This document shows, one piece after another, positions 1-64,000 of a stretch of DNA of 64,000 bases. Positions within the stretch are counted from its first letter, which is position 1. Each line of letters starts with the position of its first letter. Below the pieces are notes generated by a model, which worked only from the letters and a program-made list of their open reading frames with translations, did not search any database and was not told the DNA's origin. The DNA is taken from contig JAZDOS010000042.1 of assembly GCA_043798375.1 (NCBI GenBank), positions 5,037-69,036 of the forward strand, given 5' to 3'. The DNA is from Candidatus Omnitrophota bacterium. GTDB lineage: Bacteria; Omnitrophota; Gorgyraeia; 2-01-FULL-45-10. A program made the position numbers and the translations under genes.

Positions 1-98
1 GCCGGCATACATACGAGCTGCCTGTACCCGAAGCCAGATATAAATATACCGTAACAAGAGATTTTGACCGGGAGAAACGCGCGATTATTACCACCGGC

Positions 99-3000
99 GT
101 GGAACGCACGGTGATGTACGAGAAGGACAGGCTTCTTTTTAAAGTCTCGACGGACCTGATAAAGGGCGAGACCGAGGTCATAAGGCTCTATAAGTCAAAA
201 GAAGTGAACGGCGTTACATATAACAATGTCTATGAGACATTGTTATATGACAAATCCGGCAAAGAGATATTCCGCAAATACCATAAGATAACTTTCGACA
301 GGCGTTATAGAGACAGGGATATATGGACGTTCTTGTGGTCGAAGGGGGAGGTGCGGGATAAGGTCCATAATTATAAAGATAATACCGACAGGCTGGTAGT
401 ATACCTCCAGACAAAGGAGATAAAGCTGACGCCGGAATCGACAAGGATCGTCACGGAAACGAAGGAATGGACGGATAATGAAACCGGCTTAAGCCATTTC
501 GTAAAGATAATCACGACAAAAGACATGTTCGGCAATGTCATCAAGATAGATTCCGAATGGCGCGCGAAAGATCCCAAAAAAGGCGATATATGGAGCGACA
601 TGGGAAAACCCATGGAATATTATTATGAGATCATAACCGCCGAAACGAAAGAGCTTAAAAGAAACGGGAGCGCGGCGGCCGTCGTATACAGCGACGCAGA
701 AGGAAATCTCTTTGCCAATTTCGCCAAAGGGCCCCACGGCAGGCCGCGGAACGGCGTAGCGATACCAAAAGGCGCCAGATGGATAGTCCAGACGAAGCGC
801 GACACCGTCCGGCGCGAAGAGTCGTTCGGCATATATGACGCTTACGCCAAGCCCGTGTATCAGGATATCGATACCGGTTACTTCGGGAATGGTTTTGTTA
901 ACCAGGTATTGATCTATGATCCCGAAAATTCCACGATGGAGGAACACGCGCTTTTCAGGGAGAAGGACGAAGATAGGGGCACGGATAGAGAAATAGACAT
1001 ATTAGATAAACATTCCACGAAAGTCACCTATCACAATTCAGAAATAGCGGACACATGGCTTCTTTTAAGTGAAATATCGAAGAAGAGGATGTACTGGACC
1101 GAATACGAATATGATATCGATAGGGCGCTCAGCCGCTCATACGCCGGCGATAAGCCGGTCAGGAGCAGGACTTATGACTTACTGCTGCCGGAAGGCCGGA
1201 AAAGCAATAAGATGGAAAAGGGCGCCTTGATCGAAAATATGGCCTATATTTATGACGGCAGGAGCCAGAGCCGTCTTATCATAGATTTGAGCGATCGGCG
1301 CGGCCCTGACGGAGCGAAGATCGCGCCGGAAGAGCCTTTCAGGGAAGGCGAGGTTGTGACAGGCCTTATTACCCCTCTCGACATAGAGACTCTATGGAGA
1401 GAGGCGGAAGAGTTCGAAACACAAAAATGGAGGGCGCCTATTATAATAGGTAAGGACGGCGCTGTATGGATAGATACGGTCAAAGGCTCGCTTGTTGTCT
1501 ACAGGGTGCGGCTCGACCCCAATTTGTATGTAACGGTCCATCTTGAAAAGGGCCCTGCCGGAAAATATTCCGTGAAGAAGGCGTATATAGGCAGGGGCGT
1601 ATATGAATTCTATGGAGTGCACGGCAAAAGAAGGGTAAGAGAGCTGTTCAGTATCGACGAAAAGTTCATAAATATAAATCCCGGTACCGGCTCATGCGAA
1701 GTTGACCGGGATACGGGGTATGCGGTCATAATAAATCCCGAAACCAAAAAATCGGTAAAGGTTGATATCACGAAAGACCTCGGCGATATGGCGCCAGCCA
1801 TGTATCTCTATGATGCCGCCGATCCGAGCCTCGCATACTGCATACCGCTTACGGGCAGCGACTTTGAAAACGGCTATTTTTATCTTAACAGGATGCTTCT
1901 GGCAGGCGGTAATAAGCCGATGGCGAGGCTGAAGCTCGTTCCCGGTTCCGGTAATACGCGTCAGGACTTCGCGAAAATACAGGAGAAAGTCCGTTCCGAC
2001 AAACCGAGCGCCGAAGTGACCGGTCTTCCCGGAGGATTTGCCCGCGTGGATTGGATATACGCCACGCCCGAGCCGCCGGCAAGTTACAGGGATACCGGCT
2101 TACCAACGGTCGTCGCTATTACGGGAATCGAACAAGGCATAAAGGCCGGCAGGACAAAATTATACGCAAGCCCGATTGATGAAAATACGCAGGAAATCAG
2201 TAAATCGCTCGGCACAAGATATTTAGTCAGGAACAAATCCGCTCGCCGCATGTCGCTAAATACGCAGGGAATTGAAAAGATCGGTTCGCTTAAGAATGCG
2301 CGGACCGCCGGCGGCGTGCCCATCTCAGCATTCAGCGGAGTTCAGACGATGCCGGTTGAGGAAGATGTGCATTGGGAGAAGACGGATGTAACGGAAGAAA
2401 ATATATTGCCCTTATCGCAGGAGACAGGCGAACACCTGACGCTGAACGACAAGGGGAGCAAGGTTGTCCAATACTACACTCCGGATGACAGGCGGCTTAA
2501 GACCGAATATGAAATAGGCACGAGTAAAAACGCGATGAACCTTGTTTTGGGCGCCTTGAGCGGTTTAAAGGATCCTATTTTTAAAAGTAAGGCGGATATA
2601 GAAATTCTGGATTGTATTTATACAACCGCCAGGACGAATAGCCTGAACAGCATAAAGAAGCTGAGAGAATTTATCATCAATGCCATTGCCGTAAAGGACG
2701 CTTTTGAAAAGGTAACCGGAAAGGTACCCGTGACAGCTGAGAGCGCGGGTAATATCCTATATTATACAAGAGCGCTGATGATAGGAGATCCGCTTACAGG
2801 CGAGATCGCGGTAAGGACGGCCGATGATATGAAGAGTTTTGAATCCAATCTGGCTGCGTTAAGCGACGCCGTGCTGAAAGCTTTCAAGAACTTCGACAAG
2901 GAGGCCAAGACGCAAAAAATGAGAGATTTCATCGGCTTTGACACGGACGAAGGCAAATTTGTTTTAGGTAAACTTGTCCATTGGGCGAAGAACAAAAAAG

Positions 3001-6000
3001 ATTTTGTTTTTGAGGATTTCCTGGCCTCGTTTAACGGTATAATACGATATGAAAAAGAAGTGAATGATTACTTTAAAGCCAGGTATGCCACGGCGGCTCA
3101 AGAAGGAAAAGCTGCGAAACTGCCCGCGCAGTCGCGATTCGAGATCTTCGCCGACAAGATAACCAGCTTTGCCAGCCAGACCGCAGGCCTCTCAAGCGGC
3201 GATAAAAAAACATTTCTCGAAGTTCAGACGGAACGGCTTGATAAAAAAGATTATAAGAAGACGCAGGAAAAGATAAAAGCAAAGACACGATTTGCGCCTG
3301 CCTTAAAATGGCTCGGCCTTCCGGCTGTCATATTCGCGCTGATGGGAAATGCCGGTTACGCGGCGGATATCGCCGCGAAGCCGATAGCGAATGTTATAGA
3401 TATTCCGGGCGATATCATCGGCATATTTACCCATGCCCCGTATTTTTCACTTGCAGTAGCGGGCATATTGATAGCGGCCTTGATTTGGAGGATTTATAAA
3501 ACCGGGATTGATGAAAACAGGTATTGGAGCACAAGGCAGCAGCTTTACGCCTGGAAAACTCCGCCCCGGCAGGGACAGCCTCTATGCAATCCAAATCCCG
3601 CGTATGCGCGGATGTGGGATGAGATGGGCGCGGGTATTGCGGAGATGCGCCGGGCCATGTGGGATATATACAGGACGCTTGAGCCTTTCAGAGTTATGTT
3701 CTATGAGCCGAATTCGCCGTTATACGGGCGGGACACCGGGCCTCATATACCGGCATATAGATATGGTCCTTGGACATTCCTTACTTTTGCGGCCGGCGCC
3801 GGGTTAACAGTTGTCAATATCTGGAAGGCGGCCCAGACAGGATTATCGATAGGATACGGGCCATGGATATGGATTTTGGGGGCGGGCCTGATGCTGCTCT
3901 CCTTGATTAACGGTTATAAATTTATAGCCGATATGGCGCTGATTATCAGCCCGTCGTTGAGGCAAAGACGCCGCATGTTGGCTCTTCAGATAATGGAAAG
4001 CGAGATTGCGGTGCAAAGGCGGTATTTTACCAGCCTGATCAATAGCGGCGGATACGGATTCACAGCCGATCAGTGGCGCGAACTGTTGAAATTTCCGGCC
4101 CACGTTCCTTTTGGCGAACCGGATGATCAGAAGGAAATCAGGACTCAATACATATCGTTTATGGAATACCTTGATTACTGTGACGAATGGGTTAAATTCC
4201 TGAAGGAACGCAAAGATTACAGAGTATTCGCCAGGCTTCAATATCCGCCCGACCAACAGCGCCACGACGTAATGCCTACATTCTACACACAGGGACCGGA
4301 ATATTATATGGCGCATACCCCGGGTATAGCGCCGATAACAACAATCATGCCTGGGAATGAACAGGACCATCCGGGCTATCCTATAATAGGCGAAGCAGAC
4401 GCCCGGAACGGGTTCAGGCGGTATGCAAATACAACGAGACTGCCTATTCCGCAGCTTGGGCGCGTAAGAAACCCATATGCCGACCCCGTAGAGCCGCTTG
4501 TGCCGCTTAACAATATTTACGTCTATCTGGCGCATATAAGGGAAAGGGCCAGGCAGGCGAATGCGCTAGGCAATATAGGGCTTGTAACAGAACGCGAAGA
4601 GGTGGTCGCGGAGCTTTCAATCGGAGCGGTAAGCGGGCGTTACGGCCCCGGCCCGGAATCTACAAGTTACCCGAAACTTTTCTGGAAAAGGCATTTATGG
4701 CATAGCATGATATTCTTGGGCGTGGCGGCCGCGATAACGAAAGCCGCTTACGGATTCAGGCTTCATCTTGCCGCGCTGAAGATAGCCGAGGACATGCCTA
4801 TCATGACTCCGATGGCATTTACATCCGCGGAGATAATCGCCGCCGTTATAGGATTCCTGACGATTGTGGGAATATTCAAATATTTATTGTTCGGCGCCGC
4901 TTCCGCAGAGAGGCCGAGGCGGATAATGGCCCTGGGCGCTCTGGGCGGCATCGGCTATTTCCTCTATTCATACTGCAGTGAACCGATTATTAAAATCGCC
5001 AGGCTCTTTGACCGGATTTTACCTGATTCCGCGCATAATATATTTGACTATCTTGCCCAGCCTCAGGTCTTACCTTATACGATAATTGTTCTGGGCGCGG
5101 CAGCCGCAATCATCGGGATTTATTATCTTGTCGTGTCTTCCGGCGAACAGAGTAATGAGGTACGGGATCAGGATATTCTTGACCATACGCCGGACCATCT
5201 ACTTAGAGGAATATTGAACCGGGCTATCCAGGACGCTATAAACGAAGGCAAAGACAGGAACCTGCCCGGTATAGTACGAAATAGGCCGGCCGGCCGACGC
5301 CTGATCGGAGACAATGAGGATGTCAGGGCTATCTTCAGGGAAATCTCCGGTTCGTATAAAGGTTTGAGCAAAGCCTCAAGGCTGGTGAGGAATGAACCGC
5401 TGTCCGATTGGATTACTTACAGAATAAGAATGTCTTCCAGGACCGGCGAGGGGCATGCCCTTGCTTCTGTCATGGAAGTGGCAGATATTGTCAATAACGT
5501 CCGCGAAAGAGGACGCATAATACAGGTTCTCGCCGCGCACGGCTTCAATGTACAAGGCCTGCCGGCCGATCCTCCGGTGGACCGGCGAAGCGGCCGCGCG
5601 ACGAACATGGATATAGCAGAGAGGCTGACACTTGCCGACATGGATAGGATAGTAAACGACCCTGCCATAGCGCACGAGATATTTGAAGCGGTCGTTCTGA
5701 TGGATACGGTTTTCGGAAATGCGGCGGCGCAGGTCCGCGCGACACTCGAAAGCGCAACGAACAGCTATCATGGCCGTGTTGACATAGCATTGTCGATGGA
5801 CGACGATGATCCCGGGGTTGACGCAATCCGCCAGGCCATGCAGCCGGGCGGTATACTTGCCCCTTACGCGGATAATATCATAATCTATACGGGTTCAAAC
5901 TGGGGGTCTAACCTTGGCAAGAACCAGAGGAAGGCGCGCATGAAACCTGTCCTCGACGTCGAAACTGTCAAGTACCTCAAGAAGATTTACGGCGAAAGAC

Positions 6001-9000
6001 GCGCCGCATGCCCCGACTATAAACTGCCAGGATTTGTTGAGCTTGTCGACCAGGAAGACAGGCTAGGCGCGCTTCTCTTAAAGTCGAAGACGCTTCTGTG
6101 GAAGATGTATGACCGGACGGTCAGCGATGAGATTGCCGGCCGAAGGAACAGCGGTGATCGAAGAAGATGGGGGATAAAATTTAACGGCCTTGGCGGAGCG
6201 CAGTGGAAACTGCGCCTTACATATTATCTGACAACGGCCAGGCTTAGAATAGCTGCGTGGGGCGCCGCCCCCGACGCGGACGGAGACGCCCGTGAACGCG
6301 CGGCATTTATGCTCAATGCCTTCAGGCAGGTTTACGCGAACGCGGACTATTTTGCCGAGTCGGAATTCAGGACAAGGAGCGTTCCCGCCATTATTCAATC
6401 GGAACTAAGGCTTGTTTCCGACAAGAGCCCGGCGCATGCCTACATGTCCCATTCGGATTATCTCTTATGGCATACGAAGATACAGGTCGGCCAGACTAAC
6501 AATGGATTTCTGTTCCTCGGAGGTACCGGAAACGGTTTCCTGTGGGATATGATAGCCGGAGAGGAGCTTGATGGAAGCGGCAGAGCGCTCTGTTATTTGA
6601 ACGACAGGGCCAGGCTGCAGGACATGTTATTTCCGTTGAGGCAGAATATCGAAAGGGAAGAGACGAGGATGGCGGAATTTTACGCGGGCTTTCCGCTGCC
6701 GATAAGGCTCATGTTTCACATTATAGTGCATCCGATAAGATCAATATTCGATCCTTCCGTAAAAAGAACGCGTGTTCCATCAGGACTTTTAAGAAATTAT
6801 CTGAATACCTATAACATAAGCGGAGCGTGGGATCTTTACAACATAATCGAAGACTCGGAACTCGGAAGACGGCTCCCTCTGTATCAACTGAAAGCTACCA
6901 GGCTTGTGGGGCCTTTTACGCAGATACTCGAAGACCTGTTGCCGGTCATGGGCGCTCCATGGTGGCGTCAGCGCTCAAGGTGGATAATAATGCAGACCTT
7001 TGCCGTTACTATAGCGCACCCGGCGGCTTTCTTCATGTTCTTTGGCCAGTATATCGGTTTGGCTCTCGGCTGGATGATGTTTGGAAGCGCCAACGGTTTT
7101 ATTTTGCAGGGGCTTGGCGCGGGTCTCGCCGGCTTCGTTATAGGAGGTTTCGCCTTCTACTATATAGGGCATATCGTAAACGGGCTTCTTATATTGGCCG
7201 GCTGGAAAAGGAATGCCCAATGGCAGGTAGACCCTGTCAAGGCCATGGGTTACTGGAGGTTTCAACATGTCGCGCATCTCGCGGCCGCAACGCCGGCCGT
7301 TGTAGCCACAACTTTAACGCTTATACTTACCATTCTTTACGGTATAGCCACGGTAGGAAATGTTCCAGGGCTGGAATTTATGGGCGGCGGGCTGGGCGCC
7401 TTTATAGTGGATGCCGTCAGGTTCCTGCAGGTCTATGTTCCTTTTGTGAACGGCTGGCTTCCCACAGTATTTATAGGAGCTATCGTATTCTTTATCCCTC
7501 CGTTTATGCAGGTTATCCAAGGCATGATCGCTACTCTGCAATATGATATACAGGATGAAGAATCGACGACCGAATCTATCAGGGTTTATCTGACAGAGGC
7601 CGGCGATACGCCCATGATAGGGATCGCGGACATGCATGCCGATACGATAAATACGAACATAGTTGTTCCCGGCCGCGTCATAGCGGGGCATTATTCCAGA
7701 TTCTCGGACGACGAATTCGTAATAAATTTCCTTAATATGTATATTCGAGAGGCCGCGGCAGCGTGTAACCATGCCGTTGTGGGTATGCCCAATAACGCTT
7801 TCGGCTGGGCCGACCTGAACAGAAACTGGAGAAATGGTTTAGATCCAGCCAATCCTGACCATATACAGATTTACAGGCGCGCGCTTACTGAAGCGATAGA
7901 TTTCGCGCACGGGCTAATAACAAAAATCCGCGGCGATGTCAGATTCTCCTGGAAATTTTTTGCGTTCGGCGCCGCGCTCTTTATCGTCAGCAATTACCTG
8001 ATGAGCACAGGCTGGTTCTACGCGGCTCTTGGAAACTACGCGCTGTGGACGGGTCTTGCGATAATGATAGCTGCAATCCTGACACAGGTCGTAAGCCGTG
8101 TTCCAAGGGCGCGCAAGAGCATCTATCGTTTGAGTTCCATCGGAAGAAGGCCCTACCATGCCTACCATTACTTCATAAGACAAATTTTAATGCTGCCGTA
8201 TTACATGAATCTCATAATTGCCGGCATCCTCAGCCTGTTCATGACCGTAGACAGGTATCAGGGGGAGAATTTCTGGACCAGAGGAAGGCAGGGCCTTCAA
8301 CCGCCAAGGTATGGCGAAAGAGGAAGCCTGCGGCAATACAGAAATATACTCTCAAATTGGTTAAGCACAAACTGGCTTATATTGGCGCTTCTATTTGTGC
8401 CCATCTATATTATAGTCGGTGACCCGATGGTCAAAGTTCATCTCAAACCTAAAATGATCGGCAGGCAGATTACGCTTGAAATAGAGAGGGAGTATCAGAA
8501 CCATATATCAGGCGACTATAATCTCGATTCGTCCGAGATATACGGCATTCTGCGCTCCGATCCTTATATATATGTCCAGAACGGATGGGTTGAAGGCAAG
8601 ATAAAAGTTTTTGACGAATACCTCGCCAACCACATCCGGAGCGGCAACGCCGAATCTCTCAAGTCAGCCGAGACGACACTCGCGTGGATCGTCGAGGGTA
8701 TAAGAGCCGGGCAAGATTATATAAAATCTGAAGGCGGCGATGACGCCGAGGCCATAAAAGGATTCGAAGAGCTTGCAGAAATTTTCTTCGCGCTTTGCGC
8801 CAAATACAATATTCTCGACCTGTACTATCAGGTGCTTCCAGCCAAACCTGAAGTTATCGACGCCGCAAAATTCAAGATAGAGACGGACAACGCGGAAGCC
8901 AGGATAACAAAGACAGGTAAAGACGGTTCTTTTGAGCTTAAATGCTCGATCGATGGAAATGTATCCGGGAACGCCGGCTATGTTATAGTGAAGGCGGATC

Positions 9001-12000
9001 TGCCGGACTCGGTGGATATGGCCGGTAAGGAATTTATCGTGGATTATGGTATTTCCGGCGGCCAGATCGGAAATAGAACCATCCAATCGATGGTAATTGA
9101 CGGAAATGGAAACACGTATTTCAACCCTCTCTCGAATAAACTTCTGAAGGATAGCGCGAGTGTCAGGCCGGAAAAACAGCCGGCCGAACAATGGCTGAGC
9201 GAAAAAGACAGAAGCAGGGTTTTTAACAGGCAAAACATAAGAACTGTTCTTATAAAGATCGGCGGAAATGCGGCTGGAGATTGTCCAAATCTGGTAATTA
9301 GATTTGGAGCTCCGAGAATCCAGATAAGGCCTTCCTTCGTAACCGGTATAGGCAGCCCTGATATAAAATCATCGATGAACAGGGCTGTTGAGCAAAGAGC
9401 GGGCAAAGCGAAAAAAGCCCGTAACCTCGAACCCGTAAGGCCGCTCGGAATATTGACCGGAGGCCTGGCTGTCGGAAGCTTGATAGGGTTGGGCATTATA
9501 ACGTTGTTAAACACTCATGCCGGGGCGAATATCAATCCCTGGCTGTCTTTGGGTATAGGGCTGGGGTTGTCAATCGCGGGATTTATCATAGAAGCGTCGC
9601 GGCATTCAAGGGCGCGCATGAACAAACATAACGTTGATAGTATCCGAAAATCACAGGCCGGTTTTATGTATCCGAACGGTTGGGCTAAGTTCGGCGATTT
9701 TGACGAATTTGCGGCGTTGAAGCCCGTGTTGGAGTACCTCGGCATACCCGAAGATATGGTAAGGCCGTATACGTGGACAGCCGCCGAGATGCCGACAAAC
9801 TGGTTGACGGCATTCATGGAACTGTTCAAGACCTCGCCGCCCAGGATCGCGACGGTTAAAACCGAAATAGACGATGAAGGTAATGTCAGAAAATATATAG
9901 AAATAACCCCGTCTTTACTCCTTCCCGGAAATGAATTATATCTCGAACAGATCCTGCGTCACGAATTCGCGCACCTCGGCGGCGCCGGCGAGATCGGCGC
10001 GACATGGGCCGAGCGCGGCCTGTTGAGGACGATTTACAATATCCCGCCGCTCGTTATGGACGCGTTACTGCCCGGGGAAGAGGCGGGTGTATTCAATATC
10101 CCCGCGCCCGAACTTTTAGAAAAATTCAACCACGGATTTTTACTGAAACATGTGGGCAGGGCAACCGTTATCAGTATGAGGATAGGCCGCGAACTCGGCC
10201 TTTCGGAAGAGGAGATGAAGCTTCTGGAATACGCTTCCGCGCTTCACGATGTCGGCGGAGATCCGAGAGCCCTCAACGAAAAGAAATTCTCGGAATATTC
10301 GGAGCGCATCAAACAGGCAGCCGACGAAAAATCTATAAAGAAGGCGGCGGATAAATTGGTCGAACGCGCCGCGTCCAGTATGGGTATCGCGGTCCCCGAA
10401 GACATAGGAGCCAGATACGAATTATTCAAAACAGGGCTCGCGGCTATAGCGAGACTGAGCCGGCATGAGATCGCGCAAAACGAGGAGCTTCTTAATTCCA
10501 TATTCGATGTTCCGTCCAACACCCTGAAGATATTAAGGAAGAATAATATCGTTATATCCCCCGATCTCGAGGTTCTCTTGAAATATCACGCGGATTACGC
10601 GGGCTTTGTGAAAGATAAACCGGCCTTCTCGATTCCCGCCGACAGGATGAGGATGCTCCTGTCGATATTATATCTGACGGACATGTTCGAGCACGGCAAT
10701 AACAGGTTTACCCAGCTTGTCCAGAGAGGTAAGGATCGCGTGGAAAACTTCCCCGAGACATTTACCTTTATAGAGGGTATGTTCGCCGCGGCCGGGATGC
10801 TTGAACGGTGCAATCGCGAACCGGTGGACGCTCTCGTGAAACTGGTCCGTGCTGAGGACCCTGCGATCATGAAGGCAGTTACCGCCGCCCGCGAAACGGT
10901 CGAAGCCGGCGAGGCCGCTAAAATTTGCGAAACATTTAACCGCGCCAATATCATTCCAAGCTTCACATTGAACGCATCCAGGGATTTTAAAGACCAGGAA
11001 TCCGATTTCAGGAAGGGGCTTGAGGTTTTAAGGGCCATATTTACCGGCTCATCGGTAACCACCCAATATTCGTTCGAGGACCAGTGCAGGGACGAGCGGG
11101 AGCTGGCGAGAATAAAAAGCACGCCGGAATATCGCGCGGATAAAAGGACCTTCCACTTAAAGATATTAAATGATAAGAGAAGAATTGTCGATGGAAAGCC
11201 GAAAAGGTATGAGCTTAATCTTTCTTCACCGGATACGAAAGAACTTATAGAGAACAAGGGAAGCGTCCTGTATCAAATCGTTGAGGAACTTCAGCCCGAA
11301 TATGTGAGCGTCCATATTAGCGCTCCGATGGAAGAAAGGGAATTTGGCACTGATGACAGGCCATACGAAGTCGGAATAAGCCCTCTTCTTTCACGCGAGG
11401 AGGTGTTGAATCGGTTCGTTGACAGGATCAATACTCTTCAGGACAATTTAAAAACGATAGGCCATAATAATCCGGTTCTCGTCGAGTCCCTTGATTATCA
11501 CGACGCGGCCCTGACGAAAGGCGCGTACGAATATATCACCGAACCCGCGTTTATCAGGGAAGTGCTTGCGCGGACAGGCGCGCATTTCCTTGCCGACTGC
11601 GCCCACATGTATGTCTCGGCAAAGAACACACATTTAGGCCGGCCGGATTACGACTACATGGAATACGTGAAACAGATCATCGATGAAGATACCATAGCCC
11701 TTGTAGACGAAGCGCATCTGACCGTGCCCGCCTATGACGCGAAGACCGGCCAGTGGCAGGATGTCCATCTTCCTTTTTATACGGATAGCGTTGAGGCCGG
11801 GGACGTAAAGAACATTCTGCGTTACATATTCGAGCTTCGCGCGAAAAAAGGCATAACCAAACCCATAATCGTCAATTTTGAATCCGACTCAAACGAGACA
11901 GACATGAAGAATTCGCAGAAAGATATCACGGCGCTGGCCGATTTCTTCCGGCCTCATCAGAACGCACGGATGGCGATGGAATATGAAAGCATGAAGGATC

Positions 12001-15000
12001 TTTCTAATCCTTTTGACGCGGTAAAAATGCAAAAATCAAGGGGATTGTTTGAATGGGATGATGCGGCTGGTGCTTGGGATTGGAAACAGGGCGATGGCAT
12101 AACGCTCTTACTCGGCCTGCCGTTCGAAGGGCCGATCCAGCAAAATATGGGTGAGATTGAGAACGCCTTGAGCAGTTTAGAGCCGGACGCGAAAAAGCTT
12201 TACCTGATGAAGATAGAAAATTTCCACCTTACCGCCGCCGCCCTTACAGAGAATACTCTTGAGGTTTCACAGGATCCCGCGGTGGAAAAAGAAATATTGC
12301 GCAGATTGTCCGCGGTCCGCAGCCTCATTCAGGGCCAGGGAGCGGTAAAACTTAAATTCCATTACAAAGATCTCACTATTACGCCGGGCGGCGAAATAGT
12401 GGCCCTCGGATTTGTGGAGAACGACAATTTATTCGCGATAAGAGACAAACTGCATTTCCGCGGCATATCCTCACATTATACCGACATCGTTCATATGACG
12501 ATAGGCAGGATATTCGATGAAAATATTTCGCCGGAAAGGCTTGCGGAATACAAAAGATTGATTGAAGCTCTGCGAGAGAAAAAAGACGAGCGCGGCAATC
12601 CCGCCGTTTTAGCCGATTTAACTATCGACAACGCTAATCTTTGGGATCAGCGCGGTGCAACGAGCGAACTCAGGTACGGCAGAAGCCATTCTCCGATCCC
12701 GCTCGAAGCAAGGCCCGAGATTCAGCCCAACGCGCCGCCGATAGTCGTTAAAACTGCTCCACAAGTTACCATAGAATCATTCACGAGCGAGCGCGGCCCG
12801 TCTACGGCAATGGCTGTGGCCAGATTAAAAGCCAGCGAAGTGACGGTCTATCCAGTATTTCAACGGAATATAAAATCAAGCCGCGGAATGCAGCGCGATA
12901 GGGCTACGATGCATTTCGGCTATCAATTGGAAGGCGGCAAATTTCAGGATGTGGATGACGAAGCGCCGGATTATGAGCACGTAAGGAAAGATATATGGAC
13001 AATAGAGGAGCATCTTGCTGAATTCAGGAAAAAGCATCCGGATGTTGAGATAATAGGTTTTGTAGGAAACGGTAATATACTCGCGAATACGGGCCTTTCT
13101 GCAAGTGTAATGTGGGTTGAGAGAAAGCTATGGGCAACAGAACAGGAAAAAGAGCTTATATATAACGGCAATAGCAGAAACTACCCATCGCTGATATTAT
13201 GGAAGGAGAACGGCCGTTACAGCGCGGAGGAAGTTAAATTTACGCGCGAGGGAAGGATTATTCAGGCGTCCACCGATAAAGATATAACCGAGGACGTTAT
13301 CTTTACGAATTCGGGCGTAGGATTATTGAAACAAGGTCCCGGCCGGGAAACCGCACCATATGATCTTGCCGCGCACTGCTGGCACGACTCTGATGTCAGG
13401 CATTATCTGGATTTCCCTTTCAGAAAAACGAATACCGGTAAATATATTCATTTTGGAGTAGATCAATTCTACGATAGCAAAGGAAATGTTGTGACGGCGC
13501 TTCTATCTCCCGCAATAGACGAAGAGCCGATTACTTTAAAATTAGAAGAGAATAAAATACCGCTGGACAATTACGATATAGTGGCGCTGGAAGCGGGCCT
13601 TAAAGAGAAAGGGTATGAGCCGGCCGCCTCAAGAGACGAGGTAGCATACGGAAGTTATTTTATCGCTCAGGATCTCGGCGAAATCAAAATAGGGTTTTTT
13701 AGAGGCATAAATCCTCATAATATCTGCGGCGTCGATTCCAAGGGAAATCTTATATGGGTTATCGTATCCGGTAAATCGAACAGGATAGGTATTACATTCA
13801 AGGAGGCCCAGAAGAAACTGAAAGAGATGGGGGCCGCGAGCGCCGTCATATTCGATAACGGTGCCGACGCGATGATGAACATAGATAATTCCTATGTCAT
13901 TCCGTCTTTCCAGGGCAGGGATAGGATTCTGTCGATATTGGTCTTCGGCAAGCGCGCCCCGCCTGACACCCGGCCGCAGGCGCCGGCGGAGGCGGACTTT
14001 GCGGCCGCGAAATTCGAAGACGTGACTTTAAAAGACGGCTCGAAGTTCAGTTTGGCGTACCTTCCATGGAGAGGCAAATACAAGGCCGCGGCCGCGCAGG
14101 TGCTTGAAAAAAGACCGGATAAGACGCGGCCGATTTCACCGTATGATCATGACAAGGCTATTTGTCCGCTTTGCAGTCCGATCATTGCCGATGAAAAGGC
14201 GTATAACGGCGAAGGCCGTCAATATATTATCGTCGTCAACACTTCGCCGTTTGCCGAAGATCATGCGCTTTTTGCGTCCAGAGAACCGCTGCCTCAAATT
14301 ATCACTACCCCAAAACAGATAGAAGACATAGCGGGATACATGTCTGAAAAGGGTGAAGGGCGCGAAGCGATATTCAACGGATTTGATCCGAACAGGACGA
14401 GCCTGGCGCATCGCCATTATCACTGGCAGGTATTTAAAAGATCGAGCACGATATGGGAGAATTACGCGAAAGGCGTGTTAAACACCCGATATTCCGAAGA
14501 GGAAAGCACGAAAACAGTTCGGGTTGAATATAGCGCTAATAAGGCGTTTTCGGTCAAGATTGTCATCGGCACAGACATAAAAAAGATCAGCGAGATTTTG
14601 CTTAAAGATATCCGCGTCATCGAATCGAAGTCTCTCATACCGATGATAAATTTTAGGATAATCGACGGGAAGTACGCGTTCGCGTTACAGGCCGGAACAG
14701 AAGAAAGGCCCGCCTCTCTTGTACGGCTGGATGAAGAAAGCCATGCCGGCATAGGGGCCGCGGAACACTCAGGCTATATCATAACGGACACGGAAAAACT
14801 GTTCGATACGTTAAAAGATAGCCCCGAGCTGATAAAAAATATTCTGATTGACAGCCAAGCGCCGATCGAAGAAGTTCTCGGCTCCGCCGACACAAACCCA
14901 CCGGCCTTGCCCGGGACAAGGGGCCTCGAGCCTGTCGAAGGGCCGGCGCAAGCCATAAAGCAATTCAATGACATGGCGTCGGGCATAATGGATCGCGGTT

Positions 15001-17108
15001 ACGCGCCGATAATCGTTGCCGACCTGGACGGAACGATAACGGAACCTAATGAGCCGATATCCGAGGAGAACGCCAGGGCGATCATCAGGCTCGTTAAAAG
15101 CGGCGCCATTTTTGCGGTGTTATCCGGGATAAGTTTTAACAGGGTCAAATATCAATTCCTCGAACCTATGGTTAGTTACCTGACAACTCCCGAAGAAAGA
15201 GATATTTTAAAAGGCATCCCTATCGCAAGCGATAATGGAACTCAGGTTTATCAGTATGATACCGAGGCCGGCGGATTCGAATGCGTCTGGGCCAAAGACA
15301 TGGCTGAAGTTTTAGGAAAAGACAGGTATAGCCGGGCAGTGCAGGTTCTTAATAGATGCGCCGATGAGCTCAATATCAGGCAGATGCTGGGCAAGGTGAT
15401 GAACCGGGAATTTGATGATGAAGACTGGCAGGAGTTTCGAAGGGATCATATCATAGATAAAAGAAAGGTAAAGATCGGAAAAGATCACGATTATAAAAAT
15501 ATTGTTACGCAGATATCATTTATGGTTGTCGGCAATGAGGCTTCGCCGGAGGAAAAGGACCTGTTTTCCGAAGCGGACAAAGGCGTAGAGGCTGTCATCA
15601 GGAATCCTTATGCCGAATATATAAAGGAAGAGCTGCGTAAGGAAGGCATAGAGCTTGAAGTGACCGTTTCCGGCAAGAGCTCGATAGATATTACACTGCC
15701 GGGAGCGGATAAAGGTTCCGGTATCATGACGATAGCGGGGCGTTTAAGAGCATCCAGAGATATCATGATATTCTTCGGAGACGCCTTCAGGGCCAATGAC
15801 GGGCCGGCCCTCAAATCTGTCAAAAGAGCGGTGAACTTTGGACAGGCCGTGGATTTTAAAAGATTGCCTTACGATACGGAAGGATTAGAATCGGCGCAGT
15901 TTCCCGGCACAGGGCCCCGCGGCTTTAGGCTGTTGGCCGACAAACTGGCGCGCCGACTCGAGGAGCATAAGAGAGAGCCTGTAACCGGGAAGAAATTAAT
16001 CAACGGGCCTGCCGAAATCGCCGTATTGGTACCGGCCAAACTCGAAAAAGCCGCTATTAATGCCCTGGAACCGGGCGCGATAGTAACCAAAGACCGGGAA
16101 ATTTTCGACGAGCTTACCGGTACCGGCACCCCGGGCATCATCCTGACGGAAGGCATGACCGAATCCTATTTAGGCAGTGATAACTTCAGGCTGTCGGTCC
16201 AGGCGATTCAGGCGATCGCTGCCGACAAGAACGGCGAGAAGCTTCGCAGGTTCGTCAACTTCCTCAAGAAGAAGTTACAGCTCATGGATAGATTCGATAT
16301 CGATACAGCCAGGCAGAAACTCTTATCCGCCGGCGAGGGGGTGTCTATGTATACAAAGAGAATAAACGCGATACTTCCCGCTCTCTTACGCGAACAGCAG
16401 GCCAGGTTGGCTATGGCGTACAGCACGATGTCTCTACCCGAGGCTCAATTCAATAACCAGGTTGTTGTAGCTACCACAGACACAATAGCCGAAAACGACA
16501 TCTACTTTTTCGACAGGATCATAAAGGCCTCCGAAAAAGGCATTGTCAGCCCGATCATCTACGGGGATAGACTGAAGACTCCGGAGGAGGCCGCGGCATT
16601 TGCCAGGGCAGGCCTGCGCGTCCAGGGCATCAGCGAAGGAAGGATCGATGAGGCCATGAAATCTATAATATTCGTCGATAAATATCTCCGCAAGGACGAC
16701 GGCTCTAATGCGCCGAAATCGCGCAACGACATCGTCATGGAGATACAGCGCGAGGTGTTCAAGAGCTTCGGGACAACCCCCGACCTGTATAACGATATCG
16801 GTATCAGGGCGATCGAGGGTGAACTGCAGGAAGGCAGAGAGACTCCGCTGCTCGGAAAACTTGTAGAGATAAAACCCGTAACCATAAATGGTGAGAAAGT
16901 CTACGTTTCGATCAACACCTATGAGATCACATTGGAAGTCGTGACTAAACTGAAAGGGACTATGACGCTCGAAGGCCTGGCTATACCCGGCCTTAAGATA
17001 GATGAACGCGGCAGGATCATATTCACGTCTCCGATCGTGCCCTACGATTACAATAAGGAGATCGGCGCGTATAGAGACGCGATAGCGCTACTCGCGAGCG
17101 CGGCATAA
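99..17108 (+). CDS. Giant multidomain membrane protein (>=5669 aa). The reading frame is open from nt 3 to the GTG at 99, so the gene probably continues upstream of the window. Roughly 1000 aa of novel soluble N-terminal region, then about 20 predicted TM helices in three clusters (nt ~3290-9600), then a soluble C-terminal half with HEXXH, HD, DUF692-like, HIT-like and HAD-like segments
   Basis: Uninterrupted 17 kb ORF with only short spurious ORFs on the other five frames. Hydrophobic helices such as GLPAVIFALMGNAGYAADIAA and GPWIWILGAGLMLLSL. Motifs RHEFAH, HVGR..(32 aa)..ALHDVGG, CPLC...HRHYHWQV, DLDGTI...GDAFRANDG. Confidence 0.8.
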   Translation: MERTVMYEKDRLLFKVSTDLIKGETEVIRLYKSKEVNGVTYNNVYETLLYDKSGKEIFRKYHKITFDRRYRDRDIWTFLWSKGEVRDKVHNYKDNTDRLVVYLQTKEIKLTPESTRIVTETKEWTDNETGLSHFVKIITTKDMFGNVIKIDSEWRAKDPKKGDIWSDMGKPMEYYYEIITAETKELKRNGSAAAVVYSDAEGNLFANFAKGPHGRPRNGVAIPKGARWIVQTKRDTVRREESFGIYDAYAKPVYQDIDTGYFGNGFVNQVLIYDPENSTMEEHALFREKDEDRGTDREIDILDKHSTKVTYHNSEIADTWLLLSEISKKRMYWTEYEYDIDRALSRSYAGDKPVRSRTYDLLLPEGRKSNKMEKGALIENMAYIYDGRSQSRLIIDLSDRRGPDGAKIAPEEPFREGEVVTGLITPLDIETLWREAEEFETQKWRAPIIIGKDGAVWIDTVKGSLVVYRVRLDPNLYVTVHLEKGPAGKYSVKKAYIGRGVYEFYGVHGKRRVRELFSIDEKFININPGTGSCEVDRDTGYAVIINPETKKSVKVDITKDLGDMAPAMYLYDAADPSLAYCIPLTGSDFENGYFYLNRMLLAGGNKPMARLKLVPGSGNTRQDFAKIQEKVRSDKPSAEVTGLPGGFARVDWIYATPEPPASYRDTGLPTVVAITGIEQGIKAGRTKLYASPIDENTQEISKSLGTRYLVRNKSARRMSLNTQGIEKIGSLKNARTAGGVPISAFSGVQTMPVEEDVHWEKTDVTEENILPLSQETGEHLTLNDKGSKVVQYYTPDDRRLKTEYEIGTSKNAMNLVLGALSGLKDPIFKSKADIEILDCIYTTARTNSLNSIKKLREFIINAIAVKDAFEKVTGKVPVTAESAGNILYYTRALMIGDPLTGEIAVRTADDMKSFESNLAALSDAVLKAFKNFDKEAKTQKMRDFIGFDTDEGKFVLGKLVHWAKNKKDFVFEDFLASFNGIIRYEKEVNDYFKARYATAAQEGKAAKLPAQSRFEIFADKITSFASQTAGLSSGDKKTFLEVQTERLDKKDYKKTQEKIKAKTRFAPALKWLGLPAVIFALMGNAGYAADIAAKPIANVIDIPGDIIGIFTHAPYFSLAVAGILIAALIWRIYKTGIDENRYWSTRQQLYAWKTPPRQGQPLCNPNPAYARMWDEMGAGIAEMRRAMWDIYRTLEPFRVMFYEPNSPLYGRDTGPHIPAYRYGPWTFLTFAAGAGLTVVNIWKAAQTGLSIGYGPWIWILGAGLMLLSLINGYKFIADMALIISPSLRQRRRMLALQIMESEIAVQRRYFTSLINSGGYGFTADQWRELLKFPAHVPFGEPDDQKEIRTQYISFMEYLDYCDEWVKFLKERKDYRVFARLQYPPDQQRHDVMPTFYTQGPEYYMAHTPGIAPITTIMPGNEQDHPGYPIIGEADARNGFRRYANTTRLPIPQLGRVRNPYADPVEPLVPLNNIYVYLAHIRERARQANALGNIGLVTEREEVVAELSIGAVSGRYGPGPESTSYPKLFWKRHLWHSMIFLGVAAAITKAAYGFRLHLAALKIAEDMPIMTPMAFTSAEIIAAVIGFLTIVGIFKYLLFGAASAERPRRIMALGALGGIGYFLYSYCSEPIIKIARLFDRILPDSAHNIFDYLAQPQVLPYTIIVLGAAAAIIGIYYLVVSSGEQSNEVRDQDILDHTPDHLLRGILNRAIQDAINEGKDRNLPGIVRNRPAGRRLIGDNEDVRAIFREISGSYKGLSKASRLVRNEPLSDWITYRIRMSSRTGEGHALASVMEVADIVNNVRERGRIIQVLAAHGFNVQGLPADPPVDRRSGRATNMDIAERLTLADMDRIVNDPAIAHEIFEAVVLMDTVFGNAAAQVRATLESATNSYHGRVDIALSMDDDDPGVDAIRQAMQPGGILAPYADNIIIYTGSNWGSNLGKNQRKARMKPVLDVETVKYLKKIYGERRAACPDYKLPGFVELVDQEDRLGALLLKSKTLLWKMYDRTVSDEIAGRRNSGDRRRWGIKFNGLGGAQWKLRLTYYLTTARLRIAAWGAAPDADGDARERAAFMLNAFRQVYANADYFAESEFRTRSVPAIIQSELRLVSDKSPAHAYMSHSDYLLWHTKIQVGQTNNGFLFLGGTGNGFLWDMIAGEELDGSGRALCYLNDRARLQDMLFPLRQNIEREETRMAEFYAGFPLPIRLMFHIIVHPIRSIFDPSVKRTRVPSGLLRNYLNTYNISGAWDLYNIIEDSELGRRLPLYQLKATRLVGPFTQILEDLLPVMGAPWWRQRSRWIIMQTFAVTIAHPAAFFMFFGQYIGLALGWMMFGSANGFILQGLGAGLAGFVIGGFAFYYIGHIVNGLLILAGWKRNAQWQVDPVKAMGYWRFQHVAHLAAATPAVVATTLTLILTILYGIATVGNVPGLEFMGGGLGAFIVDAVRFLQVYVPFVNGWLPTVFIGAIVFFIPPFMQVIQGMIATLQYDIQDEESTTESIRVYLTEAGDTPMIGIADMHADTINTNIVVPGRVIAGHYSRFSDDEFVINFLNMYIREAAAACNHAVVGMPNNAFGWADLNRNWRNGLDPANPDHIQIYRRALTEAIDFAHGLITKIRGDVRFSWKFFAFGAALFIVSNYLMSTGWFYAALGNYALWTGLAIMIAAILTQVVSRVPRARKSIYRLSSIGRRPYHAYHYFIRQILMLPYYMNLIIAGILSLFMTVDRYQGENFWTRGRQGLQPPRYGERGSLRQYRNILSNWLSTNWLILALLFVPIYIIVGDPMVKVHLKPKMIGRQITLEIEREYQNHISGDYNLDSSEIYGILRSDPYIYVQNGWVEGKIKVFDEYLANHIRSGNAESLKSAETTLAWIVEGIRAGQDYIKSEGGDDAEAIKGFEELAEIFFALCAKYNILDLYYQVLPAKPEVIDAAKFKIETDNAEARITKTGKDGSFELKCSIDGNVSGNAGYVIVKADLPDSVDMAGKEFIVDYGISGGQIGNRTIQSMVIDGNGNTYFNPLSNKLLKDSASVRPEKQPAEQWLSEKDRSRVFNRQNIRTVLIKIGGNAAGDCPNLVIRFGAPRIQIRPSFVTGIGSPDIKSSMNRAVEQRAGKAKKARNLEPVRPLGILTGGLAVGSLIGLGIITLLNTHAGANINPWLSLGIGLGLSIAGFIIEASRHSRARMNKHNVDSIRKSQAGFMYPNGWAKFGDFDEFAALKPVLEYLGIPEDMVRPYTWTAAEMPTNWLTAFMELFKTSPPRIATVKTEIDDEGNVRKYIEITPSLLLPGNELYLEQILRHEFAHLGGAGEIGATWAERGLLRTIYNIPPLVMDALLPGEEAGVFNIPAPELLEKFNHGFLLKHVGRATVISMRIGRELGLSEEEMKLLEYASALHDVGGDPRALNEKKFSEYSERIKQAADEKSIKKAADKLVERAASSMGIAVPEDIGARYELFKTGLAAIARLSRHEIAQNEELLNSIFDVPSNTLKILRKNNIVISPDLEVLLKYHADYAGFVKDKPAFSIPADRMRMLLSILYLTDMFEHGNNRFTQLVQRGKDRVENFPETFTFIEGMFAAAGMLERCNREPVDALVKLVRAEDPAIMKAVTAARETVEAGEAAKICETFNRANIIPSFTLNASRDFKDQESDFRKGLEVLRAIFTGSSVTTQYSFEDQCRDERELARIKSTPEYRADKRTFHLKILNDKRRIVDGKPKRYELNLSSPDTKELIENKGSVLYQIVEELQPEYVSVHISAPMEEREFGTDDRPYEVGISPLLSREEVLNRFVDRINTLQDNLKTIGHNNPVLVESLDYHDAALTKGAYEYITEPAFIREVLARTGAHFLADCAHMYVSAKNTHLGRPDYDYMEYVKQIIDEDTIALVDEAHLTVPAYDAKTGQWQDVHLPFYTDSVEAGDVKNILRYIFELRAKKGITKPIIVNFESDSNETDMKNSQKDITALADFFRPHQNARMAMEYESMKDLSNPFDAVKMQKSRGLFEWDDAAGAWDWKQGDGITLLLGLPFEGPIQQNMGEIENALSSLEPDAKKLYLMKIENFHLTAAALTENTLEVSQDPAVEKEILRRLSAVRSLIQGQGAVKLKFHYKDLTITPGGEIVALGFVENDNLFAIRDKLHFRGISSHYTDIVHMTIGRIFDENISPERLAEYKRLIEALREKKDERGNPAVLADLTIDNANLWDQRGATSELRYGRSHSPIPLEARPEIQPNAPPIVVKTAPQVTIESFTSERGPSTAMAVARLKASEVTVYPVFQRNIKSSRGMQRDRATMHFGYQLEGGKFQDVDDEAPDYEHVRKDIWTIEEHLAEFRKKHPDVEIIGFVGNGNILANTGLSASVMWVERKLWATEQEKELIYNGNSRNYPSLILWKENGRYSAEEVKFTREGRIIQASTDKDITEDVIFTNSGVGLLKQGPGRETAPYDLAAHCWHDSDVRHYLDFPFRKTNTGKYIHFGVDQFYDSKGNVVTALLSPAIDEEPITLKLEENKIPLDNYDIVALEAGLKEKGYEPAASRDEVAYGSYFIAQDLGEIKIGFFRGINPHNICGVDSKGNLIWVIVSGKSNRIGITFKEAQKKLKEMGAASAVIFDNGADAMMNIDNSYVIPSFQGRDRILSILVFGKRAPPDTRPQAPAEADFAAAKFEDVTLKDGSKFSLAYLPWRGKYKAAAAQVLEKRPDKTRPISPYDHDKAICPLCSPIIADEKAYNGEGRQYIIVVNTSPFAEDHALFASREPLPQIITTPKQIEDIAGYMSEKGEGREAIFNGFDPNRTSLAHRHYHWQVFKRSSTIWENYAKGVLNTRYSEEESTKTVRVEYSANKAFSVKIVIGTDIKKISEILLKDIRVIESKSLIPMINFRIIDGKYAFALQAGTEERPASLVRLDEESHAGIGAAEHSGYIITDTEKLFDTLKDSPELIKNILIDSQAPIEEVLGSADTNPPALPGTRGLEPVEGPAQAIKQFNDMASGIMDRGYAPIIVADLDGTITEPNEPISEENARAIIRLVKSGAIFAVLSGISFNRVKYQFLEPMVSYLTTPEERDILKGIPIASDNGTQVYQYDTEAGGFECVWAKDMAEVLGKDRYSRAVQVLNRCADELNIRQMLGKVMNREFDDEDWQEFRRDHIIDKRKVKIGKDHDYKNIVTQISFMVVGNEASPEEKDLFSEADKGVEAVIRNPYAEYIKEELRKEGIELEVTVSGKSSIDITLPGADKGSGIMTIAGRLRASRDIMIFFGDAFRANDGPALKSVKRAVNFGQAVDFKRLPYDTEGLESAQFPGTGPRGFRLLADKLARRLEEHKREPVTGKKLINGPAEIAVLVPAKLEKAAINALEPGAIVTKDREIFDELTGTGTPGIILTEGMTESYLGSDNFRLSVQAIQAIAADKNGEKLRRFVNFLKKKLQLMDRFDIDTARQKLLSAGEGVSMYTKRINAILPALLREQQARLAMAYSTMSLPEAQFNNQVVVATTDTIAENDIYFFDRIIKASEKGIVSPIIYGDRLKTPEEAAAFARAGLRVQGISEGRIDEAMKSIIFVDKYLRKDDGSNAPKSRNDIVMEIQREVFKSFGTTPDLYNDIGIRAIEGELQEGRETPLLGKLVEIKPVTINGEKVYVSINTYEITLEVVTKLKGTMTLEGLAIPGLKIDERGRIIFTSPIVPYDYNKEIGAYRDAIALLASAA
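10130..10620 (+). other. HD-domain-like segment (metal-dependent phosphohydrolase fold) inside giant protein 1, preceded by a HEXXH (HEFAH) motif at nt 9958-9981
   Basis: FLLKHVGRATVISMRIGRELGLSEEEMKLLEYASALHDVGG has the H...HD spacing typical of HD domains. Confidence 0.5.
11300..11800 (+). other. Possible DUF692 (MbnB/TglH-like TIM-barrel) segment inside giant protein 1
   Basis: AHFLADCAHMYVSAKNTHLGRPDYDYMEYV...DEAHLTVP resembles the DUF692 motif LLLDxxNLYvsAxNhgfDp..yl..lp...V.eiHlAG. Judged by eye only. Confidence 0.3.
14130..14450 (+). other. HIT/GalT-like nucleotide-binding segment inside giant protein 1
   Basis: CPLC near the N-terminus and the HRHYHWQV histidine-triad-like motif (HxHxHxx), with hydrophobic beta strands in between. 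Confidence 0.4.
15000..15830 (+). other. HAD-superfamily (Cof/IIB-type sugar-phosphatase-like) domain inside giant protein 1
   Basis: Motif I IIVADLDGTITEP, motif II SGISFN, Lys motif KGSGIM, motif IV FFGDAFRANDG. Confidence 0.6.
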
Positions 17109-17118
17109 CGTTCTTAAT

Positions 17119-17265
17119 CTAACCTGGTTAATCTAACCAGGTTAGATTGCTTATCCTCGCCCTATATAAGGTAAGGCCAAGCTGCCTTATAATTGGCGAG
17201 GATAGGCTGCTTAACCATGTTCAACCTCGTAGGTTGAACCTACGAGGTTGAACATGGTTAGGTTA
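17119..17265 (+). terminator. Three consecutive strong hairpins after giant gene 1. The stems are 14 bp, about 9 bp nested, and a perfect 21 bp with a 5-nt loop
   Basis: aatctaacctggtt/aaccaggttagatt; atcctcgcc...ggcgaggat; aaccatgttcaacctcgtagg ttgaa cctacgaggttgaacatggtt. Confidence 0.5.
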
Positions 17266-17287
17266 TAAAAAAGTAAGAATTAATGGC

Positions 17288-17316
17288 TTGACAGTTTAAA
17301 TAAACAGAGCTATACT
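17288..17316 (+). promoter_or_regulatory. Consensus sigma70-type promoter for giant gene 2: TTGACA, 17-nt spacer, TATACT
   Basis: ttgaca at 17288-17293 and tatact at 17311-17316, which is 96 nt upstream of the ATG and aaggag RBS. Confidence 0.5.
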
Positions 17317-17354
17317 TTTATTACTTTAACAGCTCTTATTTGTTACATATATAA

Positions 17355-17386
17355 CCTCAAAGGTTGCCTTTAGGCAACCTTTGAGG
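17355..17386 (+). repeat. 5'-leader hairpin of the AGGTTGCC/GGCAACCT palindrome family, between the promoter and RBS of giant gene 2
   Basis: cctcaaaggttgcc ttta ggcaacctttgagg. The same core recurs at 48304-48341 and 57415-57542. Confidence 0.7.
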
Positions 17387-17411
17387 TTGGCAAATTGTAA
17401 GGAGATAAAAT

Positions 17412-20400
17412 ATGATATTCAGGAAAACAATTTCGGTTTTTGTAATCTTCACATTTCTGTTCTCGAACGTCGCTTTTGCCGTACCGGCTAAATCCAACAT
17501 TGAACTCGCAGGGAATAATGAGACGGTCACGACCCCCGAGAGCATAGTTGTACCGCGTGATTTCGGGCTTGTTAAGAGTAAATTTAACGGCAACTCCGGC
17601 AAACTTATAGTCCACATCCAGGACGCGCACTGTAATTATGAAGCCCAGTCTAATATCGTTAAAATATTGGAGGGATTGGTAAAGAATTACTCTTTTGGCC
17701 TGGTGGCGGTGGAAGGCGCCGACGGTTTCATCGACACTTCGTGGTTCAAGGCGTTCCCGGACGATGAGGTGAGAAAAGAGGTCGCCGATTATTTCATGAA
17801 GAAGGGCGAGATCACCGGCCCCGAATTTCTCTCCATCACCACAAACCTGCCGTTTAAACTATTCGGCGCCGAAACCCGCTCCTATTACATCCAGAACCTG
17901 AACGCGTTTACCTCAAGTTACCCATTAAAAGACGAAACCGAAAAATATTTCAACTCTATCAAAGCCGTTTTAAACCGTTTAAAAGGCTTTATATACAGCG
18001 AAGAGCTTAAGGTTCTCGATACAAAGATTCAGGATTACGAATCGAAGAAACTTCAGTTCAATGATTATATCAGATTCCTGCAGGCGATAGCCGAAAAACA
18101 TAAGATAAATTTAAGAAGCTACGATAATTTCTTCAGGCTCGTGAGCGTCCTCATATATGAAAAGAAGATAGATTTTAATATCACCGACAAGGAGAGAAGC
18201 GCGCTGATTGATGAATTAAGCAAGGCCGTCGCCAAAGACCAGCTTCAGCAGCTCGTAACGCAGTCCATATCATTCAAATCAGGTAAAATTTCATCCGCCG
18301 AATATTACGCGTATCTGAAGAACCTCGCCGCCGCGAACGGCATTGATCTTTCGAAGAAATACCCCAATCTTTATAACTATATAATATATAACGCCGTCTA
18401 CTCCAAAATAGAGAATGAAAAATTATTCCAGGATTTAAAGAAGATAGAGATCGCGGTCAAAGAGAAGCTCTTTGCCAACGATGACCAGAGAGCGCTCGAA
18501 AAACTCTCCCGCCACATCGACATACTTCTCGGCCTCATCAATATAAAGCTCATGAACGGCGATTTCGATTACTACCAGGCCGATAAGAGCGAGTTTACAT
18601 CGGAATATTTCGAGGATTTCATAAAGAAGAAGGTTATCCAGTTCGGCCTTGCCTATGATGTAATGGCGCCAACCGAGGCAGTCGCGCAAAGCATACCGAA
18701 ATTAGAGGATTTCTACTCAATAGCCATAAAGCGCGACAAGGCGCTCGTCGATAACACGCTCGACGCGATGAAGAAAGAGAAACAGAACATCGCGGTCCTT
18801 GTGACAGGCGGCTTCCACTCAGAAGGCATAGCCAAACTCCTCGAAAAGCAGGGCGTCTCCTACATGGTCGTCTGCCCGTCTATCACAAAAGACGTCCCCT
18901 CACCGTACATACAGATACTGACGAATCAACGCACCCCCCTTGAGGACATTCTTATCGGCACCGCCCACGCGAAGGAAGGGATGGTCGCCGCGCCTTCAAG
19001 AGCACAACTTATTACCATGCCGGACAGCGCATTCAAAGACTATGTCGGAAGACTTGAGGCCGGCGAAAAGCTTGCCCTGGCAATAAAGGCTGCAGAAGAA
19101 GAATGGGTGGACGTAACCGTGAGCGGCGCTGAAGGAGCCGCTACACCTGTCGGCAGAGTTAATATCGAAGGGCTCGTCGACCGCTTAAAGGAAGATACGG
19201 GGGCAAGCATTGCCGGTATAGTGAATGAGTTAAGGCACGACCTCCATCAGAGATGCGACAGATTACATTTATCGAAGATCTCAATCGAGCATCTTCTTGC
19301 TCTTCTCGAGGAAAAGCTGACATCGCCAGAGTTTAAAGCCATTACTGACAAATTCGAGGCCGAATACAACGAGCGCGTTGCAAACCGTGCGGCGCTGGAA
19401 GCGCGCCGTAAAGGCGCCGCGGAATCCGGCCGGAAAAGCCCGGGCAGGGACGCAGTAGCGGGAATCGGCGAGCGCGCTTTAAGGGCAGATGAGTTCGGCC
19501 GTTACGACAGCAATCTCGGAGCAAATTTTGAGGCAAGCAGGGTTGAGACAAGAGACGAGGAATTACCGGGCCTCAGGGTCCATGTCCACGGCGATATCAA
19601 CGGCAGTTTCGAGGAAGGAATAGCCGCGCAGAATGACGATGCCCTTCTGAACGGCGGGGCTACGATTCCATTTCCAAGAGTGCATCCCGGGACATACAGA
19701 GGCTCTGCTCTTTCGCGGGAAATCGATGGGCAGATCGAAGAGATCGCTGGGCAGATACATGTAAGCAGGTACATATGGGACAGCGAAAAGATCGCGGATG
19801 TTTCTGACAGTATCAAAATAACCAAAATGGATAAAGAGGTGGTAGGAAACCACGAAAAGGCCCATCTCGATATATTCGCAGGCAAGGGCGATATATTCAG
19901 GCTTTGGCTTCTCTATCTGGAGTACTGCGCGATATATAAGAAATTCGTAGACCAGGAAGACTTTGTAGATAATATTCAGAGCTGGGTAAGCCTTTTGACA
20001 AAATGGGCCAATAAAGGGACAAATGATAAAGGAGATATTGTTAAGGACGCCGAAAACAAGATGCCTATAAAGGAATGGGCGGTGATGAACGGTGTGCCGC
20101 TTGATGCTCGTCCCGGGGATTTCCCGAACTGCAATACCATCGAGATCCGGAAGAAGATAGCGGCATTACAGGCCTTGAGGATATACAAAAGGGCCAGATG
20201 GGCGCTGACCAATATAGACGAGAAAAAAATGAGGATAGCGCTTACCGAGGCCTATGTGCTGGCTGCGAATTACGGCGATGACGAACTGCTCAGTAATATC
20301 ATAAACCTGATCCCCGCACAACCTGGTATGAGGAAAGAGATATGCGGCAGGGCTATACTTCAGATAGCCAAGTGGTATCCGCTATGGATAAGGAAGGACC

Positions 20401-23400
20401 TTTTTAGGACAGCATCCCCGGGAACCATGGAACTTCTGGACCAGTGGCGTACGGAATCAGGCGCGGACCACGAGATAACGCCTAAAGATGTTGTCGCGGT
20501 CATCATGGCCGGCGGCGGCGGAGAAAGGATGTGGCCGCTCAGCGTTACGGAAGACCCCAAACAGATAACCGATATCATTGACGAGAAACTCCTTGTCATG
20601 GCCGTCCGCAGGGTGATAGAGCATCTGGGAAGGAAGAATGTCTACATCCAGACCATCCCAAAGCTTAAAGATAAGATCGTAAAATTGTTAAAGGATGCCG
20701 GTCTGAATATCCCGAAAGAAAATATATTCGCCGAGCCGGAATCTGCGGACACATCAGGCGCGATAGGCTATGCAGCCGCAAAGTTAAAGAGGTTGGGCAG
20801 AGGCAATGACGTGATGTTCGCATGTACCGCCGACCATTATATAGATGTAACCTCACCCGATTTCAGGAGCGCCTATATGCACGCGGCTAAGATAGCCAAG
20901 CACAATCAGGCGATAGGTACGTTGGGCATCGATCCCGAGCCAATAGGCGTATCGGAAGAATACGGCTGTATAAGGAAAGGCGGAGAGACCTTTTATGAAG
21001 GAGGCCATGTAGCCGCTAAGTTCATCGAAAAACCGAAAGGGAAAGACGCGAAAGATATATTCAAGGAAAGACTCCCTGATAATAGCCACGTATGGCTTTA
21101 TAATAGCGGGATGTTCATAGGAAGACCCGATATATTTTTAGAGGCGTTCAGGCAAGTCGCTCCTGTCTACGGCGAGGCGTTCGATGCCATAGCGGACCCG
21201 GAGGCTACGCTGGAGACGGAGGCGAAGGCCTTCAAGCAGTTAGGTGAGAATAAAAAGAAGGGTGGGTTTATTCATTCCGGAGAACCGACAGGATTCCGCA
21301 AGGGCGTATCGGTGGATTATGTATTAGCCCAGCCCGTCTCGAAGATGGAAACCGACAGGATCGCGCTATTTATGGTTGCGGGCACATTCAAATGGAAAGA
21401 TATAGGCAGTTATGCGATGGCCTATGCATATTATAAAGATGATTATCTCGGAACGCCTGACAAAGGAGACGCATCCGCAAAAACAGGTGTCTATAAAGAC
21501 GCAGATAATAATATCGTTGTGAACAAATCCTCCGACATAACACCGGCGCCCTATGTTAATTTTGAAAGCTGCTCAGAATGTTTTGTCATTGCCAATGATC
21601 CTGATGCGAGGATAACGCTTAAGAATCTCACAAGAACGATAGTAATCTATAACCCGACTACAAAATCGGTTATGGTGGCGCCTATTAGCGTAGAAGGCGA
21701 TTCTATAAAGAAGCTTCAGGGCAGGATAGGGGCGAGGGCCGCCTTAAAAGGTTATGTATTGGGCAATTTATCAGGGATTGAGCCGTCAAAAAAGAGAGCG
21801 GTGATTAGGGGCAGGTATGATGATAAGACAAGCTCAATTGTCATGGAAGAAGCTGACCAGAAGAATAATGTTGTCGAAGAGTATCTGCAGGGCAACGGCA
21901 TAATCATCGGATCCGAAGGATGCAGTATATCTGTAGGTGTTGGGCTCGCCACAATTGTTGATATGAAAGACGTCTCTCTGGACGTGCGACAGTCAACCGC
22001 TGACGGCATAAATATATCAGTGGAGAAGAAAGGCCCTGCCGCGGCATCGGCAGGTACGGCAGTTTCCGCGGGGATCACACTCGCGCATCTAGAGACACCT
22101 GCGGAGCGGATAGGGAACACAAGGATGATGCTTGAGCGGCTGGATATAAATCACATTACGCCCGCCGCATATGCCGGCGTTTACGGCGTGAGCGAGGATA
22201 TCGCGAAAACGGAGATAGGTAAGATATACGAAGAAGATATCGATAGAATAATAAAGATCGCGGCAGGCATCTCCAGGCTTAAAATCGATAGGAGCGACCC
22301 CGCTAAAATAGCCCATTTGGACGGCGAGATCGAAAAGCTGCAGAAGACGGTAAAAGATATCGTGCTCGAGAGAAAGAGCCGCGGCACGCTCGTTCCAGGA
22401 TGGATAAGGCTTGTCGTAGAAGGCATAAAAGACAGGGCGGAGTACAAGGAATCTTCACGGGTCAGGAGCGAAACGGTCCGGCTGTGCAATACCGTCTTTG
22501 CCGAATCAAAGGAAAACGAAATATTACAAGATGCCGCCAGGACAGAGAAGGAGCGCATCTTAAAAGATAAAGAGCTTATTACCTTGAGTCCGGCCATATG
22601 CAGGCGCGATTCAGTCAGGGCAGAAGACGCCGAACTTGAATTATCGGATACCATAGCCAATATATTGGGCAAGTCTATGGTGATGCTTATGCTGAAACAG
22701 ACAAAATTGACCGATCCGTCTAAACTAAAAATGGTCGTGGGCAGAGAATCGCGGATCACTGGTCGGCGCATATTATCCGCTTATAAGAGAGGCCTCCTTG
22801 ATATGGGCGCCAATGTTTTGGACATCTCCAAGACGGAGATCGATACCCTTGAAGGAAGGCAGGTAAGCGAGGTGGTAAGTACGCCTCTCATCTATTTTGC
22901 CAATCAGCTTCTCAACCCGTCCTCTGCTACCGAGATAACCGCAAGCCACCTACCTAAAGCCGCAAACGGTATTAAACCGACCATCATGAAAAGGAACGTT
23001 ACAGCGGATGAGATGAAGGTGTGGGAAGAACTGACCCATGATATTATTGACGGGAAGATCAAACCGTCCGGAAACAAGGGAGCCGAGACGAGCGATGCAT
23101 CGGTCTTGGGTTATTACCATTTGATGCTCAGCGCTACCCTGGCCGAAATAATAAATGATGAATCAAATGCCGCAGGACAGGCCCTCGTGAATAAGTGGCG
23201 CCTGGGGAGAAACGATGTCCTTAATAATGGGAAGACTTTAAAACAAGCGCTTGATGATATAAAGAACGAGGTCGCGGCATATATGGGAAGTAATCCTCTG
23301 TGCGGCATGAAGATGGAAATAGACCCCGGCAACGGCTCCATGGGGCCGATAGCGATTCCCTTACTGATAGGCCTTGGAGCAGAAATCCCGGCCGCGCCGA

Positions 23401-26400
23401 CGCACATACCGGACGGAATATTTGAAGGACTGGGAAGGCATGACTCAAACCCAAATATCCCGGATAACCTGCGTATCCTCATACGGAGAGTCTTCGATAA
23501 CAAGGCAAGTATGGGGGAGGCCTTTGACGCCGACGGCGACAGGCTCGGCGTTATTTCAAGCGAAGGCGACTATCTGCAGGGCGACGATATAGCGTGCCTT
23601 ATAGCTCCCGTACTTATAAAGATGAGAAAGGAATTGACCGGCAAAGAACCGGTCGTTATCGTCAATAATCTCTGCAGTGATCAGCTGAAACAAGTTATCA
23701 GGGAGGCGGGCGGTAGGGCGGTTGAATGCAATGTAGGTTTCACTAATGTAAAAGCGAAGATGACCGAGTTAAGAGATCAGGGTAATGAAGCGATCATGGG
23801 CGTGGAGCTTTCCTCACACATTATGATGGATATGAATTTCGACTCGGATGACGCGTTTTTCGCATCGATTGTGCTTATAGGCATATTGAAACAGAAGGCC
23901 CGCGAGCTTAGCGTGACACCGCAGGAGGTAATGGGGCTCATGCGGAAGGAATTAAATGCCAGATATTTTAAGGTAAATCCCATAGGAGAGGGCCGCGTAT
24001 TGATGTTAACAGACGATACGCGCAAAGAGGCGGCCGCGAAAGCAGTGGAAGAATGCAAGAGGAGGATCGGCGATCCAGAGTATCAGTATATATACGAGAA
24101 GAATCCTGATAGGGAGACGGAAGACCTGGAACGGGAAGGCGGGATCAAGATAGATGTAAAAGAGAGAGAGACCGGCGAGCTTATGGGTTGGTTTGTTATA
24201 AGGCCGTCCGGTACCTCGGCGGAGATAGTCGTCACCGCGGAGTCGGTAGTCGGCGTCCATGCCGAATCGGAGGCAAATGCCATTATGAACGCCCATAAGA
24301 TCAAACAGGAGGTGATAGACCTTCTCCGTCCTTATGAGAGATGGGTTAAGGTTGACGAGATACAGCCCTCGGACTTTGGCGCTGTCTTCAAAGCAAGGCT
24401 CGAAGGCAAGGATGTCTCTGAAGTTAGAGCTGTCGAGAGAGCTGATATCTTCAGAAAATCAGTCGGCATGCTGGCTGTGGGGCAGGCAGATGAAACGCCG
24501 CTTACGCCCGGCGCGGATGAAATAATCGCGTCGATTATGGAAGAGGTTGTGGTGCCCGAAGGCATAAGCGAAGCGAGGAACGCGGCGGCGGGAGAGCGAT
24601 TGATGCAGGAAATAAAGGGTAGCCTTCCCGGCGAGCATACGGATAGGATCGCCTCCATATATAATGAAGTGGTAGCGAGGGTTAAAGCGGCGCGTCTCGG
24701 GACCCGCATAGCCGCTCAGGAAACGACCGCGCAGTTTCTCGCAACTCAGGAAGTGAGGGACGTTACGGTTAATGGGGAAACAGGCGCCCTTATTGTGCCG
24801 TCATCCAGCGATTACAAGGACAGGGGCCAGCACGATTCTACTTACATGAAACTAAGGGGCCTGGCCGCGAATGCCTTGGTTAGCGCGCGGAAATTGTTCG
24901 CGCGGCACCAGTATGAGACGGTTTATTCCATGAACCACGGCGCTCTTCCGATCCCGGAGACGTTGAGGCAATTGGCGTCTTATAACAACGTAAGCCCGGA
25001 AAATTACAGGATTCACGATACATTCTTCCCGCAGGTGAATCCGCTGTTCCCGGGAAGCATACAGTACCAGGTTACGGGCGCCCATTACCAGGCGAATGTC
25101 TTTGACATAAAGTATGTTACCGAGGGTAAAGGCCTGCAGTATCTTGTAAAGGTTGACAGGAAGGCGTTTGAGGAGACCGGCAAGGTCGTCGTGGTCGATA
25201 CGATCGTGCAGGAGATGGCGCCCGGCAAATGGGTATACGCCCTGCCCGGCTATATAGATATAGTGGTGAATAAAGGGGCATTGAGATTTAATGATGTTTC
25301 CTATGAATTGAGCCCGCAGGAACTGGAAAAACTCGAAAACGAGACCGGCTTTAAAATAGATATGGATACGAATTTCTATGAGAAACTGCCGGCGAAAGGG
25401 ATGGCGCATCTATTCTACATGTATAACGGCGAGACGCGTGTTGCGCTCAACCCCGAAGTTATGCCCGAAGGTAACCTCAATATAAGGGTAATGTCAGCTG
25501 GCCTTCCGACGATGGCCGAAAAAGAACTTAAAGTAGGCCTCATGGAGATTTACGCGGCCAATCCAGGCATAGTTCAGTCCATGATGTCGCTTCGATATCT
25601 TGAGACAGTTAATGAGAAGATGCCGTTTGCGCCTGCCATGATACAGGCAATTCATCCGAAAGAAACCATCGTGCCGGAATCGATCGATGTCTTGAATAGC
25701 AGCGCTCAAGAAGCGGCCTTATTCTTTGAGGCATTAGAACAAGAGATCGGGCAAGGGAATCCTATAGAATTCTTACCCAATGTGAGATGCGGCAGGAAGA
25801 ACAATCAGACTTGGGGCGTGCCTGTCAGCGTGTCGATGATACTCGAAGGGCTGGGGGCTCGAACTCGGCAGGAAAAAGAGGCGCTTGTCGATAGGCTTAA
25901 GATTGATATCGATGATGTGGTGAGCGAGCTCTGGATAGGCGCGGACATGGAGCATCCGTCAATGGTAAATGTAAAGACAAAGTATTCAGCGCCTGTATAT
26001 GTGCTATTCGGTAATTATCCCGAAGAAACTTTCGGCAAGGATCATTTAGACGCATTCGGCCGGGATTTCGGCTTGTTGATAAAACACCTCAATTCGGCCA
26101 GATACTTATCCGCCCAGAACCATGTATTTACCGAAGGGGTAATACCTTTAAATAAAGAATCGGTTGCGGTGATGGGATTCGCGAGAGATATAGGGCCCCA
26201 GGAATTGGAAGAAGAATTGATCCGGGGAAAAGAAGAATCGCTTAATAGGGTTGTTCTTATGGAGGGAAAACCCTATCTTGTTCCCAAAGGCATGATGCAT
26301 GCCTATGGGCCTGTCAATGTCCTTGAGATAAAGGAACAGAGCCTTGGAAAACCTGATACGGGTATGACCAATTCCATATATGATAGGTTAAGCGTGCCGG

Positions 26401-27605
26401 CAGGACAGAAGACGCCTCCGGCCGAATGGCCAACGATGAGACAGAATAATCCGGCGGAACTTGCAAAGGCTGTTGGCATCGATTCCAGGAGGACCGGAAA
26501 AGACGTATTGACCATGGCCCGCGAGGCATGGCAGAGGGCATTAAACGTTATGGCCGAGAACAATATGCTGAAGGAGGCAAAACCTCAAGATTATGAATCG
26601 CCGGTTATAAACTTACGTCCCCAAGCGATAGGCGGTAAACTGGAAGGCATGATGTTAGAGCCGGGCTTTGTCGTTGAGAGGTTTGAGATCCATGCAGGCC
26701 AGACGATGTTAGCTGAGGAGCTCACGTTCGGCAGGGCGAGCATAATCATGGTGCAGGAAGGCGCGGTGGATTTGACAACAGAAAAAGATGTGCCGATAAC
26801 GACATTGAAAGCCAAAACAGAAGATAGGTACAGGCTTAATCTATCTGCATATCCGTCTTATAAGATTACAGCCGCTCAGGGCCGGAAGGCTATCGTTGAT
26901 GTGATGTATAAACCTCTTCCGGCCGAGGCGCTCGTCAACACGGGCTTTGAGGCAATTCGCGCCAATCTTCCCGCTGTGCGAAGCCAGAAAGTTCATTTGC
27001 TCACGACTTCAAAAGCGTTCCGAAGGGGTGACGTGCGTGACCGCGAACCCGGCTCGTTCAGATATGAAAAGGAGATTTTAAACCGCGTATCCGACGGCAG
27101 GGTGGAATTATCGGAAGTCATAAGCTGTGACGCGGGCGAATTGAAAGAGGCCCTGCAGGGTTTGATGAAGGGCGAAGAAGGCGTCAATTACGTCGTCCAA
27201 CTTACCGAGGGCGAATTTAATTCGATCAAAGACGATAAGGACATAGCGAGGCTTTTGAAAGATACGAGGCTCATGGTTCTTCCCAATGTCAAGCTTGGCG
27301 AAAACCGCGGCATACCGTTCATCAGAGAGATTGAATCGGCCGGTGTAATACTCGGTAATACAAAACCGGAGGATATCCGGGATAAGACGGCTATAGCCGG
27401 ATGGTTGAAGACCGTAATGTCGAAGTTGACCGGCAACAAAGCGATCGACTGGGAGATGCTCGCGACGCTATTGAAGTCGCCGGACCCGGCGATGTCATTC
27501 GCCGACAGGATAAGTATTCTGCTCAAGAACCTGCAGGTCAGGATCCAGCCGCACAAGGCCGATGAAGGCGTGCGTGAAAGGCGGCAGCTCTTGTGGAGCG
27601 TGTAA
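17412..27605 (+). CDS. Giant secreted multidomain protein (3397 aa) with an N-terminal signal peptide, an embedded ManC-like mannose-1-phosphate guanylyltransferase domain, an embedded ManB/PGM-like phosphohexomutase domain, and large novel regions
   Basis: aaggag RBS 8 nt upstream of the ATG. Signal peptide MIFRKTISVFVIFTFLFSNVAFA. Uninterrupted 10.2 kb ORF. Confidence 0.85.
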   Translation: MIFRKTISVFVIFTFLFSNVAFAVPAKSNIELAGNNETVTTPESIVVPRDFGLVKSKFNGNSGKLIVHIQDAHCNYEAQSNIVKILEGLVKNYSFGLVAVEGADGFIDTSWFKAFPDDEVRKEVADYFMKKGEITGPEFLSITTNLPFKLFGAETRSYYIQNLNAFTSSYPLKDETEKYFNSIKAVLNRLKGFIYSEELKVLDTKIQDYESKKLQFNDYIRFLQAIAEKHKINLRSYDNFFRLVSVLIYEKKIDFNITDKERSALIDELSKAVAKDQLQQLVTQSISFKSGKISSAEYYAYLKNLAAANGIDLSKKYPNLYNYIIYNAVYSKIENEKLFQDLKKIEIAVKEKLFANDDQRALEKLSRHIDILLGLINIKLMNGDFDYYQADKSEFTSEYFEDFIKKKVIQFGLAYDVMAPTEAVAQSIPKLEDFYSIAIKRDKALVDNTLDAMKKEKQNIAVLVTGGFHSEGIAKLLEKQGVSYMVVCPSITKDVPSPYIQILTNQRTPLEDILIGTAHAKEGMVAAPSRAQLITMPDSAFKDYVGRLEAGEKLALAIKAAEEEWVDVTVSGAEGAATPVGRVNIEGLVDRLKEDTGASIAGIVNELRHDLHQRCDRLHLSKISIEHLLALLEEKLTSPEFKAITDKFEAEYNERVANRAALEARRKGAAESGRKSPGRDAVAGIGERALRADEFGRYDSNLGANFEASRVETRDEELPGLRVHVHGDINGSFEEGIAAQNDDALLNGGATIPFPRVHPGTYRGSALSREIDGQIEEIAGQIHVSRYIWDSEKIADVSDSIKITKMDKEVVGNHEKAHLDIFAGKGDIFRLWLLYLEYCAIYKKFVDQEDFVDNIQSWVSLLTKWANKGTNDKGDIVKDAENKMPIKEWAVMNGVPLDARPGDFPNCNTIEIRKKIAALQALRIYKRARWALTNIDEKKMRIALTEAYVLAANYGDDELLSNIINLIPAQPGMRKEICGRAILQIAKWYPLWIRKDLFRTASPGTMELLDQWRTESGADHEITPKDVVAVIMAGGGGERMWPLSVTEDPKQITDIIDEKLLVMAVRRVIEHLGRKNVYIQTIPKLKDKIVKLLKDAGLNIPKENIFAEPESADTSGAIGYAAAKLKRLGRGNDVMFACTADHYIDVTSPDFRSAYMHAAKIAKHNQAIGTLGIDPEPIGVSEEYGCIRKGGETFYEGGHVAAKFIEKPKGKDAKDIFKERLPDNSHVWLYNSGMFIGRPDIFLEAFRQVAPVYGEAFDAIADPEATLETEAKAFKQLGENKKKGGFIHSGEPTGFRKGVSVDYVLAQPVSKMETDRIALFMVAGTFKWKDIGSYAMAYAYYKDDYLGTPDKGDASAKTGVYKDADNNIVVNKSSDITPAPYVNFESCSECFVIANDPDARITLKNLTRTIVIYNPTTKSVMVAPISVEGDSIKKLQGRIGARAALKGYVLGNLSGIEPSKKRAVIRGRYDDKTSSIVMEEADQKNNVVEEYLQGNGIIIGSEGCSISVGVGLATIVDMKDVSLDVRQSTADGINISVEKKGPAAASAGTAVSAGITLAHLETPAERIGNTRMMLERLDINHITPAAYAGVYGVSEDIAKTEIGKIYEEDIDRIIKIAAGISRLKIDRSDPAKIAHLDGEIEKLQKTVKDIVLERKSRGTLVPGWIRLVVEGIKDRAEYKESSRVRSETVRLCNTVFAESKENEILQDAARTEKERILKDKELITLSPAICRRDSVRAEDAELELSDTIANILGKSMVMLMLKQTKLTDPSKLKMVVGRESRITGRRILSAYKRGLLDMGANVLDISKTEIDTLEGRQVSEVVSTPLIYFANQLLNPSSATEITASHLPKAANGIKPTIMKRNVTADEMKVWEELTHDIIDGKIKPSGNKGAETSDASVLGYYHLMLSATLAEIINDESNAAGQALVNKWRLGRNDVLNNGKTLKQALDDIKNEVAAYMGSNPLCGMKMEIDPGNGSMGPIAIPLLIGLGAEIPAAPTHIPDGIFEGLGRHDSNPNIPDNLRILIRRVFDNKASMGEAFDADGDRLGVISSEGDYLQGDDIACLIAPVLIKMRKELTGKEPVVIVNNLCSDQLKQVIREAGGRAVECNVGFTNVKAKMTELRDQGNEAIMGVELSSHIMMDMNFDSDDAFFASIVLIGILKQKARELSVTPQEVMGLMRKELNARYFKVNPIGEGRVLMLTDDTRKEAAAKAVEECKRRIGDPEYQYIYEKNPDRETEDLEREGGIKIDVKERETGELMGWFVIRPSGTSAEIVVTAESVVGVHAESEANAIMNAHKIKQEVIDLLRPYERWVKVDEIQPSDFGAVFKARLEGKDVSEVRAVERADIFRKSVGMLAVGQADETPLTPGADEIIASIMEEVVVPEGISEARNAAAGERLMQEIKGSLPGEHTDRIASIYNEVVARVKAARLGTRIAAQETTAQFLATQEVRDVTVNGETGALIVPSSSDYKDRGQHDSTYMKLRGLAANALVSARKLFARHQYETVYSMNHGALPIPETLRQLASYNNVSPENYRIHDTFFPQVNPLFPGSIQYQVTGAHYQANVFDIKYVTEGKGLQYLVKVDRKAFEETGKVVVVDTIVQEMAPGKWVYALPGYIDIVVNKGALRFNDVSYELSPQELEKLENETGFKIDMDTNFYEKLPAKGMAHLFYMYNGETRVALNPEVMPEGNLNIRVMSAGLPTMAEKELKVGLMEIYAANPGIVQSMMSLRYLETVNEKMPFAPAMIQAIHPKETIVPESIDVLNSSAQEAALFFEALEQEIGQGNPIEFLPNVRCGRKNNQTWGVPVSVSMILEGLGARTRQEKEALVDRLKIDIDDVVSELWIGADMEHPSMVNVKTKYSAPVYVLFGNYPEETFGKDHLDAFGRDFGLLIKHLNSARYLSAQNHVFTEGVIPLNKESVAVMGFARDIGPQELEEELIRGKEESLNRVVLMEGKPYLVPKGMMHAYGPVNVLEIKEQSLGKPDTGMTNSIYDRLSVPAGQKTPPAEWPTMRQNNPAELAKAVGIDSRRTGKDVLTMAREAWQRALNVMAENNMLKEAKPQDYESPVINLRPQAIGGKLEGMMLEPGFVVERFEIHAGQTMLAEELTFGRASIIMVQEGAVDLTTEKDVPITTLKAKTEDRYRLNLSAYPSYKITAAQGRKAIVDVMYKPLPAEALVNTGFEAIRANLPAVRSQKVHLLTTSKAFRRGDVRDREPGSFRYEKEILNRVSDGRVELSEVISCDAGELKEALQGLMKGEEGVNYVVQLTEGEFNSIKDDKDIARLLKDTRLMVLPNVKLGENRGIPFIREIESAGVILGNTKPEDIRDKTAIAGWLKTVMSKLTGNKAIDWEMLATLLKSPDPAMSFADRISILLKNLQVRIQPHKADEGVRERRQLLWSV
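20480..21440 (+). other. Mannose-1-phosphate guanylyltransferase (ManC/GMP-like NTP-transferase) domain inside giant protein 2
   Basis: AVIMAGGGGERMWPLS (GGxGxRLWPLS), EPESADTSGAIGYAAA, TADHYIDV, TLGIDPEPIGVSEEYGCIRKG, KFIEKPKGKDAKDIF...WLYNSGMFI, WKDIGSYAMAY. Confidence 0.7.
22630..24300 (+). other. alpha-D-phosphohexomutase (phosphomannomutase/phosphoglucomutase-like) domain inside giant protein 2
   Basis: Active-site serine loop ITASHLPKAANGIK (TASHNP-like), Mg loop FDADGDRLGV, sugar loop GVELSSH, phosphate loop IRPSGTSAEIVV (RPSGTEP-like). Confidence 0.65.
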
Positions 27606-27611
27606 TTATCG

Positions 27612-28135
27612 TTAAACGGTTGCGGTTGCGCGGCTCGCCACGGTTTTCGTTTATCGTAAAACGTTATGGAAGAAAAGAAAACCATCAGAAGTTTTCATGA
27701 TTTGGAAGTTTATCAAATTGCATATCAAGCGATGCTTGACGCATTTAAACATATTTTGCCCAAACTGCCTTCAGAGGAGAAATACGACTTGGTTGATCAG
27801 CTCAGACGTTCGACCAAAGCCATTCCTCGCTTGATAGCAGAAGGGCATTCTAAAAGACATCAGAAAAAAGGCTTTCAAAAATACCTAGATGATGCAATGG
27901 CAGAATCTAACGAAACAATTGTTTCATTGACCCAGGCGAAAGATTTATATTCTTCAGTGATTGATATAAAGATATGCGAAAGTCTAATAGATAATTACGA
28001 TAAGATAAGCAGGCAGTGTTATAAGTTGGGAATTGCTTGGGATAGATTCGGCGATCGTAAATTAATCGACGCAACCGATAGACGATAGACGAAACGAGCA
28101 GCGCAACCGATAGACGAAAGACGTAACCCGATAGG
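27612..28135. mobile_element. Full-length copy of an inverted-repeat element that carries a four-helix-bundle ORF. It is the parent-like member of a 6-copy family; five ORF-less ~100-bp copies lie elsewhere in the window
   Basis: Left arm cggttgcggttgcgcggctcg (27616-27636) is the reverse complement of right arm acgagcagcgcaaccgatag (28094-28113). The AT-rich cargo ORF lies between GC-richer flanks. The short copies keep both arms and the 'gttatg' start context but lack the ORF. Confidence 0.6.
27666..28088 (+). CDS. Four-helix-bundle protein (TIGR02436 / 23S rRNA intervening-sequence protein family, PF05635-like)
   Basis: FHDLEVYQIAYQAMLDAFKHILPKLPSEEKYDLVDQLRRSTKAIPRLIAEGHSKR matches the family hallmark ..FeDLevWqkA..l...iY.lt..fPkeEkygLtsQlrRAavSIpsNIAEG..R. 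Confidence 0.75.
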   Translation: MEEKKTIRSFHDLEVYQIAYQAMLDAFKHILPKLPSEEKYDLVDQLRRSTKAIPRLIAEGHSKRHQKKGFQKYLDDAMAESNETIVSLTQAKDLYSSVIDIKICESLIDNYDKISRQCYKLGIAWDRFGDRKLIDATDRR

Positions 28136-28144
28136 AATTCGACA

Positions 28145-31100
28145 TTGAATAATATTATGCGGAAATACAGAATTATCATCAACACCCTGGCCTGGCTTGT
28201 CATAATAAGCCAGGCCTTTACGCTAAGCCCCGTGTATGCCGACTCGCTCGCCACTCCCAAATTAACCCATCCCGACGCCAATCAGGCCAGAGCCATATCC
28301 AACCTTGCTGAGTTCGAGGTATGCTACGGTGAAAGGCTTTTATATAAGGGTGAAAAGCTTTCGTCCGTTAATTCCGTTTTAAAAAATAGATTTCTGGACA
28401 GGAAAAAAGTTTATTTGAATGAACCGTCTATCCTGGTGCGGGAGAATCTAAAACTCGGTCAAGTTGAATTTATAAGCTACGACAGAGAGAAACAGGCGGG
28501 CGTCTTTAGGTTTAAAGGCAAACCGGACAATTTATATACGGTAGCGCTTATTCCCAGGCAGGGCAAGTACTCGATAACCCTTCATAAGAATTCCTCCGGC
28601 TCGGCATCTCAAAGCCTTGCAAAAACAACTGATAGTCAGGATGAACCCCTCACCGGACACGGGTTCAGCGTGGAGGATGTCAACAAAGTCAAGCTTACGG
28701 CATGGAGCGAATCCGGCGCTTTCAGGAAGGTCATGGATGAGCTCGAAGATATTTTAAAAGCCCGCGCGCCGGATAATCTGAAAGAACTGCTTTTTTATAC
28801 CCTGTCGGCATTTAAAGAAGGCCGTGACGGCCGGCAGCTCGGTTACACGCCCGCCCGCTACAAAGACCCGGCTCATTATTATCTCGGTTTCGGGACATCG
28901 AGATCGATATGCCTCGCCTCCGAATTCCTGGATGAAGAAAGCCCGTTATCGAAATTTGCCGCCGAAGAGCTGTTTCACGAGTTACTGCACGCGGCAATGG
29001 ATATTTCCAAAGACGATTCTTACATCGAGAGCGAGACGGCCAATCATATAACGTCGCTCAGATTGGCCGCGCAATTTTTCTGGGGATTGCCGGAAGAAGA
29101 AGCGCTCTCCCTCTCCCCGAATATGCTCGAGCACCATTCCAGGAACAGCCTCGGCGACGCGATAAGGCTGTGGAAGACGGAACAGCAGGATATACGCGAC
29201 GCCGTCCTCAACAATAAACCGCTTGAATTGAAAAAGATGTTAGTCGACGCGTTAAAGAGAATCGGCAATAATCCGTCGAAACTCTTCGATATTCTCGCCG
29301 TCTGCGATGCCGCGTCGGACGAGATGAAAAGGCATCCGATACAGAGCCGCTATCCTCTGCTTATGGCGGTAACCTTACTGAATAGGAAGCAGAAACTGCA
29401 GCTTGTTAAAGCGGTTAAACAGGGCGGCGATGCTATCGCGGATCTTAAAATAGCGGATTCCGTTCTCCTTATGCTGGAGAAGAAGGTGCGGCCCGATTGG
29501 TTGGGGCACCAGGCGCCCAATCTAAAAGGAAGAACCGTATGGCAGGTTGCCTCGGAGATATGGAATCCCGGCGGAGGGTTAGGGCGCGTAATGCAGTTTG
29601 AGGCCTTTTCTTTCCGCGACATGTTAGGCCAATGCGCGGGCGATGTCCGTCTGAGAACCATAGAACCCCATTACGCGTACGGAAAAGACGGAGTGCCCCT
29701 GGATTACGATAAGATACTCGGCGCTTACGAGGGCAAAGAAGAAAATAGGCTGAAAGAAGTGGATACTTTCGAAGTAACGGTTGGTGACGAGACAGCAATC
29801 GCGGTATGTTCACGCGCCCTCAATCAGCATGGGATCGAAAGTTATATAATTAAGCTCCTCAAGAGGGGCGCAGACGGCAGCCTCTCCCCATATTATACGG
29901 AGGGCATGTATCTTTATCGCGGCGCTGAAGCGCCCGCCGCTGTTCCGATAGAAGATTTTTCCGCGTTCTTCTCTGCCGCCTCGCTTGAGCTTGTCGCGAG
30001 AATTGAGGCAGGGGAAAAAAAGGCTTCCGAGGAAGCCTCATCCTTCTGGAACTATCCGGTCGTATATTTTAATGACGGCCAGCTCGGGCTCGCTCCGTTA
30101 TTCCGCCGGGCGTTCGAACATTTTTCCAATAACCCGATTCTCAAGGAAGCATTAGTCGCTTACAAGACTCACACCTATCCGAACCGGGTCTTTTTCGATG
30201 TGCGCGAGAAGAACGGGGATGAGGGGTATGGCATAAAAGTCCTGAAGCGCTTCGGGATACCGGAAAAATACTGGGAGTATTTTACCCATGTTATCGGTGA
30301 AGAACTGAGCCAGGAGACGAGAGAAGTAGCCGATTTTACATCGGCGGGCCTGCGCTCGGCGGACTGGCAGGCAGGCGTAAGCGCCAAGCAGGCCGACGAC
30401 GTATCGATGTATGACGACTGGGGAAAGTGGAAAGATTTCTTCGAGCTTGTAGCCATAACAAACGGAGATTACCTGCCGATCACCGAATCCCGTTTTGCCG
30501 AGGCCGCCAGGGAAGCGCTCGCGGCCGCCGACATCGAAAGCCTGACCCCCATGCAGGTCTTTGTGGCGAACAGGCGCGCGAAAGAAAACCTGAACGCCTT
30601 TTTGATCAAGCGGCTCGGCGATAAGTATATTTTCGGGATAAGCCCGGACAAACCCGTTCTTTCATATTCCGGAAGGGGTGTTGACGAAAAAGCCGGAAGG
30701 AACAGGGCCCTGTCAAACAGCAACATCATAACTCTGGTGAAGATGGGCGTCCAGGTGGTGATAGGTTTTAATGTCCAGAGCGAGAAACATAACAGGGACG
30801 AGCTGGATAAACTTGCCGAAGAATTGCGCGAGGCAAAAAGCAAAGATCCGGACGGTTACCCCGGCAATTTTATATTTGTCCCCGACAGCGACATAGAAAT
30901 TCAGAGGCTTATCCTTGCCGCTTCAGACGCTCAGGTCCAGGATTCGGATCCGAGGACGGAGGCCGCCGGTTATACGGAATCGAATATAAAAAGGTGCGCC
31001 GGGTTGCAGATAGCGCCGCCCTGGCCCGAGGGAATACTGCAGGCAGGCATCCCCTTTAATTTTAATAAACTCGGAGAAGGGGCTACCATTATTCCGGAAA

Positions 31101-34066
31101 TTACCCTGTCGGAAAGCGATTTGAAAAAATTGCGGCGCGGCGCCTATGATCCCGAGCTGAATAAAAGAGTGAGCCATGCTTACCTTGAATCGTATAAGAA
31201 ACTATTTTCGCTGGGTTATAAGGACGAGGCGGGCCTTGATGAAAATATTCTGGCTAACCTGCGTCAATTGTCGCACCATCAGGCTAACGCGATAAAATTG
31301 AGCCGCGTCTTCGACGCGTGGCTCACTGTGGCTGAAGAGATGCGGCAGTGGTCGGGCGCGATAGAGAAAAGGTTCCCGCGGCCCATAGAAACTCCGCCTG
31401 AAAAACGCGTGGTAATGCTCATATCGGGCGGCGAATCGCCGGGGGTGAACGATTACTTCTCGCTTATGGCAAAGTCGCTCGCGAAGCAGGGCTGCTCCGT
31501 GGAGGCCGTGAGATTCGGGTTGGACGGGCTTGTCCGGGCCAGTGTAGAATTCGACGGAAATCGCGTATGGATCGACTGGGGTAAATCCGAGAATATACTG
31601 CACGCGCCGGGCGCTTTTGAAGGGACCGCGAGGGTAAGGCTCGATGACGCGGGCATGCAGGCCCTGTTGGATAATCTGAAAAGTTATTGTAAAACGCTCG
31701 TCGTCATCGGCGGAAATGACCATCTGGGCGAAGCGGAAAAGATAGCGAAACGGTTAAAATCCGAAGATTCCGATATGGCCGTAGTGGCGCTTCCTAAGAC
31801 GATAGACCGCGATACGAAAATTTATCCGATCGGCGCCGATACCGCCGCCCGGAACGCCAACAAACTGGTTTTGCGCGCGGCGGCCCTGCCGGGATCCGGC
31901 AAGTGCGTTGTCGTCCAGATGATGGGCCGCGACATGGGCTATTTCGCGGTAAGGGCGGGAGATATGAAGCCGAAGGTTCGGGACGGTTATACCGACGCCG
32001 AGATAAATAAGATGGATATTGTCCGGCCCACCGTCGCAACGCTCGTGCCAAATAAGCCGGTACCGCTTTCGGATGTAATTGACGCGGTCAGGGTAAGGAT
32101 GAAGAAATACGGCGCCGCGACGCTCGTCATATCGGAAGGATTCAGGCTTTCCAGGATCACAAGGGACTCGTCCGGAGTTTTTAAATGCGATAGCGATAAA
32201 TTGCTGGAGGGCGCCCTCGAGGATAAATTATTATCGGCAAAACTCGCGAACCTCTCTACCGATGAGCAGGGGAACCCTAATCTCAGCGGACTGGTTGTGG
32301 CGGACTTTCTCGCGGAAGTCCTCGCCCGGGACGAAGAATTAAAATTGATAAGGGAAGAGAACCTGTTGCTTGAAAACCCGAATTACAGCTTCAGGGCTTC
32401 CGCGCCAAACAGCCTTGACCGCGCCGTCGCGGATAAAGCGATCGACTTAGCGAGCCGCGTAATATCAGATCCGGACGAACGCGCGAAGGCAATAAATGCG
32501 GGCGGTGTATGTATCGCCGCAAAGAGGACCGTTTCCAAAGCGGAAGACGTCGAAGTGTCTGTCATACCTTTATCCGAGGCGACAGGAAAGGTAGGCCTTG
32601 ATGACAGCGGCCTCTATACGGATGAGGAATTGTCCGAAAGAAACGTTATCGGATATGCCTCGCCGACAGATAACCTTCCCGATATGCCCGAAACCGAAAG
32701 CCCCGCGCATCCAGCCGGTTATAATAGAGAACATGCCATCATGTGGTTAAATTCCCAGGCGGAATCCGCGAGCGAGATGCAGGCAAAAAGGGGTGATGGC
32801 TGGAGAAGGCCGAATATATGCGTTATCGCCAGGCCGGACGCCGACGATATCATATCGGACCTGAAATACAGAAAGGCCGTATCCAGGGCCGATGAGTACA
32901 TAATGGAGAGGATAGGGAAAGCGACCGTATATATCCCCGCGCTCGAGCCCGTATCTCTATTGGCCATAATAAGGAAGTCGTATGAAGCCTACAATAACTA
33001 TCATATGCTCAATTTGGTGCTGGCGGGGAATATCGAGATCGATAAAAACGACGCTCTGCTGGCAAGATTAATGGAGAACCCTTCCACTAAAGACGCGTGC
33101 GGGGCTATTGTCGGCGGCGCCAGGCATTCCGGAGGAGACAGGTTGATATTCGGAAGAAGGCTCGCGGATCTTATTTCGATGGTTCTTTCTTCGTCCGAAT
33201 CCGTCGCGGCGCTCGCGGCGTTCGGCGAAAAGGCGGGATCGCCCATGACCGATATAAGGACCAATATTCTCGGGGAATCGCTGAACTTATTGCCCGGCGA
33301 GAACGGCCAGCGCATTAAGGCGATCGCCGCTTCTGTTACCGGGGCTATGCCTCAAGCCGAACCGGCGGTTGTAATGAGCGATGACGATATTAACGCTGTG
33401 GTAGAAGCATCCTCCGACGCGGGCGAAGACGCCAGGAAGGCCGCGGAGGCCGAATTCCCCGGCGAAATGCACCTTGTATTCGTCAGGAAGGCGATCCCCG
33501 ATATTCAGCAATCGACTACAATCGCGATGAACGTCTTAAATCTCTGCAGGGAATATTACGCGGATAAACTCGAAGGTTATACCGTTGATATCGTCGACGA
33601 TCACAAGGCCGCCATGGAGCTTCTCGCGAGAAATCCCAACTGGTCCAGGAATGATACAATAATAGGGCTTGTCGATAAGGAAAGCCTTGAAGAGCTGGCA
33701 GGTGAGCTTGAAGCCGGCAATATGACGGATAAGGCAAAGATATTATCGATGCAGAAGGCGGATGACGGCCAGTTTGTTCCCATCAAGCCGTTTTTTGACC
33801 TCATGGCAGCTATCGTGAGGATCAATAGGCCTCTCGACAGGGTGGAAGACAGGGATCTCATCGATTATATCAAAGAGCTGTTAATAAAGATCGGAACCAG
33901 GGATATAGACAGGCTTACCGAAGTCCTTGCCTCTGCCGACTTCCACGATCCTATCCGATTTGCCAGGGACTTTATTATAAGGCTGCTGCCTCCGGCAAGA
34001 AAATTCGACACGACAACGCTGAAAAAACTCTACCAGGCCTCCAAGCTCGTCGTCGAGTCGCTGTAA
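28145..34066 (+). CDS. Giant secreted multidomain protein (1973 aa from the TTG at 28145; the alternative ATG at 28157 gives MRKYRIIINTLAWLVIISQAFTLSPVYADS) with an embedded GT-B glucan phosphorylase/synthase-like segment and a phosphofructokinase-like domain
   Basis: Signal peptide; uninterrupted 5.9 kb ORF; motifs listed under the sub-features. Confidence 0.8.
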   Translation: MNNIMRKYRIIINTLAWLVIISQAFTLSPVYADSLATPKLTHPDANQARAISNLAEFEVCYGERLLYKGEKLSSVNSVLKNRFLDRKKVYLNEPSILVRENLKLGQVEFISYDREKQAGVFRFKGKPDNLYTVALIPRQGKYSITLHKNSSGSASQSLAKTTDSQDEPLTGHGFSVEDVNKVKLTAWSESGAFRKVMDELEDILKARAPDNLKELLFYTLSAFKEGRDGRQLGYTPARYKDPAHYYLGFGTSRSICLASEFLDEESPLSKFAAEELFHELLHAAMDISKDDSYIESETANHITSLRLAAQFFWGLPEEEALSLSPNMLEHHSRNSLGDAIRLWKTEQQDIRDAVLNNKPLELKKMLVDALKRIGNNPSKLFDILAVCDAASDEMKRHPIQSRYPLLMAVTLLNRKQKLQLVKAVKQGGDAIADLKIADSVLLMLEKKVRPDWLGHQAPNLKGRTVWQVASEIWNPGGGLGRVMQFEAFSFRDMLGQCAGDVRLRTIEPHYAYGKDGVPLDYDKILGAYEGKEENRLKEVDTFEVTVGDETAIAVCSRALNQHGIESYIIKLLKRGADGSLSPYYTEGMYLYRGAEAPAAVPIEDFSAFFSAASLELVARIEAGEKKASEEASSFWNYPVVYFNDGQLGLAPLFRRAFEHFSNNPILKEALVAYKTHTYPNRVFFDVREKNGDEGYGIKVLKRFGIPEKYWEYFTHVIGEELSQETREVADFTSAGLRSADWQAGVSAKQADDVSMYDDWGKWKDFFELVAITNGDYLPITESRFAEAAREALAAADIESLTPMQVFVANRRAKENLNAFLIKRLGDKYIFGISPDKPVLSYSGRGVDEKAGRNRALSNSNIITLVKMGVQVVIGFNVQSEKHNRDELDKLAEELREAKSKDPDGYPGNFIFVPDSDIEIQRLILAASDAQVQDSDPRTEAAGYTESNIKRCAGLQIAPPWPEGILQAGIPFNFNKLGEGATIIPEITLSESDLKKLRRGAYDPELNKRVSHAYLESYKKLFSLGYKDEAGLDENILANLRQLSHHQANAIKLSRVFDAWLTVAEEMRQWSGAIEKRFPRPIETPPEKRVVMLISGGESPGVNDYFSLMAKSLAKQGCSVEAVRFGLDGLVRASVEFDGNRVWIDWGKSENILHAPGAFEGTARVRLDDAGMQALLDNLKSYCKTLVVIGGNDHLGEAEKIAKRLKSEDSDMAVVALPKTIDRDTKIYPIGADTAARNANKLVLRAAALPGSGKCVVVQMMGRDMGYFAVRAGDMKPKVRDGYTDAEINKMDIVRPTVATLVPNKPVPLSDVIDAVRVRMKKYGAATLVISEGFRLSRITRDSSGVFKCDSDKLLEGALEDKLLSAKLANLSTDEQGNPNLSGLVVADFLAEVLARDEELKLIREENLLLENPNYSFRASAPNSLDRAVADKAIDLASRVISDPDERAKAINAGGVCIAAKRTVSKAEDVEVSVIPLSEATGKVGLDDSGLYTDEELSERNVIGYASPTDNLPDMPETESPAHPAGYNREHAIMWLNSQAESASEMQAKRGDGWRRPNICVIARPDADDIISDLKYRKAVSRADEYIMERIGKATVYIPALEPVSLLAIIRKSYEAYNNYHMLNLVLAGNIEIDKNDALLARLMENPSTKDACGAIVGGARHSGGDRLIFGRRLADLISMVLSSSESVAALAAFGEKAGSPMTDIRTNILGESLNLLPGENGQRIKAIAASVTGAMPQAEPAVVMSDDDINAVVEASSDAGEDARKAAEAEFPGEMHLVFVRKAIPDIQQSTTIAMNVLNLCREYYADKLEGYTVDIVDDHKAAMELLARNPNWSRNDTIIGLVDKESLEELAGELEAGNMTDKAKILSMQKADDGQFVPIKPFFDLMAAIVRINRPLDRVEDRDLIDYIKELLIKIGTRDIDRLTEVLASADFHDPIRFARDFIIRLLPPARKFDTTTLKKLYQASKLVVESL
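29500..30900 (+). other. GT-B fold alpha-glucan phosphorylase / glycogen-synthase-like segment (GT35/GT5-like) in giant protein 3
   Basis: VASEIWNPGGGLGRVMQF resembles the KTGGLGDV / SGGLGVLAGD glycine loop of glycogen synthase and alpha-glucan phosphorylase. Confidence 0.3.
31390..32130 (+). other. 6-phosphofructokinase-like (PFK family) domain in giant protein 3
   Basis: VVMLISGGESPGVND (GGDAPGMN-like), LVVIGGNDHLGEA (GGDGS-like but altered), ALPKTIDRDT (PKTIDND), QMMGRDMGYFA (MGR motif). Confidence 0.65.
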
Positions 34067-34133
34067 TCCCAAGAAAACAGGCACCTTTTGTTCTTGACGG
34101 AAAATAAGCGTTATGATAATCTAAATCTTCATT

Positions 34134-35162
34134 ATGAAAACGCTAAGAGTCGGCATAATCGGCTGCGGGACGATATTCCCGATGCACGCCCGGTCGCTTA
34201 ACAATATAAAGAATGTGAAGCTTACCGCAGTCTGTGATATTAAGGAGCCGAGGGCGAAGGCCGCGGCCCGCGCTTATAGATGTAATTATTATACAAATTA
34301 TAAGAAAATGCTGGATGAGGCTGATCTTGATGCCGTCCACATCTGTACCCCGCACTACCTCCACATGCCGATGGTCCTCGAAGCCGCCAAGCGAAAGATC
34401 GACATTCTTACCGAGAAACCGATGGGGCTTAACCCGGCCGAAGGCCAGAAGGAGATAGGCGCCGCCAAAAGGACAGGCGTAACCTTCAGCGTGATCTCGC
34501 AAAATAGGTTCAATCCCGGCTCCCAACTTGTGAAAAACAGAATTAAAGACGGCTCGCTCGGGAAATTGAAAGCCGCAAAACTCGTCCTCACCTACCATAA
34601 GCCCGACAGTTATTATAAAAAGAGCGACTGGAAGGGGCGCAAAGATTTAGAAGGCGGCGGCGTAGTCATTGATCAGGCAATCCACTATCTTGATATAGTC
34701 AGATGGCTAATTCCGAGCCCCATCGATTACGTCGAGGCGAAGGTTTCAAGCCGCATGCATTCATTCGTAAACGTCGAAGATACGGCCGAAGGCGTGATGA
34801 AATTTAAAAACGGGTTTTATCTTTGTTTTTATCTCATCAATTGTTACTCGTTCGACGACGATCCTTTTATCGACATGGACTGCGAAAAGGCGAGGGTGCG
34901 CATAGTGAAGGACTCGGCATACATAGGATATTACAGCGGTAAGAATGAGAGTGCACGGCCGCGAGACGACGAATATATAGATTACGGCGACGGTGTCCGC
35001 GACTATTGGGGATATTGCCATTATAATCAGATCAGGGATTTCTATGATGCTATCCGCAAGCGCCGAAAGCCCGCGATAACGGGTGAAGACGCTCTGAAGA
35101 CGCAGAAACTCGTGTGGGCGATCTACGAATCCTCGAAGCGCAATAAGCGCGTGTATTTCTAA
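34134..35162 (+). CDS. Gfo/Idh/MocA-family NAD(P)-dependent oxidoreductase
   Basis: N-terminal Rossmann MKTLRVGIIGCGTIFPMHARSL, EKP motif LTEKPMG, and a C-terminal alpha/beta domain. Confidence 0.8.
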   Translation: MKTLRVGIIGCGTIFPMHARSLNNIKNVKLTAVCDIKEPRAKAAARAYRCNYYTNYKKMLDEADLDAVHICTPHYLHMPMVLEAAKRKIDILTEKPMGLNPAEGQKEIGAAKRTGVTFSVISQNRFNPGSQLVKNRIKDGSLGKLKAAKLVLTYHKPDSYYKKSDWKGRKDLEGGGVVIDQAIHYLDIVRWLIPSPIDYVEAKVSSRMHSFVNVEDTAEGVMKFKNGFYLCFYLINCYSFDDDPFIDMDCEKARVRIVKDSAYIGYYSGKNESARPRDDEYIDYGDGVRDYWGYCHYNQIRDFYDAIRKRRKPAITGEDALKTQKLVWAIYESSKRNKRVYF

Positions 35163-35170
35163 CCTGCCAA

Positions 35171-35187
35171 TTCTAACCAGGTTAGAA
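35171..35187. repeat. CTAACCAGGTTAG-family palindrome overlapping the stop codon of the oxidoreductase, followed by a ggttagaatatg direct repeat (x2)
   Basis: ttctaacc a ggttagaa. The same core is at 17125-17152 and 55095-55197. Confidence 0.7.
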
Positions 35188-35359
35188 TATGGGGGGTTAG
35201 AATATGATGAAGAACTGTTAAGCAATGCCGAAGAAATAGCGAAAATGTTATCGGGTCTGATTAATTCTTTACAAAGATAACTTTGTTTGGTATTATTTTT
35301 TCTTTAACCTATAAGCTTTGAACTATTAGCTATAAACTAAACGCGTAACGGAGAATAGT

Positions 35360-36409
35360 ATGGCGGTTGTTAGAGTAGCAGTAATCGGCTGCGGTAAGAT
35401 AGCGGAGCGCGCAAGCTTACCGAATCTGGTGAATTACAAGGAAAAGGTTGAGGTAAAGGCCCTCTGCGATATAGAGGAAGCGAAAGCAAAAAATTTAAAA
35501 GAACGGTTCGAAATTTCGGGCGCCGATATAGTCAAAGACTGGAAGAAGGTCGTGACAAGGCATGATATCGACGCTATTTTTGTCGATACGCCGAACTATC
35601 TTCATGAAGAGATGGCGATAGGAGCGGCGAATAACAAGAAACATGTCCTTGTCGAGAAACCCATTTCGATTACAGCTAAGGCCGCGGACAACATGGTCAA
35701 GGCCGCGAAGAAGACGGGCGTATATCTTATGGTAGAGCAGACCCAGAGGTTCGACCCGGTCCACCAGGCGGCGAAGAAGATCCTCGATTCCGGAATGCTG
35801 GGCAAGATCCACAATATCAGGGGGCGTATCGGCCACGCCGGGCCGGAATACTGGTCCGAAGGCAAAGCCCACTGGTTCTACGACAAGAAAAAGTCGGGCG
35901 GCGGCGCGATGATCGATATAGGCGTGCACATAACCGACCTTATAAGATGGTTCGCGAATAAGAAGATCGCCGAAGTATTCGCGACCATAAGAACGATAGA
36001 GAAGAAAGTGCCCGTAGACGATAACGCGACCGTCCTATTCAAATTTGAAGACGGCTCCAAGGGCGAGATCGAATGCAGTTGGACGACGAGGCCGTATGAA
36101 GTGTTGACCTTCGTCTACGGCAGTAAGGGCAAGATGATGACGGCGATCGGCACGGAGAAACCCGTTAAAGTTGTGATCGCCAGGACCGGCAAGGGCGAAG
36201 ATCCGAACTGCGCGCTGGAGGATATCTATCCGGAAATCGGATCGGGAAGCGGCTGGGAGAACGCCGTCCATTATTTTATCGATTGCGTTATTAACAAAGA
36301 GAAGCCTTTCGTCTCAGGCGTTGAGGGAAGAGAGACGATGCGCGTGATTAACGCGGCGTATGAGTCAAATGATAAAGGAAAGTGGATTAAAGTAATTAGT
36401 AAAGAGTAA
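35360..36409 (+). CDS. Gfo/Idh/MocA-family oxidoreductase (second paralog)
   Basis: VRVAVIGCGKIAERASLPNL, VEKPIS, and shared fold motifs. Confidence 0.8.
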   Translation: MAVVRVAVIGCGKIAERASLPNLVNYKEKVEVKALCDIEEAKAKNLKERFEISGADIVKDWKKVVTRHDIDAIFVDTPNYLHEEMAIGAANNKKHVLVEKPISITAKAADNMVKAAKKTGVYLMVEQTQRFDPVHQAAKKILDSGMLGKIHNIRGRIGHAGPEYWSEGKAHWFYDKKKSGGGAMIDIGVHITDLIRWFANKKIAEVFATIRTIEKKVPVDDNATVLFKFEDGSKGEIECSWTTRPYEVLTFVYGSKGKMMTAIGTEKPVKVVIARTGKGEDPNCALEDIYPEIGSGSGWENAVHYFIDCVINKEKPFVSGVEGRETMRVINAAYESNDKGKWIKVISKE

Positions 36410-36431
36410 TGAGTAAAGAGTAAGTTGTGCC

Positions 36432-36494
36432 GCCTTTTAATTACTCATTACTCATTACTCATTACTCATTACTCATTACGCATTACTCATTACT
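36432..36494. repeat. Tandem heptanucleotide microsatellite (ATTACTC)n of about 9 units (5 perfect plus degenerate units). It forms the 3' arm of a long hairpin with the gene's last codons (gagtaatgagtaaagagtaa)
   Basis: attactcattactcattactcattactcattactcattacgcattactcattactaattacga, read directly from the sequence. Confidence 0.9.
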
Positions 36495-36526
36495 AATTAC
36501 GAATCGCGTATTTTTAAGAGGACTTA

Positions 36527-37345
36527 ATGAAACTCGGACTATGCACGTGGTCATACAACAGGACATTTAAAGCGGGCAGGATGGATCTTGAGAAGCTTCT
36601 CCATATGTGCGCCGATGACTTGAAAGCCGGCGGCGTCGACATCATAGATATCCATTTCAGGAACGGAGATAATGTCGACAAACTTCTTGAGGACATGGAT
36701 TACCTCCTTAAGATAAAAAAGCTTGCCGCTGACCTCGCGATTACGATATCCGCGGTATCGCCGGGCAACAGCTTCGGGAAAGATAACCTCAAGGATGAGA
36801 AGGCAGAGGTAGACAAGATAAACAGATGGACCGACGTTGCCTATATCCTCGGCGCGCCGAATTTAAGGATATTTGCCGGATGGGCGCCGAAAGAGAAACA
36901 CGCCGAACTCTGGCCAAAAGTCGTAAATAGCGTCAAAGCTTGCGCCGCCTATGGCGCTAAAAAAGGCGTTGTGATGGCGGTAGAATCTCATAACGGCGGC
37001 GGATACCTCCCGACGTCGGTCGAAACGCACAAGCTTCTCGAAGACGTCGGCTCGCCGTGGGTCAGGCTGAATCTCGACACCGGCAACTACCGGGACCCGG
37101 ATATGTACGCGGCATTGAAAAAGTCTATCGCCTGCGCCACGCACATGCACTGCAAGATCCATAAGCTGTCGAAGGACGGAAAAGAGCTCGAATTCGATTT
37201 CGATAAAATCTTCAAGATTCTTAAAGACGCGAACTGGCGCGGTTTTTTCAACATCGAATACGAAGGAAAAGAGGATGAACTCGAATACGTCCCGAAATCC
37301 TTCGCGATGGTGCGGCAGTTTATGAAGAAGTACGAAATGTTCTAG
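36527..37345 (+). CDS. Sugar phosphate isomerase/epimerase (xylose-isomerase-like TIM barrel, AP endonuclease 2 family)
   Basis: MKLGLCTWSY... start typical of the family; conserved E/D/H metal ligands (AVESHNGG, NLDTGNY). Confidence 0.7.
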   Translation: MKLGLCTWSYNRTFKAGRMDLEKLLHMCADDLKAGGVDIIDIHFRNGDNVDKLLEDMDYLLKIKKLAADLAITISAVSPGNSFGKDNLKDEKAEVDKINRWTDVAYILGAPNLRIFAGWAPKEKHAELWPKVVNSVKACAAYGAKKGVVMAVESHNGGGYLPTSVETHKLLEDVGSPWVRLNLDTGNYRDPDMYAALKKSIACATHMHCKIHKLSKDGKELEFDFDKIFKILKDANWRGFFNIEYEGKEDELEYVPKSFAMVRQFMKKYEMF

Positions 37346-37359
37346 CGTATAACCATATT

Positions 37360-37395
37360 TGACCGACGCGGTCGGCGTACGCCGACCGCGTCGGT
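37360..37395 (+). terminator. Perfect 17-bp stem hairpin after the isomerase gene, with no clear U-tract
   Basis: gaccgacgcggtcggcg ta cgccgaccgcgtcggtc. Confidence 0.4.
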
Positions 37396-37409
37396 CGGCT
37401 AATGTCCAT

Positions 37410-38324
37410 ATGAAGAAAAAAAGGCCGGGATTTTTCGCGAAACTCAACGAACAGAAGATGTCCTATGTCTTCGTCGCCCCAGCGGTGCTTCTTTTCCTCA
37501 TCTTTGTTTTAGGCCCCCTGATAGCTTCATTCTACTGGTCGTTCACCGAATACGACGGCATACACGCGCCGGTTTGGGTGGGCCTGGCCAATTACAAGGC
37601 GATATTTTTTAACGACCCGCGTTTCTGGAAGGCGGTACGCAATACAGTTTTCTACACTGTGGGCGTGATACCGCCCGGCGTGGCGCTATCGCTTCTCCTT
37701 GCGATAGCCGTCGATCAGCAGATAAAAGGCAAGAATTTATTCCGTATGATATATTTTATACCTTCTGTCACGTCGGTCATCGCGATTTCGGTAATATGGA
37801 AATGGCTCTTCGCCGGGGAGAAGTACGGCCTCATCAATTATTTTCTGATATTGATCGGCCTGAAACCGGTGGACTGGTTGATGAGCCCCACCTTTACGCT
37901 TCCCGCCATCATGATAATGTCGATATGGGCCGGATTGGGCTACAATATGATACTCTTTTTGGCGGGCCTGCAGACTATACCCGCGACGGTTTACGAGGCG
38001 GCCGATATAGACGGCGCGAACGTCTGGGATAAATTCTGGAATATAACCCTTCCGCTTTTAAAACCTACGATGGTATTCGTCGTCATAATGGGGTTCATCG
38101 TTTCATTCCAGGTATTCGAACAGATTTACATAATGACGGAATCGGAATTCGGCATAGGCGGCGTCCTCGATTCGGCGCTGACCGTAGTGGCCTACCTTTA
38201 CGACATGGGATTCAGGAAGTTCCAGATGGGGTACGCCTCCGCGTTGGGTTATATCGTGTTCATAGTGGTATTCATAATAACGATAATCAACATAAGGTTT
38301 GTAAAAACGAAGGTTGATTATTAG
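37410..38324 (+). CDS. ABC sugar transporter permease (MalF/UgpA-type, CUT1 family)
   Basis: Six TM helices and the EAA-like loop EAADIDGANVWDKFWNITLP. Start moved to the ATG at 37410 because the ORF-track extension covers the hairpin. Confidence 0.8.
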   Translation: MKKKRPGFFAKLNEQKMSYVFVAPAVLLFLIFVLGPLIASFYWSFTEYDGIHAPVWVGLANYKAIFFNDPRFWKAVRNTVFYTVGVIPPGVALSLLLAIAVDQQIKGKNLFRMIYFIPSVTSVIAISVIWKWLFAGEKYGLINYFLILIGLKPVDWLMSPTFTLPAIMIMSIWAGLGYNMILFLAGLQTIPATVYEAADIDGANVWDKFWNITLPLLKPTMVFVVIMGFIVSFQVFEQIYIMTESEFGIGGVLDSALTVVAYLYDMGFRKFQMGYASALGYIVFIVVFIITIINIRFVKTKVDY

Positions 38325-38374
38325 TTCTGAAAATGCTATACTTTCAAAACATTTATAAAGAAAGGAAGGAAGAC

Positions 38375-39316
38375 ATGAAAACGGATAAGTATCCTATATG
38401 TAAACGGTTTGAGGGCAATCCCATCCTGACAGGCAGGGATTTTCCGCCTGAGGCCGATATTAAAAATGTTTTTAATTCCGGCATCGTGAAATACAATGAT
38501 ATTTATCTCATGGTTTGCCGGGTGGAAAACTCCGCTTTGCTTGACCGTTTTTGGATCGCGGAAAGCTCCGACGGCTATCATTTTAAACCGCGGCCGAAGC
38601 CGGTGGATATGCCCCACGACGATCCGATGTTTAAGAAATATGCCGACTGCATGTATTATGATCCGCGCGTGACAAGGATCGGGGATGTATATTATATGGT
38701 CCATGCCGCGCACTCAGGCCACACCTGCCGGCTAAGCCTGGTGAAAACGGAGGACTTTAAGAAATTTCAATGGATGGGCTTTATTTCCGAAACGGATAAC
38801 CGCAATGGGGTGCTTTTCCCGGAGAAGATCAACGGGTTGTACGCGCGCCTTGACCGGCCCAATACCGGGGCCGATACGGGAGATATCTGGGTGTCTTATT
38901 CTCCGGATCTGATCTTTTGGGGAAAGAGTGAATGCGTGTTCAGGAACTGGGAGGGGATCCGCTGGGCCTGGACAAAAATCGGGCCGGGAGCCGCTCCTAT
39001 CAAAACACCCGAGGGATGGTTGAATATTTTTCACGGAGTGCGCACTCAATGCAAATCGCATTTTGTTTATCAATTGGGTGTTTGCCTTCTGGATTTGAAG
39101 GATCCGTCAAAAGTCAAGGCTATGTCTGAAGACGCGATCCTGATTCCCGAAGAGCTTTACGAACTTGTGGGGCAGACTCCCAGCGTGGTCTTTACCTGCG
39201 GCGCTGTGCTGGAGGATAACGGCGAGGTCAAGCTTTATTACGGCGGCGCCGATACGGTTCAATGCGTGGCCATCACAAGCCTGGAGCGGCTTATCGACGC
39301 GTGTTATAATCGTTAA
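38375..39316 (+). CDS. GH130 family beta-mannoside phosphorylase-like protein (five-bladed propeller)
   Basis: FEGNPILTGRDFP...NSGIVKYNDIYLMVCRVE...DPRVTRIGDVYYMVHAA...LYYGGADT are typical GH130 blades. RBS gaaggaag lies before the ATG at 38375. Confidence 0.75.
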   Translation: MKTDKYPICKRFEGNPILTGRDFPPEADIKNVFNSGIVKYNDIYLMVCRVENSALLDRFWIAESSDGYHFKPRPKPVDMPHDDPMFKKYADCMYYDPRVTRIGDVYYMVHAAHSGHTCRLSLVKTEDFKKFQWMGFISETDNRNGVLFPEKINGLYARLDRPNTGADTGDIWVSYSPDLIFWGKSECVFRNWEGIRWAWTKIGPGAAPIKTPEGWLNIFHGVRTQCKSHFVYQLGVCLLDLKDPSKVKAMSEDAILIPEELYELVGQTPSVVFTCGAVLEDNGEVKLYYGGADTVQCVAITSLERLIDACYNR

Positions 39317-39352
39317 GATTAATCTGTAAAAAAGGGAAATGGAGGCAATAGA

Positions 39353-40810
39353 ATGAAAGAAGCTAATGTAGCCGATGGGAAGAAACAGTTCTCGCGTGAT
39401 CGTCTCCCGATTCCGACCAAGCTGGCCTATAGCCTTGGCACGGCAGTTGATATGTGGGGCCTCTGGCTGTACCCGGCCGTCGCTTTTGCGGTTTTTAATA
39501 TGTATTTGGGCATTGAGCCGTGGCTGGTGGGTTTGGGGATTACGCTGATCCGGGTCTGGGACGCGTTTATTGATCCTGTGGTGGGGTGGCTGTCCGATAA
39601 TTTGCGTTCCAGATGGGGCCGCCGCCGTCCTTTTATTCTGATCGCCGGTATTATATGCGGACTGTGCCTGCCGGTCCTGTTTTTGGTTTCACCATCATGG
39701 GTTGATATAAAATTCCTCGGCGTCTCCATGGTCTTCTGGTACATGGTGGTGTCCACCATGATCTATATGCCCATAGTCAGCGCTTTTACCGTACCTTACT
39801 ACAGCCTGGGAGCGGAAATGTCGCCTGATTATGAAGAACGCACCTCCATCATGTCCTATCGCAGTATTGCCCAAAAGATATCGGAATTGGGCAATTTTTA
39901 TGCCCTTCGGTTTACCAACCTGGCCTGGTTTCTTGTTCCGGGAACGGCGCAAAAGAATACCCTCATGGGAATGCGGGTCTACACATCGATACTGGGTGTG
40001 GTAATGGCCATTTTTGCCATAATCATTTTCTTCAGGGTTAAAGAACGCTACTATGAGAAAGTGGTGGTGAAGGTTACCAAGAAAATTTCAATCTTAAGCG
40101 GCTTTGGCGAGACTCTCAGGTGTAAGCCGTTCCGCCAGATGATGGTTATGGGCGGCGCTTTTACCCTGGGCACGAGCATGGTGGGCTCGCTCGGTTACTA
40201 TGCCACGGTTTTTTATGTATCCGGCGGCGACAAGATTATCGGGGATAACTGGCAATTCTGGATGGGTGTGGCTTTTATGCTGGGCGGCATTATAGGAGTT
40301 CCTCTGCATGCGAATCTTTCGCATCGTATCGGCAAACGCGAGGCGGCGGTGGTAGCCTGTCTCATAGGCATATGCGGTTACGCCGGTTCCTGGTTCCTGT
40401 ATACGCCGGCGATCCAGTGGCTGCAAACGATCTCGTCGTGTTTGATGGGAATGGCCGCGGCTTCTCTATGGATGCTGCATAGTTCCATCGGCGCCGACAT
40501 TATCGACTATGATGAGCTCAATACGAAAGAAAGAAGAGAAGGTTCTTTTACGGCCTGCGCTTCCTATATTCTAAAACTGGGAAATTCATTCGGGTATTAT
40601 TTTTCCGGCCTTATCCTGACATGGGCGGGTTTTACCTGGAAGCTTAAGGCGCAGGCGCCCCAGACCATATTCTGGATCCGCTCAAGCCTCGCTTTTTTGC
40701 CGGTCGTGGGCCTCATCATCGCTATTATTTTTGTTATGCGCGTGCCGTTGGCAAAACAAAAATCCGAAGAAATCCGAAAACAGCTCGAAGCGCGCAGGGG
40801 CACGGTATAA
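39353..40810 (+). CDS. MFS transporter, glycoside-pentoside-hexuronide (GPH):cation symporter family
   Basis: 12 TM helices and the N-terminal PTKLAYSLGTAVDMWG characteristic of MelB/GPH-like symporters. Confidence 0.7.
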   Translation: MKEANVADGKKQFSRDRLPIPTKLAYSLGTAVDMWGLWLYPAVAFAVFNMYLGIEPWLVGLGITLIRVWDAFIDPVVGWLSDNLRSRWGRRRPFILIAGIICGLCLPVLFLVSPSWVDIKFLGVSMVFWYMVVSTMIYMPIVSAFTVPYYSLGAEMSPDYEERTSIMSYRSIAQKISELGNFYALRFTNLAWFLVPGTAQKNTLMGMRVYTSILGVVMAIFAIIIFFRVKERYYEKVVVKVTKKISILSGFGETLRCKPFRQMMVMGGAFTLGTSMVGSLGYYATVFYVSGGDKIIGDNWQFWMGVAFMLGGIIGVPLHANLSHRIGKREAAVVACLIGICGYAGSWFLYTPAIQWLQTISSCLMGMAAASLWMLHSSIGADIIDYDELNTKERREGSFTACASYILKLGNSFGYYFSGLILTWAGFTWKLKAQAPQTIFWIRSSLAFLPVVGLIIAIIFVMRVPLAKQKSEEIRKQLEARRGTV

Positions 40811-40821
40811 GTAATCGTCTT

Positions 40822-40860
40822 ATTCAGCCTTGGCCGTAGGGGAGGTTTAAACCTCCCCTA
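40822..40860 (+). terminator. Rho-independent terminator: 14-bp GC-rich stem, 6-nt loop, T-tract
   Basis: ggccgtaggggagg tttaaa cctcccctacggcc tttt. Confidence 0.7.
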
Positions 40861-40902
40861 CGGCCTTTTGAGTAACGTTTAAAAATTACCGGCGGGAAGC
40901 TT

Positions 40903-42579
40903 ATGAATGAATTAAAGTTCGGCACAAGCGGATTAAGGGATACGGTCGAAAATATGACCGACATGGAATGTTATGTTAACGCAAGGGGCTTCATCGCGTA
41001 TCTTAAGAAGACAGGAGAGTTTGAAAAAGGCGATTGTATCGCGATAGGCGGAGATAGAAGGCCCAGTACGTATAAGATAAAAAGGGCTGTCGCGGCCGCT
41101 ATTTACGATATGGGCGGTATGGTAGACGACCAGGGGCGCATTCCCAGCCCCGCCCTGGCTTATTACGCAATGCGCAATAATATGGCCAGTATCATGGTTA
41201 CGGGCAGCCATATACCGGCGGATAGGAATGGTATAAAGTTTACGAAACGAACAGGCGAGATATTAAAATCGGATGAGCCGGATATTTTGGAAAATGTAAA
41301 GAAAGAGAGGGTAAAAGTTTATTCTACCCGCGGCGAAGGCTCAATTTTTGATAAAGATGGGGCTTTTAAGGCAGCGCTCGGGCCTGAGTTTAACGGGTTA
41401 TTAAGGGCCGAATATTATACGGGTGAGGCTCGTAAATTATATATAGACAGGTATAGAAGCGTGTTCGGCAATAATTTTTTTCCTGAAGGGACAAAAATAT
41501 TTCTGTATCAACATTCCGCTGTTGGTAGAGATATCGTAAAGGAGATCTTTGAAAATTTAGGCGCTAAAGTCTTTGCCCCCGATATCAAGATAGGCGATGA
41601 ACCCTTAAGAAGCGATGAGTTTGTCCCGGTCGATACCGAAAGCGTTTCCGACAAGACTTTATCGCTATTTAAGAAGGTTCTCGCGGATAATGATCTTGAT
41701 ATCGGAATAACGCTGGACGGCGATTCGGATAGGCCGCTTCTGGTTTACAGGGTTTATGAAGAAGGCAAACCGACTGACGAAGTTTACCCCGTTAGAGAAC
41801 CGCGGTTCTCTAACGGGGTAAAATATATAACCGGCGATATTTTAGGGTTACTTGCCGTATTGGGTTTGGAAAAATTAAATATAAAAATAGACGCCGTGTG
41901 CGTTCCCGTAAGCGCGAATGATTCTATCGAAAAGATCTGTAAAGACAAAGGCATAGAATTGACCCAGACCAGGATAGGGTCCCCTTTCGTTATTGCCGCG
42001 ATGAATGATTCTATCGGCCGCCATTCGGCCGGATGGAATGTGGTTTCATGGGAATCGAACGGCGGTTTTTTAACAGGAACCGATCTCAAGATAGGAGATA
42101 AAACCCTCAAGGCCTTACCTACCAGAGACGCGGTGCTTCCGCTCGTAAGCGCCATACATTTGATCGTAAAAAGCGGATCGAGCGTTTCGCGATTTTTAAA
42201 GGCGCTTCCCTCAAGGTTTACGCATGCGGACAGAATTAAAGAATTTCCCATTGCTTTGAGTAACGCCATAATCAGTTATTTAACCCCCGAAGATTTGAAT
42301 GACCGAAAAGAGTCCGAAATCATTAAAAAGAGGATAGAAGAAGTATTTCTTAAGTGTGATGGTTTTGGAAAAGTTAAAAACGTGAATTATACGGATGGCA
42401 TAAGGATACGATTTACCAACGGCGAGATATCGCACTTAAGGCCGTCCGGCAACGCGCCGGAGTTCAGGAATTACGCTATCGCGGACTCACAGGAGAGGGC
42501 GGAGGAAATGGCGCGGATAGGGATTGAGAAGATAATACCGATGTTGGCCGAGAGGATTGCTTCTTCAGGCCTATTTTGA
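40903..42579 (+). CDS. Phosphomannomutase/phosphoglucomutase (alpha-D-phosphohexomutase superfamily)
   Basis: FGTSGLRD at the N-terminus, active-site loop TGSHIPADRNGIKF, Mg loop LDGDSDRPLLV. Confidence 0.75.
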   Translation: MNELKFGTSGLRDTVENMTDMECYVNARGFIAYLKKTGEFEKGDCIAIGGDRRPSTYKIKRAVAAAIYDMGGMVDDQGRIPSPALAYYAMRNNMASIMVTGSHIPADRNGIKFTKRTGEILKSDEPDILENVKKERVKVYSTRGEGSIFDKDGAFKAALGPEFNGLLRAEYYTGEARKLYIDRYRSVFGNNFFPEGTKIFLYQHSAVGRDIVKEIFENLGAKVFAPDIKIGDEPLRSDEFVPVDTESVSDKTLSLFKKVLADNDLDIGITLDGDSDRPLLVYRVYEEGKPTDEVYPVREPRFSNGVKYITGDILGLLAVLGLEKLNIKIDAVCVPVSANDSIEKICKDKGIELTQTRIGSPFVIAAMNDSIGRHSAGWNVVSWESNGGFLTGTDLKIGDKTLKALPTRDAVLPLVSAIHLIVKSGSSVSRFLKALPSRFTHADRIKEFPIALSNAIISYLTPEDLNDRKESEIIKKRIEEVFLKCDGFGKVKNVNYTDGIRIRFTNGEISHLRPSGNAPEFRNYAIADSQERAEEMARIGIEKIIPMLAERIASSGLF

Positions 42580-42593
42580 TATAATGGAATGAT

Positions 42594-43451
42594 ATGGAAT
42601 TCAAGAAGAGCAGATGGTTCCGGAATACCGCGATGAAGGGCGTGATATACGCGTTCCTCATCCTCGGCGCCGTCTCCATAGCGATCCCGTATGTCTGGAT
42701 GTTCGTCACAAGCCTTAAGCCCGTCGAAGAGGTGCAGTCGTACCCGCCTTCTTTTATTGTGAGGCATCCTACGCTCCTGCCTTATCATGACCTCTTTCGG
42801 CTCATGCCGATACTGAGGTACATCTGGAACTCCATATACGTCGCGGCTGCCGTCACTATCGCCAATATATTCCTCTGCTCGCTGGCGGGCTACGCGTTCG
42901 CCAAACACAGGTTCTGGGGTAGAGATAAGATATTCTTTGTCCTCCTGGGTTCGCTCATGATACCGTGGCAGGTTAACATCATTTCAGGGTTCATCCTGAT
43001 GAGGAAATTAGGCTGGCTCAATTCGTATAACGCATTGATCGTTCCGGCCATGGCGGGAGTCTTCGGCATTTTCCTGTGCAGGCAGTTCATAATGTCAATA
43101 CCGGATGACCTGGTGGATGCGGCGAAGATCGACGGGTGCAGTGAGTTCACCATCTACCGCCTCGTCATACTGCCGCTGATAAAGCCGGTCATTGCGACGC
43201 TGGCGATTCTTACGTTCCTCCAGCAATGGAACAACTTCATATGGCCCCTCATAGTGATAAGCTCGAGCGAGATGCGCACGCTGCCTCTGGCCCTCTCCGT
43301 GCTCAACAGCCAGTTCGGCACGAGATTCGCGATGGTCATGGCCGGCGCAGTGGTGGCGACGACGCCGATGCTCATCGTCTTCCTGTTGTTCCAGAAGTAT
43401 TTCATGAAGGGGATAGCGATGACGGGGCTTAAGGGGTATGAAAAGATGTAG
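42594..43451 (+). CDS. ABC sugar transporter permease (MalG/UgpE-type)
   Basis: Six TM helices; EAA loop DAAKIDGCSEFTIYRLVILPLIKP. Confidence 0.8.
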   Translation: MEFKKSRWFRNTAMKGVIYAFLILGAVSIAIPYVWMFVTSLKPVEEVQSYPPSFIVRHPTLLPYHDLFRLMPILRYIWNSIYVAAAVTIANIFLCSLAGYAFAKHRFWGRDKIFFVLLGSLMIPWQVNIISGFILMRKLGWLNSYNALIVPAMAGVFGIFLCRQFIMSIPDDLVDAAKIDGCSEFTIYRLVILPLIKPVIATLAILTFLQQWNNFIWPLIVISSSEMRTLPLALSVLNSQFGTRFAMVMAGAVVATTPMLIVFLLFQKYFMKGIAMTGLKGYEKM

Positions 43452-43499
43452 GCCGGTAAAATAGGAAATAGTGAAGAGCATTGCGCTGAAAGGATAATC

Positions 43500-45158
43500 A
43501 TGAAAAGTAAAAAGGTAAAAGTAAAAAGGCAAAAGTTCAATTCAAAATTTAAAATTAAAAAAGTTGTTTTTTTAGCGTTATCATGCCTGTTTATGCTCAC
43601 AAGCGTCTCCTGCGCGCAGACGACGAACGAGCCGCAAACGAAGACGAACAACGAACAACGAGCAACGAACAACGAGCTTGTATATCTTAAGGCCGAGAAC
43701 GCGGTCGCCTCCGGGTTCGACGAAAGCCCGGATTGGGCGCCGAAGCCGGATGCCATGGCGGTGATCGACGGTGATATGGAGACGAGGTGGTCTTCCGGGT
43801 ATACGGACGGCGAATGGATATACCTTGACTTCGGCAAACCGAAAACGATATCGAGAGTGGTTATAATTTGGGAGCAGGCTTACGCGGCGGATTTTGATAT
43901 ATTGACTTCGGACGACGCCGTTGCATGGAAGGACCTTTTCTCTTTGAAGAGCCAGAAAGGGGATGCCAGCGATATAAAATTCGCCCCTGTCACCGCAAGA
44001 TATATAAAGGTAGTCGGTGTAAAACGCGCGAACCCTGAATGGGGCATTTCGATGTGGGAGATAGAGCCCTATGGGCCAAAGGCATTGAATCCCGGAGAGC
44101 TGCCCAAGGAAGAGATCTTTAAGTCGAGCGAAGAGAAGATCGAGCTTGAGAATAAGAGAAAAGTTCTTTTAAAGAAGATAGAAGGCCGTATAGTCGCCTC
44201 GCCCGGCCCGATAACTTCGGGAGAGTTCCAGAAAGGCATCAACTACACTTCATGGAAACCGGATGAGCTTGCCGGAGATACGTCGGATTGCAGCCTGATA
44301 TACCTGTCGCAATTGGGCGTCAAGCATATAGCGCTGATGGCCGTCTGGTACCAGGCGGATGCCGCCTCAAAGAAGATCTATACCGATCCCGAGAAGACCC
44401 CGAGCGATGAGTCTTTGAGCCACGCGATAAACACGATGCATGCCCTTGGCATGAAAGTGATGCTGAAACCCCATGTGGACCTCGCGGACGGGGAAGTGCG
44501 GACCAACATTATCTCGAGCGAGGAATGGTTCGCGAGCTATAAAGAGTTCATCCTGCATTACGCGCGGCTTGCGGCAAAGTACAACGTGGAACTCCTCTGC
44601 ATCGGCACGGAGCTGTCGAACACATCGTTTTCGAAATGGAAGGCCCAGTGGCTGGACGTCATAGCCGCGATCAGGGCCGTTTATAAAGGGCCGATAACAT
44701 ACGCGGCGAATTGGGATGAGTATGAGAGCGTTTCGTTCTGGACAGGCGTCGATTATATAGGAATGGACGCGTATTTTCCGCTTACCGACAAAACAAATCC
44801 TACCGGAGAAGAGCTTGTAAAGGGGTGGGAGAAGAACGCCGACGTTATAGAAACATGGCTCAAGGATAATAAATTGAATAAGCCGGTAATATTCACCGAG
44901 GTCGGATACGATACTATAGAAGGGTCTAACAAACAGCCATGGCGGGTTCTGCCGACAATGGCGAAATATAAAGAGAGCCAGGACGAACAGGCGGACTGCC
45001 TTGAAGCGCTCTTCCTGGCGCTTTCGAAGAGGCCGTGGTTCAAGGGCTTCTACTGGTGGAACTATTTTCCGAGGCCCGACATAGGCCCCCTTGGCTACAC
45101 TCTCCGCGGGAAGAAAGGCGAGAAGGTGCTTGTGGAGTGGTTCGGTAAACTAAAATGA
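43500..45158 (+). CDS. Secreted glycoside hydrolase with an N-terminal F5/8 type C (discoidin/CBM32-like) domain and a clan GH-A (GH113/GH5-like, mannanase-like) catalytic domain
   Basis: Discoidin motifs AVIDGDMETRWSS...WIYLDFG...ARYIKV; GH-A motifs CIGTELS (acid/base NE-like) and IFTEVGY (nucleophile). The lysine-rich N-terminus overlaps a GTAAAAAG repeat, so the true start may lie downstream. Confidence 0.65.
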   Translation: MKSKKVKVKRQKFNSKFKIKKVVFLALSCLFMLTSVSCAQTTNEPQTKTNNEQRATNNELVYLKAENAVASGFDESPDWAPKPDAMAVIDGDMETRWSSGYTDGEWIYLDFGKPKTISRVVIIWEQAYAADFDILTSDDAVAWKDLFSLKSQKGDASDIKFAPVTARYIKVVGVKRANPEWGISMWEIEPYGPKALNPGELPKEEIFKSSEEKIELENKRKVLLKKIEGRIVASPGPITSGEFQKGINYTSWKPDELAGDTSDCSLIYLSQLGVKHIALMAVWYQADAASKKIYTDPEKTPSDESLSHAINTMHALGMKVMLKPHVDLADGEVRTNIISSEEWFASYKEFILHYARLAAKYNVELLCIGTELSNTSFSKWKAQWLDVIAAIRAVYKGPITYAANWDEYESVSFWTGVDYIGMDAYFPLTDKTNPTGEELVKGWEKNADVIETWLKDNKLNKPVIFTEVGYDTIEGSNKQPWRVLPTMAKYKESQDEQADCLEALFLALSKRPWFKGFYWWNYFPRPDIGPLGYTLRGKKGEKVLVEWFGKLK

Positions 45159-45163
45159 TCATG

Positions 45164-45288
45164 GATTGCGTTAATCGGTTGCGGTTGCGCGGCTCGTCAC
45201 GTCAAATGTTATGTGTCTATCGTTAAAAAAGACGCAACCGATGTACGATAAACGAAACGAGCAGCGCAACCGATGGACGACAGACGAT
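45164..45288. repeat. Short (~125 bp) ORF-less copy of the inverted-repeat element family, immediately upstream of the response-regulator gene
   Basis: cggttgcggttgcgcggctcgtcacg ... aacgagcagcgcaaccgatgg, plus the internal gttatg..gacgcaaccgat segment shared with the long copy. Confidence 0.8.
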
Positions 45289-45291
45289 CCT

Positions 45292-45960
45292 ATGCGTATC
45301 CTAGTCATCGAAGACGAGAAGAAGATAGCGGATTTCATCAAGCGCGGCCTGAAGGAAGAAGGTTACGCCGTCGACGCGGCATACGACGGCGCCGAAGGGC
45401 AGTTCCTGGCGAAGACCAACAGCTATGACCTCATTCTTCTCGACCTCATGCTGCCGAAAATCGACGGCCTTACCCTCTGCGGCAATCTGAAGAAAGAAGG
45501 GATCGCGATTCCCGTAATCATGCTGACGGCGAAAGACACCGTTGAAGACAAGGTCACCGGCCTCGACGCGGGCGCCGACGATTATATTACGAAACCCTTC
45601 GTCTTCGAAGAACTGCTTGCGAGAGTCCGCGCCGTATTAAGGAAGAAAGGTTCGAAAGAAGCGGCGAAGCTCGAGGTCGAGGACCTTAAACTTGACATCA
45701 TTACCCATAAAGTTACCCGCCGGGACAAAGAGATAATTTTAACGGCCAAAGAGTACGCGCTGTTGGAATACCTTATGCGTAATGCCGGCTCCATCGTCAC
45801 CAGGACGATGATATCGGAGCACGTATGGGACATAGACTTTGACACATTCACGAACGTGATAGATGTCTATATCAATTATTTGAGAAACAAGATCGACGCG
45901 GGGCACGCGAAGAAGCTGATCCATACGGTTCGGGGGAGAGGGTACACCCTGAAAGCATAA
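45292..45960 (+). CDS. OmpR-family DNA-binding response regulator
   Basis: MRILVIEDE..D..LLDLMLPKIDG receiver domain; winged-helix TVRGRGYTL. Start set at the ATG at 45292 because the ORF-track start at 45211 lies inside the repeat. Confidence 0.85.
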   Translation: MRILVIEDEKKIADFIKRGLKEEGYAVDAAYDGAEGQFLAKTNSYDLILLDLMLPKIDGLTLCGNLKKEGIAIPVIMLTAKDTVEDKVTGLDAGADDYITKPFVFEELLARVRAVLRKKGSKEAAKLEVEDLKLDIITHKVTRRDKEIILTAKEYALLEYLMRNAGSIVTRTMISEHVWDIDFDTFTNVIDVYINYLRNKIDAGHAKKLIHTVRGRGYTLKA

Positions 45961-45969
45961 ATCCGGTTA

Positions 45970-46098
45970 CATAAAACGGTTGCGGTTGCGCGGCTCGTCA
46001 CGTCAAACGTTATGCGTCTATCGTTAAAAAAGACGCAACCGATGTACGATAAACGAAACGAGCAGCGCAACCGATAGACGAATAACGCAACCCGCTAG
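45970..46098. repeat. Second near-identical short copy of the inverted-repeat element, immediately upstream of the histidine-kinase gene
   Basis: Over 90% identical to 45164-45288 by eye. Confidence 0.8.
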
Positions 46099-46110
46099 GG
46101 AAAATAACGC

Positions 46111-47574
46111 ATGTTTTATAAGTCCATCCGCTTCAAAATAACGATCCTCTACATGGCGATTCTCGCCCTGACCATCTCATCCTTCAGCGCCGTCCTATAC
46201 CATAATGTATCCCAGGGTCTGTACAACAATATGGACATCCTCTTAAAGTCAAAGGCCGGCGGTATATCAAAGGCGATCAATACCTACTGGGAGACATCGA
46301 CCCTGGAAGAGCTGGCAAGCGGTGTCCAGCCCGACGAGGTTTTAAGAAAAAGGCGCAATTTCAACTTCACGAAAGTCGCCCAGAACTGGGTAAGGGAAGA
46401 GTCGAAGGACCCGGAACTTCTGAGCATCATAGTCACAGTTTTCGATACCGACGGCGCGACGATCGCCTCATCCAAAAATGCCCGGGGGCTTACCCAGATC
46501 CCGAGAAGAGACTTTATATCCGTTCTGCAGGGCAAGGCCAGGTTCGACACCGTAGGATCGATGAGAATATACACGACGCCCGTATTTGAGAATGAAAAGG
46601 TCGCGTATATCGTGCAGGTCGCAAGCTCCCTTCAGCCGTTACAGGCCGCGCTCAACAATATAAGAGTGGCGCTCTTCGTGTTATTCCCCATCACCGTGCT
46701 TGCGACCGGAATAATGGGCGCGCTTCTTGCCAAGGTCACTCTTCGCCCGGTCGACAGGATGATACATACGATACATCAGATCACGGCGGAAAATATGAGG
46801 CTGAGGCTCGAGAATCCCAATACGAAAGACGAGATCCAGAAACTTGCCGCGACGTTCAACAGCATGCTCGAGCGCCTCGAACATGCCTTCGCGTCACAGA
46901 AAAAACTTTTCGAGAACCTGTCGCATGAACTGAAGACGCCGCTGACCATATTGAAAGGTGAATTCGAAGTGGTTCTGAAGAAGACCCGCTCCCAGGCGGA
47001 GTATGAGGCGATACTGAAGAGCGCCCTTGAAGAGGTTGACAGGATGACGAGGCTTGCCGGGAACCTGCTTGAGCTTGCAAGGCTTGAGTCGAAAGAGGTA
47101 TTTCCCGAGAAGAAGAGGCTTAACCTTAATCTTATAGTGCGCGGCATAGTCAATAATATAAGGAAAGTCGCGGAATCCAAGAATATCAGCGTTTCATGCA
47201 GGGCCGAAGACGAACTGTTCGTAGAAGGGGACGAGGACAGGCTGAAGACCATGTTCCTTAATATACTGGACAACGCGGTCAAGTATACAAAACCCGGAGG
47301 CGGCATATCCGTGACATCGGAAAGACACGGCTCGTTTGTAAATGTAAAGATAGACGATACGGGAATAGGCGTTTCTAAGGAGGAAATAGACCACATCTTT
47401 GACCGGTTCTACCGCACCGAGAACGCGAGGGCAAATATGGGGTTCGGCCTGGGGCTAAGCATAGCCAAATCTATAGTAGAGGCGCACAAGGGCGATATCA
47501 AGGTAGAGAGCCGGTCTTCCAAAGGCACAGCATTTACCGTTTCCCTGCCCCTCTCCGCCTACGCAATCAACTAG
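46111..47574 (+). CDS. Sensor histidine kinase (2 TM helices, periplasmic sensor, HAMP, HisKA, HATPase_c)
   Basis: H-box [10 protein letters not shown]; G-boxes DDTGIGV and [18 protein letters not shown]. Confidence 0.85.
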
Positions 47575-47696
47575 TGATAGAGCAGGTGCTTCGGCGGACA
47601 AGCATTAGAATATTTTAATATTCTTCTAACCTTCTTTTAACCGCAGGTAATGTATAATTAAGGTAGAGGATAAAAAATAGAAAGGGGGGCAGTTGT

Positions 47697-48287
47697 ATGA
47701 AAAAGTTAATGGTCATAGCTCTGGCGATAGCCTTTGCATTCGGCTTCTCGAGCTTAGCCCGGGCCGAAGAGAAGGTCATATTCGGTTTTGAAAAGGATAC
47801 CCAGGGCTGGGAGATACCGGAATGGGCGCTTGAGCAGGAGGATCACGTAGCGAAGACGGCGGAGTCTTCCAAAGATTTCGCTAAAGAAGGCAAGGGGTCG
47901 CTTAAAGTAATGGCGGACTTCCCGGGCAAGATATGGGCGGCCGGGCTGGTGGAGGATTTTGAGTATTTTGACTGGACGCCTTACAAGGCCATATCCGTCG
48001 ATGTCTACATACCCAAAGACGCGCCGGTCGGATTAAAGGCAAAGATAGTATTGACGGTAGGCGAAGGCTGGAAGTTCATCGAAATGGCGCGCTCGATCGC
48101 GCTCGTCCCGGGAGAGTGGGTTACGATCACCGCGGATCTTATGCCCGGAAGCGAAGATTGGAAGAGGACGGTAGTTGACGATAATTTCAGGAAAGACGTC
48201 CGTAAGATAGCCGTCAGAGTCGAGTCGAACAGGAAACCGGAATATAAGGGCCCATTCTACGTCGATAATATAAGGCTTACAAAGTAA
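47697..48287 (+). CDS. Secreted ~22 kDa beta-sandwich/CBM-like protein (paralog A), with signal peptide
   Basis: MKKLMVIALAIAFAFGFSSLARA signal peptide. Shares VIFGFEKDTQGWEIPEWA, LTVGEGWK and YVDNIRL motifs with 49461-50063. Confidence 0.6.
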   Translation: MKKLMVIALAIAFAFGFSSLARAEEKVIFGFEKDTQGWEIPEWALEQEDHVAKTAESSKDFAKEGKGSLKVMADFPGKIWAAGLVEDFEYFDWTPYKAISVDVYIPKDAPVGLKAKIVLTVGEGWKFIEMARSIALVPGEWVTITADLMPGSEDWKRTVVDDNFRKDVRKIAVRVESNRKPEYKGPFYVDNIRLTK

Positions 48288-48303
48288 TTTGAATAACCGT
48301 ATT

Positions 48304-48341
48304 AACCTTTAAGGTTGCCTACGGCAACCTTAAAGGTTAAT
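48304..48341 (+). repeat. AGGTTGCC/GGCAACCT-family hairpin in the leader of the second GH-A hydrolase gene
   Basis: ttaacctttaaggttgcc tac ggcaaccttaaaggttaa. Confidence 0.7.
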
Positions 48342-48414
48342 ATGGGTTAGGGTAGCAGGGTCTTGACCATGCCCGCGAAAAGTAGTATAATATATATTCT
48401 CATAAGAGGTTAAA

Positions 48415-49452
48415 ATGATTAAAAGACTTATATTGATAATCGTTATAATGGTTCTCTTTTGCGGGCCCGCCTTCTCTTATGAATGGCAAAAGGGTATTTG
48501 CTATACTGCCTGGGCGAAAGATAAATACTCGTCCACTGCTTCCGACGAATCCCTCCGGGCCCTCTCTGAAACCGGGGCTAATTGGGTAAGCATCCTGACC
48601 ACATGGTATCAGGATACGTGTCACGATACGGATATACACCCCACCGAGAAGACCCCAAGCGACGAAAGCATCATTCACGCCATCAAAGAAGCGCATTCTC
48701 TCGGGATGAAGGTCATGATAAAGCCTCATCTCGATATCATAGACACTTCCGACGGGAGCTGGCGCGGAGATATAGGATGCAAGATAGATACCGACTGGGA
48801 CGCATGGTTTGAGAGTTACAAAGATTTCATTGTCCATTATGCCGTATTGGCGGAGGAGAACAAGGCCGAGATGTTGTGCATCGGTACCGAGCTTACATCC
48901 ATTTCCGCGATAAAAGAGGATAAGTGGAGAAACGTAGTAATTAAATCGGTCAGAGAGGCATATAAGGGGCCGTTGACATACGCGTCAAACTGGAATGATG
49001 AATACGGGCACATCAAATTCTGGGATGCCCTTGACTACGTAGGCATCGATGCCTATTACCCGCTTGTGGAAGACAAGGCTGTGCCGACGTTAGAAGAGAT
49101 AAAGAAAGGGTGGGAGCCGTGGGTGAAAGACCTCGAGGCGTTTCAGGAGAGGGTCGATAAACCGATAATATTCCCGGAGGTAGGATATTGCAGCGCGGAC
49201 TGGACGGCGAAAACCCCATGGGAAGAGCTTACCGGACATACGAATGTGAAGCTTCAGGCGGACTGTTACGAAGCTCTTTTGCAAACTTTCTGGCAGAAGG
49301 ATTGGTTTTACGGGGTCTATTGGTGGAGATGGGGGACAAATAAGGACTTCGGCGGCCCCAACAACAGGGGTTATATTTTCCGCAATAAACCCGCCGAGAA
49401 GATCGTGGAAAAGTGGTATGAGAAGCATGTGCCGACAAAGTTGAAGTACTAA
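48415..49452 (+). CDS. Secreted clan GH-A (GH113/GH5-like) glycoside hydrolase, a paralog of the catalytic domain of 43500-45158
   Basis: Signal peptide; CIGTELTS and IFPEVGY motifs; collinear with the 43500 catalytic domain (WYQD..., SDESI.HAI..AH.LGMKVM.KPH.D). Confidence 0.65.
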   Translation: MIKRLILIIVIMVLFCGPAFSYEWQKGICYTAWAKDKYSSTASDESLRALSETGANWVSILTTWYQDTCHDTDIHPTEKTPSDESIIHAIKEAHSLGMKVMIKPHLDIIDTSDGSWRGDIGCKIDTDWDAWFESYKDFIVHYAVLAEENKAEMLCIGTELTSISAIKEDKWRNVVIKSVREAYKGPLTYASNWNDEYGHIKFWDALDYVGIDAYYPLVEDKAVPTLEEIKKGWEPWVKDLEAFQERVDKPIIFPEVGYCSADWTAKTPWEELTGHTNVKLQADCYEALLQTFWQKDWFYGVYWWRWGTNKDFGGPNNRGYIFRNKPAEKIVEKWYEKHVPTKLKY

Positions 49453-49460
49453 AATTTTTT

Positions 49461-50063
49461 ATGCCGAAATTAAAAATATTTTTAATTCTTTTAATAACAG
49501 TTGCCTTTTTTACCGTCCTGCCGGGATTGGCATATTCAAAAGAGATCGTTCTATACGGTTTTGAGAAAGACCCTCAAGGGTGGGAGATACCCGATTGGAC
49601 GATGGGTAAAGCCGACCATGTCGGCCGCCAGATAAGCGTCTCCGAATTTAACGCGAGCGAAGGCGGATATTCGCTGGAATTCGATGTTGAATTTTCCGGC
49701 AGTCCGCGATGGGAGGGCGCATACGTCGAGCGCGTTATAGACGTTACCGACTGGAGCCCGTTCAGCTGCCTGTCCGTCGACATCTTCCTTCCGAAGAACG
49801 CGCCGCAGGGCTTGAGGGCGCGGGTTATATTGACCGTAGGCGAAGGCTGGAAATGGACTGAAGGCAACAAGGCGTTCCCGCTTACCCCGGGCGAGTGGAC
49901 TGTCATAAAGCTGGACCTCACCCCGGATAGCATGTCCTGGCGGAAGTTCATAGACGACAACTTCAGGAGCGATATAAAGAAGCTGGGCATCAGGATCGAG
50001 TCTAACGGCAAGATCGCGTACAAGGGGCCGGTCTACATCGACAATGTGAAGCTGTCAGATTAA
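49461..50063 (+). CDS. Secreted beta-sandwich/CBM-like protein (paralog B)
   Basis: Signal peptide; VLYGFEKDPQGWEIPDWT, LTVGEGWKW, YIDNVKL. Confidence 0.6.
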   Translation: MPKLKIFLILLITVAFFTVLPGLAYSKEIVLYGFEKDPQGWEIPDWTMGKADHVGRQISVSEFNASEGGYSLEFDVEFSGSPRWEGAYVERVIDVTDWSPFSCLSVDIFLPKNAPQGLRARVILTVGEGWKWTEGNKAFPLTPGEWTVIKLDLTPDSMSWRKFIDDNFRSDIKKLGIRIESNGKIAYKGPVYIDNVKLSD

Positions 50064-50158
50064 AGTAAAAAGTAAAAAGTAAAAAGGTAAAAGTGCAAGT
50101 AAAAATTAAAAATTTTGACTTTTAAATTGTAATTTTTCCTTTTTCCTTTTTACTTTTA
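50064..50158. repeat. AT-rich ~95-bp imperfect palindrome built from GTAAAAAG / CTTTTTAC repeats
   Basis: aagtaaaaagtaaaaagtaaaaaggtaaaagt ... acttttaccttt reverse-complement arms. The same motif forms the first 30 nt of ORF 43500. Confidence 0.7.
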
Positions 50159-50182
50159 CCTTTAACTTGGGTAGCAAGTGTA

Positions 50183-52552
50183 ATGAAGTACGGCTATTTT
50201 GACGACAAGAACCGCGAGTTCGTAATTACACGCCCCGACACGCCTACTCCGTGGATAAATTATTTAGGGTGCGATGAATATTGCGCCCTCATATCCAATA
50301 CCGCCGGCGGATACAGTTTCCACCGCGACCCCAAAGAGAGAAGAATCACAAGATACAGGTATAATAACATTCCCGCCGACAGGCCGGGCCGTTATATATA
50401 TTTGCGCGACCGGGATTCGGGCGATTACTGGCCGGCCACCTGGCAGCCGGTGTTAGAACCGAAAACCGCAAACCGAAAACCGCAAAATTATAAATACGAA
50501 TGCCGGCACGGGATGAGCTATACCAGGATCAAAAGCGGGTATAATGGCATAGCGGCAGAGACTACTTATTTTGTGCCCCTGAAGGAAAACCTGGAATTAT
50601 GGGTACTGAATATAAAAAATACCTCTAAGAGGAAGCGGAGGCTCTCCATATTTACCTACCTCGAATTCTGCCTGTGGCATGCCGTCATGGATATGACCGA
50701 CCTCCAGTATACCCTGAATATTTCAAAAGCGGTGTGCAGGAAGGATGTGATATACCACCTCACCGGTTATTTTCCTTCCGAAGGCAGGAACGATTTCGCG
50801 TTCTTTTCGTCCAGCGAAAAGGTCAGGGGTTTCGATTGCGACAGGGAAACATTTATCGGCCCCTATAATTCGGAAGCGAACCCGCTTGTTGTATCGCTCG
50901 GAAAGTCATTCAATTCCGTAAATTCAGGCGGTAACCCGATAGCCTCGCTCTGTAATACGATCACGCTGAAACCGTCGGAGGAGAAGACGGTCGTATTCTC
51001 ACTCGGCGTCAGCGATTCGATGAAAGAGGCGGATAATCTTATATCGAAATATAAAAGCCTCAAAAACGCCAGGGATGAATTTGAGAAACTCAAAGCCTGC
51101 TGGGCGCTGTATTTCGAGAATTACATTTGCGATACGCCGGACGATAAGGTCGATCTTATGGTAAATACGTGGAACCAGTATCAGTGCAGGACGACGTTTA
51201 ACTGGTCGCGTTCGGCCTCTTACTACGAATCCGGCATCGGCAGGGGAATGGGCTTCAGGGATTCGAATCAGGACACGCTCGGCGTCGTCCATGCCATTCC
51301 TGACAGGGTCAAGGCGAGGATCAAAGAGCTTCTGGAGTGCCAGTTCGAAAACGGCTCAACCTATCACCAATTCTTCCCGCTCACCAAAAAAGGCGAAAAG
51401 GGCGGCTACTCGGACGATCCGCTGTGGCTGGTCGTTTCGTGCTCCGGCTATATTAAAGAGACCGGGGACGCGGGATTCCTTAATGAAACGGTCCCGTTCA
51501 CCGATTCCGGGAAGGCGACCGTCTATGAACACCTGAAAAGGGCCATCGATTTCGTCTCTTCCAAAGTCGGCCCGCGCGGATTTCCTTTGATAGGATTTGC
51601 CGACTGGAACGACTGCCTGAACCTCACGGGGAAGAATAACGCCGCCCAGAGCGTATGGGTGGCGCAGTTCCTGGTATGGGCCGCGAATGAATTCTCGAGG
51701 CTCGCCGGGCTTTTAGGCAGGGCCGGCGATGTCAGGGAATACACCCGCGCCGCGAACGCGATGAAGGATAGGATAAATAAAATAGCCTGGGACGGAGATT
51801 GGTATATTCGCGCTTATGACGACGATGGTAATCCTGTCGGCTCATCCAAAAACAAAGAAGGCAGGATTGATCTATTGACGCAAGTCTGGGCCGTAATCGG
51901 CGGAATCGCCGGAGATAAGAGGGCGGTTCGATGCATGGATATGGTGAAAAAATATCTCGATTCGAAACACGGTATAATGCTCATCGCCCCGCCATACACG
52001 GGCTACGATGCAAAGATCGGCGCGGTCGGGACATTCGCGCCGGGCCTGAAAGAGAACGGCGGTATATTCTGCCACGCGAATCCCTGGGGGATGATAGCCG
52101 AGACCATGATCGGCCGCGGCAATGCCGCGTTCGATTATTATGCCAAGATCGCCCCTGCGTTCAGAAACGACATATCGGATACTCATTCGACGGAACCTTA
52201 TGTTTACGCGCAGTATATAGCCGGAAGCGGCCATCCGGCATTCGGCCGCGGGAGGAATTCGTGGCTTACCGGAAGCGCCGCATGGAATTTTTACGCGGTA
52301 ACAGCGTATATTCTGGGCGTGAGGCCCGATTATAAAGGCCTCATAGTCGATCCGTGCATACCGGCGAAATGGAAATCATTCAAGGTAAAGAGGGCCTTCA
52401 GGGGCGCGACATACGAGATAAAGGTCAAAAACCCGAAAGGCGCGCAGAAGGGCGTCAAATCGATGACGGTCGATGGCGTAAAAGTGCCGGGCAAGATCAT
52501 CCCGGCGCGGAAGGATAAGAATGTCCATAAAGTTGAAGTGGTGATGGGGTGA
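50183..52552 (+). CDS. GH94 family disaccharide phosphorylase (cellobiose/cellodextrin-phosphorylase-like)
   Basis: MKYGYFDDKNREFVITRPDTPTPWINYLG...LISNTAGGYSFHRDPKERRITRYRYNNIP closely follows the GH94 N-terminal hallmark. Also GMGFRDSNQD, and the length of 789 aa fits. Confidence 0.85.
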   Translation: MKYGYFDDKNREFVITRPDTPTPWINYLGCDEYCALISNTAGGYSFHRDPKERRITRYRYNNIPADRPGRYIYLRDRDSGDYWPATWQPVLEPKTANRKPQNYKYECRHGMSYTRIKSGYNGIAAETTYFVPLKENLELWVLNIKNTSKRKRRLSIFTYLEFCLWHAVMDMTDLQYTLNISKAVCRKDVIYHLTGYFPSEGRNDFAFFSSSEKVRGFDCDRETFIGPYNSEANPLVVSLGKSFNSVNSGGNPIASLCNTITLKPSEEKTVVFSLGVSDSMKEADNLISKYKSLKNARDEFEKLKACWALYFENYICDTPDDKVDLMVNTWNQYQCRTTFNWSRSASYYESGIGRGMGFRDSNQDTLGVVHAIPDRVKARIKELLECQFENGSTYHQFFPLTKKGEKGGYSDDPLWLVVSCSGYIKETGDAGFLNETVPFTDSGKATVYEHLKRAIDFVSSKVGPRGFPLIGFADWNDCLNLTGKNNAAQSVWVAQFLVWAANEFSRLAGLLGRAGDVREYTRAANAMKDRINKIAWDGDWYIRAYDDDGNPVGSSKNKEGRIDLLTQVWAVIGGIAGDKRAVRCMDMVKKYLDSKHGIMLIAPPYTGYDAKIGAVGTFAPGLKENGGIFCHANPWGMIAETMIGRGNAAFDYYAKIAPAFRNDISDTHSTEPYVYAQYIAGSGHPAFGRGRNSWLTGSAAWNFYAVTAYILGVRPDYKGLIVDPCIPAKWKSFKVKRAFRGATYEIKVKNPKGAQKGVKSMTVDGVKVPGKIIPARKDKNVHKVEVVMG

Positions 52553-52563
52553 AAGGTAAAAGG

Positions 52564-52662
52564 TTGCGTTTTACGGTTGCGGTTGCGCAACTCGTAACGT
52601 ATGACGTTAAACGTAAAACGTAACGAGCAGCGCAACCGATAAACGAAAGACGAATTAATTAG
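52564..52662. repeat. Short variant copy of the inverted-repeat element family, ending 18 nt before the GT2 start codon
   Basis: ttgcgttttacggttgcggttgcgcaactcgtaacg...aacgagcagcgcaaccgataaacgaaagacgaattaatta. Confidence 0.8.
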
Positions 52663-52680
52663 AAAGGAGTAGCGCTAAGA

Positions 52681-53820
52681 ATGAGTGAGTTGCCGTTTAT
52701 ATCAATAATCAATCCTATAAGGAACGTTGAGAGGACTATAGAGACAAACCTGCAATATTTGATCGGCATAGATTATCCGAAAGAGAGATGCGAGATAGTA
52801 TTCGGCGACGGCGGCTCCACCGACAGGACCGTCGATATAATAAGGGACTGGCAGAAAAGATACGAGCTCATAAAGCTCGTAATAGTCCCGAATTCCAAGT
52901 CACCCGGCGAGGCGAGAAACGCGGCGCTCAAAATGGCCAAGGGCGATTATATCCTATTCACCGACGGCGACTGCGCCCCGAGAAAAGACTGGGCGAAAAA
53001 ACTTCTGGAACCGTTCCTGAAAGACCCGTCTATCGGCATGGTCGGCGGCGAGATACATACATTGAGGACCGACCCCGATAACGACGTCGAGTCCTATTGC
53101 GAACAGACGAAGTTCCTGACGGTGGCCGGCAGGTGCCTCGCGACGGAAGAAGGTTACTATCCCGGCATCACACAGGACCTTCCTTCGGAAGTGAACGGCA
53201 ATATCCACAGCCCGTTCTTCGCGACGGCGAACGCAGCTGTCAGTAAAAAGGCGGCGGACGCCATAGGGCGGGAATTCTGGCACGAGATAACGAGCGAGGA
53301 CGTCGACTTTAGTTTGAGGATCCTGAAGAAAGGTTTCAGGCTTTATTACAAACCATCCGCCATAGTCGACCATATGCACAGGGTGACGCTTCAAGCGTAC
53401 TGCAAACAGCTGTACGGATACGGGTTCGGCCATCCGCTCGCGGTCCTGAAACACGCCAAAAAAGTCATCGAGATACAGTTCCAGTGGACGCCGCGCTACA
53501 TAACGTTCGTAATGCCCTCATCCGTTAGGGGTATTATCTACTTGGGCGATTATCATTTTATGCATTTATTTGGGATGGCTTTTGTGGTAAACTTATTACA
53601 GACATTATTCACGCAGAACCTGACAATCTGGCTTTGGATATGGCTTGCGCTTACCATGTTCTTCAAATATAGGTATTTCAGGCCGATGTTGAAACTTACG
53701 CCCCGCGGCAAGTTTTTGAAATGGTGCTGGATCAGATATGTCTCGAACTGGGCGCTTATGAAGGGCGGATTCAAAGGCGGCAGGACATTCGGAGTGATTT
53801 ATCTCGAGTCAAGCTGGTAG
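52681..53820 (+). CDS. Family 2 glycosyltransferase (GT-A fold) with a C-terminal membrane extension
   Basis: DGGSTDRT, FTDGDC (DXD), then hydrophobic helices after residue ~290. Confidence 0.75.
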   Translation: MSELPFISIINPIRNVERTIETNLQYLIGIDYPKERCEIVFGDGGSTDRTVDIIRDWQKRYELIKLVIVPNSKSPGEARNAALKMAKGDYILFTDGDCAPRKDWAKKLLEPFLKDPSIGMVGGEIHTLRTDPDNDVESYCEQTKFLTVAGRCLATEEGYYPGITQDLPSEVNGNIHSPFFATANAAVSKKAADAIGREFWHEITSEDVDFSLRILKKGFRLYYKPSAIVDHMHRVTLQAYCKQLYGYGFGHPLAVLKHAKKVIEIQFQWTPRYITFVMPSSVRGIIYLGDYHFMHLFGMAFVVNLLQTLFTQNLTIWLWIWLALTMFFKYRYFRPMLKLTPRGKFLKWCWIRYVSNWALMKGGFKGGRTFGVIYLESSW

Positions 53821-53838
53821 ATTTAAACGAGGTGAGAA

Positions 53839-55098
53839 ATGGCGTTACGGGAAGGGACATTAAAAAGCGAGCGCTTCACTGAAAAGGAACGGCGCAATCT
53901 TGCCATACTCGATATCATCAGAAGGACCAGAGAAGTCTCAAGGGCCGAGATTTCTAAGATCACCCACCTTAATATAGTAACAATATCCAACTACATAGAT
54001 GATTACATTGCCAAAGGCCTCGTCCTCGAGAAGGGATACGATGTATCCAGCGGCGGAAGAAGGCCGGAACTCCTGGAGATCAATTCTAAATTCGGATACA
54101 CTATCGGCATAGACCTCGGTTCGCCCCATATCATGGAGAATTCCATGATTGTGGGCACGCTGGTGGATACCGCAGGGAAGATCATCTGCAAGGTGAAGAC
54201 CAAAAAAGAGGAAGAGTCCCAGGAAAATTTTATAAACAGGGTAACAGGCATTGTCAGGGACCTTTACGGCAGGTCTAAAGTGGAAAAGGCGAGGGTGAAA
54301 GGCGTCGGGATAGCGATATGGGGTGTCCTGGACAGATATAAAGGCACTGTGAGGTATGCGGTCGAGAAAGGCAGCGTCTTCAGCTACAACGCGCTTCAAT
54401 CTTCAATCGAAAAGGAGTTTAGCGTCCCCACGCTCGTAGAGCATGACGCTACAGCCGGCGCCCTGGGAGAGAAGTGGATGGGGCTGGGCTTGAGCCAGGA
54501 GGCCGAGAACATACTTTATATGTGCTCCGATTCCAGCTGCGGCCTTATCCTGAACGGCGAATTGTATTACGGCGTCTCAAAAAGCGCCGGAGAATTGAAT
54601 ATAAACCCTCCATCGCCCGATTATAAGGACGATAACTGCTGGGCAAAATATGATTACGGATGCGGCTTCAGGTCGAGGGGCATAGATCTCGGGATTTCTT
54701 CGCGCGCGAAATCCCGTTTAAGCCAGAATAAAAACGGCAATTCCAAAATCCTCGAGCTTGTGAACGGCAAGCTTGACAGCGTTTCACTTAATACGATAAT
54801 AGAAGCGGCCAGGCTTCAGGATAAACTTGCGATAGAGCTTCTGTCCGAAGCGGGAGATTATCTCGGCGCGAAGATATCGTTTCTTATAAACCTGTTCAAC
54901 CCGGATTCCATCGTGATCGGAAGAGGCATGGAAAAGGGCGGCGACATATTCATGGACGCCGTGAGGAAGAGCGTTAAAAAGTGGGCTTACGAAGAATCGC
55001 TCAAGGTCGTCAGGATCGTGCCGGCGTCCCTCGGCGAGGATTCTATAGCCTGCGGCGCGTCGGCGCTTGTAATGCAGCAGATATTTGCGAAGATCTAA
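53839..55098 (+). CDS. ROK-family transcriptional regulator (N-terminal wHTH plus sugar-kinase-like domain)
   Basis: LAILDIIRRTREVSRAEISKITHLNIVTISNYI HTH; ROK fold GIDLGSP...GIAIWGVLD...CGCG-like Cys cluster CSDSSCG. Confidence 0.75.
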   Translation: MALREGTLKSERFTEKERRNLAILDIIRRTREVSRAEISKITHLNIVTISNYIDDYIAKGLVLEKGYDVSSGGRRPELLEINSKFGYTIGIDLGSPHIMENSMIVGTLVDTAGKIICKVKTKKEEESQENFINRVTGIVRDLYGRSKVEKARVKGVGIAIWGVLDRYKGTVRYAVEKGSVFSYNALQSSIEKEFSVPTLVEHDATAGALGEKWMGLGLSQEAENILYMCSDSSCGLILNGELYYGVSKSAGELNINPPSPDYKDDNCWAKYDYGCGFRSRGIDLGISSRAKSRLSQNKNGNSKILELVNGKLDSVSLNTIIEAARLQDKLAIELLSEAGDYLGAKISFLINLFNPDSIVIGRGMEKGGDIFMDAVRKSVKKWAYEESLKVVRIVPASLGEDSIACGASALVMQQIFAKI

Positions 55099-55197
55099 CC
55101 AGGTTAAACCTTGTGGTAACCTGACAGATTTAACCTGGTTAGTAACGCTCTAACCAGGTTAAACCTTGTGGTAACCTGACAGATTTAACCTGGTTAG
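55095..55197. repeat. Two tandem 48-bp units, each a 14-bp-stem hairpin of the CTAACCAGGTTAG family, between the ROK gene stop and the binding-protein gene
   Basis: ctaaccaggttaaaccttgtggtaacctgacagatttaacctggttag repeated twice with a 7-nt spacer. Confidence 0.85.
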
Positions 55198-55209
55198 AAA
55201 AAGGGAAAG

Positions 55210-56439
55210 ATGAGAAAAATATTCGCCATATTTCTTATAAGCTGTCTCCTGGTATCCGGCTGCGGTAAATCCGAGGGCAGGAAGGCGCCGGGCGAGACCC
55301 GGATAACGATGTGGCTCATCGGCTCCGAGGCCCAGGCGCTCACGATAAAAAAATTAGCCGAAGAATTTTACAGCCAGACCGGGATAAAGGTGAAATGCGA
55401 CGCGATATCGTGGGGCGACGCGCATTCGAAGTACCTTACCTCTATCGCGGGAGGCGTTGCGCCGGACATAGGCACGATGGGGCTTACGTGGGGGGCCGAG
55501 TTTGGCAAACTCGATTCCATGGTAGATTTGAAGAAAGAGTATCCGCAAGAGGTAAATTCGATAAAGGAAACGGTCTTCGCCGGCCTTTGGAATTCGATAG
55601 AGCATAAAGGCAAGGTCTACGGCATACCTTTCGACATGACCGAATACATTCTTTATTACAGAAATGATATTATAGCGAATCCTCCGCGCGACTGGGAAGA
55701 GCTGGTCAGCCTGTTGACGGATTTAAATAAAAAAGGACAGGGGATGATCTTCGACTGGGGATCTTTAAGCTGGATAGGATATTCCCCCTTCCTATGGCAG
55801 GCAGGCGGTGATTATTATAATGAGGATTATTCGGCCATCACGATAGATTCGGAAGCCGCTGTCAAAGGGATGAATTTCTTCGCCGGCCTGTACCTGAAAT
55901 ATAATGTTCCGAAGACAAAGATCCCGATAGAGCAGGGGATGAGAACGGGAGATTTTCCTATAGCGATCTCAGGAAACTGGAAGATAGACGACCTCAGGCT
56001 GCTGGCGCCGGAGATAGCGGGAAAATGGTCCATCGCTACATTGCCCAAAGGCCCGACGGGAAAGAAGACAGCGTTTATCGGAGGCAGGATAATGGGCATA
56101 TTCAGCCAGTCGAAACATAAGGTTGCGGCGTGGAAGTTCATAAAGTTTCTATTCAGGCCCGAAACTCAAGCTAAACTCTATGAAGCGGCGCTTGCGGAAC
56201 AGGATACGTACCTGCCTCCGAGCATGAAGGCATGGCCCATGCTTAGTATGGACCCGAAGTTTAAAGAGGTCCTGGTTTCTCAAGCCAATGACTCCAAGGG
56301 GCCTCCGGTAGTCGCGAGCTGGGATTCATGCGCCAGATATATGGACGAGGCTATTCAGAAGGTGATTTTGCAGAAGGCCGACGCGAAGAAGGAATTGGAG
56401 ATCGCGAAAACACAGCTGGAAAGATTGCTTAAGAAGTAG
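55210..56439 (+). CDS. ABC transporter extracellular sugar-binding lipoprotein (family 1 SBP, CUT1)
   Basis: Lipoprotein signal LISCLLVSGCG; typical SBP_bac_1 length and motifs. Confidence 0.75.
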   Translation: MRKIFAIFLISCLLVSGCGKSEGRKAPGETRITMWLIGSEAQALTIKKLAEEFYSQTGIKVKCDAISWGDAHSKYLTSIAGGVAPDIGTMGLTWGAEFGKLDSMVDLKKEYPQEVNSIKETVFAGLWNSIEHKGKVYGIPFDMTEYILYYRNDIIANPPRDWEELVSLLTDLNKKGQGMIFDWGSLSWIGYSPFLWQAGGDYYNEDYSAITIDSEAAVKGMNFFAGLYLKYNVPKTKIPIEQGMRTGDFPIAISGNWKIDDLRLLAPEIAGKWSIATLPKGPTGKKTAFIGGRIMGIFSQSKHKVAAWKFIKFLFRPETQAKLYEAALAEQDTYLPPSMKAWPMLSMDPKFKEVLVSQANDSKGPPVVASWDSCARYMDEAIQKVILQKADAKKELEIAKTQLERLLKK

Positions 56440-56477
56440 TATAATGATTTTGCTTCACAAAATTCGGGGGTGACATT

Positions 56478-57392
56478 ATGAAGAAACAGGCGGTGTTTGT
56501 CGTTGCGGTGTTTATGCTTGCCTCTTTGATATGCGTTGAAAAGGCGCATGCCGGCGCCTGGACAGTCCCGAAATACAAAGTCTGGGCGGAGTATTACATG
56601 AAATGGAATTACGCGAAGGATACCTATAACGAGAGCGAGAATTTTACGTCGAGCGGCAACCATTCGAAGAACTTCAGGTCATGGGAATTCGTGCAGGAAC
56701 CGAAGCTGGAGTATGGTATTACAGACTATCTTAACTTCCTCTACAGTATGGAATTTAAAGAGGGCCACTACAAGGAATACGACAGGCCTCCAAGCTGGGG
56801 CCCTTTTACCAAGAAGAACCACGGCCTCACAAATGTCAAAATAGGAGGCAAGTGGCGTTTTCTCGAAAAACCGGTCGTGCAGAGCCTGCAGGGCAAGTTT
56901 TTTATATATCCCGGCTATGGGAATTACGTAAGCGAAGCAAATGGCGGAGCCGACGGATATCCGTATCAGCCTTCGATAGGCTACGGCGATGACGCGTTCG
57001 AATTGAGATGGCTCATGGGACAATCGTTCAAATTTCCCATCAGGGATGATTGGAGGCTGCCGGTCTACTGGGGCACCGAGATAGGCTACAGGTGGAGGAG
57101 TAAAGCCGTCTGCAACGATATCCCGTACTTCTTCGAATGCGGCTTCTGGCCATCCTCCTGGTTTTTGGTCAAGACGGAACTGGACGGATACAGGTTCCAT
57201 GGCGGCACGGGCAGTATCAAGGAGAGCTACGGCATATGGCGTATCGGCGGCGTATGGCAGGTCTTCGGCGACAGCACTCTCAGGGCCGGCAATAAGCTCT
57301 TCAATATAGAATTTCAATACGGCATGGTGGTCTGGGGAAGGAATACGAACGCGGCGCAGGAATGGGTGCTGAAGGTCCAGACACAGTTCTAG
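56478..57392 (+). CDS. Putative outer-membrane beta-barrel protein
   Basis: Signal peptide, alternating amphipathic aromatic-rich strands, C-terminal ...VQTQF ending in Phe. Confidence 0.35.
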   Translation: MKKQAVFVVAVFMLASLICVEKAHAGAWTVPKYKVWAEYYMKWNYAKDTYNESENFTSSGNHSKNFRSWEFVQEPKLEYGITDYLNFLYSMEFKEGHYKEYDRPPSWGPFTKKNHGLTNVKIGGKWRFLEKPVVQSLQGKFFIYPGYGNYVSEANGGADGYPYQPSIGYGDDAFELRWLMGQSFKFPIRDDWRLPVYWGTEIGYRWRSKAVCNDIPYFFECGFWPSSWFLVKTELDGYRFHGGTGSIKESYGIWRIGGVWQVFGDSTLRAGNKLFNIEFQYGMVVWGRNTNAAQEWVLKVQTQF

Positions 57393-57414
57393 CTGATATA
57401 ACCTCGCTAATATA

Positions 57415-57542
57415 ACCTCCGAGGTTGCCAAAGGCAACCTCGGAGGTTGACAGGTAAACAGAGGTTGCCAAAGGCAACCTCTGAGGTTGACAGGTAAGCA
57501 AAGGCAACCTCAGAGGTTGACAGGTAAGAGGTTGACAGGTAA
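57415..57542. repeat. Degenerating tandem array (about 4 units) of an AGGTTGCC-aaa-GGCAACCT palindrome followed by GAGGTTGACAGGTAAG, ending 3 nt before the next gene's ATG
   Basis: cctccgaggttgccaaaggcaacctcggaggttgacaggtaaaca / gaggttgccaaaggcaacctctgaggttgacaggtaagc / aaaggcaacctcagaggttgacaggtaag / aggttgacaggtaag. Confidence 0.85.
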
Positions 57543-57544
57543 GA

Positions 57545-57817
57545 ATGGGATTATTCAAAAAGAATAGGCCGAAATTCGGCGAGCTCCTGGTCGAAAAAGG
57601 CCTTGCCACGCAAAAAGATGTGGAAGAGGCCCTGAAGACACAGAGGGAAATATGGGATACGAAACAGATCCAGAAGAACCTCGGGAGTATACTTAACGAA
57701 AAAGGTATTATTGACGTGGAAGATATAGAGGATGTCCTTCAGGAACAGAAGAGGCGGGAAGGATTTCTTTTGAAGGGTTTTGTATATTCCGTCTTCCATT
57801 CGGGCCAGCCTAAATAA
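57545..57817 (+). CDS. Small stand-alone protein with two T2SSE_N/MshEN-like repeats (the N-terminal domain of GspE/MshE; possible c-di-GMP-binding fold)
   Basis: FGELLVEKGLATQKDVEEALKTQREI and LGSILNEKGIIDVEDIEDVLQEQ both match the consensus LGelLve.GlIt.eql.eAL..Q. Confidence 0.5.
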   Translation: MGLFKKNRPKFGELLVEKGLATQKDVEEALKTQREIWDTKQIQKNLGSILNEKGIIDVEDIEDVLQEQKRREGFLLKGFVYSVFHSGQPK

Positions 57818-57829
57818 AAGATTGCGTTT

Positions 57830-57930
57830 TACGGTTGCGGTTGCGCAACTCGTAACGTTTAACGTTAACCGTATAACGTAACGAGCAGCGCAACCGATAA
57901 ACGAAAGACGAATTAATTAAAAGAAGGAGT
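57830..57930. repeat. Short variant copy of the inverted-repeat element family, ending ~10 nt before the htpX start; near-identical to 52564-52662
   Basis: ttgcgttttacggttgcggttgcgcaactcgtaacg...aacgagcagcgcaaccgataaacgaaagacgaattaattaa. Confidence 0.8.
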
Positions 57931-57939
57931 ATTATTACC

Positions 57940-58902
57940 ATGTGGAGCTTGAAGATAAGGATGTGGCTTTTAACAGCGGTCCTGTTCGCGATAATCTACG
58001 CCGTAATATCGGCGATAAGTTATTTCCTCGGGATAAGAAATTTTTATTTTTATCTTATACTGTCATTTGCCATAATCTTTGTACAATACATGATCGGGCC
58101 GAAGATCGTCGAGTGGTCGATGCGCGTAAAGTATATAAAAGACGGCGAAAACCCCGGGCTGGAGTCTATGGTGAAGTCGCTTGCCGGGGCCGCAGGCATA
58201 CCCAGTCCGAGGATAGGGATTGCGCAGATCCCGATCCCGAACGCGTTTGCGTTCGGACGTACTATAAGAGATGGAAGAATCTGCGTTACCGAGGGGATCA
58301 TGAATCTGCTGGACAAAAATGAGTTGAAGGCGGTCCTCGGCCATGAGATGAGCCATATTAAAAACAGGGACGTTCTTACGATTACGCTCCTGTCGGTGAT
58401 ACCCATGATCCTATACCGTATCGCGTGGCAGTCCTTATTTTTCGGCCGCTCCAGGGACAGGTCCGGCGGCAACGCCGCGCTGGTCGGCCTTACGGCGTTT
58501 ATATTCTATTTTGTGACGAACCTTCTTGTCCTTTACGCCTCCAGGGTGCGGGAATATTTTGCCGACAAAGGCTCTGTGGACCTGGGAAACGATCCTTCGG
58601 CATTGGCGTCCGCGCTGTATAAGCTTGTCTATGGTTCGGCGAGGATGCCAAAAGAGGCATTGAAGGACGTCGAGGGCATGAAGGCGTTTTTCGCGAACGA
58701 CCCCTCGAAAGCCATTTCGGATTTAAAGGAACTTAAAGCGCTCGATCTGGACAAGTCAGGCACTATATCCGCCGATGAATTAAGCGCCCTGCAATCCCGG
58801 AACATCCGCCTGGGTTTCGGCGATAAACTGATGGAGCTTTTGAGCACCCACCCGAATATGCTGAAACGCATCGAACGCCTGAGTTATTGGGGAAAAGCTT
58901 GA
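57940..58902 (+). CDS. htpX: M48-family zinc metalloprotease, HtpX-like membrane protease
   Basis: TM helices, HEMSHIKNRD (HEXXH), the downstream Glu helix, and a C-terminal extension. Confidence 0.65.
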   Translation: MWSLKIRMWLLTAVLFAIIYAVISAISYFLGIRNFYFYLILSFAIIFVQYMIGPKIVEWSMRVKYIKDGENPGLESMVKSLAGAAGIPSPRIGIAQIPIPNAFAFGRTIRDGRICVTEGIMNLLDKNELKAVLGHEMSHIKNRDVLTITLLSVIPMILYRIAWQSLFFGRSRDRSGGNAALVGLTAFIFYFVTNLLVLYASRVREYFADKGSVDLGNDPSALASALYKLVYGSARMPKEALKDVEGMKAFFANDPSKAISDLKELKALDLDKSGTISADELSALQSRNIRLGFGDKLMELLSTHPNMLKRIERLSYWGKA

Positions 58903-59924
58903 AGTTCAATTTCGAAGCAACAGGCCTCGGAAGCGTTCCGTTCAAAGATCCCAAAGTTGCCTTGCGCGTAATATTCGAAAATTGTAAAGAAATCCCGTTC
59001 TGGCCGCAGCTTCCGAAAAGATCATTCCTCGAAAATATGTATGCCCAATACTCCGAACACCTGCCCGGGCTCGTCCTGGACGAGGCGAATAAGAGCCTGT
59101 ATATCGATACGACCGGGGTGGCGGAGACCGTGGAGGAGGTCTACGGGAAATATCTCGAAGGCGATACCGAATTTTTCAGGATGTCCGAGGATCGGGCGCC
59201 CGGTTTCTATCATTTTCTGGAAAGCCTCAAGAATCCCCCGAAAGAGATTAAATTCGTCAAAGGCCAGATAACGGGCCCGGTCAGCTTCGCCCTTTCCGTG
59301 ACCGACCAGAACAAGCGCGCCATAATCTACGATAAAGACCTCCTTGAAATTGTTACAAAGACGATGGTGATGAAGGCCAGATGGCAGGTGAGGAAACTTA
59401 AGAAGGCCTGGGCCTCGGTGATTATCTTTATAGACGAACCGTATCTGGTATCGATAGGCTCGAGCTACGTCAATATAAATGCTTCAACCGCTTTTGAAAA
59501 ACTCGACGAGGTTATAAAGGCCGTCAAGAGCGAGGGCGCCCTGGCGGGCCTCCACTGCTGCGGCAACACGGACTGGGGGCTTGTCCTGAAGAGCGATATT
59601 GACATATTGAGCTTCGACGCCTATAATTTTACGAAAGAGCTTGTCCTGTACGGGAACGAACTGAAGGATTTTTTTAATAGAGGCGGGACGGTCGCGTGGG
59701 GTATCGTCCCAAGCTCGGAGGCGATCGACAGCCAGACAAGAAAAAGCCTGAATCAGAAGATGGATTCGGTTTTATCGAGCCTGTCTGAAAAGGGGATATC
59801 GAAAGACAGCATATCGTCGATTATCACCCCGAGCTGCGGGGTGGGAACGCTTGATGAGGAGAGGGCTTTTAAAATTTTTGAGATGACAAAAACAATTTCA
59901 GAAAGTTTTCAAGAAAAACAATAA
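58887..59924 (+). CDS. TIM-barrel protein of the cobalamin-independent methionine synthase (MetE C-terminal) / URO-D-like family. Uses a TTG start that overlaps the htpX stop
   Basis: IFIDEPYL (IQIDEP-like) and GLHCCGNTDW (His/Cys metal-ligand-like motif). Confidence 0.4.
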   Translation: MGKSLKFNFEATGLGSVPFKDPKVALRVIFENCKEIPFWPQLPKRSFLENMYAQYSEHLPGLVLDEANKSLYIDTTGVAETVEEVYGKYLEGDTEFFRMSEDRAPGFYHFLESLKNPPKEIKFVKGQITGPVSFALSVTDQNKRAIIYDKDLLEIVTKTMVMKARWQVRKLKKAWASVIIFIDEPYLVSIGSSYVNINASTAFEKLDEVIKAVKSEGALAGLHCCGNTDWGLVLKSDIDILSFDAYNFTKELVLYGNELKDFFNRGGTVAWGIVPSSEAIDSQTRKSLNQKMDSVLSSLSEKGISKDSISSIITPSCGVGTLDEERAFKIFEMTKTISESFQEKQ

Positions 59925-59944
59925 GTCAATCGCGGTTATTAGGA

Positions 59945-60042
59945 AATCAGGATATTGGGATTTGGAAATTGGGATATTTGGATATTGGGTTTTTGTACCA
60001 ATATCCTAATCCACAAATACCCAAATCCTGATATCCCAATCA
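59945..60042. promoter_or_regulatory. Cluster of at least 6 copies, in both orientations, of a ~10-bp TTGGGATATT / AATATCCCAA motif upstream of the agmatinase-pdaD pair; candidate operator array
   Basis: aggatattgggatttgg aaattgggatatttggatattggg ... ccaatatcctaatcc ... cccaaatcctgatatcccaat. Confidence 0.4.
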
Positions 60043-60059
60043 CCCATCACCCTTTGCTT

Positions 60060-60974
60060 ATGGACGAAAAATATATAATAACACCCGTGTCTGGCACGAC
60101 AACCGTCAAGAACTACATGGGGCTTGACGAAGAATATTCGAGTTTCAAGAAATCGAAAGTCGCTATAATGCAGGTTCCGTATGACAGGACAACGACCTAT
60201 ATTCATGGCACCGCCAAAGGCCCCATGGCGATAATCGACGCGTCCAGATACATGGAGCTCTTCGACGATGAGCTGAACCAGGAGACGTACAAAATAGGCA
60301 TACATACGATGCCCCCGCTCGAAGTCGAAAAATTATCGCCGGAAGAAATGGTAGAAAAGGTCCGTGCCTCTTCGGCCGAACTCTTAAAATCGAATAAATT
60401 CCCGGTCCTTCTCGGCGGAGAACATTCCGTCTCGATAGGCGCGGTCAAGGCCTTCAAGGATGCATATCCCAATATCTCCGTCCTTCACCTGGACGCCCAT
60501 TGCGACATGAGGGACGAGTATTTCGGTTCGAAGCTAAACCACGGCTGTGTCGCGCGAAGGATGTCCGAGATCTGCCCTGTTGTGCAGGTCGGGACGCGGA
60601 GCATGTCAAAAGAAGAGAAGGATTTTCTCGGCAGTCAGGCCAACGGCAAGATTAAGACGATAAACGTATATGATATACTGGATAATCCTATGTGGAAGGA
60701 TGCCGCGACTAATAGCTTGAGCGAAAACGTTTATATCTCCATAGACCTTGACGTTTTTGACATATCTCTCGTTCCCGCGGTCGGAACTCCCGAACCCGGC
60801 GGGATCGGATGGTATGAGACGCTCGATCTTTTAATGGATGTGTCGAAGGATAAAAAAATAGTCGGATTTGACGTCGTCGAACTTTGCCCCATACAGGGAT
60901 CTCCTGCGTCCGACTTTCTGGCAGCCAAGCTCATTTACAGGCTTTTGGGGTATGTATTCGGCAGTAAGAGATAG
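60060..60974 (+). CDS. speB: Agmatinase (arginase/ureohydrolase family)
   Basis: GGEHSVSIGAVKAF, LHLDAHCDMRDEY, SIDLDVFD Mn-binding motifs. Start set at the ATG at 60060; the ORF-track extension covers the motif array. Confidence 0.7.
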   Translation: MDEKYIITPVSGTTTVKNYMGLDEEYSSFKKSKVAIMQVPYDRTTTYIHGTAKGPMAIIDASRYMELFDDELNQETYKIGIHTMPPLEVEKLSPEEMVEKVRASSAELLKSNKFPVLLGGEHSVSIGAVKAFKDAYPNISVLHLDAHCDMRDEYFGSKLNHGCVARRMSEICPVVQVGTRSMSKEEKDFLGSQANGKIKTINVYDILDNPMWKDAATNSLSENVYISIDLDVFDISLVPAVGTPEPGGIGWYETLDLLMDVSKDKKIVGFDVVELCPIQGSPASDFLAAKLIYRLLGYVFGSKR

Positions 60975-60982
60975 GATTCAAG

Positions 60983-61552
60983 ATGCTCCTCGTTCCGCGT
61001 AAAAATTTATTGGTCCCGAAGAAGATATTCTTCACGAAAGGTGTCGGCACCCACAAGGCGGAGCTCCGGAGTTTCGAGCTTGCGCTTCGCGACGCGGGGA
61101 TAGAAAAATGCAATCTCGTCAAGGTATCGAGCATACTTCCGCCGGAATGCAAAGTGGTCTCCCGCAATGAGGGCCTGAGAGAGTTTTATGCCGGCATGAT
61201 AACATTCGCGGTAATATCCAGGTGCTCCGCCAACGAGCCGCACCGCCTTATCGCCGCCTCCATCGGCTGCGCGGTCCCGGCCGATCCCCACGCGCACGGA
61301 TACCTGAGCGAACACCACGCGTTCGGCCAGAATGAAAAAATAGCCGGCGACCTCGCCGAAGACCTCGCGGTAGAAATGTTGGCCTCTACGCTCGGGCTCG
61401 AATTCGACGAAGATAAGTCCTGGGACGAGAATAAGGAGATATACCACTTAAGCGATAAGATTGTCCGCACCTCCAACATCACGCAATCCGCGGTAATAGG
61501 CCCCGAAGGCAGTTTCTCCACGGTAGTCGCCGCAGCCGTATTCCTATTCTAG
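60983..61552 (+). CDS. pdaD: Pyruvoyl-dependent arginine decarboxylase
   Basis: FFTKGVGTHKAELRSFELALRDAGIEKCNLVKVSSILPP with the Ser-Ser self-cleavage site; the length of 189 aa fits. Confidence 0.8.
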   Translation: MLLVPRKNLLVPKKIFFTKGVGTHKAELRSFELALRDAGIEKCNLVKVSSILPPECKVVSRNEGLREFYAGMITFAVISRCSANEPHRLIAASIGCAVPADPHAHGYLSEHHAFGQNEKIAGDLAEDLAVEMLASTLGLEFDEDKSWDENKEIYHLSDKIVRTSNITQSAVIGPEGSFSTVVAAAVFLF

Positions 61553-61617
61553 AATTTTTCGGGGGCAGGACCCGAAAAATTTTCCTATATCAAATACGTA
61601 TTTGCTATAATACTACT

Positions 61618-62796
61618 ATGACCCGACGGATAGAGCTGCCATTTAAGGTAAGAAGGCCTATACTCGCCCTGGGAGCGGATTTGAAGGGGGCGTTTGCTGT
61701 TGCCTACGGCAGGGAAGCGATCCTCGTTGACGGATTCGGCGATCTTAGCGACCCCGACAATTTTACAATATACGAAAAGGCCGTTAAGTCCGAGTTGAAA
61801 AAGCTGAAGATAAAGCCTGGAATCGCAGCCTGCGATCTTCACCCCGGCTATTTTTCTACGCATTTTGCGGAGGAAATAAATGAGTCACACCCATTTATTT
61901 TCCCTTTTATCCCTAATTTAATCAGGGTACAACACCACGAAGCGCATATAGCAAGCGCTATCGTAGATCACGCCATCAAAGGTAAGGTTATAGGCGTCGC
62001 GTTAGACGGCACCGGCTACGGCTCTGACGGCTTTATCTGGGGCGGCGAATTCTTTGTCGGGGACCTGAAGAACTTTCACCGCGCCGCGCATTTCGAATAT
62101 GTCGCGATGCCCGGAGGCGATAAAGCTATACGTGAGCCATGGCGCATGGCCGTAAGCTATCTTTATCAAGCGTTCGGCAAGCGCGCGTTCAACAAGCGCG
62201 CGTTCGGCAAAAAATTTCTGAAGTTAAAGCCGAACTTTTTAAAAAATCTTCAAAAGAGGTGCCAGGCACCTTTATTAAAGATGATAGATAAGAATATCAA
62301 TTCGCCGCTCACGTCGAGCGTCGGAAGGTTATTCGATGCCGTCGGGAGCATCGTTTTGTCGAAACCCAATGCCAGATACGAGGCGGAACTTCCCATCGCC
62401 CTGGAAAAGCTCGCGGATCGCTTATGCGGCGATAGATACGATTTCGGTATTTGCAAAGAGGGTGGTTTAATGAAGATCGACAGCCGTAAAATCATAGAAG
62501 GGATTATGGGGGACATGAGAAGGGGGGTCAATAAGGGGTTAATATCGGGCAAGTTTCATAATACTATAAGCGTTATCATAGTCAGGATGGCGCTTACCCT
62601 GAGCAATAAATATAAGTCGCGGAATATTGTATTGAGCGGAGGGGTCTTCCAGAATCGTTTCTTGACGAAGAGAATAACCGAAATGCTTGCGGGGCCGGGA
62701 CCGAAGGCCTGGCTGCATTCGAAAGTTCCGACTAATGATTCAGGGATACCGATCGGTCAGATCGCGATCGCCAATGCGAGGGTAAAATGTGCTTAG
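61618..62796 (+). CDS. hypF: HypF-like carbamoyltransferase, C-terminal Kae1/YgjD-like domain only (392 aa). The acylphosphatase, Zn-finger and YrdC-like domains of canonical HypF are absent
   Basis: LALGADLKGAFAV, ALDGTGYGSDGFIWGGE and LSGGVFQN match the HypF C-terminal domain. The upstream intergenic region is only 65 nt and the neighbour is pdaD. Confidence 0.55.
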   Translation: MTRRIELPFKVRRPILALGADLKGAFAVAYGREAILVDGFGDLSDPDNFTIYEKAVKSELKKLKIKPGIAACDLHPGYFSTHFAEEINESHPFIFPFIPNLIRVQHHEAHIASAIVDHAIKGKVIGVALDGTGYGSDGFIWGGEFFVGDLKNFHRAAHFEYVAMPGGDKAIREPWRMAVSYLYQAFGKRAFNKRAFGKKFLKLKPNFLKNLQKRCQAPLLKMIDKNINSPLTSSVGRLFDAVGSIVLSKPNARYEAELPIALEKLADRLCGDRYDFGICKEGGLMKIDSRKIIEGIMGDMRRGVNKGLISGKFHNTISVIIVRMALTLSNKYKSRNIVLSGGVFQNRFLTKRITEMLAGPGPKAWLHSKVPTNDSGIPIGQIAIANARVKCA

Positions 62797-62993
62797 GGAT
62801 ACCGATGAAGGTCATGAAAATAAGCGGGGATGAAGGGCTCGTCGAATCAGGCGGACTCAGGAAGCCGGCGAATTTTTCACTATTGAAGAACGTCAGGGCC
62901 GGCGATTACATCCTCATGCACGCGGGCTTTGCGATAGAAAAGATTAAGGAGTCCGAAGCGAAAAAAACACTTAAGGTTCTTAGAGAGTTATGA
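62787..62993 (+). CDS. hypC: Hydrogenase maturation factor HypC
   Basis: N-terminal MCLGIPMKV (the MC[LI][AG][IV]P signature); 68 aa. Confidence 0.85.
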   Translation: MCLGIPMKVMKISGDEGLVESGGLRKPANFSLLKNVRAGDYILMHAGFAIEKIKESEAKKTLKVLREL

Positions 62994-64000
62994 AATACGT
63001 CGACGAGTTCAGGGACGGGTATCTTATAGATAAGCTCGCGGCGGAGATCCGCAAAACCGTAGAGTCCGACCGCGCATATAAATTCATGGAAGTGTGCGGG
63101 ACGCACACGATGAACATATTCAGGTTCGGGCTAAAGGATATTCTGCCGGAAAATATACGCCTCATATCCGGCCCGGGGTGCCCCGTATGCGTTACGCCGA
63201 ATGAATTTATAGACAAAGCGATATGGCTCGCGAATCAGGATGGTGTTATAATAGCCACATTTGGAGATATGTTCAAGGTCCCGGGCTCACGCTCGAGCCT
63301 GGAAAAAGAGAAGGCCCGCGGCGCACAGATTAAGATGGTGTATTCGAGCATCGATGCGCTGTCCCTGGCAAAAAATAACCGAGACAAGGAAGTCGTTTTT
63401 CTAGGAATAGGTTTTGAGACGACGGCTCCGACGGTAGCGCAATCAGTTCTGGCGGCGAAAAAGGAAAAAATTAAAAATTATTCCGTATTATGCGGCCACA
63501 AGACGATGCCGGAGGCCATGAAGCTGCTGGCAGAGGACAAACTTGTTAACATTGGCGGGTTTTTATTACCCGGGCATGTAAGCGCTATAATAGGATCGAA
63601 GCCGTATGAATTTCTGGCAAAAAGATTCGGGAAGAGGTGCGTGATAGCGGGTTTTGAACCGGTAGATATTCTCCAGGCATTGCTTATGCTGATTAAGCAG
63701 AAAAAGCCGCAGGTTGATATTCAATACACAAGGGTCATCGATAGATCGGGTAACAGGTTAGCCCGAAAGACGATAGAAAAGGTTTTTGAAAAAACCGGGT
63801 CTATATGGCGCGGCATAGGCGCGATCGAAGATAGCGGACTAATATTTAAAAGTGAATTTTCGGAGTTTGATGCGGAGTCGAAATTCAATCCAAGGATAGA
63901 ATTGCCCAGGAAAGATAATGGCTGTTTCTGCGGCCAAATTCTCAAGGGCCTGAAGACACCGCTTGACTGCCGGCTCTTCGGCAGGGCCTGCAAACCGGAA
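62990..64000 (+). CDS. hypD: Hydrogenase maturation factor HypD (3' partial, runs off the window end). Its start overlaps the hypC stop (ATGA)
   Basis: MKYVDEFRD..., CGTHT, GPGCPVC and FET motifs. Confidence 0.85.
   Translation, partial: MKYVDEFRDGYLIDKLAAEIRKTVESDRAYKFMEVCGTHTMNIFRFGLKDILPENIRLISGPGCPVCVTPNEFIDKAIWLANQDGVIIATFGDMFKVPGSRSSLEKEKARGAQIKMVYSSIDALSLAKNNRDKEVVFLGIGFETTAPTVAQSVLAAKKEKIKNYSVLCGHKTMPEAMKLLAEDKLVNIGGFLLPGHVSAIIGSKPYEFLAKRFGKRCVIAGFEPVDILQALLMLIKQKKPQVDIQYTRVIDRSGNRLARKTIEKVFEKTGSIWRGIGAIEDSGLIFKSEFSEFDAESKFNPRIELPRKDNGCFCGQILKGLKTPLDCRLFGRACKPE

Follow-up and report, generated by a model that had tools for sequence, protein, structure and literature searches.

In the window (the whole 64,000-nt stretch analysed), bases 3-34066 are taken up by three + strand open reading frames, named G1, G2 and G3 (Table 1). 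The ORF list placed them at 99..17108, 17412..27605 (3,397 aa) and 28145..34066 (1,973 aa), and the longest ORF in the other frames across this span had at most 239 aa. Upon translation, the G1 frame proved open from base 3 with no stop before 99 (at least 5,702 aa); therefore, G1 begins upstream of the window. Judged from an alignment to P0137 (4,677 aa, Candidatus Omnitrophota, NCBI name 'glycosyltransferase'), the closest homolog of G1, about 290 aa may lie outside. Because a random frame at ~49% GC has a stop chance of ~4.7% per codon, 5,700, 3,400 and 1,970 stop-free codons are not due to chance. G2 and G3 are identical to NCBI proteins MFH0764513.1 and MFH0764515.1, both encoded on one 70,979-bp contig of a Candidatus Omnitrophota MAG; for the G1 protein itself, no entry was found in the protein database searched. 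The NCBI start of G3 is the ATG at 28157 (1,969 aa); an alternative TTG start lies at 28145 (1,973 aa), from which G3 residues are numbered here. Misassembly of the region is unlikely, because the gene order recurs on independent assemblies of other samples. Clearly, G1-G3 are real genes and form the 3' part of a 'giant gene' locus from Candidatus Omnitrophota, an uncultured phylum. The initial annotation, which had reported giant tandem ORFs and suggested Omnitrophota as their source, was right on both points.

Table 1. Features of the giant-gene region and adjoining DNA
Feature	Position	Strand	Evidence or accession
G1 polytopic membrane megaprotein, at least 5,702 aa	3..17108	+	frame open from base 3; 5' end outside window
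G1 transmembrane region, aa 1103-3196, ~18-21 helices	3309..9590	+	Kyte-Doolittle scan, charge-free hydrophobic stretches
G1 divergent GT2 synthase-like core, aa ~2256-2379	6768..7139	+	homology to P0137
G1 conserved block, aa 3115-3356	9345..10070	+	45% identity with P0137
G1 HD-like segment	10143..10322	+	PF01966 E=0.0013, below threshold
G1 MbnB_TglH_ChrH (DUF692) TIM-barrel-like domain, aa 3747-3907	11241..11723	+	PF05114 E=4.7e-9
G1 NAGPA phosphodiester glycosidase domain, aa 4566-4629	13698..13889	+	PF09992 E=9.4e-7
G1 segment earlier read as HIT/GalT-like (CPLC...HRHYHWQ)	14022..14963	+	DUF4922 E=0.065
G1 HAD domain (Cof-type, Hydrolase_3), aa 5004-5283	15012..15851	+	PF08282 E=3.6e-13
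G1 C-terminal module, aa 5335-5701	16005..17105	+	68% identity with P0137 C-terminus
G1-G2 intergenic region with four palindromes	17109..17411	+	
G2 signal-peptide-bearing scaffold with enzyme cargo, 3,397 aa	17412..27605	+	MFH0764513.1
G2 signal peptide-like N-terminus (MIFRK + hydrophobic core + AFA|VP)	17412..17483	+	hydrophobicity rules
G2 N-terminal module, aa ~40-520, TIKI/EreA/ChaN-like core	17529..18971	+	
G2 HExxH motif 'NHEKAHLDIF', aa 814-818	19851..19865	+	conserved in homologs
G2 ManC-like mannose-1-phosphate guanylyltransferase domain, aa 1029-1334	20496..21413	+	PF00483 (NTP_transferase) E=5.3e-19
G2 phosphomannomutase/phosphoglucomutase domain, subdomains I-IV, aa 1739-2292	22626..24287	+	Pfam
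G2 class I PMI-like cupin, weak (ELWIGADMEHPS ... LVPKGMMHAYGP)	25851..26381	+	PF20511 E=0.0065
Small ORF, 140 aa, 23S_rRNA_IVP four-helix-bundle family	27666..28088	+	PF05635 E=1.1e-18
G3 signal-peptide-bearing protein, 1,969 aa	28157..34066	+	MFH0764515.1
G3 N-terminal conserved domain, aa 168-458	28646..29518	+	HExxH (H278, E279, H282) + invariant H301
G3 GT5 (glycogen/starch synthase)-like core, motif 'SEIWNPGGGLGRV'	29552..31372	+	via relatives
G3 phosphofructokinase domain, aa 1088-1429	31406..32431	+	PF00365 E=3.8e-26
G3 C-terminal module, aa 1740-1973	33362..34063	+	common to G2-family C-termini
Beta-mannan/glucan utilisation locus, adjoins G3	34134..57392	+	Pfam

Most of the domains initially claimed for the three proteins were found in Pfam at significant E-values. 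G1 is colinear with P0137 in six blocks (29-68% identity). Twelve charge-free hydrophobic stretches read as its ~18-21 helices, in agreement with the earlier estimate of ~20; TM helices and signal peptides of G1-G3 were called by crude hydrophobicity rules. The GT2-like core, with 'IIEDSELG' and 'QRSRW' directly ahead of a TM stretch, shows 29% identity with P0137 aa 2288-2415, which matches PF13632 and PF13641 at 1e-11 (G1 alone, only E=0.69). The conserved block includes the HExxH motif 'RHEFAHL' (aa 3320-3324; 'RHEYAHL' in P0137). Neither the GT2 core nor the HExxH modules of G1, G2 and G3 had been noticed in the initial annotation. Among the enzyme domains proposed for G1, HAD (motif I, 'DLDGT') and DUF692 were significant, and two others were not significant: HD scored 19.4 bits against a 22-bit cut-off, and the supposed HIT/GalT segment, a block with 55-56% identity to P0137, gave only the DUF4922 match in Pfam, no match in PDB, and no connection to GDPGP1_N proteins in phmmer. 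The NAGPA domain is also present in P0137. In at least 12 other loci, the giant ORF upstream carries the C-terminal module at its 3' end (28-35% identity).

In the N-terminal module of G2, a ~300-aa helical insert lies within the core, and D71, H73, C74, E101 and H469 are invariant. The module has a predicted TIKI/EreA/ChaN-like hydrolase fold with a putative Asp/His/Glu/His site. Structure modelling drew on shallow alignments (18 and 10 sequences). The HExxH motif farther downstream is kept in 4/4 homologs that span the region. The ManC-like domain also matches Man-1-P guanylyltransferase (PDB 2x5s, 6.4e-19) and has an intact ManC motif (AGGGGERMWPLS; GGxGxR retained). Subdomains I, II and III of the PMM/PGM domain were detected at E = 8e-10, 5.5e-9 and 2.7e-12, and subdomain IV at E=0.0029, under the curated threshold; the domain aligned with P. 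aeruginosa PMM/PGM (5e-21), including the catalytic loops. Both enzymes of protein 2 thus stand as initially assigned, and the PMI-like cupin falls below the curated Pfam threshold (PMI_typeI_cat; NCBIfam manA, TIGR00218, E=1.9e-5 at only 24 bits); it lies within a C-terminal module common to ~30 homologs. Together, this cargo would cover the GDP-mannose / Man-1-P / Man-6-P / F6P route, with the cupin as a weak member; the clustering of domains at this node had been recognised correctly.

In G3, the conserved N-terminal domain consists of a minimal zincin-like fold and, after it, a helical domain. No Pfam match was found in G3 itself for the synthase-like segment; aa ~470-770 are homologous to PF08323 (starch synthase catalytic domain) matches in P0125, P0124 and P0122, so that this part of the earlier assignment is supported through relatives and the PFK part directly. 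The PFK domain also matches PFKs in PDB (~1e-8) and contains SGGESPGVN, IGGNDH, PKTIDRD and MGRDMG. K in PKTIDRD and D in GGND presumably reflect the PPi-dependent type; one change, D to N, goes beyond that pattern. The C-terminal module of G3 recurs at the C-termini of 18 G2-family proteins, and the G2-family gene of locus L024 also ends with it.

Altered motifs (GGNDH in PFK, TASHLP in PGM) had been taken as a sign that some domains may be binding modules. Both alterations are present, and most key catalytic residues are kept: despite TASHLP, the PGM domain retains the phospho-serine and histidine as well as all three Asp that bind metal (FDADGDR), its sugar loop (ELSSH) and phosphate loop (RPSGT) are also kept, and the DxDxDR metal loop is present in 16/17 close homologs. 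Judged from the residues, the altered motifs do not establish dead domains.

The family of G2 is very large. G2 aa 1-~520 are common to all 119 homologs among the matches listed and occupy the N-terminus in each. A profile search with the module over 1.84 billion representatives found 9,515 clusters (50% identity) at E<=1e-3 and 6,037 at E<=1e-30, and the module lies at residues ~1-550 in 150/150 best matches. It is encoded in 161 stretches of species-representative genomes; the 80 listed are nearly all Omnitrophota. A signal-peptide layout (K/R n-region, uncharged core of at least 14 aa, AxA-like site) was seen in 110 of 120 family N-termini, with the consensus ..FLLSN[IV]AFA|xP, a style resembling that of clearly secreted neighbours such as CBM27 proteins.

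At 34 loci with ~10 kb of upstream DNA, we examined gene order. In 20, a same-strand ORF fills the whole upstream flank and stops 150-300 bp short of the G2-family gene; upstream ORFs in the remaining 14 measure 1.9-6.4 kb. G3-family genes come after G2-family genes in L001 and L004 and share a contig with G2 homologs in at least six cases; glycan-utilisation genes come next in most loci with visible downstream DNA. The order giant gene, G2-family gene, sometimes G3-family gene, glycan locus is conserved. This synteny, like the TIKI-like module, had gone unnoticed in the initial annotation.

In the window, the adjoining locus begins with two GFO/IDH/MocA genes, a xylose-isomerase-like TIM barrel, ABC permeases, GH130 and MFS_2, continues with a standalone PGM/PMM, GH113+F5/8, a response regulator with a histidine kinase and CBM27, and ends with GH113, CBM27, GH94, GT2, ROK and a solute-binding protein. 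Pfam matches to GH130, GH113, CBM27 and MFS_2 bear out the earlier statement that the region runs on into mannoside-utilisation genes. Such gene sets also follow G2-family genes in other genomes. The standalone PGM/PMM adjoins the GH130/GH94 phosphorylases.

The cargo varies among relatives. According to precomputed Pfam annotations, ~92 of 120 G2-family members have PGM-type domains; others are UDPGP (11), CofD (9), NTP_transferase (8), cupin GPI (6), PGI (5) and PFK (5), with PGK, transaldolase, FBPase, ROK, HAD, epimerase and PRK in addition. Whole-domain inserts, flanked by blocks of 45-68% identity, distinguish G1 from P0137: HD and DUF692 (the latter in a ~880-aa insert absent from P0137), and HAD, not found at the corresponding position; the closest copy of the HAD domain (24% identity) is in the G3-family gene of L004. 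A ~1,400-aa insert with ROK, Fe-ADH and SIS sets G3 and P0129 apart. By these alignments, whole enzyme domains have been inserted, lost or moved among the three genes on conserved scaffolds. ManC-bearing members lie upstream of GH113/CBM27 mannan loci in 4/4 cases with visible downstream DNA (the window, P0007, P0013 and P0089), and at three loci with PF10091/GH94/CBM11 glucan genes the cargo is UDPGP/PGM, cupin-GPI or PFK; these numbers are small and the members are orthologs, hence non-independent. The cargo thus appears to match the sugar of the adjoining genes, beta-mannan here.

The initial statement that this architecture matches no described system was mistaken. Two bioRxiv preprints report sugar-phosphate enzyme domains within long Omnitrophota proteins upstream of glycan-utilisation genes (10.1101/2023.11.21.568195; 10.64898/2026.06.07.730766). 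West-Roberts et al. 2023 found PGM/PMM, PGI, FBPase, TPI and aldolase domains in giant proteins, with solute-binding proteins, ABC transporters and glycoside hydrolases downstream (10.1101/2023.11.21.568195), and Nielsen & Lui 2026 defined a 'multi-enzyme metabolic cluster' class and a sugar-metabolism Pfam module (10.64898/2026.06.07.730766). In this literature, giant Omnitrophota genes are reported to come after T2SS/T4P-like secretion loci, and their sugar-phosphate enzyme domains were predicted to be extracellular (10.1101/2023.11.21.568195; 10.64898/2026.06.07.730766); West-Roberts et al. themselves doubt the extracellular predictions (10.1101/2023.11.21.568195). The G1-G3 locus resembles these genes in its sugar-phosphate enzyme domains and downstream glycan genes. 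New here are the very large G2 family, with a signal peptide, the ~500-aa TIKI/EreA/ChaN-like module and variable cargo, together with the conserved gene order, domain swapping, the apparent pairing of ManC cargo with beta-mannan loci, and mostly kept catalytic residues.

The genes, domains, family, synteny, domain swapping, motif conservation and signal-peptide-like N-termini are direct observations; the export, catalytic activity, site of action and cooperation of G1-G3 we infer as follows. The three genes may form a conserved three-part cassette for an exported, tethered sugar-enzyme array, a tentative explanation with a probability of roughly 40%. G1 would be a polytopic inner-membrane megaprotein in which a long tail of sugar-phosphate/phosphoester enzyme domains accompanies the divergent GT2 synthase-like core. 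G2 would combine a Sec-type signal peptide, the ~500-aa hydrolase-fold module and interchangeable cargo (here ManC, PMM/PGM and the PMI-like cupin), and G3 a signal peptide, the zincin-like HExxH domain, a glycogen-synthase-like GT5 core and PFK with a PPi-type signature. Exported via Sec, G2 and G3 may remain envelope-associated or prey-facing alongside G1. The array could interconvert hexose phosphates and nucleotide sugars that become available at the cell surface or predator-prey interface, and its products would supply the import and phosphorolysis pathway encoded next to it; processing or anchoring of the chains may fall to the built-in hydrolase modules.

Alternatively, the enzymes of G2 and G3 might act on the cytoplasmic side, as a metabolon at the cytoplasmic face. 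An intracellular catabolic role would account for the match between cargo and neighbouring locus no less well than an exported role. ManC, PFK and the kinases/uridylyltransferases of relatives require GTP, ATP, UTP or PPi, unexpected in the periplasm or outside the cell. In addition, GH130 and GH94, which would provide Man-1-P and Glc-1-P next to the standalone PGM/PMM, lack signal peptides and are therefore cytoplasmic. Against this stand the canonical signal-peptide-like N-termini of G2 and G3, as the initial annotation had stated, and of 110/120 family members, and we favour the exported, envelope- or prey-facing array.

A near-consensus sigma-70-like promoter (TTGACA-17-TATACT) lies at 17288-17316, between G1 and G2. 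Between G2 and G3, a 34-nt inverted repeat (27623-27656 / 28076-28109) brackets the 23S_rRNA_IVP ORF, which is an insertion separate from the megaproteins.

Three tandem giant genes on the + strand, G1, G2 and G3, fill bases 3-34066 of the window (see table). The initial annotation had claimed three giant ORFs here, and they are real, with 33 kb of stop-free frames and domain matches along all three. Such long stop-free frames cannot arise by chance at 49% GC, and the other frames within bases 3-34066 contain no ORF of more than 239 aa (ORF listing). G1, a polytopic membrane megaprotein, has at least 5,702 aa; its frame is open from base 3 with no stop before base 99, so it extends beyond the window edge. 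Because the alignment with P0137, its closest homolog, begins at residue 292 of P0137, about 290 residues are probably missing from the window, and by this homology G1 would have about 6,000 aa in all. G2 (3,397 aa) and G3 (1,973 aa from the TTG of the ORF listing; with the NCBI start, the ATG at 28157, 1,969 aa) are scaffold proteins with enzyme cargo; they are exactly the NCBI proteins MFH0764513.1 and MFH0764515.1, which a Candidatus Omnitrophota MAG encodes on one 70,979-bp contig. A search with the C-terminal 2,701 aa of G1 gave P0137 as the sole homolog and no exact database entry. BLASTP at 1e-3 showed no paralogy among the three proteins. All gene-like ORFs of window 1-64000 are on the + strand, and the GC skew is positive in 31 of 32 2-kb bins, a strong strand bias over 64 kb. 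A scan of the window for Rfam families and tRNAs found none.

Features of the giant-gene locus and its surroundings
Feature	Residues	Window bases	Strand	Evidence
G1 ORF		99..17108	+	ORF listing
G1 GT2-like region	~1900-2380			PF13632 E=0.69
G1 MbnB_TglH_ChrH (DUF692)	3747-3907		+	Pfam E 5e-9
G1 NAGPA	4566-4629		+	Pfam E 9e-7
G1 HAD / Hydrolase_3	5004-5283		+	Pfam E 4e-13
G1 C-terminal module		16005-17105		68% identical to P0137
Intergenic hairpins		17223-17249, 17353-17388, 48304-48338, 57414-57448, 57476-57518
Sigma-70-like promoter		17288-17316		11/12 consensus
G2 ORF		17412..27605	+	ORF listing
G2 N-module		17529-18971		AlphaFold2 model
G2 helical insert	~156-455	~17877-18776		AlphaFold2 model
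G2 NTP_transferase (ManC-like)	1029-1334		+	PF00483 E 5.3e-19
G2 PGM_PMM I-III	within 1739-2292		+	Pfam E 8e-10 to 3e-12
G2 PMI-like cupin	~2814-2990			PF20511 E=0.0065
Inverted repeat (34 nt, imperfect)		27623-27656 / 28076-28109
23S_rRNA_IVP ORF (140 aa)		27666-28088	+	PF05635 1.1e-18
G3 ORF		28145..34066	+	ORF listing
G3 GT5-like core	~470-1076
G3 PFK	1088-1429		+	PF00365 E 3.8e-26
Beta-mannan/glucan utilisation locus		34134-57392		Pfam
Standalone PGM/PMM		40903..42579
GH94, GT2 and ROK genes		50183-53820
Arginase-family and arginine decarboxylase genes		59955-61552
HypF-like gene (392 aa)		61618-62796		HypF_C, HypF_C_2

The description of the locus in the initial annotation was largely accurate. 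Among the domains it proposed, the ManC-like, PGM, PFK, HAD and DUF692 domains are significant in Pfam; the HD and PMI-like segments fall below threshold, and a HIT/GalT-like segment is unsupported. Based on Pfam, G1 carries four or five distinct enzyme families, G2 two or three and G3 one or two. Employing sequence searches of the PDB, we matched the G2 ManC-like domain to the Man-1-P guanylyltransferase of T. maritima (2x5s, 6.4e-19), the G2 mutase to P. aeruginosa PMM/PGM (5e-21; its PGM_PMM_IV part is a weak Pfam match) and the G3 PFK domain to PFKs (~1e-8); the C-terminal 3,201 aa of G1 gave nothing at E<=0.1. The PMI-like cupin of G2 scores 17 bits against a 22-bit cut-off with PMI_typeI_cat, and 24 bits against a 116-bit cut-off (E=1.9e-5) with NCBIfam TIGR00218 (manA), with the N-terminal catalytic part alone matched; in ten unannotated segments, NCBIfam found nothing beyond this weak manA match. 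The two glycosyltransferase-like regions were recognized through homologs: the P0137 region aligned with the GT2-like region of G1 matches GT2 models at 1e-11, and aa ~470-770 of G3, which itself has no glycosyltransferase Pfam match, are homologous to PF08323 (starch-synthase catalytic) matches in three relatives (~1e-8 to 1e-7). As for the HIT/GalT-like reading of G1 aa ~4674-4987, the only match was DUF4922 at E=0.065, the PDB gave none, and phmmer showed no link to the GDPGP1_N proteins of related loci, so that a resemblance of motifs (CPLC, HRHYHWQ) is what remains.

That this architecture matches no described system, as the initial annotation held, is contradicted by two preprints that describe such Omnitrophota giant-protein loci (West-Roberts 2023, 10.1101/2023.11.21.568195; Nielsen & Lui 2026, 10.64898/2026.06.07.730766). 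In the passages of the first that bear on this, the Archaeovorins of Omnitrophota have many TM helices, glycosyltransferases and peptidases, with TPI, PGI, FBPase, PGM/PMM and aldolase as rarer domains; T2SS/T4P-like loci precede their genes, and genes for solute-binding proteins, ABC transporters and glycoside hydrolases follow. Our locus shares with them, as far as those passages go, the phylum, a polytopic megaprotein with glycosyltransferase-like and peptidase-like modules, embedded PGM/PMM and other glycolytic/gluconeogenic domains, and downstream transporter and hydrolase genes. Solute-binding protein, ABC transporter and glycoside hydrolase genes indeed follow G3, and the embedded sugar enzymes are PGM/PMM, NTP_transferase, PFK and HAD, with GT2- and GT5-like regions via homologs. 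However, Archaeovorins are defined in the same passages at >30,000 aa, whereas here G1 has ~6,000 aa and three genes share the content; numerous TM helices are found in G1 alone, G2 and G3 having only an N-terminal signal. SecA_DEAD, C39, S8, NUDIX and methyltransferase domains were not found by Pfam in the visible 5,702 aa of G1 or in G2 and G3.

The second preprint, in the parts relevant here, defines a 'multi-enzyme metabolic cluster' class and a 'Module 2 sugar metabolism' Pfam module. As in that class, many enzyme Pfams tile the chain without a dominant repeat, and PGM/PMM, starch synthase, ROK, HAD and HD are families in common. All three proteins are shorter than the 10,000 aa from which Nielsen & Lui count, a threshold (>=10,000 aa) that we infer from the statistics of their >=10-kAA corpus (G2 has 3.4 kaa and G3 2.0 kaa). 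Of their catalogued long proteins, 94% have TM helices or a signal peptide, a signal-peptide-only class included; G2 and G3 are of this last type, unlike the TM-only proteins in the same source. Giant ORFs with few domains have also been reported, in the part of that study considered here (Seymour et al. 2023). We conclude that the locus is a new, compact member of an already known kind of Omnitrophota giant gene. In a limited literature search covering passages of the two preprints, the N-module family of G2, the HExxH modules, the three-gene cassette and the match between cargo and locus were not found.

The N-module, the N-terminal ~500 aa of G2 ahead of its enzyme domains (the cargo), gave no Pfam match at E<=0.01 (TraB, Erythro_esteras and Cofac_haem_bdg included), and PDB searches with the single sequence and with a profile gave no matches; there is thus no sequence-level Pfam or PDB link to the TIKI superfamily, which includes the secreted effectors RRSP (a MARTX domain) and HopBA1. 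We modelled the module with AlphaFold2 from 18 sequences (pLDDT 80.5). The model shows a parallel beta-sheet core with flanking helices, and its structural relatives were HopBA1 (10.1), two B. cereus Ere-like proteins (9.6 and 9.4), ChaN (9.5), EreC (9.0), a TraB protein (8.1) and RRSP (7.4), all of the TIKI/Ere/ChaN/TraB superfamily. About 150 core residues align with the superfamily, and a helical insert of ~300 residues splits this core. Foldseek against the PDB gave nothing significant with the model, the best probability (0.54) being that of EreC. With the insert, Foldseek returned non-significant matches to the alpha-pore-forming toxins AhlB, SmhB, ClyA, YaxA and MakE (E 0.07-1, probability <=0.14), a resemblance that may reflect nothing beyond shared long helical bundles.

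In the alignment of the module, D71-A-H73, E101 and H469 are invariant, and their order follows the 2His/2Glu site of the superfamily. The counterparts in RRSP are E3900-x-H3902, E3930 and H4030, and the spacing of 28 residues between H73 and E101 equals that between H3902 and E3930; by this comparison of order and spacing, an Asp would stand where the superfamily has the first Glu. The N-module further differs from the superfamily in an invariant Cys after the first His and in the helical insert. A TIKI-superfamily fold is therefore moderately supported by the model, and the module would, judging from fold and invariant residues, be a probable hydrolase head.

This module defines the family. 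Homologs of G2 number in the hundreds (2,000-5,500 aa), and each of the 119 listed has, at its own N-terminus, a counterpart of the first ~520 residues of G2 (45-86% identity); among the same homologs, the ManC/PGM core is common to only ~10 and the C-terminal ~600 residues, PMI-like part included, to ~30. Searched against 1.84 billion representatives, a profile of the module matched 9,515 clusters at E<=1e-3, of which 6,037 reached E<=1e-30, and the module was N-terminal in 150/150 best matches. In species-representative genomes, 161 stretches encode it, some genomes having two copies; the 80 listed of these are nearly all Omnitrophota or TPA bins labelled 'Planctomycetia'. Many TPA bins carry this label, and one locus (L084) is labelled 'Actinomycetes bacterium'; such labels are probably binning or labelling faults and not real spread. 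In six loci (L019, L078, L082 and L084, and also L009 and L031) the module stands alone or is split off as an ORF of 520-710 aa.

The gene order is also conserved. In the seven loci with gene calls, at least one very large gene on the same strand (3,733 to 9,926 aa) lies upstream of the G2-family gene, with GT2, NAGPA, PPDK/PEP-utilisers, radical SAM, HD, GDPGP1_N, GGDEF, NDK and GH2 domains, and glycan-utilisation genes lie downstream. For 34 loci the upstream DNA extends over ~10 kb; in 20 of these an ORF spans the entire flank and stops 150-300 bp before the G2-family gene. Two loci (L001 and L004) have a G3-family gene directly after the G2-family gene, and beyond it the GFO/IDH/MocA, AP_endonuc_2 and ABC genes that the window also has. 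In L086 (21861-30533), a G2-family gene is followed by a CBM11 gene and then by a second giant gene (9,457 aa), so that cassettes can have giant genes on both flanks. The C-terminal module of G1 recurs at the 3' end of the giant ORF upstream of the G2-family gene in at least 12 loci. Conservation within the cassette is highest in this module and in the N-module of G2, which lie at adjoining gene ends, a hint that they may dock with each other.

Between the conserved pieces, whole domains are exchanged. Compared to P0137, G1 has inserted domains (HD + DUF692, ~880 aa; HAD) amid blocks of 45-68% identity, and the nearest copy of its HAD domain is in a G3-family gene of another genome. A relative of G3, P0129, has an additional ~1,400 residues between conserved blocks, and these carry ROK, Fe-ADH and SIS domains. 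In a Pfam tally over 120 G2-family members, the cargo was PGM-type in about 92, UDPGP in 11, CofD in 9, NTP_transferase in 8, cupin GPI in 6, and PGI and PFK in 5 each; PGK, transaldolase, FBPase, ROK, HAD, epimerase and PRK were also found.

Enzymes of the known GDP-mannose pathway are soluble, cytosolic and 300-500 aa long. Examples are ManA, ManB and ManC and bifunctional PMI-GMP enzymes of the AlgA type. G2 joins ManC-like, PMM/PGM and PMI-like parts, but as domains of a 3,397-aa signal-peptide-bearing chain with hundreds of unannotated residues between. The adjacent locus, with GH113, CBM27, a GH130 phosphorylase and a transporter, has the Man-1-P-producing steps of the GH130-based mannan route. 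GH113/CBM27 mannan genes lie downstream of all four ManC-bearing members with a visible flank (the window, P0007, P0013 and P0089, of which P0013 and P0089 have just 37-39% identity to G2), and at three glucan loci (PF10091, GH94, CBM11) the cargo is UDPGP/PGM, cupin-GPI or PFK. The cargo type appears to match the neighbouring glycan locus; the sample is small and consists of orthologs, which makes this a lead and not yet a result.

Signal peptides had been proposed for the second and third proteins, and we found the canonical layout in both, as read from the N-termini by simple hydrophobicity rules. G2 begins with MIFRK, a 17-residue uncharged core and AFA before VP; G3 has a K/R-rich segment, a hydrophobic core and VYA before DS. 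The same layout recurs in 110/120 G2-family members with a conserved FLLSN[IV]AFA motif. Clearly secreted neighbours (the CBM27 proteins) have matching N-termini, whereas such a segment is lacking in GH130, GH94 and the standalone PGM. Inspected by eye, the C-termini showed no MARTX-like, T9SS, PEP-CTERM or LPXTG sorting signals. Modules of the NAGPA, TIKI-like and zincin-like kinds typically occur in secreted proteins. These modules, the conserved signal peptides and the published link to secretion loci favour export, and we tentatively place first, with a probability of about 0.4, an exported array that faces the envelope or prey.

We rank second, as possible but doubtful, a metabolon on the cytoplasmic face, in which the N-termini of G2 and G3 would be uncleaved anchors or not used in export and the bulk of all three chains would face the cytoplasm. 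Products of mannan import and phosphorolysis would be channelled from Man-1-P via Man-6-P and F6P to FBP, and GDP-mannose or other NDP-sugars would serve the GT2-like region of G1 and the GT5-like region of G3 in making a storage or coat polysaccharide. All cargo enzymes are normally cytosolic and several are nucleotide-dependent, as ManC and PFK are; GH130 and GH94 of the locus, without signal peptides, would be cytoplasmic, and the cargo fits the downstream sugar. In G1, ED (aa 2283) and QRSRW (aa 2323) lie 40 aa apart, directly ahead of a hydrophobic/TM stretch, an arrangement resembling that of processive GT2 synthases, whose catalytic domain is cytoplasmic; the GT2 matches of P0137 and the glycogen-synthase-like GT5 regions of the G3 family point the same way. 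A crude hydrophobicity method gave ~18-21 helices in G1, with 10-13 between the GT2-like loop and the C-terminal tail, a range too wide to fix parity. Nielsen & Lui favour the cytoplasmic face for TM-only proteins, and their sugar-metabolism module is, in the passages that treat it, read as compatible with that side. However, positive charges, a core of ~15-18 residues and an AxA site in the 110 members are the layout of a cleaved Sec signal and a translocated chain, and the NAGPA, TIKI-like and zincin-like modules are of secreted type. The catabolic route is already covered by the standalone PGM/PMM, which is not related to the copy in G2 (30% identity over 84 aa).

A bolder form of the export reading would make the N-module family (no fewer than 9,500 clusters, found almost exclusively in Omnitrophota) a phylum-wide set of exported 'metabolic effectors' on swappable scaffolds. 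Intact PMM/PGM, NDP-sugar pyrophosphorylases, PGI, PFK, PGK and transaldolase would act outside the producer's cytoplasm, within the cytoplasm of a prey or host cell or in the contents leaking from it, and convert nucleotide sugars and hexose phosphates of prey or host into forms that the ultra-small predator imports, with cargo tuned to the adjoining glycan locus; taken jointly, these proposals are unlikely. MARTX toxins offer a likeness as very large secreted proteins with conserved ends and swappable central enzymatic domains, one of which, RRSP, has the TIKI fold in common with the N-module. Unlike MARTX, which relies on type I secretion with glycine-rich repeats and a cysteine protease domain (none found by Pfam in G1-G3), G2 and G3 have N-terminal Sec-type signals. 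Their cargo consists of central-metabolic enzymes and not of toxins, and delivery into another cell is here pure conjecture.

Whether the cargo works as enzymes bears on a third explanation, in which the enzyme-like domains are inactive and serve to bind sugar phosphates or glycans, in adhesion or as structure of a surface coat. The initial annotation took altered motifs as a sign that some domains may be binding modules. The changes are real: in the PFK of G3, GGDGS reads GGNDH (GGD to GGE is also seen) and PGTID reads PKTID; in the G2 mutase, the phospho-Ser/His loop TGSHNP reads TASHLP, with Leu for the Asn of SHNP; in the GT5-like core of G3, KxGGL reads PGGGLGRV, the Lys being lost. Inactivity is not shown by them. 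The mutase keeps the Ser and His, three metal-binding Asp (FDADGDR), the sugar loop VELSSH and the phosphate loop IRPSGTS, which align with those of P. aeruginosa PMM/PGM, and DxDxD[RK] is kept in 16/17 close homologs of the domain. The GGxGxRLWPLS-type, P-loop-like motif of ManC is intact (AGGGGERMWPLS), as are TIDRD (TIDxD) and MGR in PFK and DxDGT in the HAD domain of G1. The Lys and Asp of the PFK motifs are presumably the signature of PPi-dependent enzymes, which would make G3 a candidate of that type. Weak family scores of several domains, cofactors out of reach at an extracellular site and the adhesion or coat roles that parts of the literature suggest for giant ORFs speak for inactive modules; against them, the cargo forms coherent pathways fitting the adjacent locus, which binding modules would not need. 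We regard this explanation as improbable.

Ranked after it, and rather improbable as well, the giant proteins would be polyprotein precursors whose own hydrolase modules, TIKI-like in G2 and HExxH-bearing in all three, cut the chains into enzymes of ordinary size, the giant size then reflecting co-translation and co-targeting instead of the functional state; this could be combined with either localisation. Putative protease modules are conserved in all three proteins: HExxH reads RHEFAHL in G1 (RHEYAHL in P0137), NHEKAHLDIF in G2 (conserved in four relatives) and FHELLH in G3 (in 13/14 relatives, with an invariant His downstream). The occurrence of the N-module as a separate ORF at four loci (L019, L078, L082 and L084) fits processing, and West-Roberts et al. 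(2023) proposed autocatalytic cleavage of giant Omnitrophota proteins from C39 and S8 domains in the passages at hand. On the other side, neither cleavage sites nor membership of a peptidase family were found, the TIKI superfamily also includes esterases and haem binders, and the conservation of long non-enzymatic scaffolds speaks for a role of the intact chain. An artefact (chimeric assembly, pseudogenes or non-coding DNA), for which the MAG origin of the contig and the absence of G1 from the protein database might speak, is essentially excluded by the stop-free frames, by significant domain matches spread over the three ORFs and by the fact that architecture and gene order recur, with proteins 35-85% identical, across numerous assemblies and samples that are independent of each other.

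Omnitrophota are widespread, ultra-small and uncultured bacteria, the majority of them probably host-dependent, and their giant proteins are among the largest known. The value of this locus lies in the size of its parts and in regularities at the family level: it is a compact set of three genes; thousands of related proteins can be recognised by the conserved hydrolase-like module at their N-terminus; enzyme domains swap in and out of conserved scaffolds in the manner of cassettes; and the cargo appears to fit the sugar of the adjacent utilisation genes. Because the pieces are small, with domains of 300-600 aa that can be expressed and a signal peptide open to an export test, the locus is tractable. 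It bears on a question that both preprints raise in the passages concerned, namely whether sugar-phosphate enzymes of cytosolic type are active outside the cytoplasm. If they are, the locus would represent central metabolism of an unusual kind, extracellular or directed at prey; if not, a membrane-tethered metabolon joining glycan catabolism and polysaccharide synthesis.

Several smaller elements lie between the genes. The 23S_rRNA_IVP ORF between G2 and G3 is bracketed by the inverted repeat; elsewhere such an ORF separates the G2 homolog from the giant gene upstream (L004) or comes after the GFO gene (the P0007 locus), and these varied positions suggest a small mobile or insertion-prone element. 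A family of five intergenic hairpins has the form AACCTnnnAGGTTGCC - loop - GGCAACCTn'n'n'AGGTT, with a variable central triplet that is always compensated on the opposite arm. Ten half-sites were observed against 0.02 expected; two hairpins sit right behind a stop codon, and a T-run follows none of them. As the family was not found in 87 related loci, it appears to be lineage-specific and REP-like. The sigma-70-like promoter (TTGACA, 17 nt, TATACT) lies ~100 bp upstream of G2, and between it and the G1 stop there are perfect palindromes with arms of up to 24 nt. With a promoter so near the consensus, G2 may have its own transcription rather than be co-transcribed with G1.

Within the mannan locus, a GH94 phosphorylase gene (cellobiose/cellodextrin or beta-1,2-glucan type) is followed by GT2 and ROK genes, so the locus may handle more than one glycan. 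Near the end of the window, the 392-aa HypF-like protein consists of the C-terminal Kae1-like domains alone, without the acylphosphatase, zinc-finger and YrdC parts. Ahead of it, an arginase-family gene, probably for an agmatinase, and immediately after it a gene for pyruvoyl-dependent arginine decarboxylase form a compact pair for polyamine synthesis.

Follow-up and report, generated by a model that had tools for sequence, protein, structure and literature searches.

A candidate REP-like palindromic repeat with a ribosome-binding tail between the genes of Candidatus Omnitrophota

A stretch of 64,000 nucleotides from a Candidatus Omnitrophota bacterium (GCA_043798375.1, JAZDOS010000042.1:5037-69036; hereafter the window) carries near-identical palindromes at three sites, in the 5' leader of a giant ORF (17412..27605), ahead of a GH113 hydrolase gene (48415..49452) and ahead of a small conserved ORF. 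The palindromes had been noticed in a first-pass annotation, and their presence at all three sites lies far outside chance: the pattern AGGTTGCC-N3/4-GGCAACCT was matched at 17361-17380, 48312-48330, 57422-57440 and 57462-57480, against an expectation of 0 from 100 shuffles. Three of these matches lie in complete palindromes with 16-nt arms, and their positions are given in Table 1 together with those of the surrounding features.

Table 1. Repeat units and neighbouring features in the window, positions counted from its first nucleotide
Feature	Position	Strand	Details
Core-deleted relative of the hairpin family	17212..17260	+	40.7 bits; -44.3 kcal/mol
Sigma-70-like promoter TTGACA-17-TATACT, 5' of the site 1 hairpin	17288..17316	+	11/12 matches
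Site 1, family 1 hairpin, AACCTCAAAGGTTGCC-TTTA-GGCAACCTTTGAGGTT	17353..17388	+	61.4 bits; -31.8 kcal/mol, z -7.4
Canonical SD AAGGAG	17399..17404	+	7 nt before ATG 17412
Site 2, family 1 hairpin	48304..48338	+	-36.7 kcal/mol; arms reach 48297-48345
Promoter-like TTGACC-17-TATAAT of the GH113 gene, downstream of the hairpin	48363..48391	+	
Site 3 unit 1, complete hairpin	57414..57448	+	CCG/CGG triplet, loop AAA
Site 3 unit 2, 5'-truncated hairpin	57459..57488	+	11-bp arms CAGAGGTTGCC/GGCAACCTCTG, then AGGTT
Site 3 unit 3, loop and 3' arm only	57499..57518	+	CAAAGGCAACCTCAGAGGTT
Site 3 unit 4, AGGTT and tail only	57529..57543	+	
Small conserved ORF, starting directly after the array	57545..57817	+	90 aa

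The repeat unit is a perfect 16-bp stem, AACCT-xyz-AGGTTGCC paired with GGCAACCT-z'y'x'-AGGTT, closed by a variable loop of 3-4 nt; units are 35-36 nt long and have predicted folds of -32 to -37 kcal/mol. The hairpin is polar, with a G-rich tail of 9-10 nt on one side only, which reads G(G/A)GGTGGTT in most genomes and GACAGGT(A/G)AG in the lineage of the window. In predicted folds the tail or the SD sequence is unpaired.

The hairpins had been placed between promoter and RBS in all three leaders, an arrangement that was found at site 1 and at neither of the other two. The site 1 hairpin is 23 nt from the start codon of the giant gene, which uses its own SD, and shares its intergenic region with the core-deleted relative, in which two AACCT-CGT/ACG-AGGTT modules are fused directly and flanked by an extra inverted repeat of 11 bp; the result is a perfect palindrome of 24 bp. 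The site 2 hairpin begins 16 nt past the stop of a CBM-like ORF (47697..48287), with the GH113 promoter further downstream, and its tail serves no downstream ORF. The array at site 3 occupies the gap from a stop at 57392 to the ATG at 57545, and a promoter scan gave no credible promoter there. Its description as a four-unit tandem array is accurate for the tail, AGGTTGACAGGTAA, repeated at 57444, 57484, 57514 and 57529 with the final copy ending 2 nt before the ATG; it is not accurate for the hairpins, since one unit is complete and the other three are progressively truncated. The small ORF that follows was found in all syntenic relatives (87-90 aa); its annotation as MshEN-like and related to c-di-GMP gained no support from Pfam, the sole match being DUF4388 at a sub-threshold score.

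The distribution of the exact pattern was assessed in genome contigs, metagenomes and viral contigs. Genome contigs yielded 34 loci, against ∼0.5 matches expected by chance on our own estimate, and 33 of these came from six MAG/SAG assemblies, of which five bear the title Candidatus Omnitrophota and one (CAZWYD01) that of Planctomycetia. Besides the window's own genome, at least six genomes of Omnitrophota carry the element. A further 24 loci on 23 contigs were recovered in the metagenome scan, and the viral contigs searched contained zero copies. A single Omnitrophota MAG, JAUYDX01, contains 24 exact copies across 21 loci. The covariance model proposed in the annotation was built (R1), and its search added ∼16 diverged copies in 247 kb. 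The 16-nt arms are the same in genomes that share only ∼44% identity between homologous proteins and span GC contents of 38% to 50%. Among the genome-contig matches no orthologous junction was common to different species. A search of the literature found nothing relevant describing non-coding repeats of Omnitrophota.

Other hairpin families were also observed. JAUYDX01 has 27 copies of another family, AACAACTTGACAC..., and in the window several unrelated hairpin families lie in gaps of this type, with perfect-hairpin families filling at least one third of the larger intergenic gaps.

An alignment of 77 copies was assembled from loci collected with the exact core pattern, and the invariance of the core is therefore partly built in. 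Pairing was kept in 98.6% of stem positions, double compensatory changes were present in 11 of the 16 stem pairs, and double-change cells numbered 83 compared with 9.9 in shuffles. The xyz triplet occurs in 12 different versions, all complementary to the partner triplet, and the covarying triplets first reported from the window (CAA/TTG, TTA/TAA and CCG/CGG) are correct; the compensatory variation in the stem is genuine. The stem has no bulges, and the loops comprise ∼30 different sequences, each as frequent as its own complement. G.U pairs are nearly absent from the stem (4 of 1232 cells), and the non-Watson-Crick cells, 4 G.U against 2 A.C, are too few to assign an RNA strand. In one pair of orthologous copies (L029 and L052) no change was seen over 32 stem nucleotides, while the flanks had diverged by roughly 15% (own count) and all three loop bases differed.

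This covariation is not proof of RNA function, because a DNA-level palindrome is compatible with both the near absence of G.U pairs and the equal frequency of each loop and its complement. Upkeep of such a palindrome by template switching, or by an enzyme recognising single-stranded DNA, could fit at least as well as selection at the RNA level. The suggestion of a dedicated structured RNA gained no support from the alignment, as an unconstrained loop and a stem free of bulges are unlike the usual ligand- or protein-specific riboregulator. At gathering thresholds Rfam gave zero matches in the window; at E<=1 four loci had no match and the site 1 region matched only generic miRNA-precursor-like hairpins, far below threshold.

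Placement relative to genes was scored over the same 77 copies using crude ORF calls. Nearly all copies of the family lie between ORFs. In 56 copies an ORF starts within 35 nt after the tail (mode 11-13 nt), and in 54 the end of a same-strand ORF falls in the range -10 to +38 nt relative to the hairpin, with a median of about 2 nt; in 9 of these 54 the upstream ORF stops at a TAG inside the stem, and no bridging ORF was seen. The typical layout, in same-strand gaps, is a stop codon, 0-5 nt, hairpin, tail, 2-4 nt and start codon. Where the annotation had set a leader bias against a location mostly at the 3' ends of genes, the copies proved to be strongly biased to positions immediately 5' of ribosome-binding sites. 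Approximately 8 of the 77 are reversed, with a tail that does not serve as SD (L021 (twice), L034, L020 and L024:2064 among them). Within one MAG a GGTGGT-type SD precedes 13 of 24 hairpin-associated starts and 1 of 219 other ORF starts, and the tail therefore belongs to the repeat.

The adjoining genes are unrelated housekeeping genes, including glyQ, an argF-like OTCase, ilvC (KARI), proC (P5CR), trpA, trpD, hisF and mdh (Ldh/Mdh), and the genes downstream of copies have amino-acid, nucleotide, lipid, tRNA-charging and redox functions. Within operons the hairpin is found between PALP(TrpB) and TrpA and between GATase and TrpD, 11-18 nt from the start codon. The position between stop codon and SD could be the sole insertion spot tolerated in such tightly packed operons.

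Syntenic relatives were compared at sites 2 and 3. The gap at site 3 measures 152 nt in the window, 64 nt in a relative with a single copy (L035) and 21-26 nt in three relatives without the hairpin (L063, L037 and L064), and the comparison indicates that the ancestral SD was replaced by the repeat tail. At site 2 the promoter is kept in L037, from which the hairpin is absent. The lack of the hairpin at these junctions in relatives marks both sites as insertion or expansion polymorphisms. Across related genomes, copies have been gained, lost and tandemly expanded, with a stem that stays constant while the flanking DNA diverges.

These data suggest a REP-like dispersed palindromic repeat native to Omnitrophota, forming an intercistronic cassette of hairpin plus RBS that is probably co-transcribed with its neighbours; judged on sequence comparison, we would give this reading a probability of about 0.58. 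The repeat would be carried inside polycistronic mRNAs, in which the stem-loop, with its predicted stability of -32 to -37 kcal/mol, would fold the inserted sequence away, and the tail would serve as, or replace, the SD of the downstream cistron. Such a cassette may present an exonuclease barrier on both sides and may act as an insulator, its strong unpaired SD allowing downstream initiation independent of the upstream context. REP elements themselves are ∼35 bp intercistronic stem-loops that affect mRNA stability, a REP palindromic unit being by definition about 21-65 nt and able to form a stem-loop (PMC3184786), and a structure just 3' of a stop codon reduces translational coupling (PMC12548453). 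Of the window copies, that at site 1 lies in a leader whose gene uses an SD of its own, that at site 2 is lodged after a stop codon and ahead of a promoter, and the array at site 3 has expanded and provides the small ORF with its RBS region.

Several features of the repeat are shared with the REP and BIME sequences of Enterobacteria and Pseudomonas, which are likewise ∼35-nt stem-loops, dispersed, extragenic, often intercistronic, sometimes clustered and, as is probable in Omnitrophota too, co-transcribed (PMC3184786, PMC3337134), and which also have family-specific sequence variants within and between genomes. The Omnitrophota unit differs in being a perfect, polar 16-bp palindrome with an SD-like tail at SD distance, in having a core common to genomes with ∼44% protein identity and in that no cognate RAYT was found. 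REPINs are comparable in being built of two inverted short palindromes (here AACCT-xyz-AGGTT twice), with changes in the inner variable sequence that only preserve the hairpin, and RAYT-like Y1 transposases are present in Omnitrophota; REPINs, however, are ∼90 bp with a spacer and flank their own RAYT, whereas the Omnitrophota RAYT-like genes examined are flanked by an unrelated repeat. Mycobacterial MIRUs are similarly intercistronic in operons, co-oriented and present as variable tandem arrays (compare window site 3 with the single copy in L035), with ends touching the neighbouring stop and start codons (PMC3184786), but they are 40-100 bp, contain small bridging ORFs and do not form perfect hairpins, while the Omnitrophota unit has no bridging ORF. 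The ERIC sequences of Yersinia and the Correia elements of Neisseria are mRNA-borne repeats whose folded form, depending on its orientation, alters how neighbouring cistrons are processed or how stable they are (PMC3184786), an effect for which the Omnitrophota element may have a counterpart; they are 100-150 bp with terminal inverted repeats, some with promoters or IHF sites, in contrast to an element of 45 nt with an RBS-like tail. Stabilising or insulating 5' stem-loops near an SD, and the intercistronic RNase III hairpins of phage T7, likewise consist of a strong hairpin, located either directly ahead of an unpaired SD or in an intercistronic gap; these are single-locus features, unlike the multi-copy, sequence-conserved repeat of Omnitrophota.

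A possible but, on balance, unlikely alternative is that the palindrome is purely selfish or neutral, a REP- or MITE-like sequence without function that spreads by an unspecified DNA-level route and whose placement reflects tolerated insertion spots. Presence, absence and copy-number polymorphism at orthologous junctions would be expected of such an element, and the unrelated hairpin families in like gaps of the window and JAUYDX01, the perfect Watson-Crick pairing with almost no G.U, the flipping of loops and the reversal of some copies are all consistent with it. It fits poorly with a tail that is a conserved part of the repeat and in most copies stands at SD distance from the start codon, with the replacement of the ancestral SD at site 3, with a stem invariant between orthologous copies despite roughly 15% flank divergence, and with the same 16-nt arms in genomes with ∼44% protein identity and GC contents of 38% to 50%.

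Perfect palindromes of identical sequence in deeply diverged genomes might also be a DNA-level site, recognised by a recombinase, by a Y1/HUH enzyme acting on single-stranded hairpins or by a binder of the gyrase or NAP type, with effects on RNA being incidental; REP and BIME sequences of E. coli do bind gyrase, IHF and Pol I (PMC3184786). A candidate enzyme was sought in the RAYT-like Y1 transposase family, which is conserved, single-copy and widespread in Omnitrophota (78 bits to NF047646; 2026 homologues). A small palindrome, dispersed extragenic copies and site polymorphism were found as in REP and REPIN-RAYT systems; a cognate RAYT was not found in the 534 kb examined, where tblastn detected no Y1_Tnp gene close to a family 1 copy. 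The RAYT-like genes of L037, L065 and L066 are flanked by another conserved repeat, GAGACGCTTTCC-N6-AATCGGGA, and the link first drawn from the Y1 transposase of the syntenic relative L037 was dropped. A DNA-level site would, moreover, offer no reason for a polar, SD-like tail that keeps a fixed distance from the start codon, and we regard it as improbable.

The annotation had gone on to hint at co-regulation of these three genes (the giant gene, GH113 and the small ORF), through either a dedicated cis-regulatory RNA or an operator for one regulator. An identical core at three loci within 40 kb, the true leader position of site 1 and a conserved stem that could reflect sequence-specific recognition would favour this. 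Dozens of copies per genome in other genomes, however, stand beside unrelated housekeeping genes, the position relative to promoters is inconsistent among the three sites, and relatives with the same operon lack the element at the orthologous junctions; the triplets always covary, as is not required of an operator, the loop is unconstrained and Rfam gave no match. A common regulon is therefore very unlikely. Since the copies form a dispersed family between stop codons and RBSs, they are no marker of shared regulation for the three genes, and the window copies imply nothing specific about their co-regulation.

Other individual identities gained no support either. A gene-specific cis-regulatory RNA is opposed by the lack of an Rfam family, the incoherent gene set, the absence of conserved unpaired nucleotides and an SD that lies outside the stem in predicted folds. 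A palindromic operator is opposed by a hairpin that is 3' of the promoter at site 1, 5' of it at site 2 and without one at site 3, and by triplets that stay complementary. A sigma-54 promoter reading of GGCAAC...TTG failed on the spacing of the GG and GC elements, ∼4 nt off by eye. Integron attC sites are imperfect palindromes of 57-141 nt with RYYYAAC/GTTRRRY cores and extrahelical bases, in cassette arrays beside an integrase; the present unit is a 35-nt bulge-free perfect stem in the gaps of housekeeping operons, with no integrase in the loci, and only the AAC...GTT termini are alike. Mimicry of 16S helix 45, in a comparison with an E. coli sequence, gave an alignment score that 6 of 5000 shuffles reached, but it was set aside because the score depends on an arbitrary loop and on a target chosen post hoc; the sequence examined contained no 16S 3' end. 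In that comparison the lower stem and GGUUGG junction weakly resemble helix 45 together with the first part of the anti-SD tail, which is a lead and not evidence.

Intrinsic or unconventional terminators or attenuators sharing sequence by chance are likewise very unlikely: copies begin a median of about 2 nt past stop codons, promoters follow the hairpin at window site 2 and in L034, placing it at the end of a transcription unit there, and an A-rich 5' flank forms a T-tract on the opposite strand in 18 of 77 copies, too few for an antisense terminator, but no copy (0/77) shows five or more T among the 8 nt that follow the stem on the strand of the tail, in agreement with the annotation's view that this is not a degenerate terminator, a scan of the three window sites called none on the + strand, and copies lie inside operons without room for a promoter (trpB-trpA and trpG-trpD, 11-18 nt to the start codon).

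The hairpin plus RBS cassette may, more speculatively, be selected across the phylum, with a conserved trans-acting partner, whether the ribosome, an RNA-binding protein or a processing nuclease, recognising the invariant stem and so punctuating operons; this is conceivable, though we hold it only tentatively. Recognition of the stem by such a partner would explain the identical 16-nt arms in genomes at ∼44% protein identity, and the stem-SD modules would then give segmental mRNA stability and independent initiation for each cistron.

The Omnitrophota are uncultured bacteria, and one hairpin family common to deeply diverged members of the phylum carries its own putative ribosome-binding tail. 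Recognition of the repeat prevents false inference of regulons from shared 'leader' motifs in these genomes, and annotation of start codons and operons is improved where the tail marks true starts. The cassette would also be a naturally occurring, compact insulator made of hairpin and RBS, one that is testable with reporters. If it turns out to be under selection rather than parasitic, this would be a repeat family that has, unusually, taken over the translation-initiation regions of housekeeping operons.

The core AGGTTGCC-N3/4-GGCAACCT was found four times on the plus strand of the window (17361, 48312, 57422 and 57462) and not once in 100 dinucleotide-preserving shuffles, bearing out the first-pass annotation, which had described near-identical palindromes at three loci. 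Of 10 occurrences of the 8-mer AGGTTGCC (1.24 expected), nine lay within palindromes of this hairpin repeat (family 1). The full unit is longer than the motif originally described and reads AACCT-xyz-AGGTTGCC-loop-GGCAACCT-z'y'x'-AGGTT, with 16-nt arms in which xyz and z'y'x' are variable, mutually complementary triplets. The RNA folds predicted for the regions of sites 1, 2 and 3 had energies of -31.8, -36.7 and -68.5 kcal/mol respectively, with z-scores of -7.4 to -8.2.

Locations of family 1 and other repeat features (window coordinates unless a locus is named)
Feature	Location	Strand	Remark
Full palindrome, site 1	17353-17388	+	
Full palindrome, site 2	48304-48338	+	
Full palindrome, site 3	57414-57448	+	
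TTGACA-17-TATACT, site 1	17288-17316	+	promoter-like; hairpin follows
AAGGAG, site 1	17399-17404	+	after the hairpin
ATG of giant ORF, site 1	17412	+	
CBM-like ORF, site 2	47697..48287	+	hairpin begins 16 nt past its stop
TTGACC-17-TATAAT, site 2	48363-48391	+	downstream of the hairpin; GH113 follows
Core-deleted relative of family 1	17212-17260		
Diverged copy	L028:3113		upper stem unrelated; foot and tail as in family 1
RAYT-like gene with flanking repeats	L037 13429-14247; L065 9818-10570; L066 9803-10542		
GGTTGCGGTTGCGC-containing hairpins	27618, 45177, 45978, 52575, 57833	+	
(T)CTAACC(A/T)GGTTAGA palindromes	17112-17150, 35171-35187, 55095-55198		
Miniature (T)CTAACC(A/T)GGTTAGA version	L035 736-772		in orthologous gap
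Heptamer-repeat hairpins	36391-36500, 50060-50168		

All genes in the window lie on the plus strand. The three hairpins had been placed in 5' leaders, and this is correct for site 1, which precedes a giant ORF and carries a genuine leader element. It does not hold for the other two: the site 2 hairpin, preceding a GH113 gene, is not a leader element, the promoter being downstream of it, and no credible promoter was found at site 3 in the 152-nt gap from stop 57392 to ATG 57545 that the units occupy. The four-unit tandem array described at site 3 is real as a fourfold repeat of the 14-mer AGGTTGACAGGTAA, but it contains only one complete hairpin, together with a 5'-truncated hairpin, a loop with the 3' arm only and a tail-only unit. 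The small ORF beyond it (57545-57817) had been called MshEN-like, a label that Pfam did not support, giving only a sub-threshold match to DUF4388 (E 8e-4); the ORF is conserved in all syntenic relatives, where it is 87-90 aa long and immediately precedes htpX.

One genome per species was scanned with the pattern AACCTNNNAGGTTGCCN{3,4}GGCAACCT (21 specified bases; ~0.5 hits expected by chance, by our own estimate), the window's own genome being outside the collections scanned. Of the 34 loci recovered, 33 came from six MAG or SAG assemblies. Five of these carry the label Candidatus Omnitrophota (JAUYDX01, which has 24 copies in 21 loci, and JBHPHU01, JBAZEP01, JAZDPX01 and JAPLMC01), and one that of Planctomycetia (CAZWYD01). 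The 34th, a half-palindromic match in an alphaproteobacterium, is consistent with chance. Scanning of metagenomes yielded 24 further loci, and a viral scan with the family 1 pattern yielded no copies. A covariance model (R1) built from 32 copies detected ~16 more diverged copies in 247 kb of loci, including subfamilies with compensated stems (AGGTTGCGGC/GCCGCAACCT, AACTTCGCAAGTTGCCC/GGGCAACTTGCGAAGTT and AACCGCGTAGGTGGCC/GGCCTCCTACGCGGTT).

Read in the direction of the genes on either side, the copies had a strikingly uniform architecture: an upstream ORF on the same strand ends in its stop codon, a few A/T-rich bases lead to the hairpin, and an abutting tail, 1-6 nt and an ATG follow. The tail reads G(G/A)GGTGGTT, less often GGACAGGT or GAATAGGTT; tails of the GGGGTGGTT and GACAGGT types are represented. 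In 56 of 77 copies the start codon of an ORF of at least 60 aa lay within 35 nt past the tail, the tail-to-start distance having its mode at 11-13 nt (27 copies), and only eight copies had a start solely on the non-tail side. In 54 copies the end of a same-strand ORF fell -10 to +38 nt from the hairpin (median ~2 nt), and in nine of these the stop codon was the TAG within CGTAGG.

The 16S rRNA tail (anti-Shine-Dalgarno) is GAUCACCUC, and under standard pairing rules the repeat tail GAGGTGGTT can pair with it over 9 nt, including two G.U pairs. Among the JAUYDX01 loci, a crude comparison placed a GGTGGT-type Shine-Dalgarno (SD) sequence ahead of 13 of 24 hairpin-associated starts and 1 of 219 other ORF starts, which have AAGGAGG- or GAGGGG-type SDs; the tail is therefore part of the repeat unit and not the generic SD of the genome. 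Where the hairpin lies 18-30 nt from the start, a second, ordinary SD is found in between (e.g. L031, L011, L033 and window site 1). A weak resemblance links the lower stem AACC(UC)GUAGG/CCUAC(GA)GGUU and the following GG to helix 45 and the GGUUGG junction of E. coli 16S rRNA. The score of this resemblance was reached by 6 of 5000 shuffles, and depends on an arbitrary loop, a post hoc target and E. coli 16S only.

Pairing of the stem was assessed in an alignment of the 77 copies. Stem cells were paired in 98.6%, compared with 89.7% in shuffles, 11 of the 16 stem pairs showed double changes (83 double-change cells against 9.9 in shuffles) and pairing collapsed to 23-44% when the alignment was slid. 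The co-variation of flanking stem bases noted in the first-pass annotation was confirmed, as 12 xyz triplets were found and all were complementary except for two U.G cases; part of the invariance seen in the core columns comes from the design, copies having been ascertained with the exact core pattern, and the triplet covariation is unbiased. Non-Watson-Crick stem cells were limited to four G.U and two A.C, and loops were about as frequent as their complements (AAA 7/TTT 5, GTA 6/TAC 5, TTC 6/GAA 6, TGC 3/GCA 3). Such a pattern would be expected of a palindrome in DNA whose loop can flip and whose arms are corrected by template switching, and the covariation therefore proves that a hairpin is maintained, not that selection acts at the RNA level.

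The genes flanking family 1 are unrelated housekeeping genes and constitute no regulon. Pfam identified copies between PALP (TrpB-type) and TrpA and between GATase and Glycos_transf_3 (TrpD-type), and confirmed GlyQ, OTCase, KARI, P5CR, Ldh/Mdh and HisF among the other neighbours. The proposed co-regulation of the giant gene, the hydrolase and the small gene consequently finds no support. An operon-end terminator is ruled out by the copies inside the trp gene pairs, 11-18 nt before the next start codon, and the earlier view that the element is not a terminator also agrees with the finding that on the tail strand no copy has a T-tract following the stem (0/77). No Rfam family matched family 1. 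Downstream of the L005 hairpin (6777-6811, minus strand), the ORF encodes a 679-aa product that looks by eye like a putative 2-oxoacid:ferredoxin oxidoreductase beta subunit with an intein-like insertion. The only canonical-looking terminator among the intergenic regions examined was a perfect 17-bp GC-rich palindrome at 40832-40870 (GGCCGTAGGGGAGGTTT/AAACCTCCCCTACGGCC, then TTTT).

The window HtpX, catalogued at NCBI as a protein from an Omnitrophota MAG, retrieved syntenic contigs with the same gene order (L035 and L063, 88% protein identity; L037/L038 and L064, 81%). At site 3, the 152-nt gap of the window corresponds to 64 nt in L035, which has exactly one family 1 hairpin with the same CCG/CGG triplet, a TTTA rather than AAA loop and the tail GACAGGTGAGG before the ATG, and to 21-26 nt in L063, L037 and L064, where the hairpin is absent and an ordinary AAAGGCGG SD is present. 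At site 2, L037 retains the TTGACC-17-TATAAT promoter and lacks the hairpin. Orthologous copies upstream of the same gene in L029 (SAG) and L052 (metagenome) have flanks that differ by ~15% (our own count), with changes at 0/32 stem, 3/3 loop and 2/9 tail positions. Identical arms occur in genomes of 38% to 50% GC, and window proteins share only ~44% identity with homologous, putatively orthologous proteins from the JAUYDX01 and L039 genomes.

The other long intergenic hairpins of the window (the GGTTGCGGTTGCGC family, the TAACCAGGTTA family and the heptamer-repeat hairpins) are missing from the relatives, whose gaps are 13-27 nt; several hairpin families have therefore spread into the window genome, family 1 being the one common to distant relatives. 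The GGTTGCGGTTGCGC family (five copies, 0 expected by chance; none in 64 other loci, syntenic relatives included) seems to be an intergenic repeat peculiar to this genome, placed ~30 nt ahead of canonical SDs. The (T)CTAACC(A/T)GGTTAGA family, in which a 55-bp unit forms a twofold repeat ahead of the SBP gene at 55210, is absent from L037 and L064. The long heptamer-repeat hairpins lie in intercistronic gaps, with (AGTAAAG)n facing (ATTACTC)n and (AAAGTAA)n facing (TTTTTCC)n; the orthologous L037 gap is 13 nt. Between the arms of another palindrome family (left cggttgcggttgcgcggctcgccacg, right acgaaacgagcagcgcaaccgatagacgaa), ORF 27666..28088 (140 aa) matches PF05635, '23S rRNA-intervening sequence protein' (E 1e-18), and 27606-28144 has the look of an IVS-like stem with an ORF inside it, lying as an insertion between two genes of giant or large size. 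The JAUYDX01 loci (L001-L034) contain an unrelated 43-nt palindrome family, AACAACTT(G/T)ACACT....ACA.TGT....AGTGT(C/A)AAGTTGTT, with 27 copies in ~160 kb (e.g. L001:968-1010 and L030:5554-5596), absent from the window and laid out like family 1 as stop, hairpin, G-rich SD and ATG.

Family 1 resembles REP-RAYT systems in form and genomic behaviour. L037 encodes a 161-aa Y1 transposase (13616-14101, minus strand) scoring 78.2 bits to NCBIfam NF047646, 'REP-associated tyrosine transposase', against a cut-off of 80; the gene is missing from the syntenic position of the window. This RAYT-like family has 2026 homologues, mostly one contig each, and is found widely in Omnitrophota. In L037, L065 and L066 the genes are flanked by a conserved inverted repeat of their own, GAGACGCTTTCC-N6-AATCGGGA, copies of which also lie in other L065 gaps. 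These data suggest a bona fide REP-RAYT-type system in Omnitrophota, distinct from family 1. No Y1 gene was found near family 1 copies in 534 kb of loci and the RAYT-like genes are flanked by another repeat, so that membership of family 1 in a REP-RAYT system is not established.

Family 1 is thus shown to be a polar unit of ~45 nt, a perfect hairpin with an SD-like tail placed between stop and start, that has been dispersed, gained, lost and tandemly expanded with its stem sequence held constant. The strongest rival explanation is a neutral parasite surviving only where it is harmless; pure neutrality is made less likely by the tail, which is conserved and correctly spaced, and by how deeply the stem is conserved. 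As a functional unit, family 1 would be transcribed within polycistronic mRNAs, where the hairpin, judging from the predicted folds, would fold out the inserted sequence and leave the tail single-stranded to serve as the downstream SD, as may have happened at site 3, where the tail would have replaced the ancestral SD; the stem may act as an exonuclease barrier and insulator. Translational coupling is reported to be weaker where a structure directly follows the stop codon (PMC12548453), and an effect of REPs on mRNA stability is also reported (PMC3184786); a coupling-blocking hairpin with a strong private SD would therefore be a coherent design. Family 1 is best regarded as an Omnitrophota-specific element, polar and RBS-bearing, that adds a new variant to the REP-like palindromes found between genes.

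Follow-up and report, generated by a model that had tools for sequence, protein, structure and literature searches.

The gene ORF2 of a Candidatus Omnitrophota bacterium encodes a modular multi-enzyme protein which is predicted to be exported and which carries the full three-enzyme route between fructose-6-phosphate and GDP-mannose. The gene lies in a stretch of 64,000 nucleotides of DNA (the window), and its product is 100% identical to protein P0001 from a Candidatus Omnitrophota metagenome-assembled genome at NCBI. It is tentatively proposed, with a probability of about 0.45, that the enzyme array of this family protein works outside the cytoplasm of the producing cell, most plausibly facing a host or prey cell.

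Gene, signal peptide and mannose enzymes

The following features were assigned to ORF2 and its upstream region:

17288..17316, + strand, promoter-like site TTGACA-17 nt-TATACT 5' of ORF2 (11/12 matches; consensus match only)
17400-17404, + strand, ribosome-binding site AGGAG, 7 nt 5' of the ATG
17412..27605, + strand, ORF2, whole gene, 3397 aa, a single unbroken reading frame of 10.2 kb without stop
17412..17480, + strand, predicted signal peptide, aa 1-23, MIFRKTISVFVIFTFLFSNVAFA, the sole N-terminal hydrophobic segment
17529..18986, + strand, N-module, aa about 40-525, TIKI/TraB/EreA/ChaN-superfamily fold
19677..19871, + strand, HPG...H...HExxH block (R756-VHPGTY ... N813-HEKAH-LD), within aa 690-1010
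20493..21530, + strand, ManC, mannose-1-phosphate guanylyltransferase catalytic (NTP-transferase) domain, aa 1028-1373
21531..22091, + strand, probable left-handed beta-helix C-terminal domain of the guanylyltransferase, aa about 1374-1560
22626..24287, + strand, ManB, four-domain alpha-D-phosphohexomutase (PMM/PGM), aa 1739-2292
24792..25781, + strand, beta-rich cupin-like domain cupA, aa about 2461-2790, motif TGAHYQ at 2555-2560
25782..26909, + strand, ManA-like type I phosphomannose isomerase (PMI), aa 2791-3166
26910..27602, + strand, C-terminal module type A, aa 3167-3397, alpha/beta domain with conserved tail RRQLLWSV-COOH

The promoter-like site was graded strong, a consensus match being no proof of function, and a palindromic 5' leader can be read between it and the ribosome-binding site. 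The protein begins with MIFRKTISVFVIFTFLFSNVAFA followed by VP, and cleavage by signal peptidase I is predicted after A-F-A. A basic n-region, a hydrophobic core of 11 residues and the A-F-A cleavage-type motif make up this leader, and a scan of the full protein yielded no further hydrophobic segment qualifying as a transmembrane helix. The same layout of n-, h- and c-region was found in 178 of 184 homologues with a complete N-terminus, where a median of three K/R and zero D/E precede the hydrophobic core and the leaders have A-x-A-type ends. The protein had been called secreted in the original prediction; its signal peptide proved to be canonical and family-wide, while export, signal cleavage and location are predictions from sequence.

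The guanylyltransferase domain is matched by Pfam NTP_transferase at aa 1029-1334 (E 5e-19, 69 bits versus a cut-off of 21) and by NCBIfam GMP_PMI TIGR01479 at aa 1028-1373 (E 9e-29, model positions 2-307 of 467), the latter with 100 bits versus an equivalog cut-off of 373. By sequence the nearest solved structure is the mannose-1-phosphate guanylyltransferase of Thermotoga maritima (2x5s, E 1.6e-20), in which GGSGERFWPLS corresponds to G1034-GGGER-MWPLS of ORF2; the motifs A-D1141-H, F-I-E1206-K1207-P and NSGMF are present as well. The residues that follow (aa about 1374-1560) probably form the beta-helix domain of stand-alone guanylyltransferases: they give a weak beta-helix match, the BLASTP alignment with the Omnitrophota guanylyltransferase (GMP) P0222 extends into them, and stand-alone relatives, which cover up to 76-78% of aa 1020-1560, carry PF22640 after PF00483.

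In the mutase, Pfam PGM_PMM_I (aa 1739-1855), II (1965-2052) and III (2057-2169) each score above the gathering cut-off, and domain IV (aa 2257-2292), which contains the phosphate loop, stays below it (18.1 versus 23.1 bits). The nearest solved structure is the PMM/PGM AlgC of Pseudomonas aeruginosa (1k35, 4mrq; E 1.6e-23). The phosphoserine loop T-A-S1845-H-L-P corresponds to TGSHNP in AlgC, and the metal loop F-D2039-A-D-G-D-R (D2039/D2041/D2043), the sugar loop G-V-E2132-L-S-S-H (E2132/S2134) and the phosphate loop R2264-P-S-G-T (R2264/S2266/T2268) are all present. The original prediction of both domains in one protein was thus borne out by Pfam and NCBIfam matches within a single reading frame, at 20493..24287 where 20480-24300 had been proposed, and with catalytic loops intact, as their motifs align with 2x5s and AlgC. 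The roughly 400 residues of unknown sequence said to separate the domains come to 365, of which the first 190 or so are probably the beta-helix.

Both consecutive steps of GDP-mannose synthesis named in that prediction are present, and the third enzyme, phosphomannose isomerase, lies further downstream, beyond the interval 20480-24300 given there. It stays under the Pfam cut-offs on sequence alone; Q2902, H2904, E2908 and H2963 are the equivalents of the zinc ligands. Along the chain the order is ManC, ManB, the cupin domain, which may be related to cupin-type phosphoglucose isomerase, and ManA. All three enzyme domains score far under curated equivalog cut-offs. The catalytic motifs of ManC and ManB are nevertheless kept in orthologous giants, and ManC is conserved there as strongly as the N-module (44-51% versus 47-70% identity), so that the three domains are most likely active enzymes rather than relics.

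Terminal modules and variable cargo of the family

The original prediction covered two of the three enzymes of the pathway but not the architecture of the family. This consists of a signal peptide, a TIKI-fold N-module of about 500 residues, a variable cargo of sugar enzymes and one of two C-terminal modules. The N-module shares with the TIKI/TraB/PrgY/erythromycin esterase/ChaN superfamily a parallel beta-sheet core with helices on its flanks, and D/E-x-H, Glu and His at the catalytic positions; the putative catalytic set D71-x-H73, E101 and H469 is invariant. In contrast to the superfamily the first acidic residue is Asp and not Glu, and a helical insertion, about 300 residues long, interrupts the core. 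Pfam families of the superfamily gave no detectable sequence match. The module is described as TIKI-fold and hydrolase-like, its catalysis being putative. The HPG...HExxH motif was present in about 20 homologues reaching aa about 820-855 (in nine by phmmer); with zero matches in Pfam and PDB, the block may be a small zinc-peptidase-like domain. C-terminal module type A was found in 77 of 206 N-module proteins, at the extreme C-terminus every time. Its predicted structure has a pLDDT of 80-90, and structural and family searches gave no identified match. In 77 + 78 proteins the N- and C-modules occupy the true termini.

A profile search with the N-module yielded at least 9161 clusters (50% identity), of which 5401 reach E <= 1e-30, and 348 loci in GTDB species genomes. 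Among the best 80 of these loci the majority are titled Omnitrophota, 24 'uncultured Planctomycetia', one Actinomycetes and one 'Candidatus Makaraimicrobium'. The family is regarded as a large, Omnitrophota-specific group of modular multi-enzyme proteins bearing Sec signals. Its cargo was surveyed by precomputed Pfam matches in 119 homologues from the first search. Nearly all of it consists of cytosolic-type sugar-phosphate or nucleotide-sugar enzymes: PGM/PMM, NTP-transferase, UDPGP, PFK, two PGI types, PGK, transaldolase, FBPase, CofD-like, ROK, phosphoribulokinase/uridine kinase (PRK) and an epimerase. The minor remainder belongs to HAD, methyltransferase, Cupin_2 and uncharacterised families, and CBM, dockerin and Ig domains had zero matches in this set.

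Cargo differs even between close relatives. The syntenic relative P0003 is 87% identical to ORF2 in the N-module and 66% in the C-module, whereas identity in the PMI falls to 29% and ManC and ManB have no match in it. Other relatives align with ORF2 over long stretches, P0002 with 50% identity across aa 3-1624 and P0013 with 39% across aa 5-1595, the latter also with a PMI. The order from N-module and HExxH block through ManC to PMI recurs in P0013, P0011 and P0089, all with PGM_PMM matches in Pfam.

Site of action of the enzyme array

ORF2 adjoins a cytoplasmic-type mannan catabolic cluster of GH130 and GH94 phosphorylases, a ROK kinase and, 13 kb downstream, a stand-alone PMM, none of which bears a signal peptide. 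As a PMI is missing from this cluster, an ordinary cytoplasmic role would fit the PMI of ORF2. Signal peptides do occur in the window on extracellular GH113 mannanases, on CBM27 proteins and on a solute-binding lipoprotein. The window showed no secretion system, pilus locus or sugar-phosphate importer, nor was any of these a recurring, conserved neighbour of 80 related loci (+-10 kb). PFK, PGK, ROK kinases and UDP-glucose pyrophosphorylase occur among the family cargo, and ManC depends on GTP or PPi, so the site of action must supply nucleotides or pyrophosphate. To our knowledge GTP, ATP and UTP are not to be expected in the bacterial periplasm or the medium. The candidate sites are thus host-facing, periplasmic, or cytoplasmic after all, and a host-facing one is preferred because it reconciles the signal peptide with the cofactor needs. 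ORF2 would be moved across the membrane by Sec and its signal peptide cut off. The TIKI-type N-module, and possibly the HExxH block, would be peptidase or esterase modules which may process or anchor the chain, comparable to the C39/S8 peptidases of larger Omnitrophota giants. The array would then act as a co-localised unit beyond the producer's cytoplasm, most plausibly at the interface with, or on the contents of, an attached host or prey cell, interconverting host hexose phosphates and nucleotide sugars to the benefit of a bacterium with a reduced genome.

That the N-terminal segment instead serves as an inner-membrane tether for a protein whose bulk lies in the producer's cytoplasm is doubtful. 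ManA, ManB and ManC would act there on the cell's own sugar phosphates, for example converting mannose-1-phosphate from GH130 phosphorolysis to fructose-6-phosphate for glycolysis together with the PFK-bearing giant ORF3 next to ORF2, or making GDP-mannose for envelope glycans. The cytosolic type of the cargo enzymes, all of which need GTP, ATP, UTP or NAD, the adjacent mannan cluster and the PFK of ORF3 speak for this. So does a survey in which relaxed thresholds were needed to find pfkA in 176/176 genomes, and in which a minority had PGI and hexokinase (10.64898/2026.06.07.730766); this fits if divergent copies embedded in giants work, and the PFK of ORF3 scores 72 bits versus an NCBIfam cut-off of 253. 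The leader, however, looks in every respect like a cleaved Sec signal and in none like an N-out anchor: its n-region is basic, its hydrophobic core is only about 11-14 residues long, its c-region is polar and it has a small-x-small site, all conserved in 178 of 184 family members. The stand-alone PMM and the stand-alone P0222 also mean that the giant copies are not the sole ones, and DeepTMHMM gave an outside topology for signal-peptide-bearing giants (10.64898/2026.06.07.730766).

Nucleotide-free processing of sugar phosphates in the periplasm or at the cell surface is unlikely. The mutase and isomerases, and ManC run in reverse as a pyrophosphorylase on scavenged GDP-mannose and PPi, would convert scavenged phosphosugars and nucleotide sugars to importable forms. 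The signal peptide without further anchor and the signal peptides of the mannanases, CBM27 proteins and lipoprotein agree with this, and PMM/PGM and PMI are nucleotide-free, their only needs being a bisphosphate activator and metal ions. Some sister cargo, for example PFK, PGK and ROK kinases, would not be workable without ATP/ADP, though; the phosphorylases that would yield sugar-1-phosphates here are cytoplasmic, and the transporters of the window (MFS_2, ABC) are of oligosaccharide type, with no sugar-phosphate transporter identified among them. It is very unlikely that the enzyme folds have been reused as non-catalytic sugar-binding or adhesion modules of a surface protein, as might be suggested by the divergence of the domains and by the adhesin role proposed for Omnitrophota giants (PMC10066038): all catalytic residues checked (phosphoserine, metal loop, G-G-x-G-x-R and EKP motifs, four zinc ligands) are retained and conserved across orthologues at about 50% identity, and there is no reason why binding modules should together form a complete pathway. 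An assembly chimera or annotation artefact fusing unrelated genes is barely credible. The source is a metagenome-assembled genome, and the sharp cargo differences between close relatives could in principle be mis-joins, but the 10.2 kb frame is free of stops, independent assemblies from different sources (P0002, P0013, P0011, P0089) have the same domain order, the terminal modules stand at true termini, and locus L001 is syntenic for all three giants. The reading preferred here is still that of an exported, host- or prey-facing array.

Comparison with known systems

In its design logic only, the ORF2 family resembles the MARTX toxins, proteins of several thousand residues with conserved ends around a swappable enzyme array. 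MARTX toxins leave the cell by type I secretion with a C-terminal signal, contain glycine-rich repeats and cytotoxic effectors, and are processed by a built-in cysteine protease domain. No type I secretion signal, glycine-rich repeats, cysteine protease domain or cytotoxic effectors were found in ORF2, and no homology was detected past the TIKI fold; in ORF2 the TIKI module is a conserved end, not cargo, and the cargo consists of central-metabolism enzymes.

The bifunctional type II PMI-GMP enzymes (AlgA/ManC class, TIGR01479) likewise unite GDP-mannose steps on one polypeptide. They are cytoplasmic enzymes of about 470 residues with a small type II cupin isomerase right after the transferase, whereas the match of ORF2 to TIGR01479 ends ahead of the isomerase part. 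The isomerase of ORF2 belongs to the type I PMIs and lies about 1400 residues further along the chain, after the phosphomannomutase, and ORF2 bears a signal peptide.

Closest are the giant 'multi-enzyme metabolic' proteins and Archaeovorins of the same phylum (West-Roberts et al. 2023; 2026 preprint). In two preprints, giants of Omnitrophota are noted to have sugar-metabolism domains on the side predicted to face outward (10.1101/2023.11.21.568195; 10.64898/2026.06.07.730766), so the general phenomenon is already known; PGM/PMM, PGI, FBPase, TPI and aldolase domains lie in predicted extracellular regions of the larger ones (10.1101/2023.11.21.568195). The arrangement had originally been judged unusual, which holds for bacteria in general but not within Omnitrophota, where it is routine. 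Neither the N-module nor the complete ManC-ManB-ManA triad nor an architecture of the ORF2 type was found described in the literature. These giants share with ORF2 a signal peptide and/or membrane association, outward-facing (predicted) PGM/PMM, PGI, FBPase, ROK and similar domains, and, adjoining the N-terminal signal, a module of peptidase type, the C39/S8 peptidases in this position being proposed processing enzymes. The surveyed giants are of >= 10,000 or >= 30,000 aa, and most of them have numerous transmembrane helices as well as HEAT/TPR scaffolds and C39 or S8 peptidases. The ORF2 family, in contrast, ranges from 2000 to 5600 aa, has the signal peptide only, is defined by its TIKI-fold N-module and two alternative C-terminal modules, and carries, among the roughly 120 proteins listed, almost exclusively sugar-phosphate and nucleotide-sugar enzymes.

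Mannose enzymes embedded in the giant protein ORF2

Fusion of a mannose-1-phosphate guanylyltransferase (ManC) and a phosphomannomutase (ManB) in one protein of 3397 amino acids had been proposed for positions 20480–24300, and matches to models of both enzymes were indeed found there, at nucleotides 20493–24287. The protein is encoded by the second of three consecutive giant genes:

99..17108, + strand, giant ORF1, 5669 aa
17412..27605, + strand, giant ORF2, 3397 aa
28145..34066, + strand, giant ORF3, 1973 aa

In NCBI, a protein 100% identical to the ORF2 product is on record from a metagenome-assembled genome of Candidatus Omnitrophota. A promoter-like site near consensus is located upstream of the gene at 17288–17316, and AGGAG lies shortly 5' of the ATG. 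Within ORF2 the counts of promoters and terminators were not above those of shuffled sequence.

For ManC, the Pfam model PF00483 (NTP_transferase) matched amino acids 1029–1334 significantly (E 5e-19, 69 bits, cut-off 21) and NCBIfam TIGR01479 matched 1028–1373 (E 9e-29), the latter with 100 bits, which is far under its equivalog cut-off of 373. The closest solved structure by sequence is the mannose-1-phosphate guanylyltransferase of T. maritima (2x5s, E 1.6e-20). Alignment with this enzyme pairs the nucleotide loop GGGGERMWPLS (1034–1044), TADH (1139–1142), FIEKP (1204–1208) and NSGMF, all of which are retained in orthologous giants, in agreement with the original prediction of intact catalytic loops. 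Among five orthologues ManC and the next ~190 residues are 44–51% identical as compared to 47–70% for the N-terminal module (N-module), so ManC is under constraint similar to that on the best-conserved region of the protein. Among stand-alone proteins its nearest relatives are guanylyltransferases of 350–365 amino acids with ~30% identity, one of them from an Omnitrophota metagenome-assembled genome, which cover up to 76–78% of residues 1020–1560. Because these relatives carry the beta-helix domain PF22640 after the transferase, about half of the spacer between ManC and ManB is probably the left-handed beta-helix domain of the guanylyltransferase, as judged from sequence; the BLASTP alignment with a stand-alone relative extends just to the start of this domain.

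In ManB, PGM_PMM domains I, II and III were matched over amino acids 1739–2169, each above its curated cut-off, and domain IV, placed correctly in order at 2257–2292, reached 18.1 bits with a cut-off of 23.1. The four-domain architecture of the alpha-D-phosphohexomutases is thus present, with domain IV below cut-off. P. aeruginosa PMM/PGM (AlgC, 1k35/4mrq) is the closest solved structure by sequence (E 1.6e-23). Alignment to AlgC pairs the phosphoserine loop TAS1845HLP, the metal loop FD2039ADGDR and the sugar loop GVE2132LSSH, and the phosphate loop IR2264PSGT, which lies outside the printed alignment, was located by sequence (loop starts: TASHLP 1843, FDADGDR 2038, GVELSSH 2130, IRPSGTS 2263). 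All four loops are kept in orthologous giants of the ORF2 subgroup, in which the phosphoserine loop has leucine replacing asparagine after the histidine, and the expectation of an intact active site holds for ManB as well. The best NCBIfam matches of the domain were archaeal GlmM (E 1e-33), PgmG and PMM/PGM, all far under cut-off.

Up to this point the original prediction was right; a third enzyme of the pathway and the architecture of the family were not part of it. Further downstream, NCBIfam TIGR00218 (manA) gave a weak match (E 7.6e-4, 18.7 bits, cut-off 116), as did Pfam PF20511 (PMI_typeI_cat; E 0.004, below cut-off). No significant sequence-family match was obtained for this region, and a phmmer search of amino acids 2751–3397 against the PDB gave no meaningful match. 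The two weak matches led to structure prediction of residues 2300–3397, using 14 homologues (pLDDT 78, pTM 0.74). The top Foldseek matches of the model were the type I phosphomannose isomerases (PMI, ManA) of B. subtilis, A. fulgidus, C. albicans and Salmonella, with E values down to 4e-14 and target TM-scores of 0.61–0.74, and the model displays the fold of these enzymes, a catalytic cupin, a helical domain and a second cupin. The zinc ligand positions glutamine 2902, histidine 2904, glutamate 2908 and histidine 2963 as well as the YxWG and ELW motifs are kept in all 11 aligned homologues; their equivalence to ligands of solved enzymes was read from motif context (LSxQxH, HAY) rather than from a printed structural superposition. 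Assignment to type I PMI rests on the predicted fold and these ligands. A Pfam scan of 15 homologues of the C-terminal third yielded just two MPI_cupin_dom matches and one Cupin_2 match. With this fold and the conserved zinc ligands, ORF2 is thus predicted to carry ManC, ManB and ManA, in that order, and with them all the enzymes between fructose-6-phosphate and GDP-mannose.

Signal peptide, end modules and exchanged cargo

ORF2 starts with MIFRKTISVFVIFTFLFSNVAFA, a tripartite leader of the Sec type with a small-x-small cleavage site followed by VP. Signal peptides of ORF2 and of the family were judged by heuristic inspection. The signal peptide expected on the ManC–ManB giant is a common feature, found in 178 of 184 family members with complete N-termini, in which the stretch ahead of the hydrophobic core has medians of three basic and zero acidic residues and the leader typically ends in (A/S)-F-A. 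No transmembrane helix passes elsewhere across the 3397 residues. By its sequence, the protein is predicted to be exported by Sec.

Residues 1–1009 had no match in Pfam (TraB PF01963, Erythro_esteras and Cofac_haem_bdg included), NCBIfam or PDB sequences. As PDB sequence searches with this region, and likewise with residues 2751–3397, remained without meaningful match, structure prediction was needed. The N-module was modelled with 20 homologues, and the model is confident across residues ~40–507.

Structural matches of the N-module model (protein; PDB entry; score)
HopBA1; 5t09; 9.5
Bacillus 'succinoglycan biosynthesis' protein; 2rad; 9.3
TraB protein; 8bqs_DQ; 9.0
Bacillus 'succinoglycan biosynthesis' protein; 2qgm; 8.6
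EreC; 6xcq; 8.6
ChaN; 2g5g; 8.5
MARTX effector RRSP; 5w6l; 8.1

The model shows the alpha/beta core of the TIKI fold, into which a helical segment of ~300 residues is inserted. Aspartate 71 and histidine 73 (D-x-H), glutamate 101, and histidine 469 in a GGFH motif are invariant in 21 of 21 sequences. Active members of the TIKI/TraB/EreA/ChaN superfamily have a set of two histidines and two glutamates, which in RRSP is E3900-x-H3902, E3930 and H4030 (PMC6254334). The spacing of 28 residues from histidine 73 to glutamate 101 is the same as in RRSP, whereas the first acidic residue is an aspartate; positions were paired by motif and not by superposition. The N-module is a putative hydrolase and probably active. 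A further block, HPG...HExxH at residues 756–818, is conserved in a subset of the family including ORF2. In much larger Omnitrophota giants, C39 or S8 peptidase domains lie beside the signal peptide and self-processing has been proposed (West-Roberts et al., 10.1101/2023.11.21.568195); the layout of the ORF2 family is analogous, but the peptidase-type fold differs.

All 119 homologues from a first search, 1900–5600 amino acids in length, share residues 2–525 of ORF2 with 36–87% identity, from the signal peptide on. Precomputed Pfam hits of these homologues fall, with few exceptions, on enzymes of sugar-phosphate and nucleotide-sugar metabolism: PGM/PMM in most members, NTP-transferase, UDP-glucose pyrophosphorylase, phosphofructokinase (PFK), two kinds of PGI, PGK, transaldolase, class II FBPase, CofD-like proteins, ROK kinases, phosphoribulokinase/uridine kinase (PRK) and an epimerase. 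The exceptions belong to HAD, methyltransferase, Cupin_2 and uncharacterised families; carbohydrate-binding, dockerin and Ig-like domains are absent from these hits. A profile of the N-terminal region matched 9161 clusters at 50% identity in a library of 1.8 billion proteins, 5401 of them at E <= 1e-30. GTDB species genomes contain 348 N-module loci, several genomes having at least two copies. Most of the best 80 of these loci are titled Omnitrophota; of the others, 24 bear the title 'uncultured Planctomycetia' (e.g., L002, L010, L014), one is assigned to Actinomycetes (L079, JAJCYG010000042.1) and one to 'Candidatus Makaraimicrobium', and all of these labels are suspected to be wrong. As the loci titled Planctomycetia or Actinomycetes are 41–73% identical to Omnitrophota sequences, they are probably mis-binned or mislabelled Omnitrophota contigs and not genuine cases from other phyla.

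C-terminal modules were mapped by offline searches across 206 retrieved family members. Type A (ORF2 residues 3167–3397, tail ...LWSV) ends 77 members and type B (tail ...VESL), which is also the end of the PFK-bearing ORF3, ends 78. With few exceptions each module forms the very C-terminus; members with neither of the two may have been cut off where their contigs end. A search with residues 3081–3397 in a collection of 5.8 billion proteins gave no match, in an output which omitted the query protein and the giants too, and a search there with the ManC region likewise listed neither. In the closest relative, the syntenic locus L001 with the same three giants in the same order, the counterpart of ORF2 is 87% identical in the N-module, 66% in the C-module and 29% in the PMI, and no counterpart of ManC or ManB is detectable. 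At least three distant members (P0013, P0011, P0089) have the order ManC, ManB, PMI as well. The grammar of the family is conserved ends with exchanged cargo, and ORF2 is, as predicted from sequence and model, a three-enzyme pathway cassette within a huge, phylum-restricted, modular and signal-peptide-bearing family.

Neighbouring giants and the mannan utilisation cluster

BLASTP found no N-module of the ORF2 kind in ORF1 or ORF3. ORF3 (28145–34066, + strand) carries a signal peptide of its own, an N-terminal region of another kind, and a divergent PFK at residues 1088–1429, for which NCBIfam scores do not separate the ATP from the PPi type; it shares with the family solely the type B C-module (tail ...LVVESL), the one ending 78 of the 206 members. 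In ORF1 (99–17108, + strand) about 12 hydrophobic helices lie between residues 1100 and 3170, and the embedded domains are a HAD-IIB (Cof-type) phosphatase, an MbnB/MNIO-like TIM-barrel, a NAGPA phosphodiester-glycosidase and a weak HD domain; its first 2800 residues gave no match. The last ~300 residues of ORF1 are a third kind of C-terminus, and since this end recurs directly upstream of N-module genes in ~14 loci, the tandem arrangement of the giants is conserved. In the 10 kb to either side of 80 related loci the only recurrent neighbours are other giants, ABC sugar permeases (6–7 loci) and an HD-domain protein (6 loci).

Downstream of the giants, at 34134–57392, lies a cluster for utilisation of mannan and cellodextrin. 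It comprises two GFO/IDH/MocA oxidoreductases, a xylose-isomerase-like TIM barrel, a GH130 mannoside phosphorylase, an MFS_2 transporter, a stand-alone PGM/PMM of 558 amino acids, ABC permeases, two GH113 mannanases, two CBM27-like proteins, a GH94 phosphorylase, a GT2, a ROK protein, a solute-binding lipoprotein and a two-component system. Signal peptides occur on the mannanases, the CBM27 proteins and the binding protein and are lacking on the GH130 and GH94 phosphorylases, the ROK kinase and the stand-alone PMM.

The 300-nt gap before ORF2 (17109–17411) is full of long perfect palindromes, e.g., TAACCTGGTTAATCTAACCAGGTTA and CATGTTCAACCTCGTAGGTTGAACCTACGAGGTTGAACATG, an extra hairpin occurs in the 5' leader of ORF2 downstream of the promoter-like site, and related TAACCAGGTTA palindromes are found in further intergenic gaps, at 35158–35189 and 55094–55200. 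These palindromes may be terminators, REP-like elements or regulatory sites. A dispersed intergenic stem-loop element of ~115 nt with the ends AAACGGTTGCGGTTGCGCGGCTCG and CGAGCAGCGCAACCGATAGACG has four compact copies (45166–45298, 45967–46099, 52564–52678, 57822–57936). Between ORF2 and ORF3 its ends are split at 27614–28135 around an ORF of 140 amino acids (27666..28088) belonging to the '23S rRNA intervening sequence protein' family PF05635 (E 1e-18). Accessory (Avd) proteins of diversity-generating retroelements share PF05635; as neither a reverse transcriptase nor a template/variable repeat pair was found, such an element was rejected here. Between sugar-utilisation genes, A-rich intergenic repeats with periods of 7 and 14 nt (AAAGTAA / GTAAAGA units) are arranged as inverted pairs at 36371–36500, 43490–43570 and 50048–50165. 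Unrelated to the ORF2 finding are the genes at the right end of the window (59955–62796): two are polyamine-related, encoding an arginase-family protein and a pyruvoyl-dependent arginine decarboxylase, and one encodes a protein with a HypF/Kae1-like carbamoyltransferase domain. Rfam families and tRNA genes were not found in the window.

Site of action and comparison with known systems

Omnitrophota are uncultivated, ultra-small and probably host-dependent bacteria, the giant proteins of which are unexplained. ManC requires GTP, or pyrophosphate in the reverse direction, and the sister cargo requires ATP, UTP or NAD. The same paradox of exported nucleotide-dependent enzymes has been noted in two preprints (10.1101/2023.11.21.568195; 10.64898/2026.06.07.730766), and in ORF2 no overlooked helix is available as a way out.

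Weighing the signal peptide against the nucleotide needs and the context of the mannan cluster, we tentatively favour, with a probability of about 0.45, an exported enzyme array working at a host-facing site which contains nucleotides. Ranked next, and rather unlikely, is a cytoplasmic metabolon tethered to the membrane. The adjoining cluster with its signal-less GH130, GH94, ROK and PMM proteins contains no PMI gene, so that cytoplasmic ManB and ManA together with the PFK of ORF3 would neatly complete catabolism of mannose-1-phosphate; in addition no secretion system or phosphosugar transporter was found at the ORF2 locus, and neither these nor pilus genes were recurrent within ±10 kb of the 80 related loci. 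On the other hand the leader reads as a Sec signal in nearly all family members with complete N-termini. Processing in the periplasm or at the surface by those steps which need no nucleotides is ranked lower again and regarded as unlikely. That the enzyme folds serve as non-catalytic binding modules appears very improbable, and an assembly artefact is hardly credible.

A wider view of the family, which we put forward as doubtful, would be that of a modular system delivering enzymes into the cytoplasm or lysate of an attached host, i.e., outsourced upper glycolysis and nucleotide-sugar metabolism. With the help of the signal peptide, the TIKI-type N-module and the C-terminal cap, all of them conserved, exchangeable sets of enzymes for upper glycolysis and nucleotide sugars would leave the ultra-small cell. 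Inside the host or its lysate these enzymes would draw on ATP, GTP and sugar pools of the host, and the parasite would import the resulting intermediates, with ORF2 being the cassette for GDP-mannose or mannose phosphates. In Omnitrophota genomes lower glycolysis is complete and upper glycolysis patchy (10.64898/2026.06.07.730766); exported cassettes might complement the latter.

Omnitrophota giants with signal peptides and embedded enzymes of sugar metabolism are already on record, and both preprints leave open why enzymes of a cytoplasmic type sit in such proteins (10.1101/2023.11.21.568195; 10.64898/2026.06.07.730766). The phenomenon is therefore not new, but the paradox is real and testable with ORF2, a compact and tractable case of 3.4 kaa, free of transmembrane helices, with three assayable enzymes of one pathway. 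In the literature searched we found no description of a family of 2–5.6 kaa with a signal peptide only, a TIKI-fold N-module and two C-terminal caps, nor of cassette-like exchange of cargo or a complete ManC–ManB–ManA triad. The family adds a grammar of TIKI-fold N-module, swappable cargo and two caps, and as it has thousands of members, export, activity, self-processing and destination can be tested directly. Should the enzymes truly act outside the cell that makes them, they would represent a new way in which cells interact metabolically. Should they be cytoplasmic instead, signal-peptide topology calls for Omnitrophota giants would be systematically misleading and metabolic reconstructions of the phylum would require revision.

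To our knowledge, fusions of GDP-mannose enzymes are otherwise known only as small cytoplasmic PMI-GMP proteins, in which the isomerase is of a different type from the type I ManA of ORF2. MARTX toxins are alike in design, but the ORF2 family is not a member of that group: Pfam searches of ORF2 found neither N- and C-terminal glycine-rich repeat regions nor a cysteine protease domain nor a signal for type I secretion, and the protein instead bears a Sec signal at its N-terminus.
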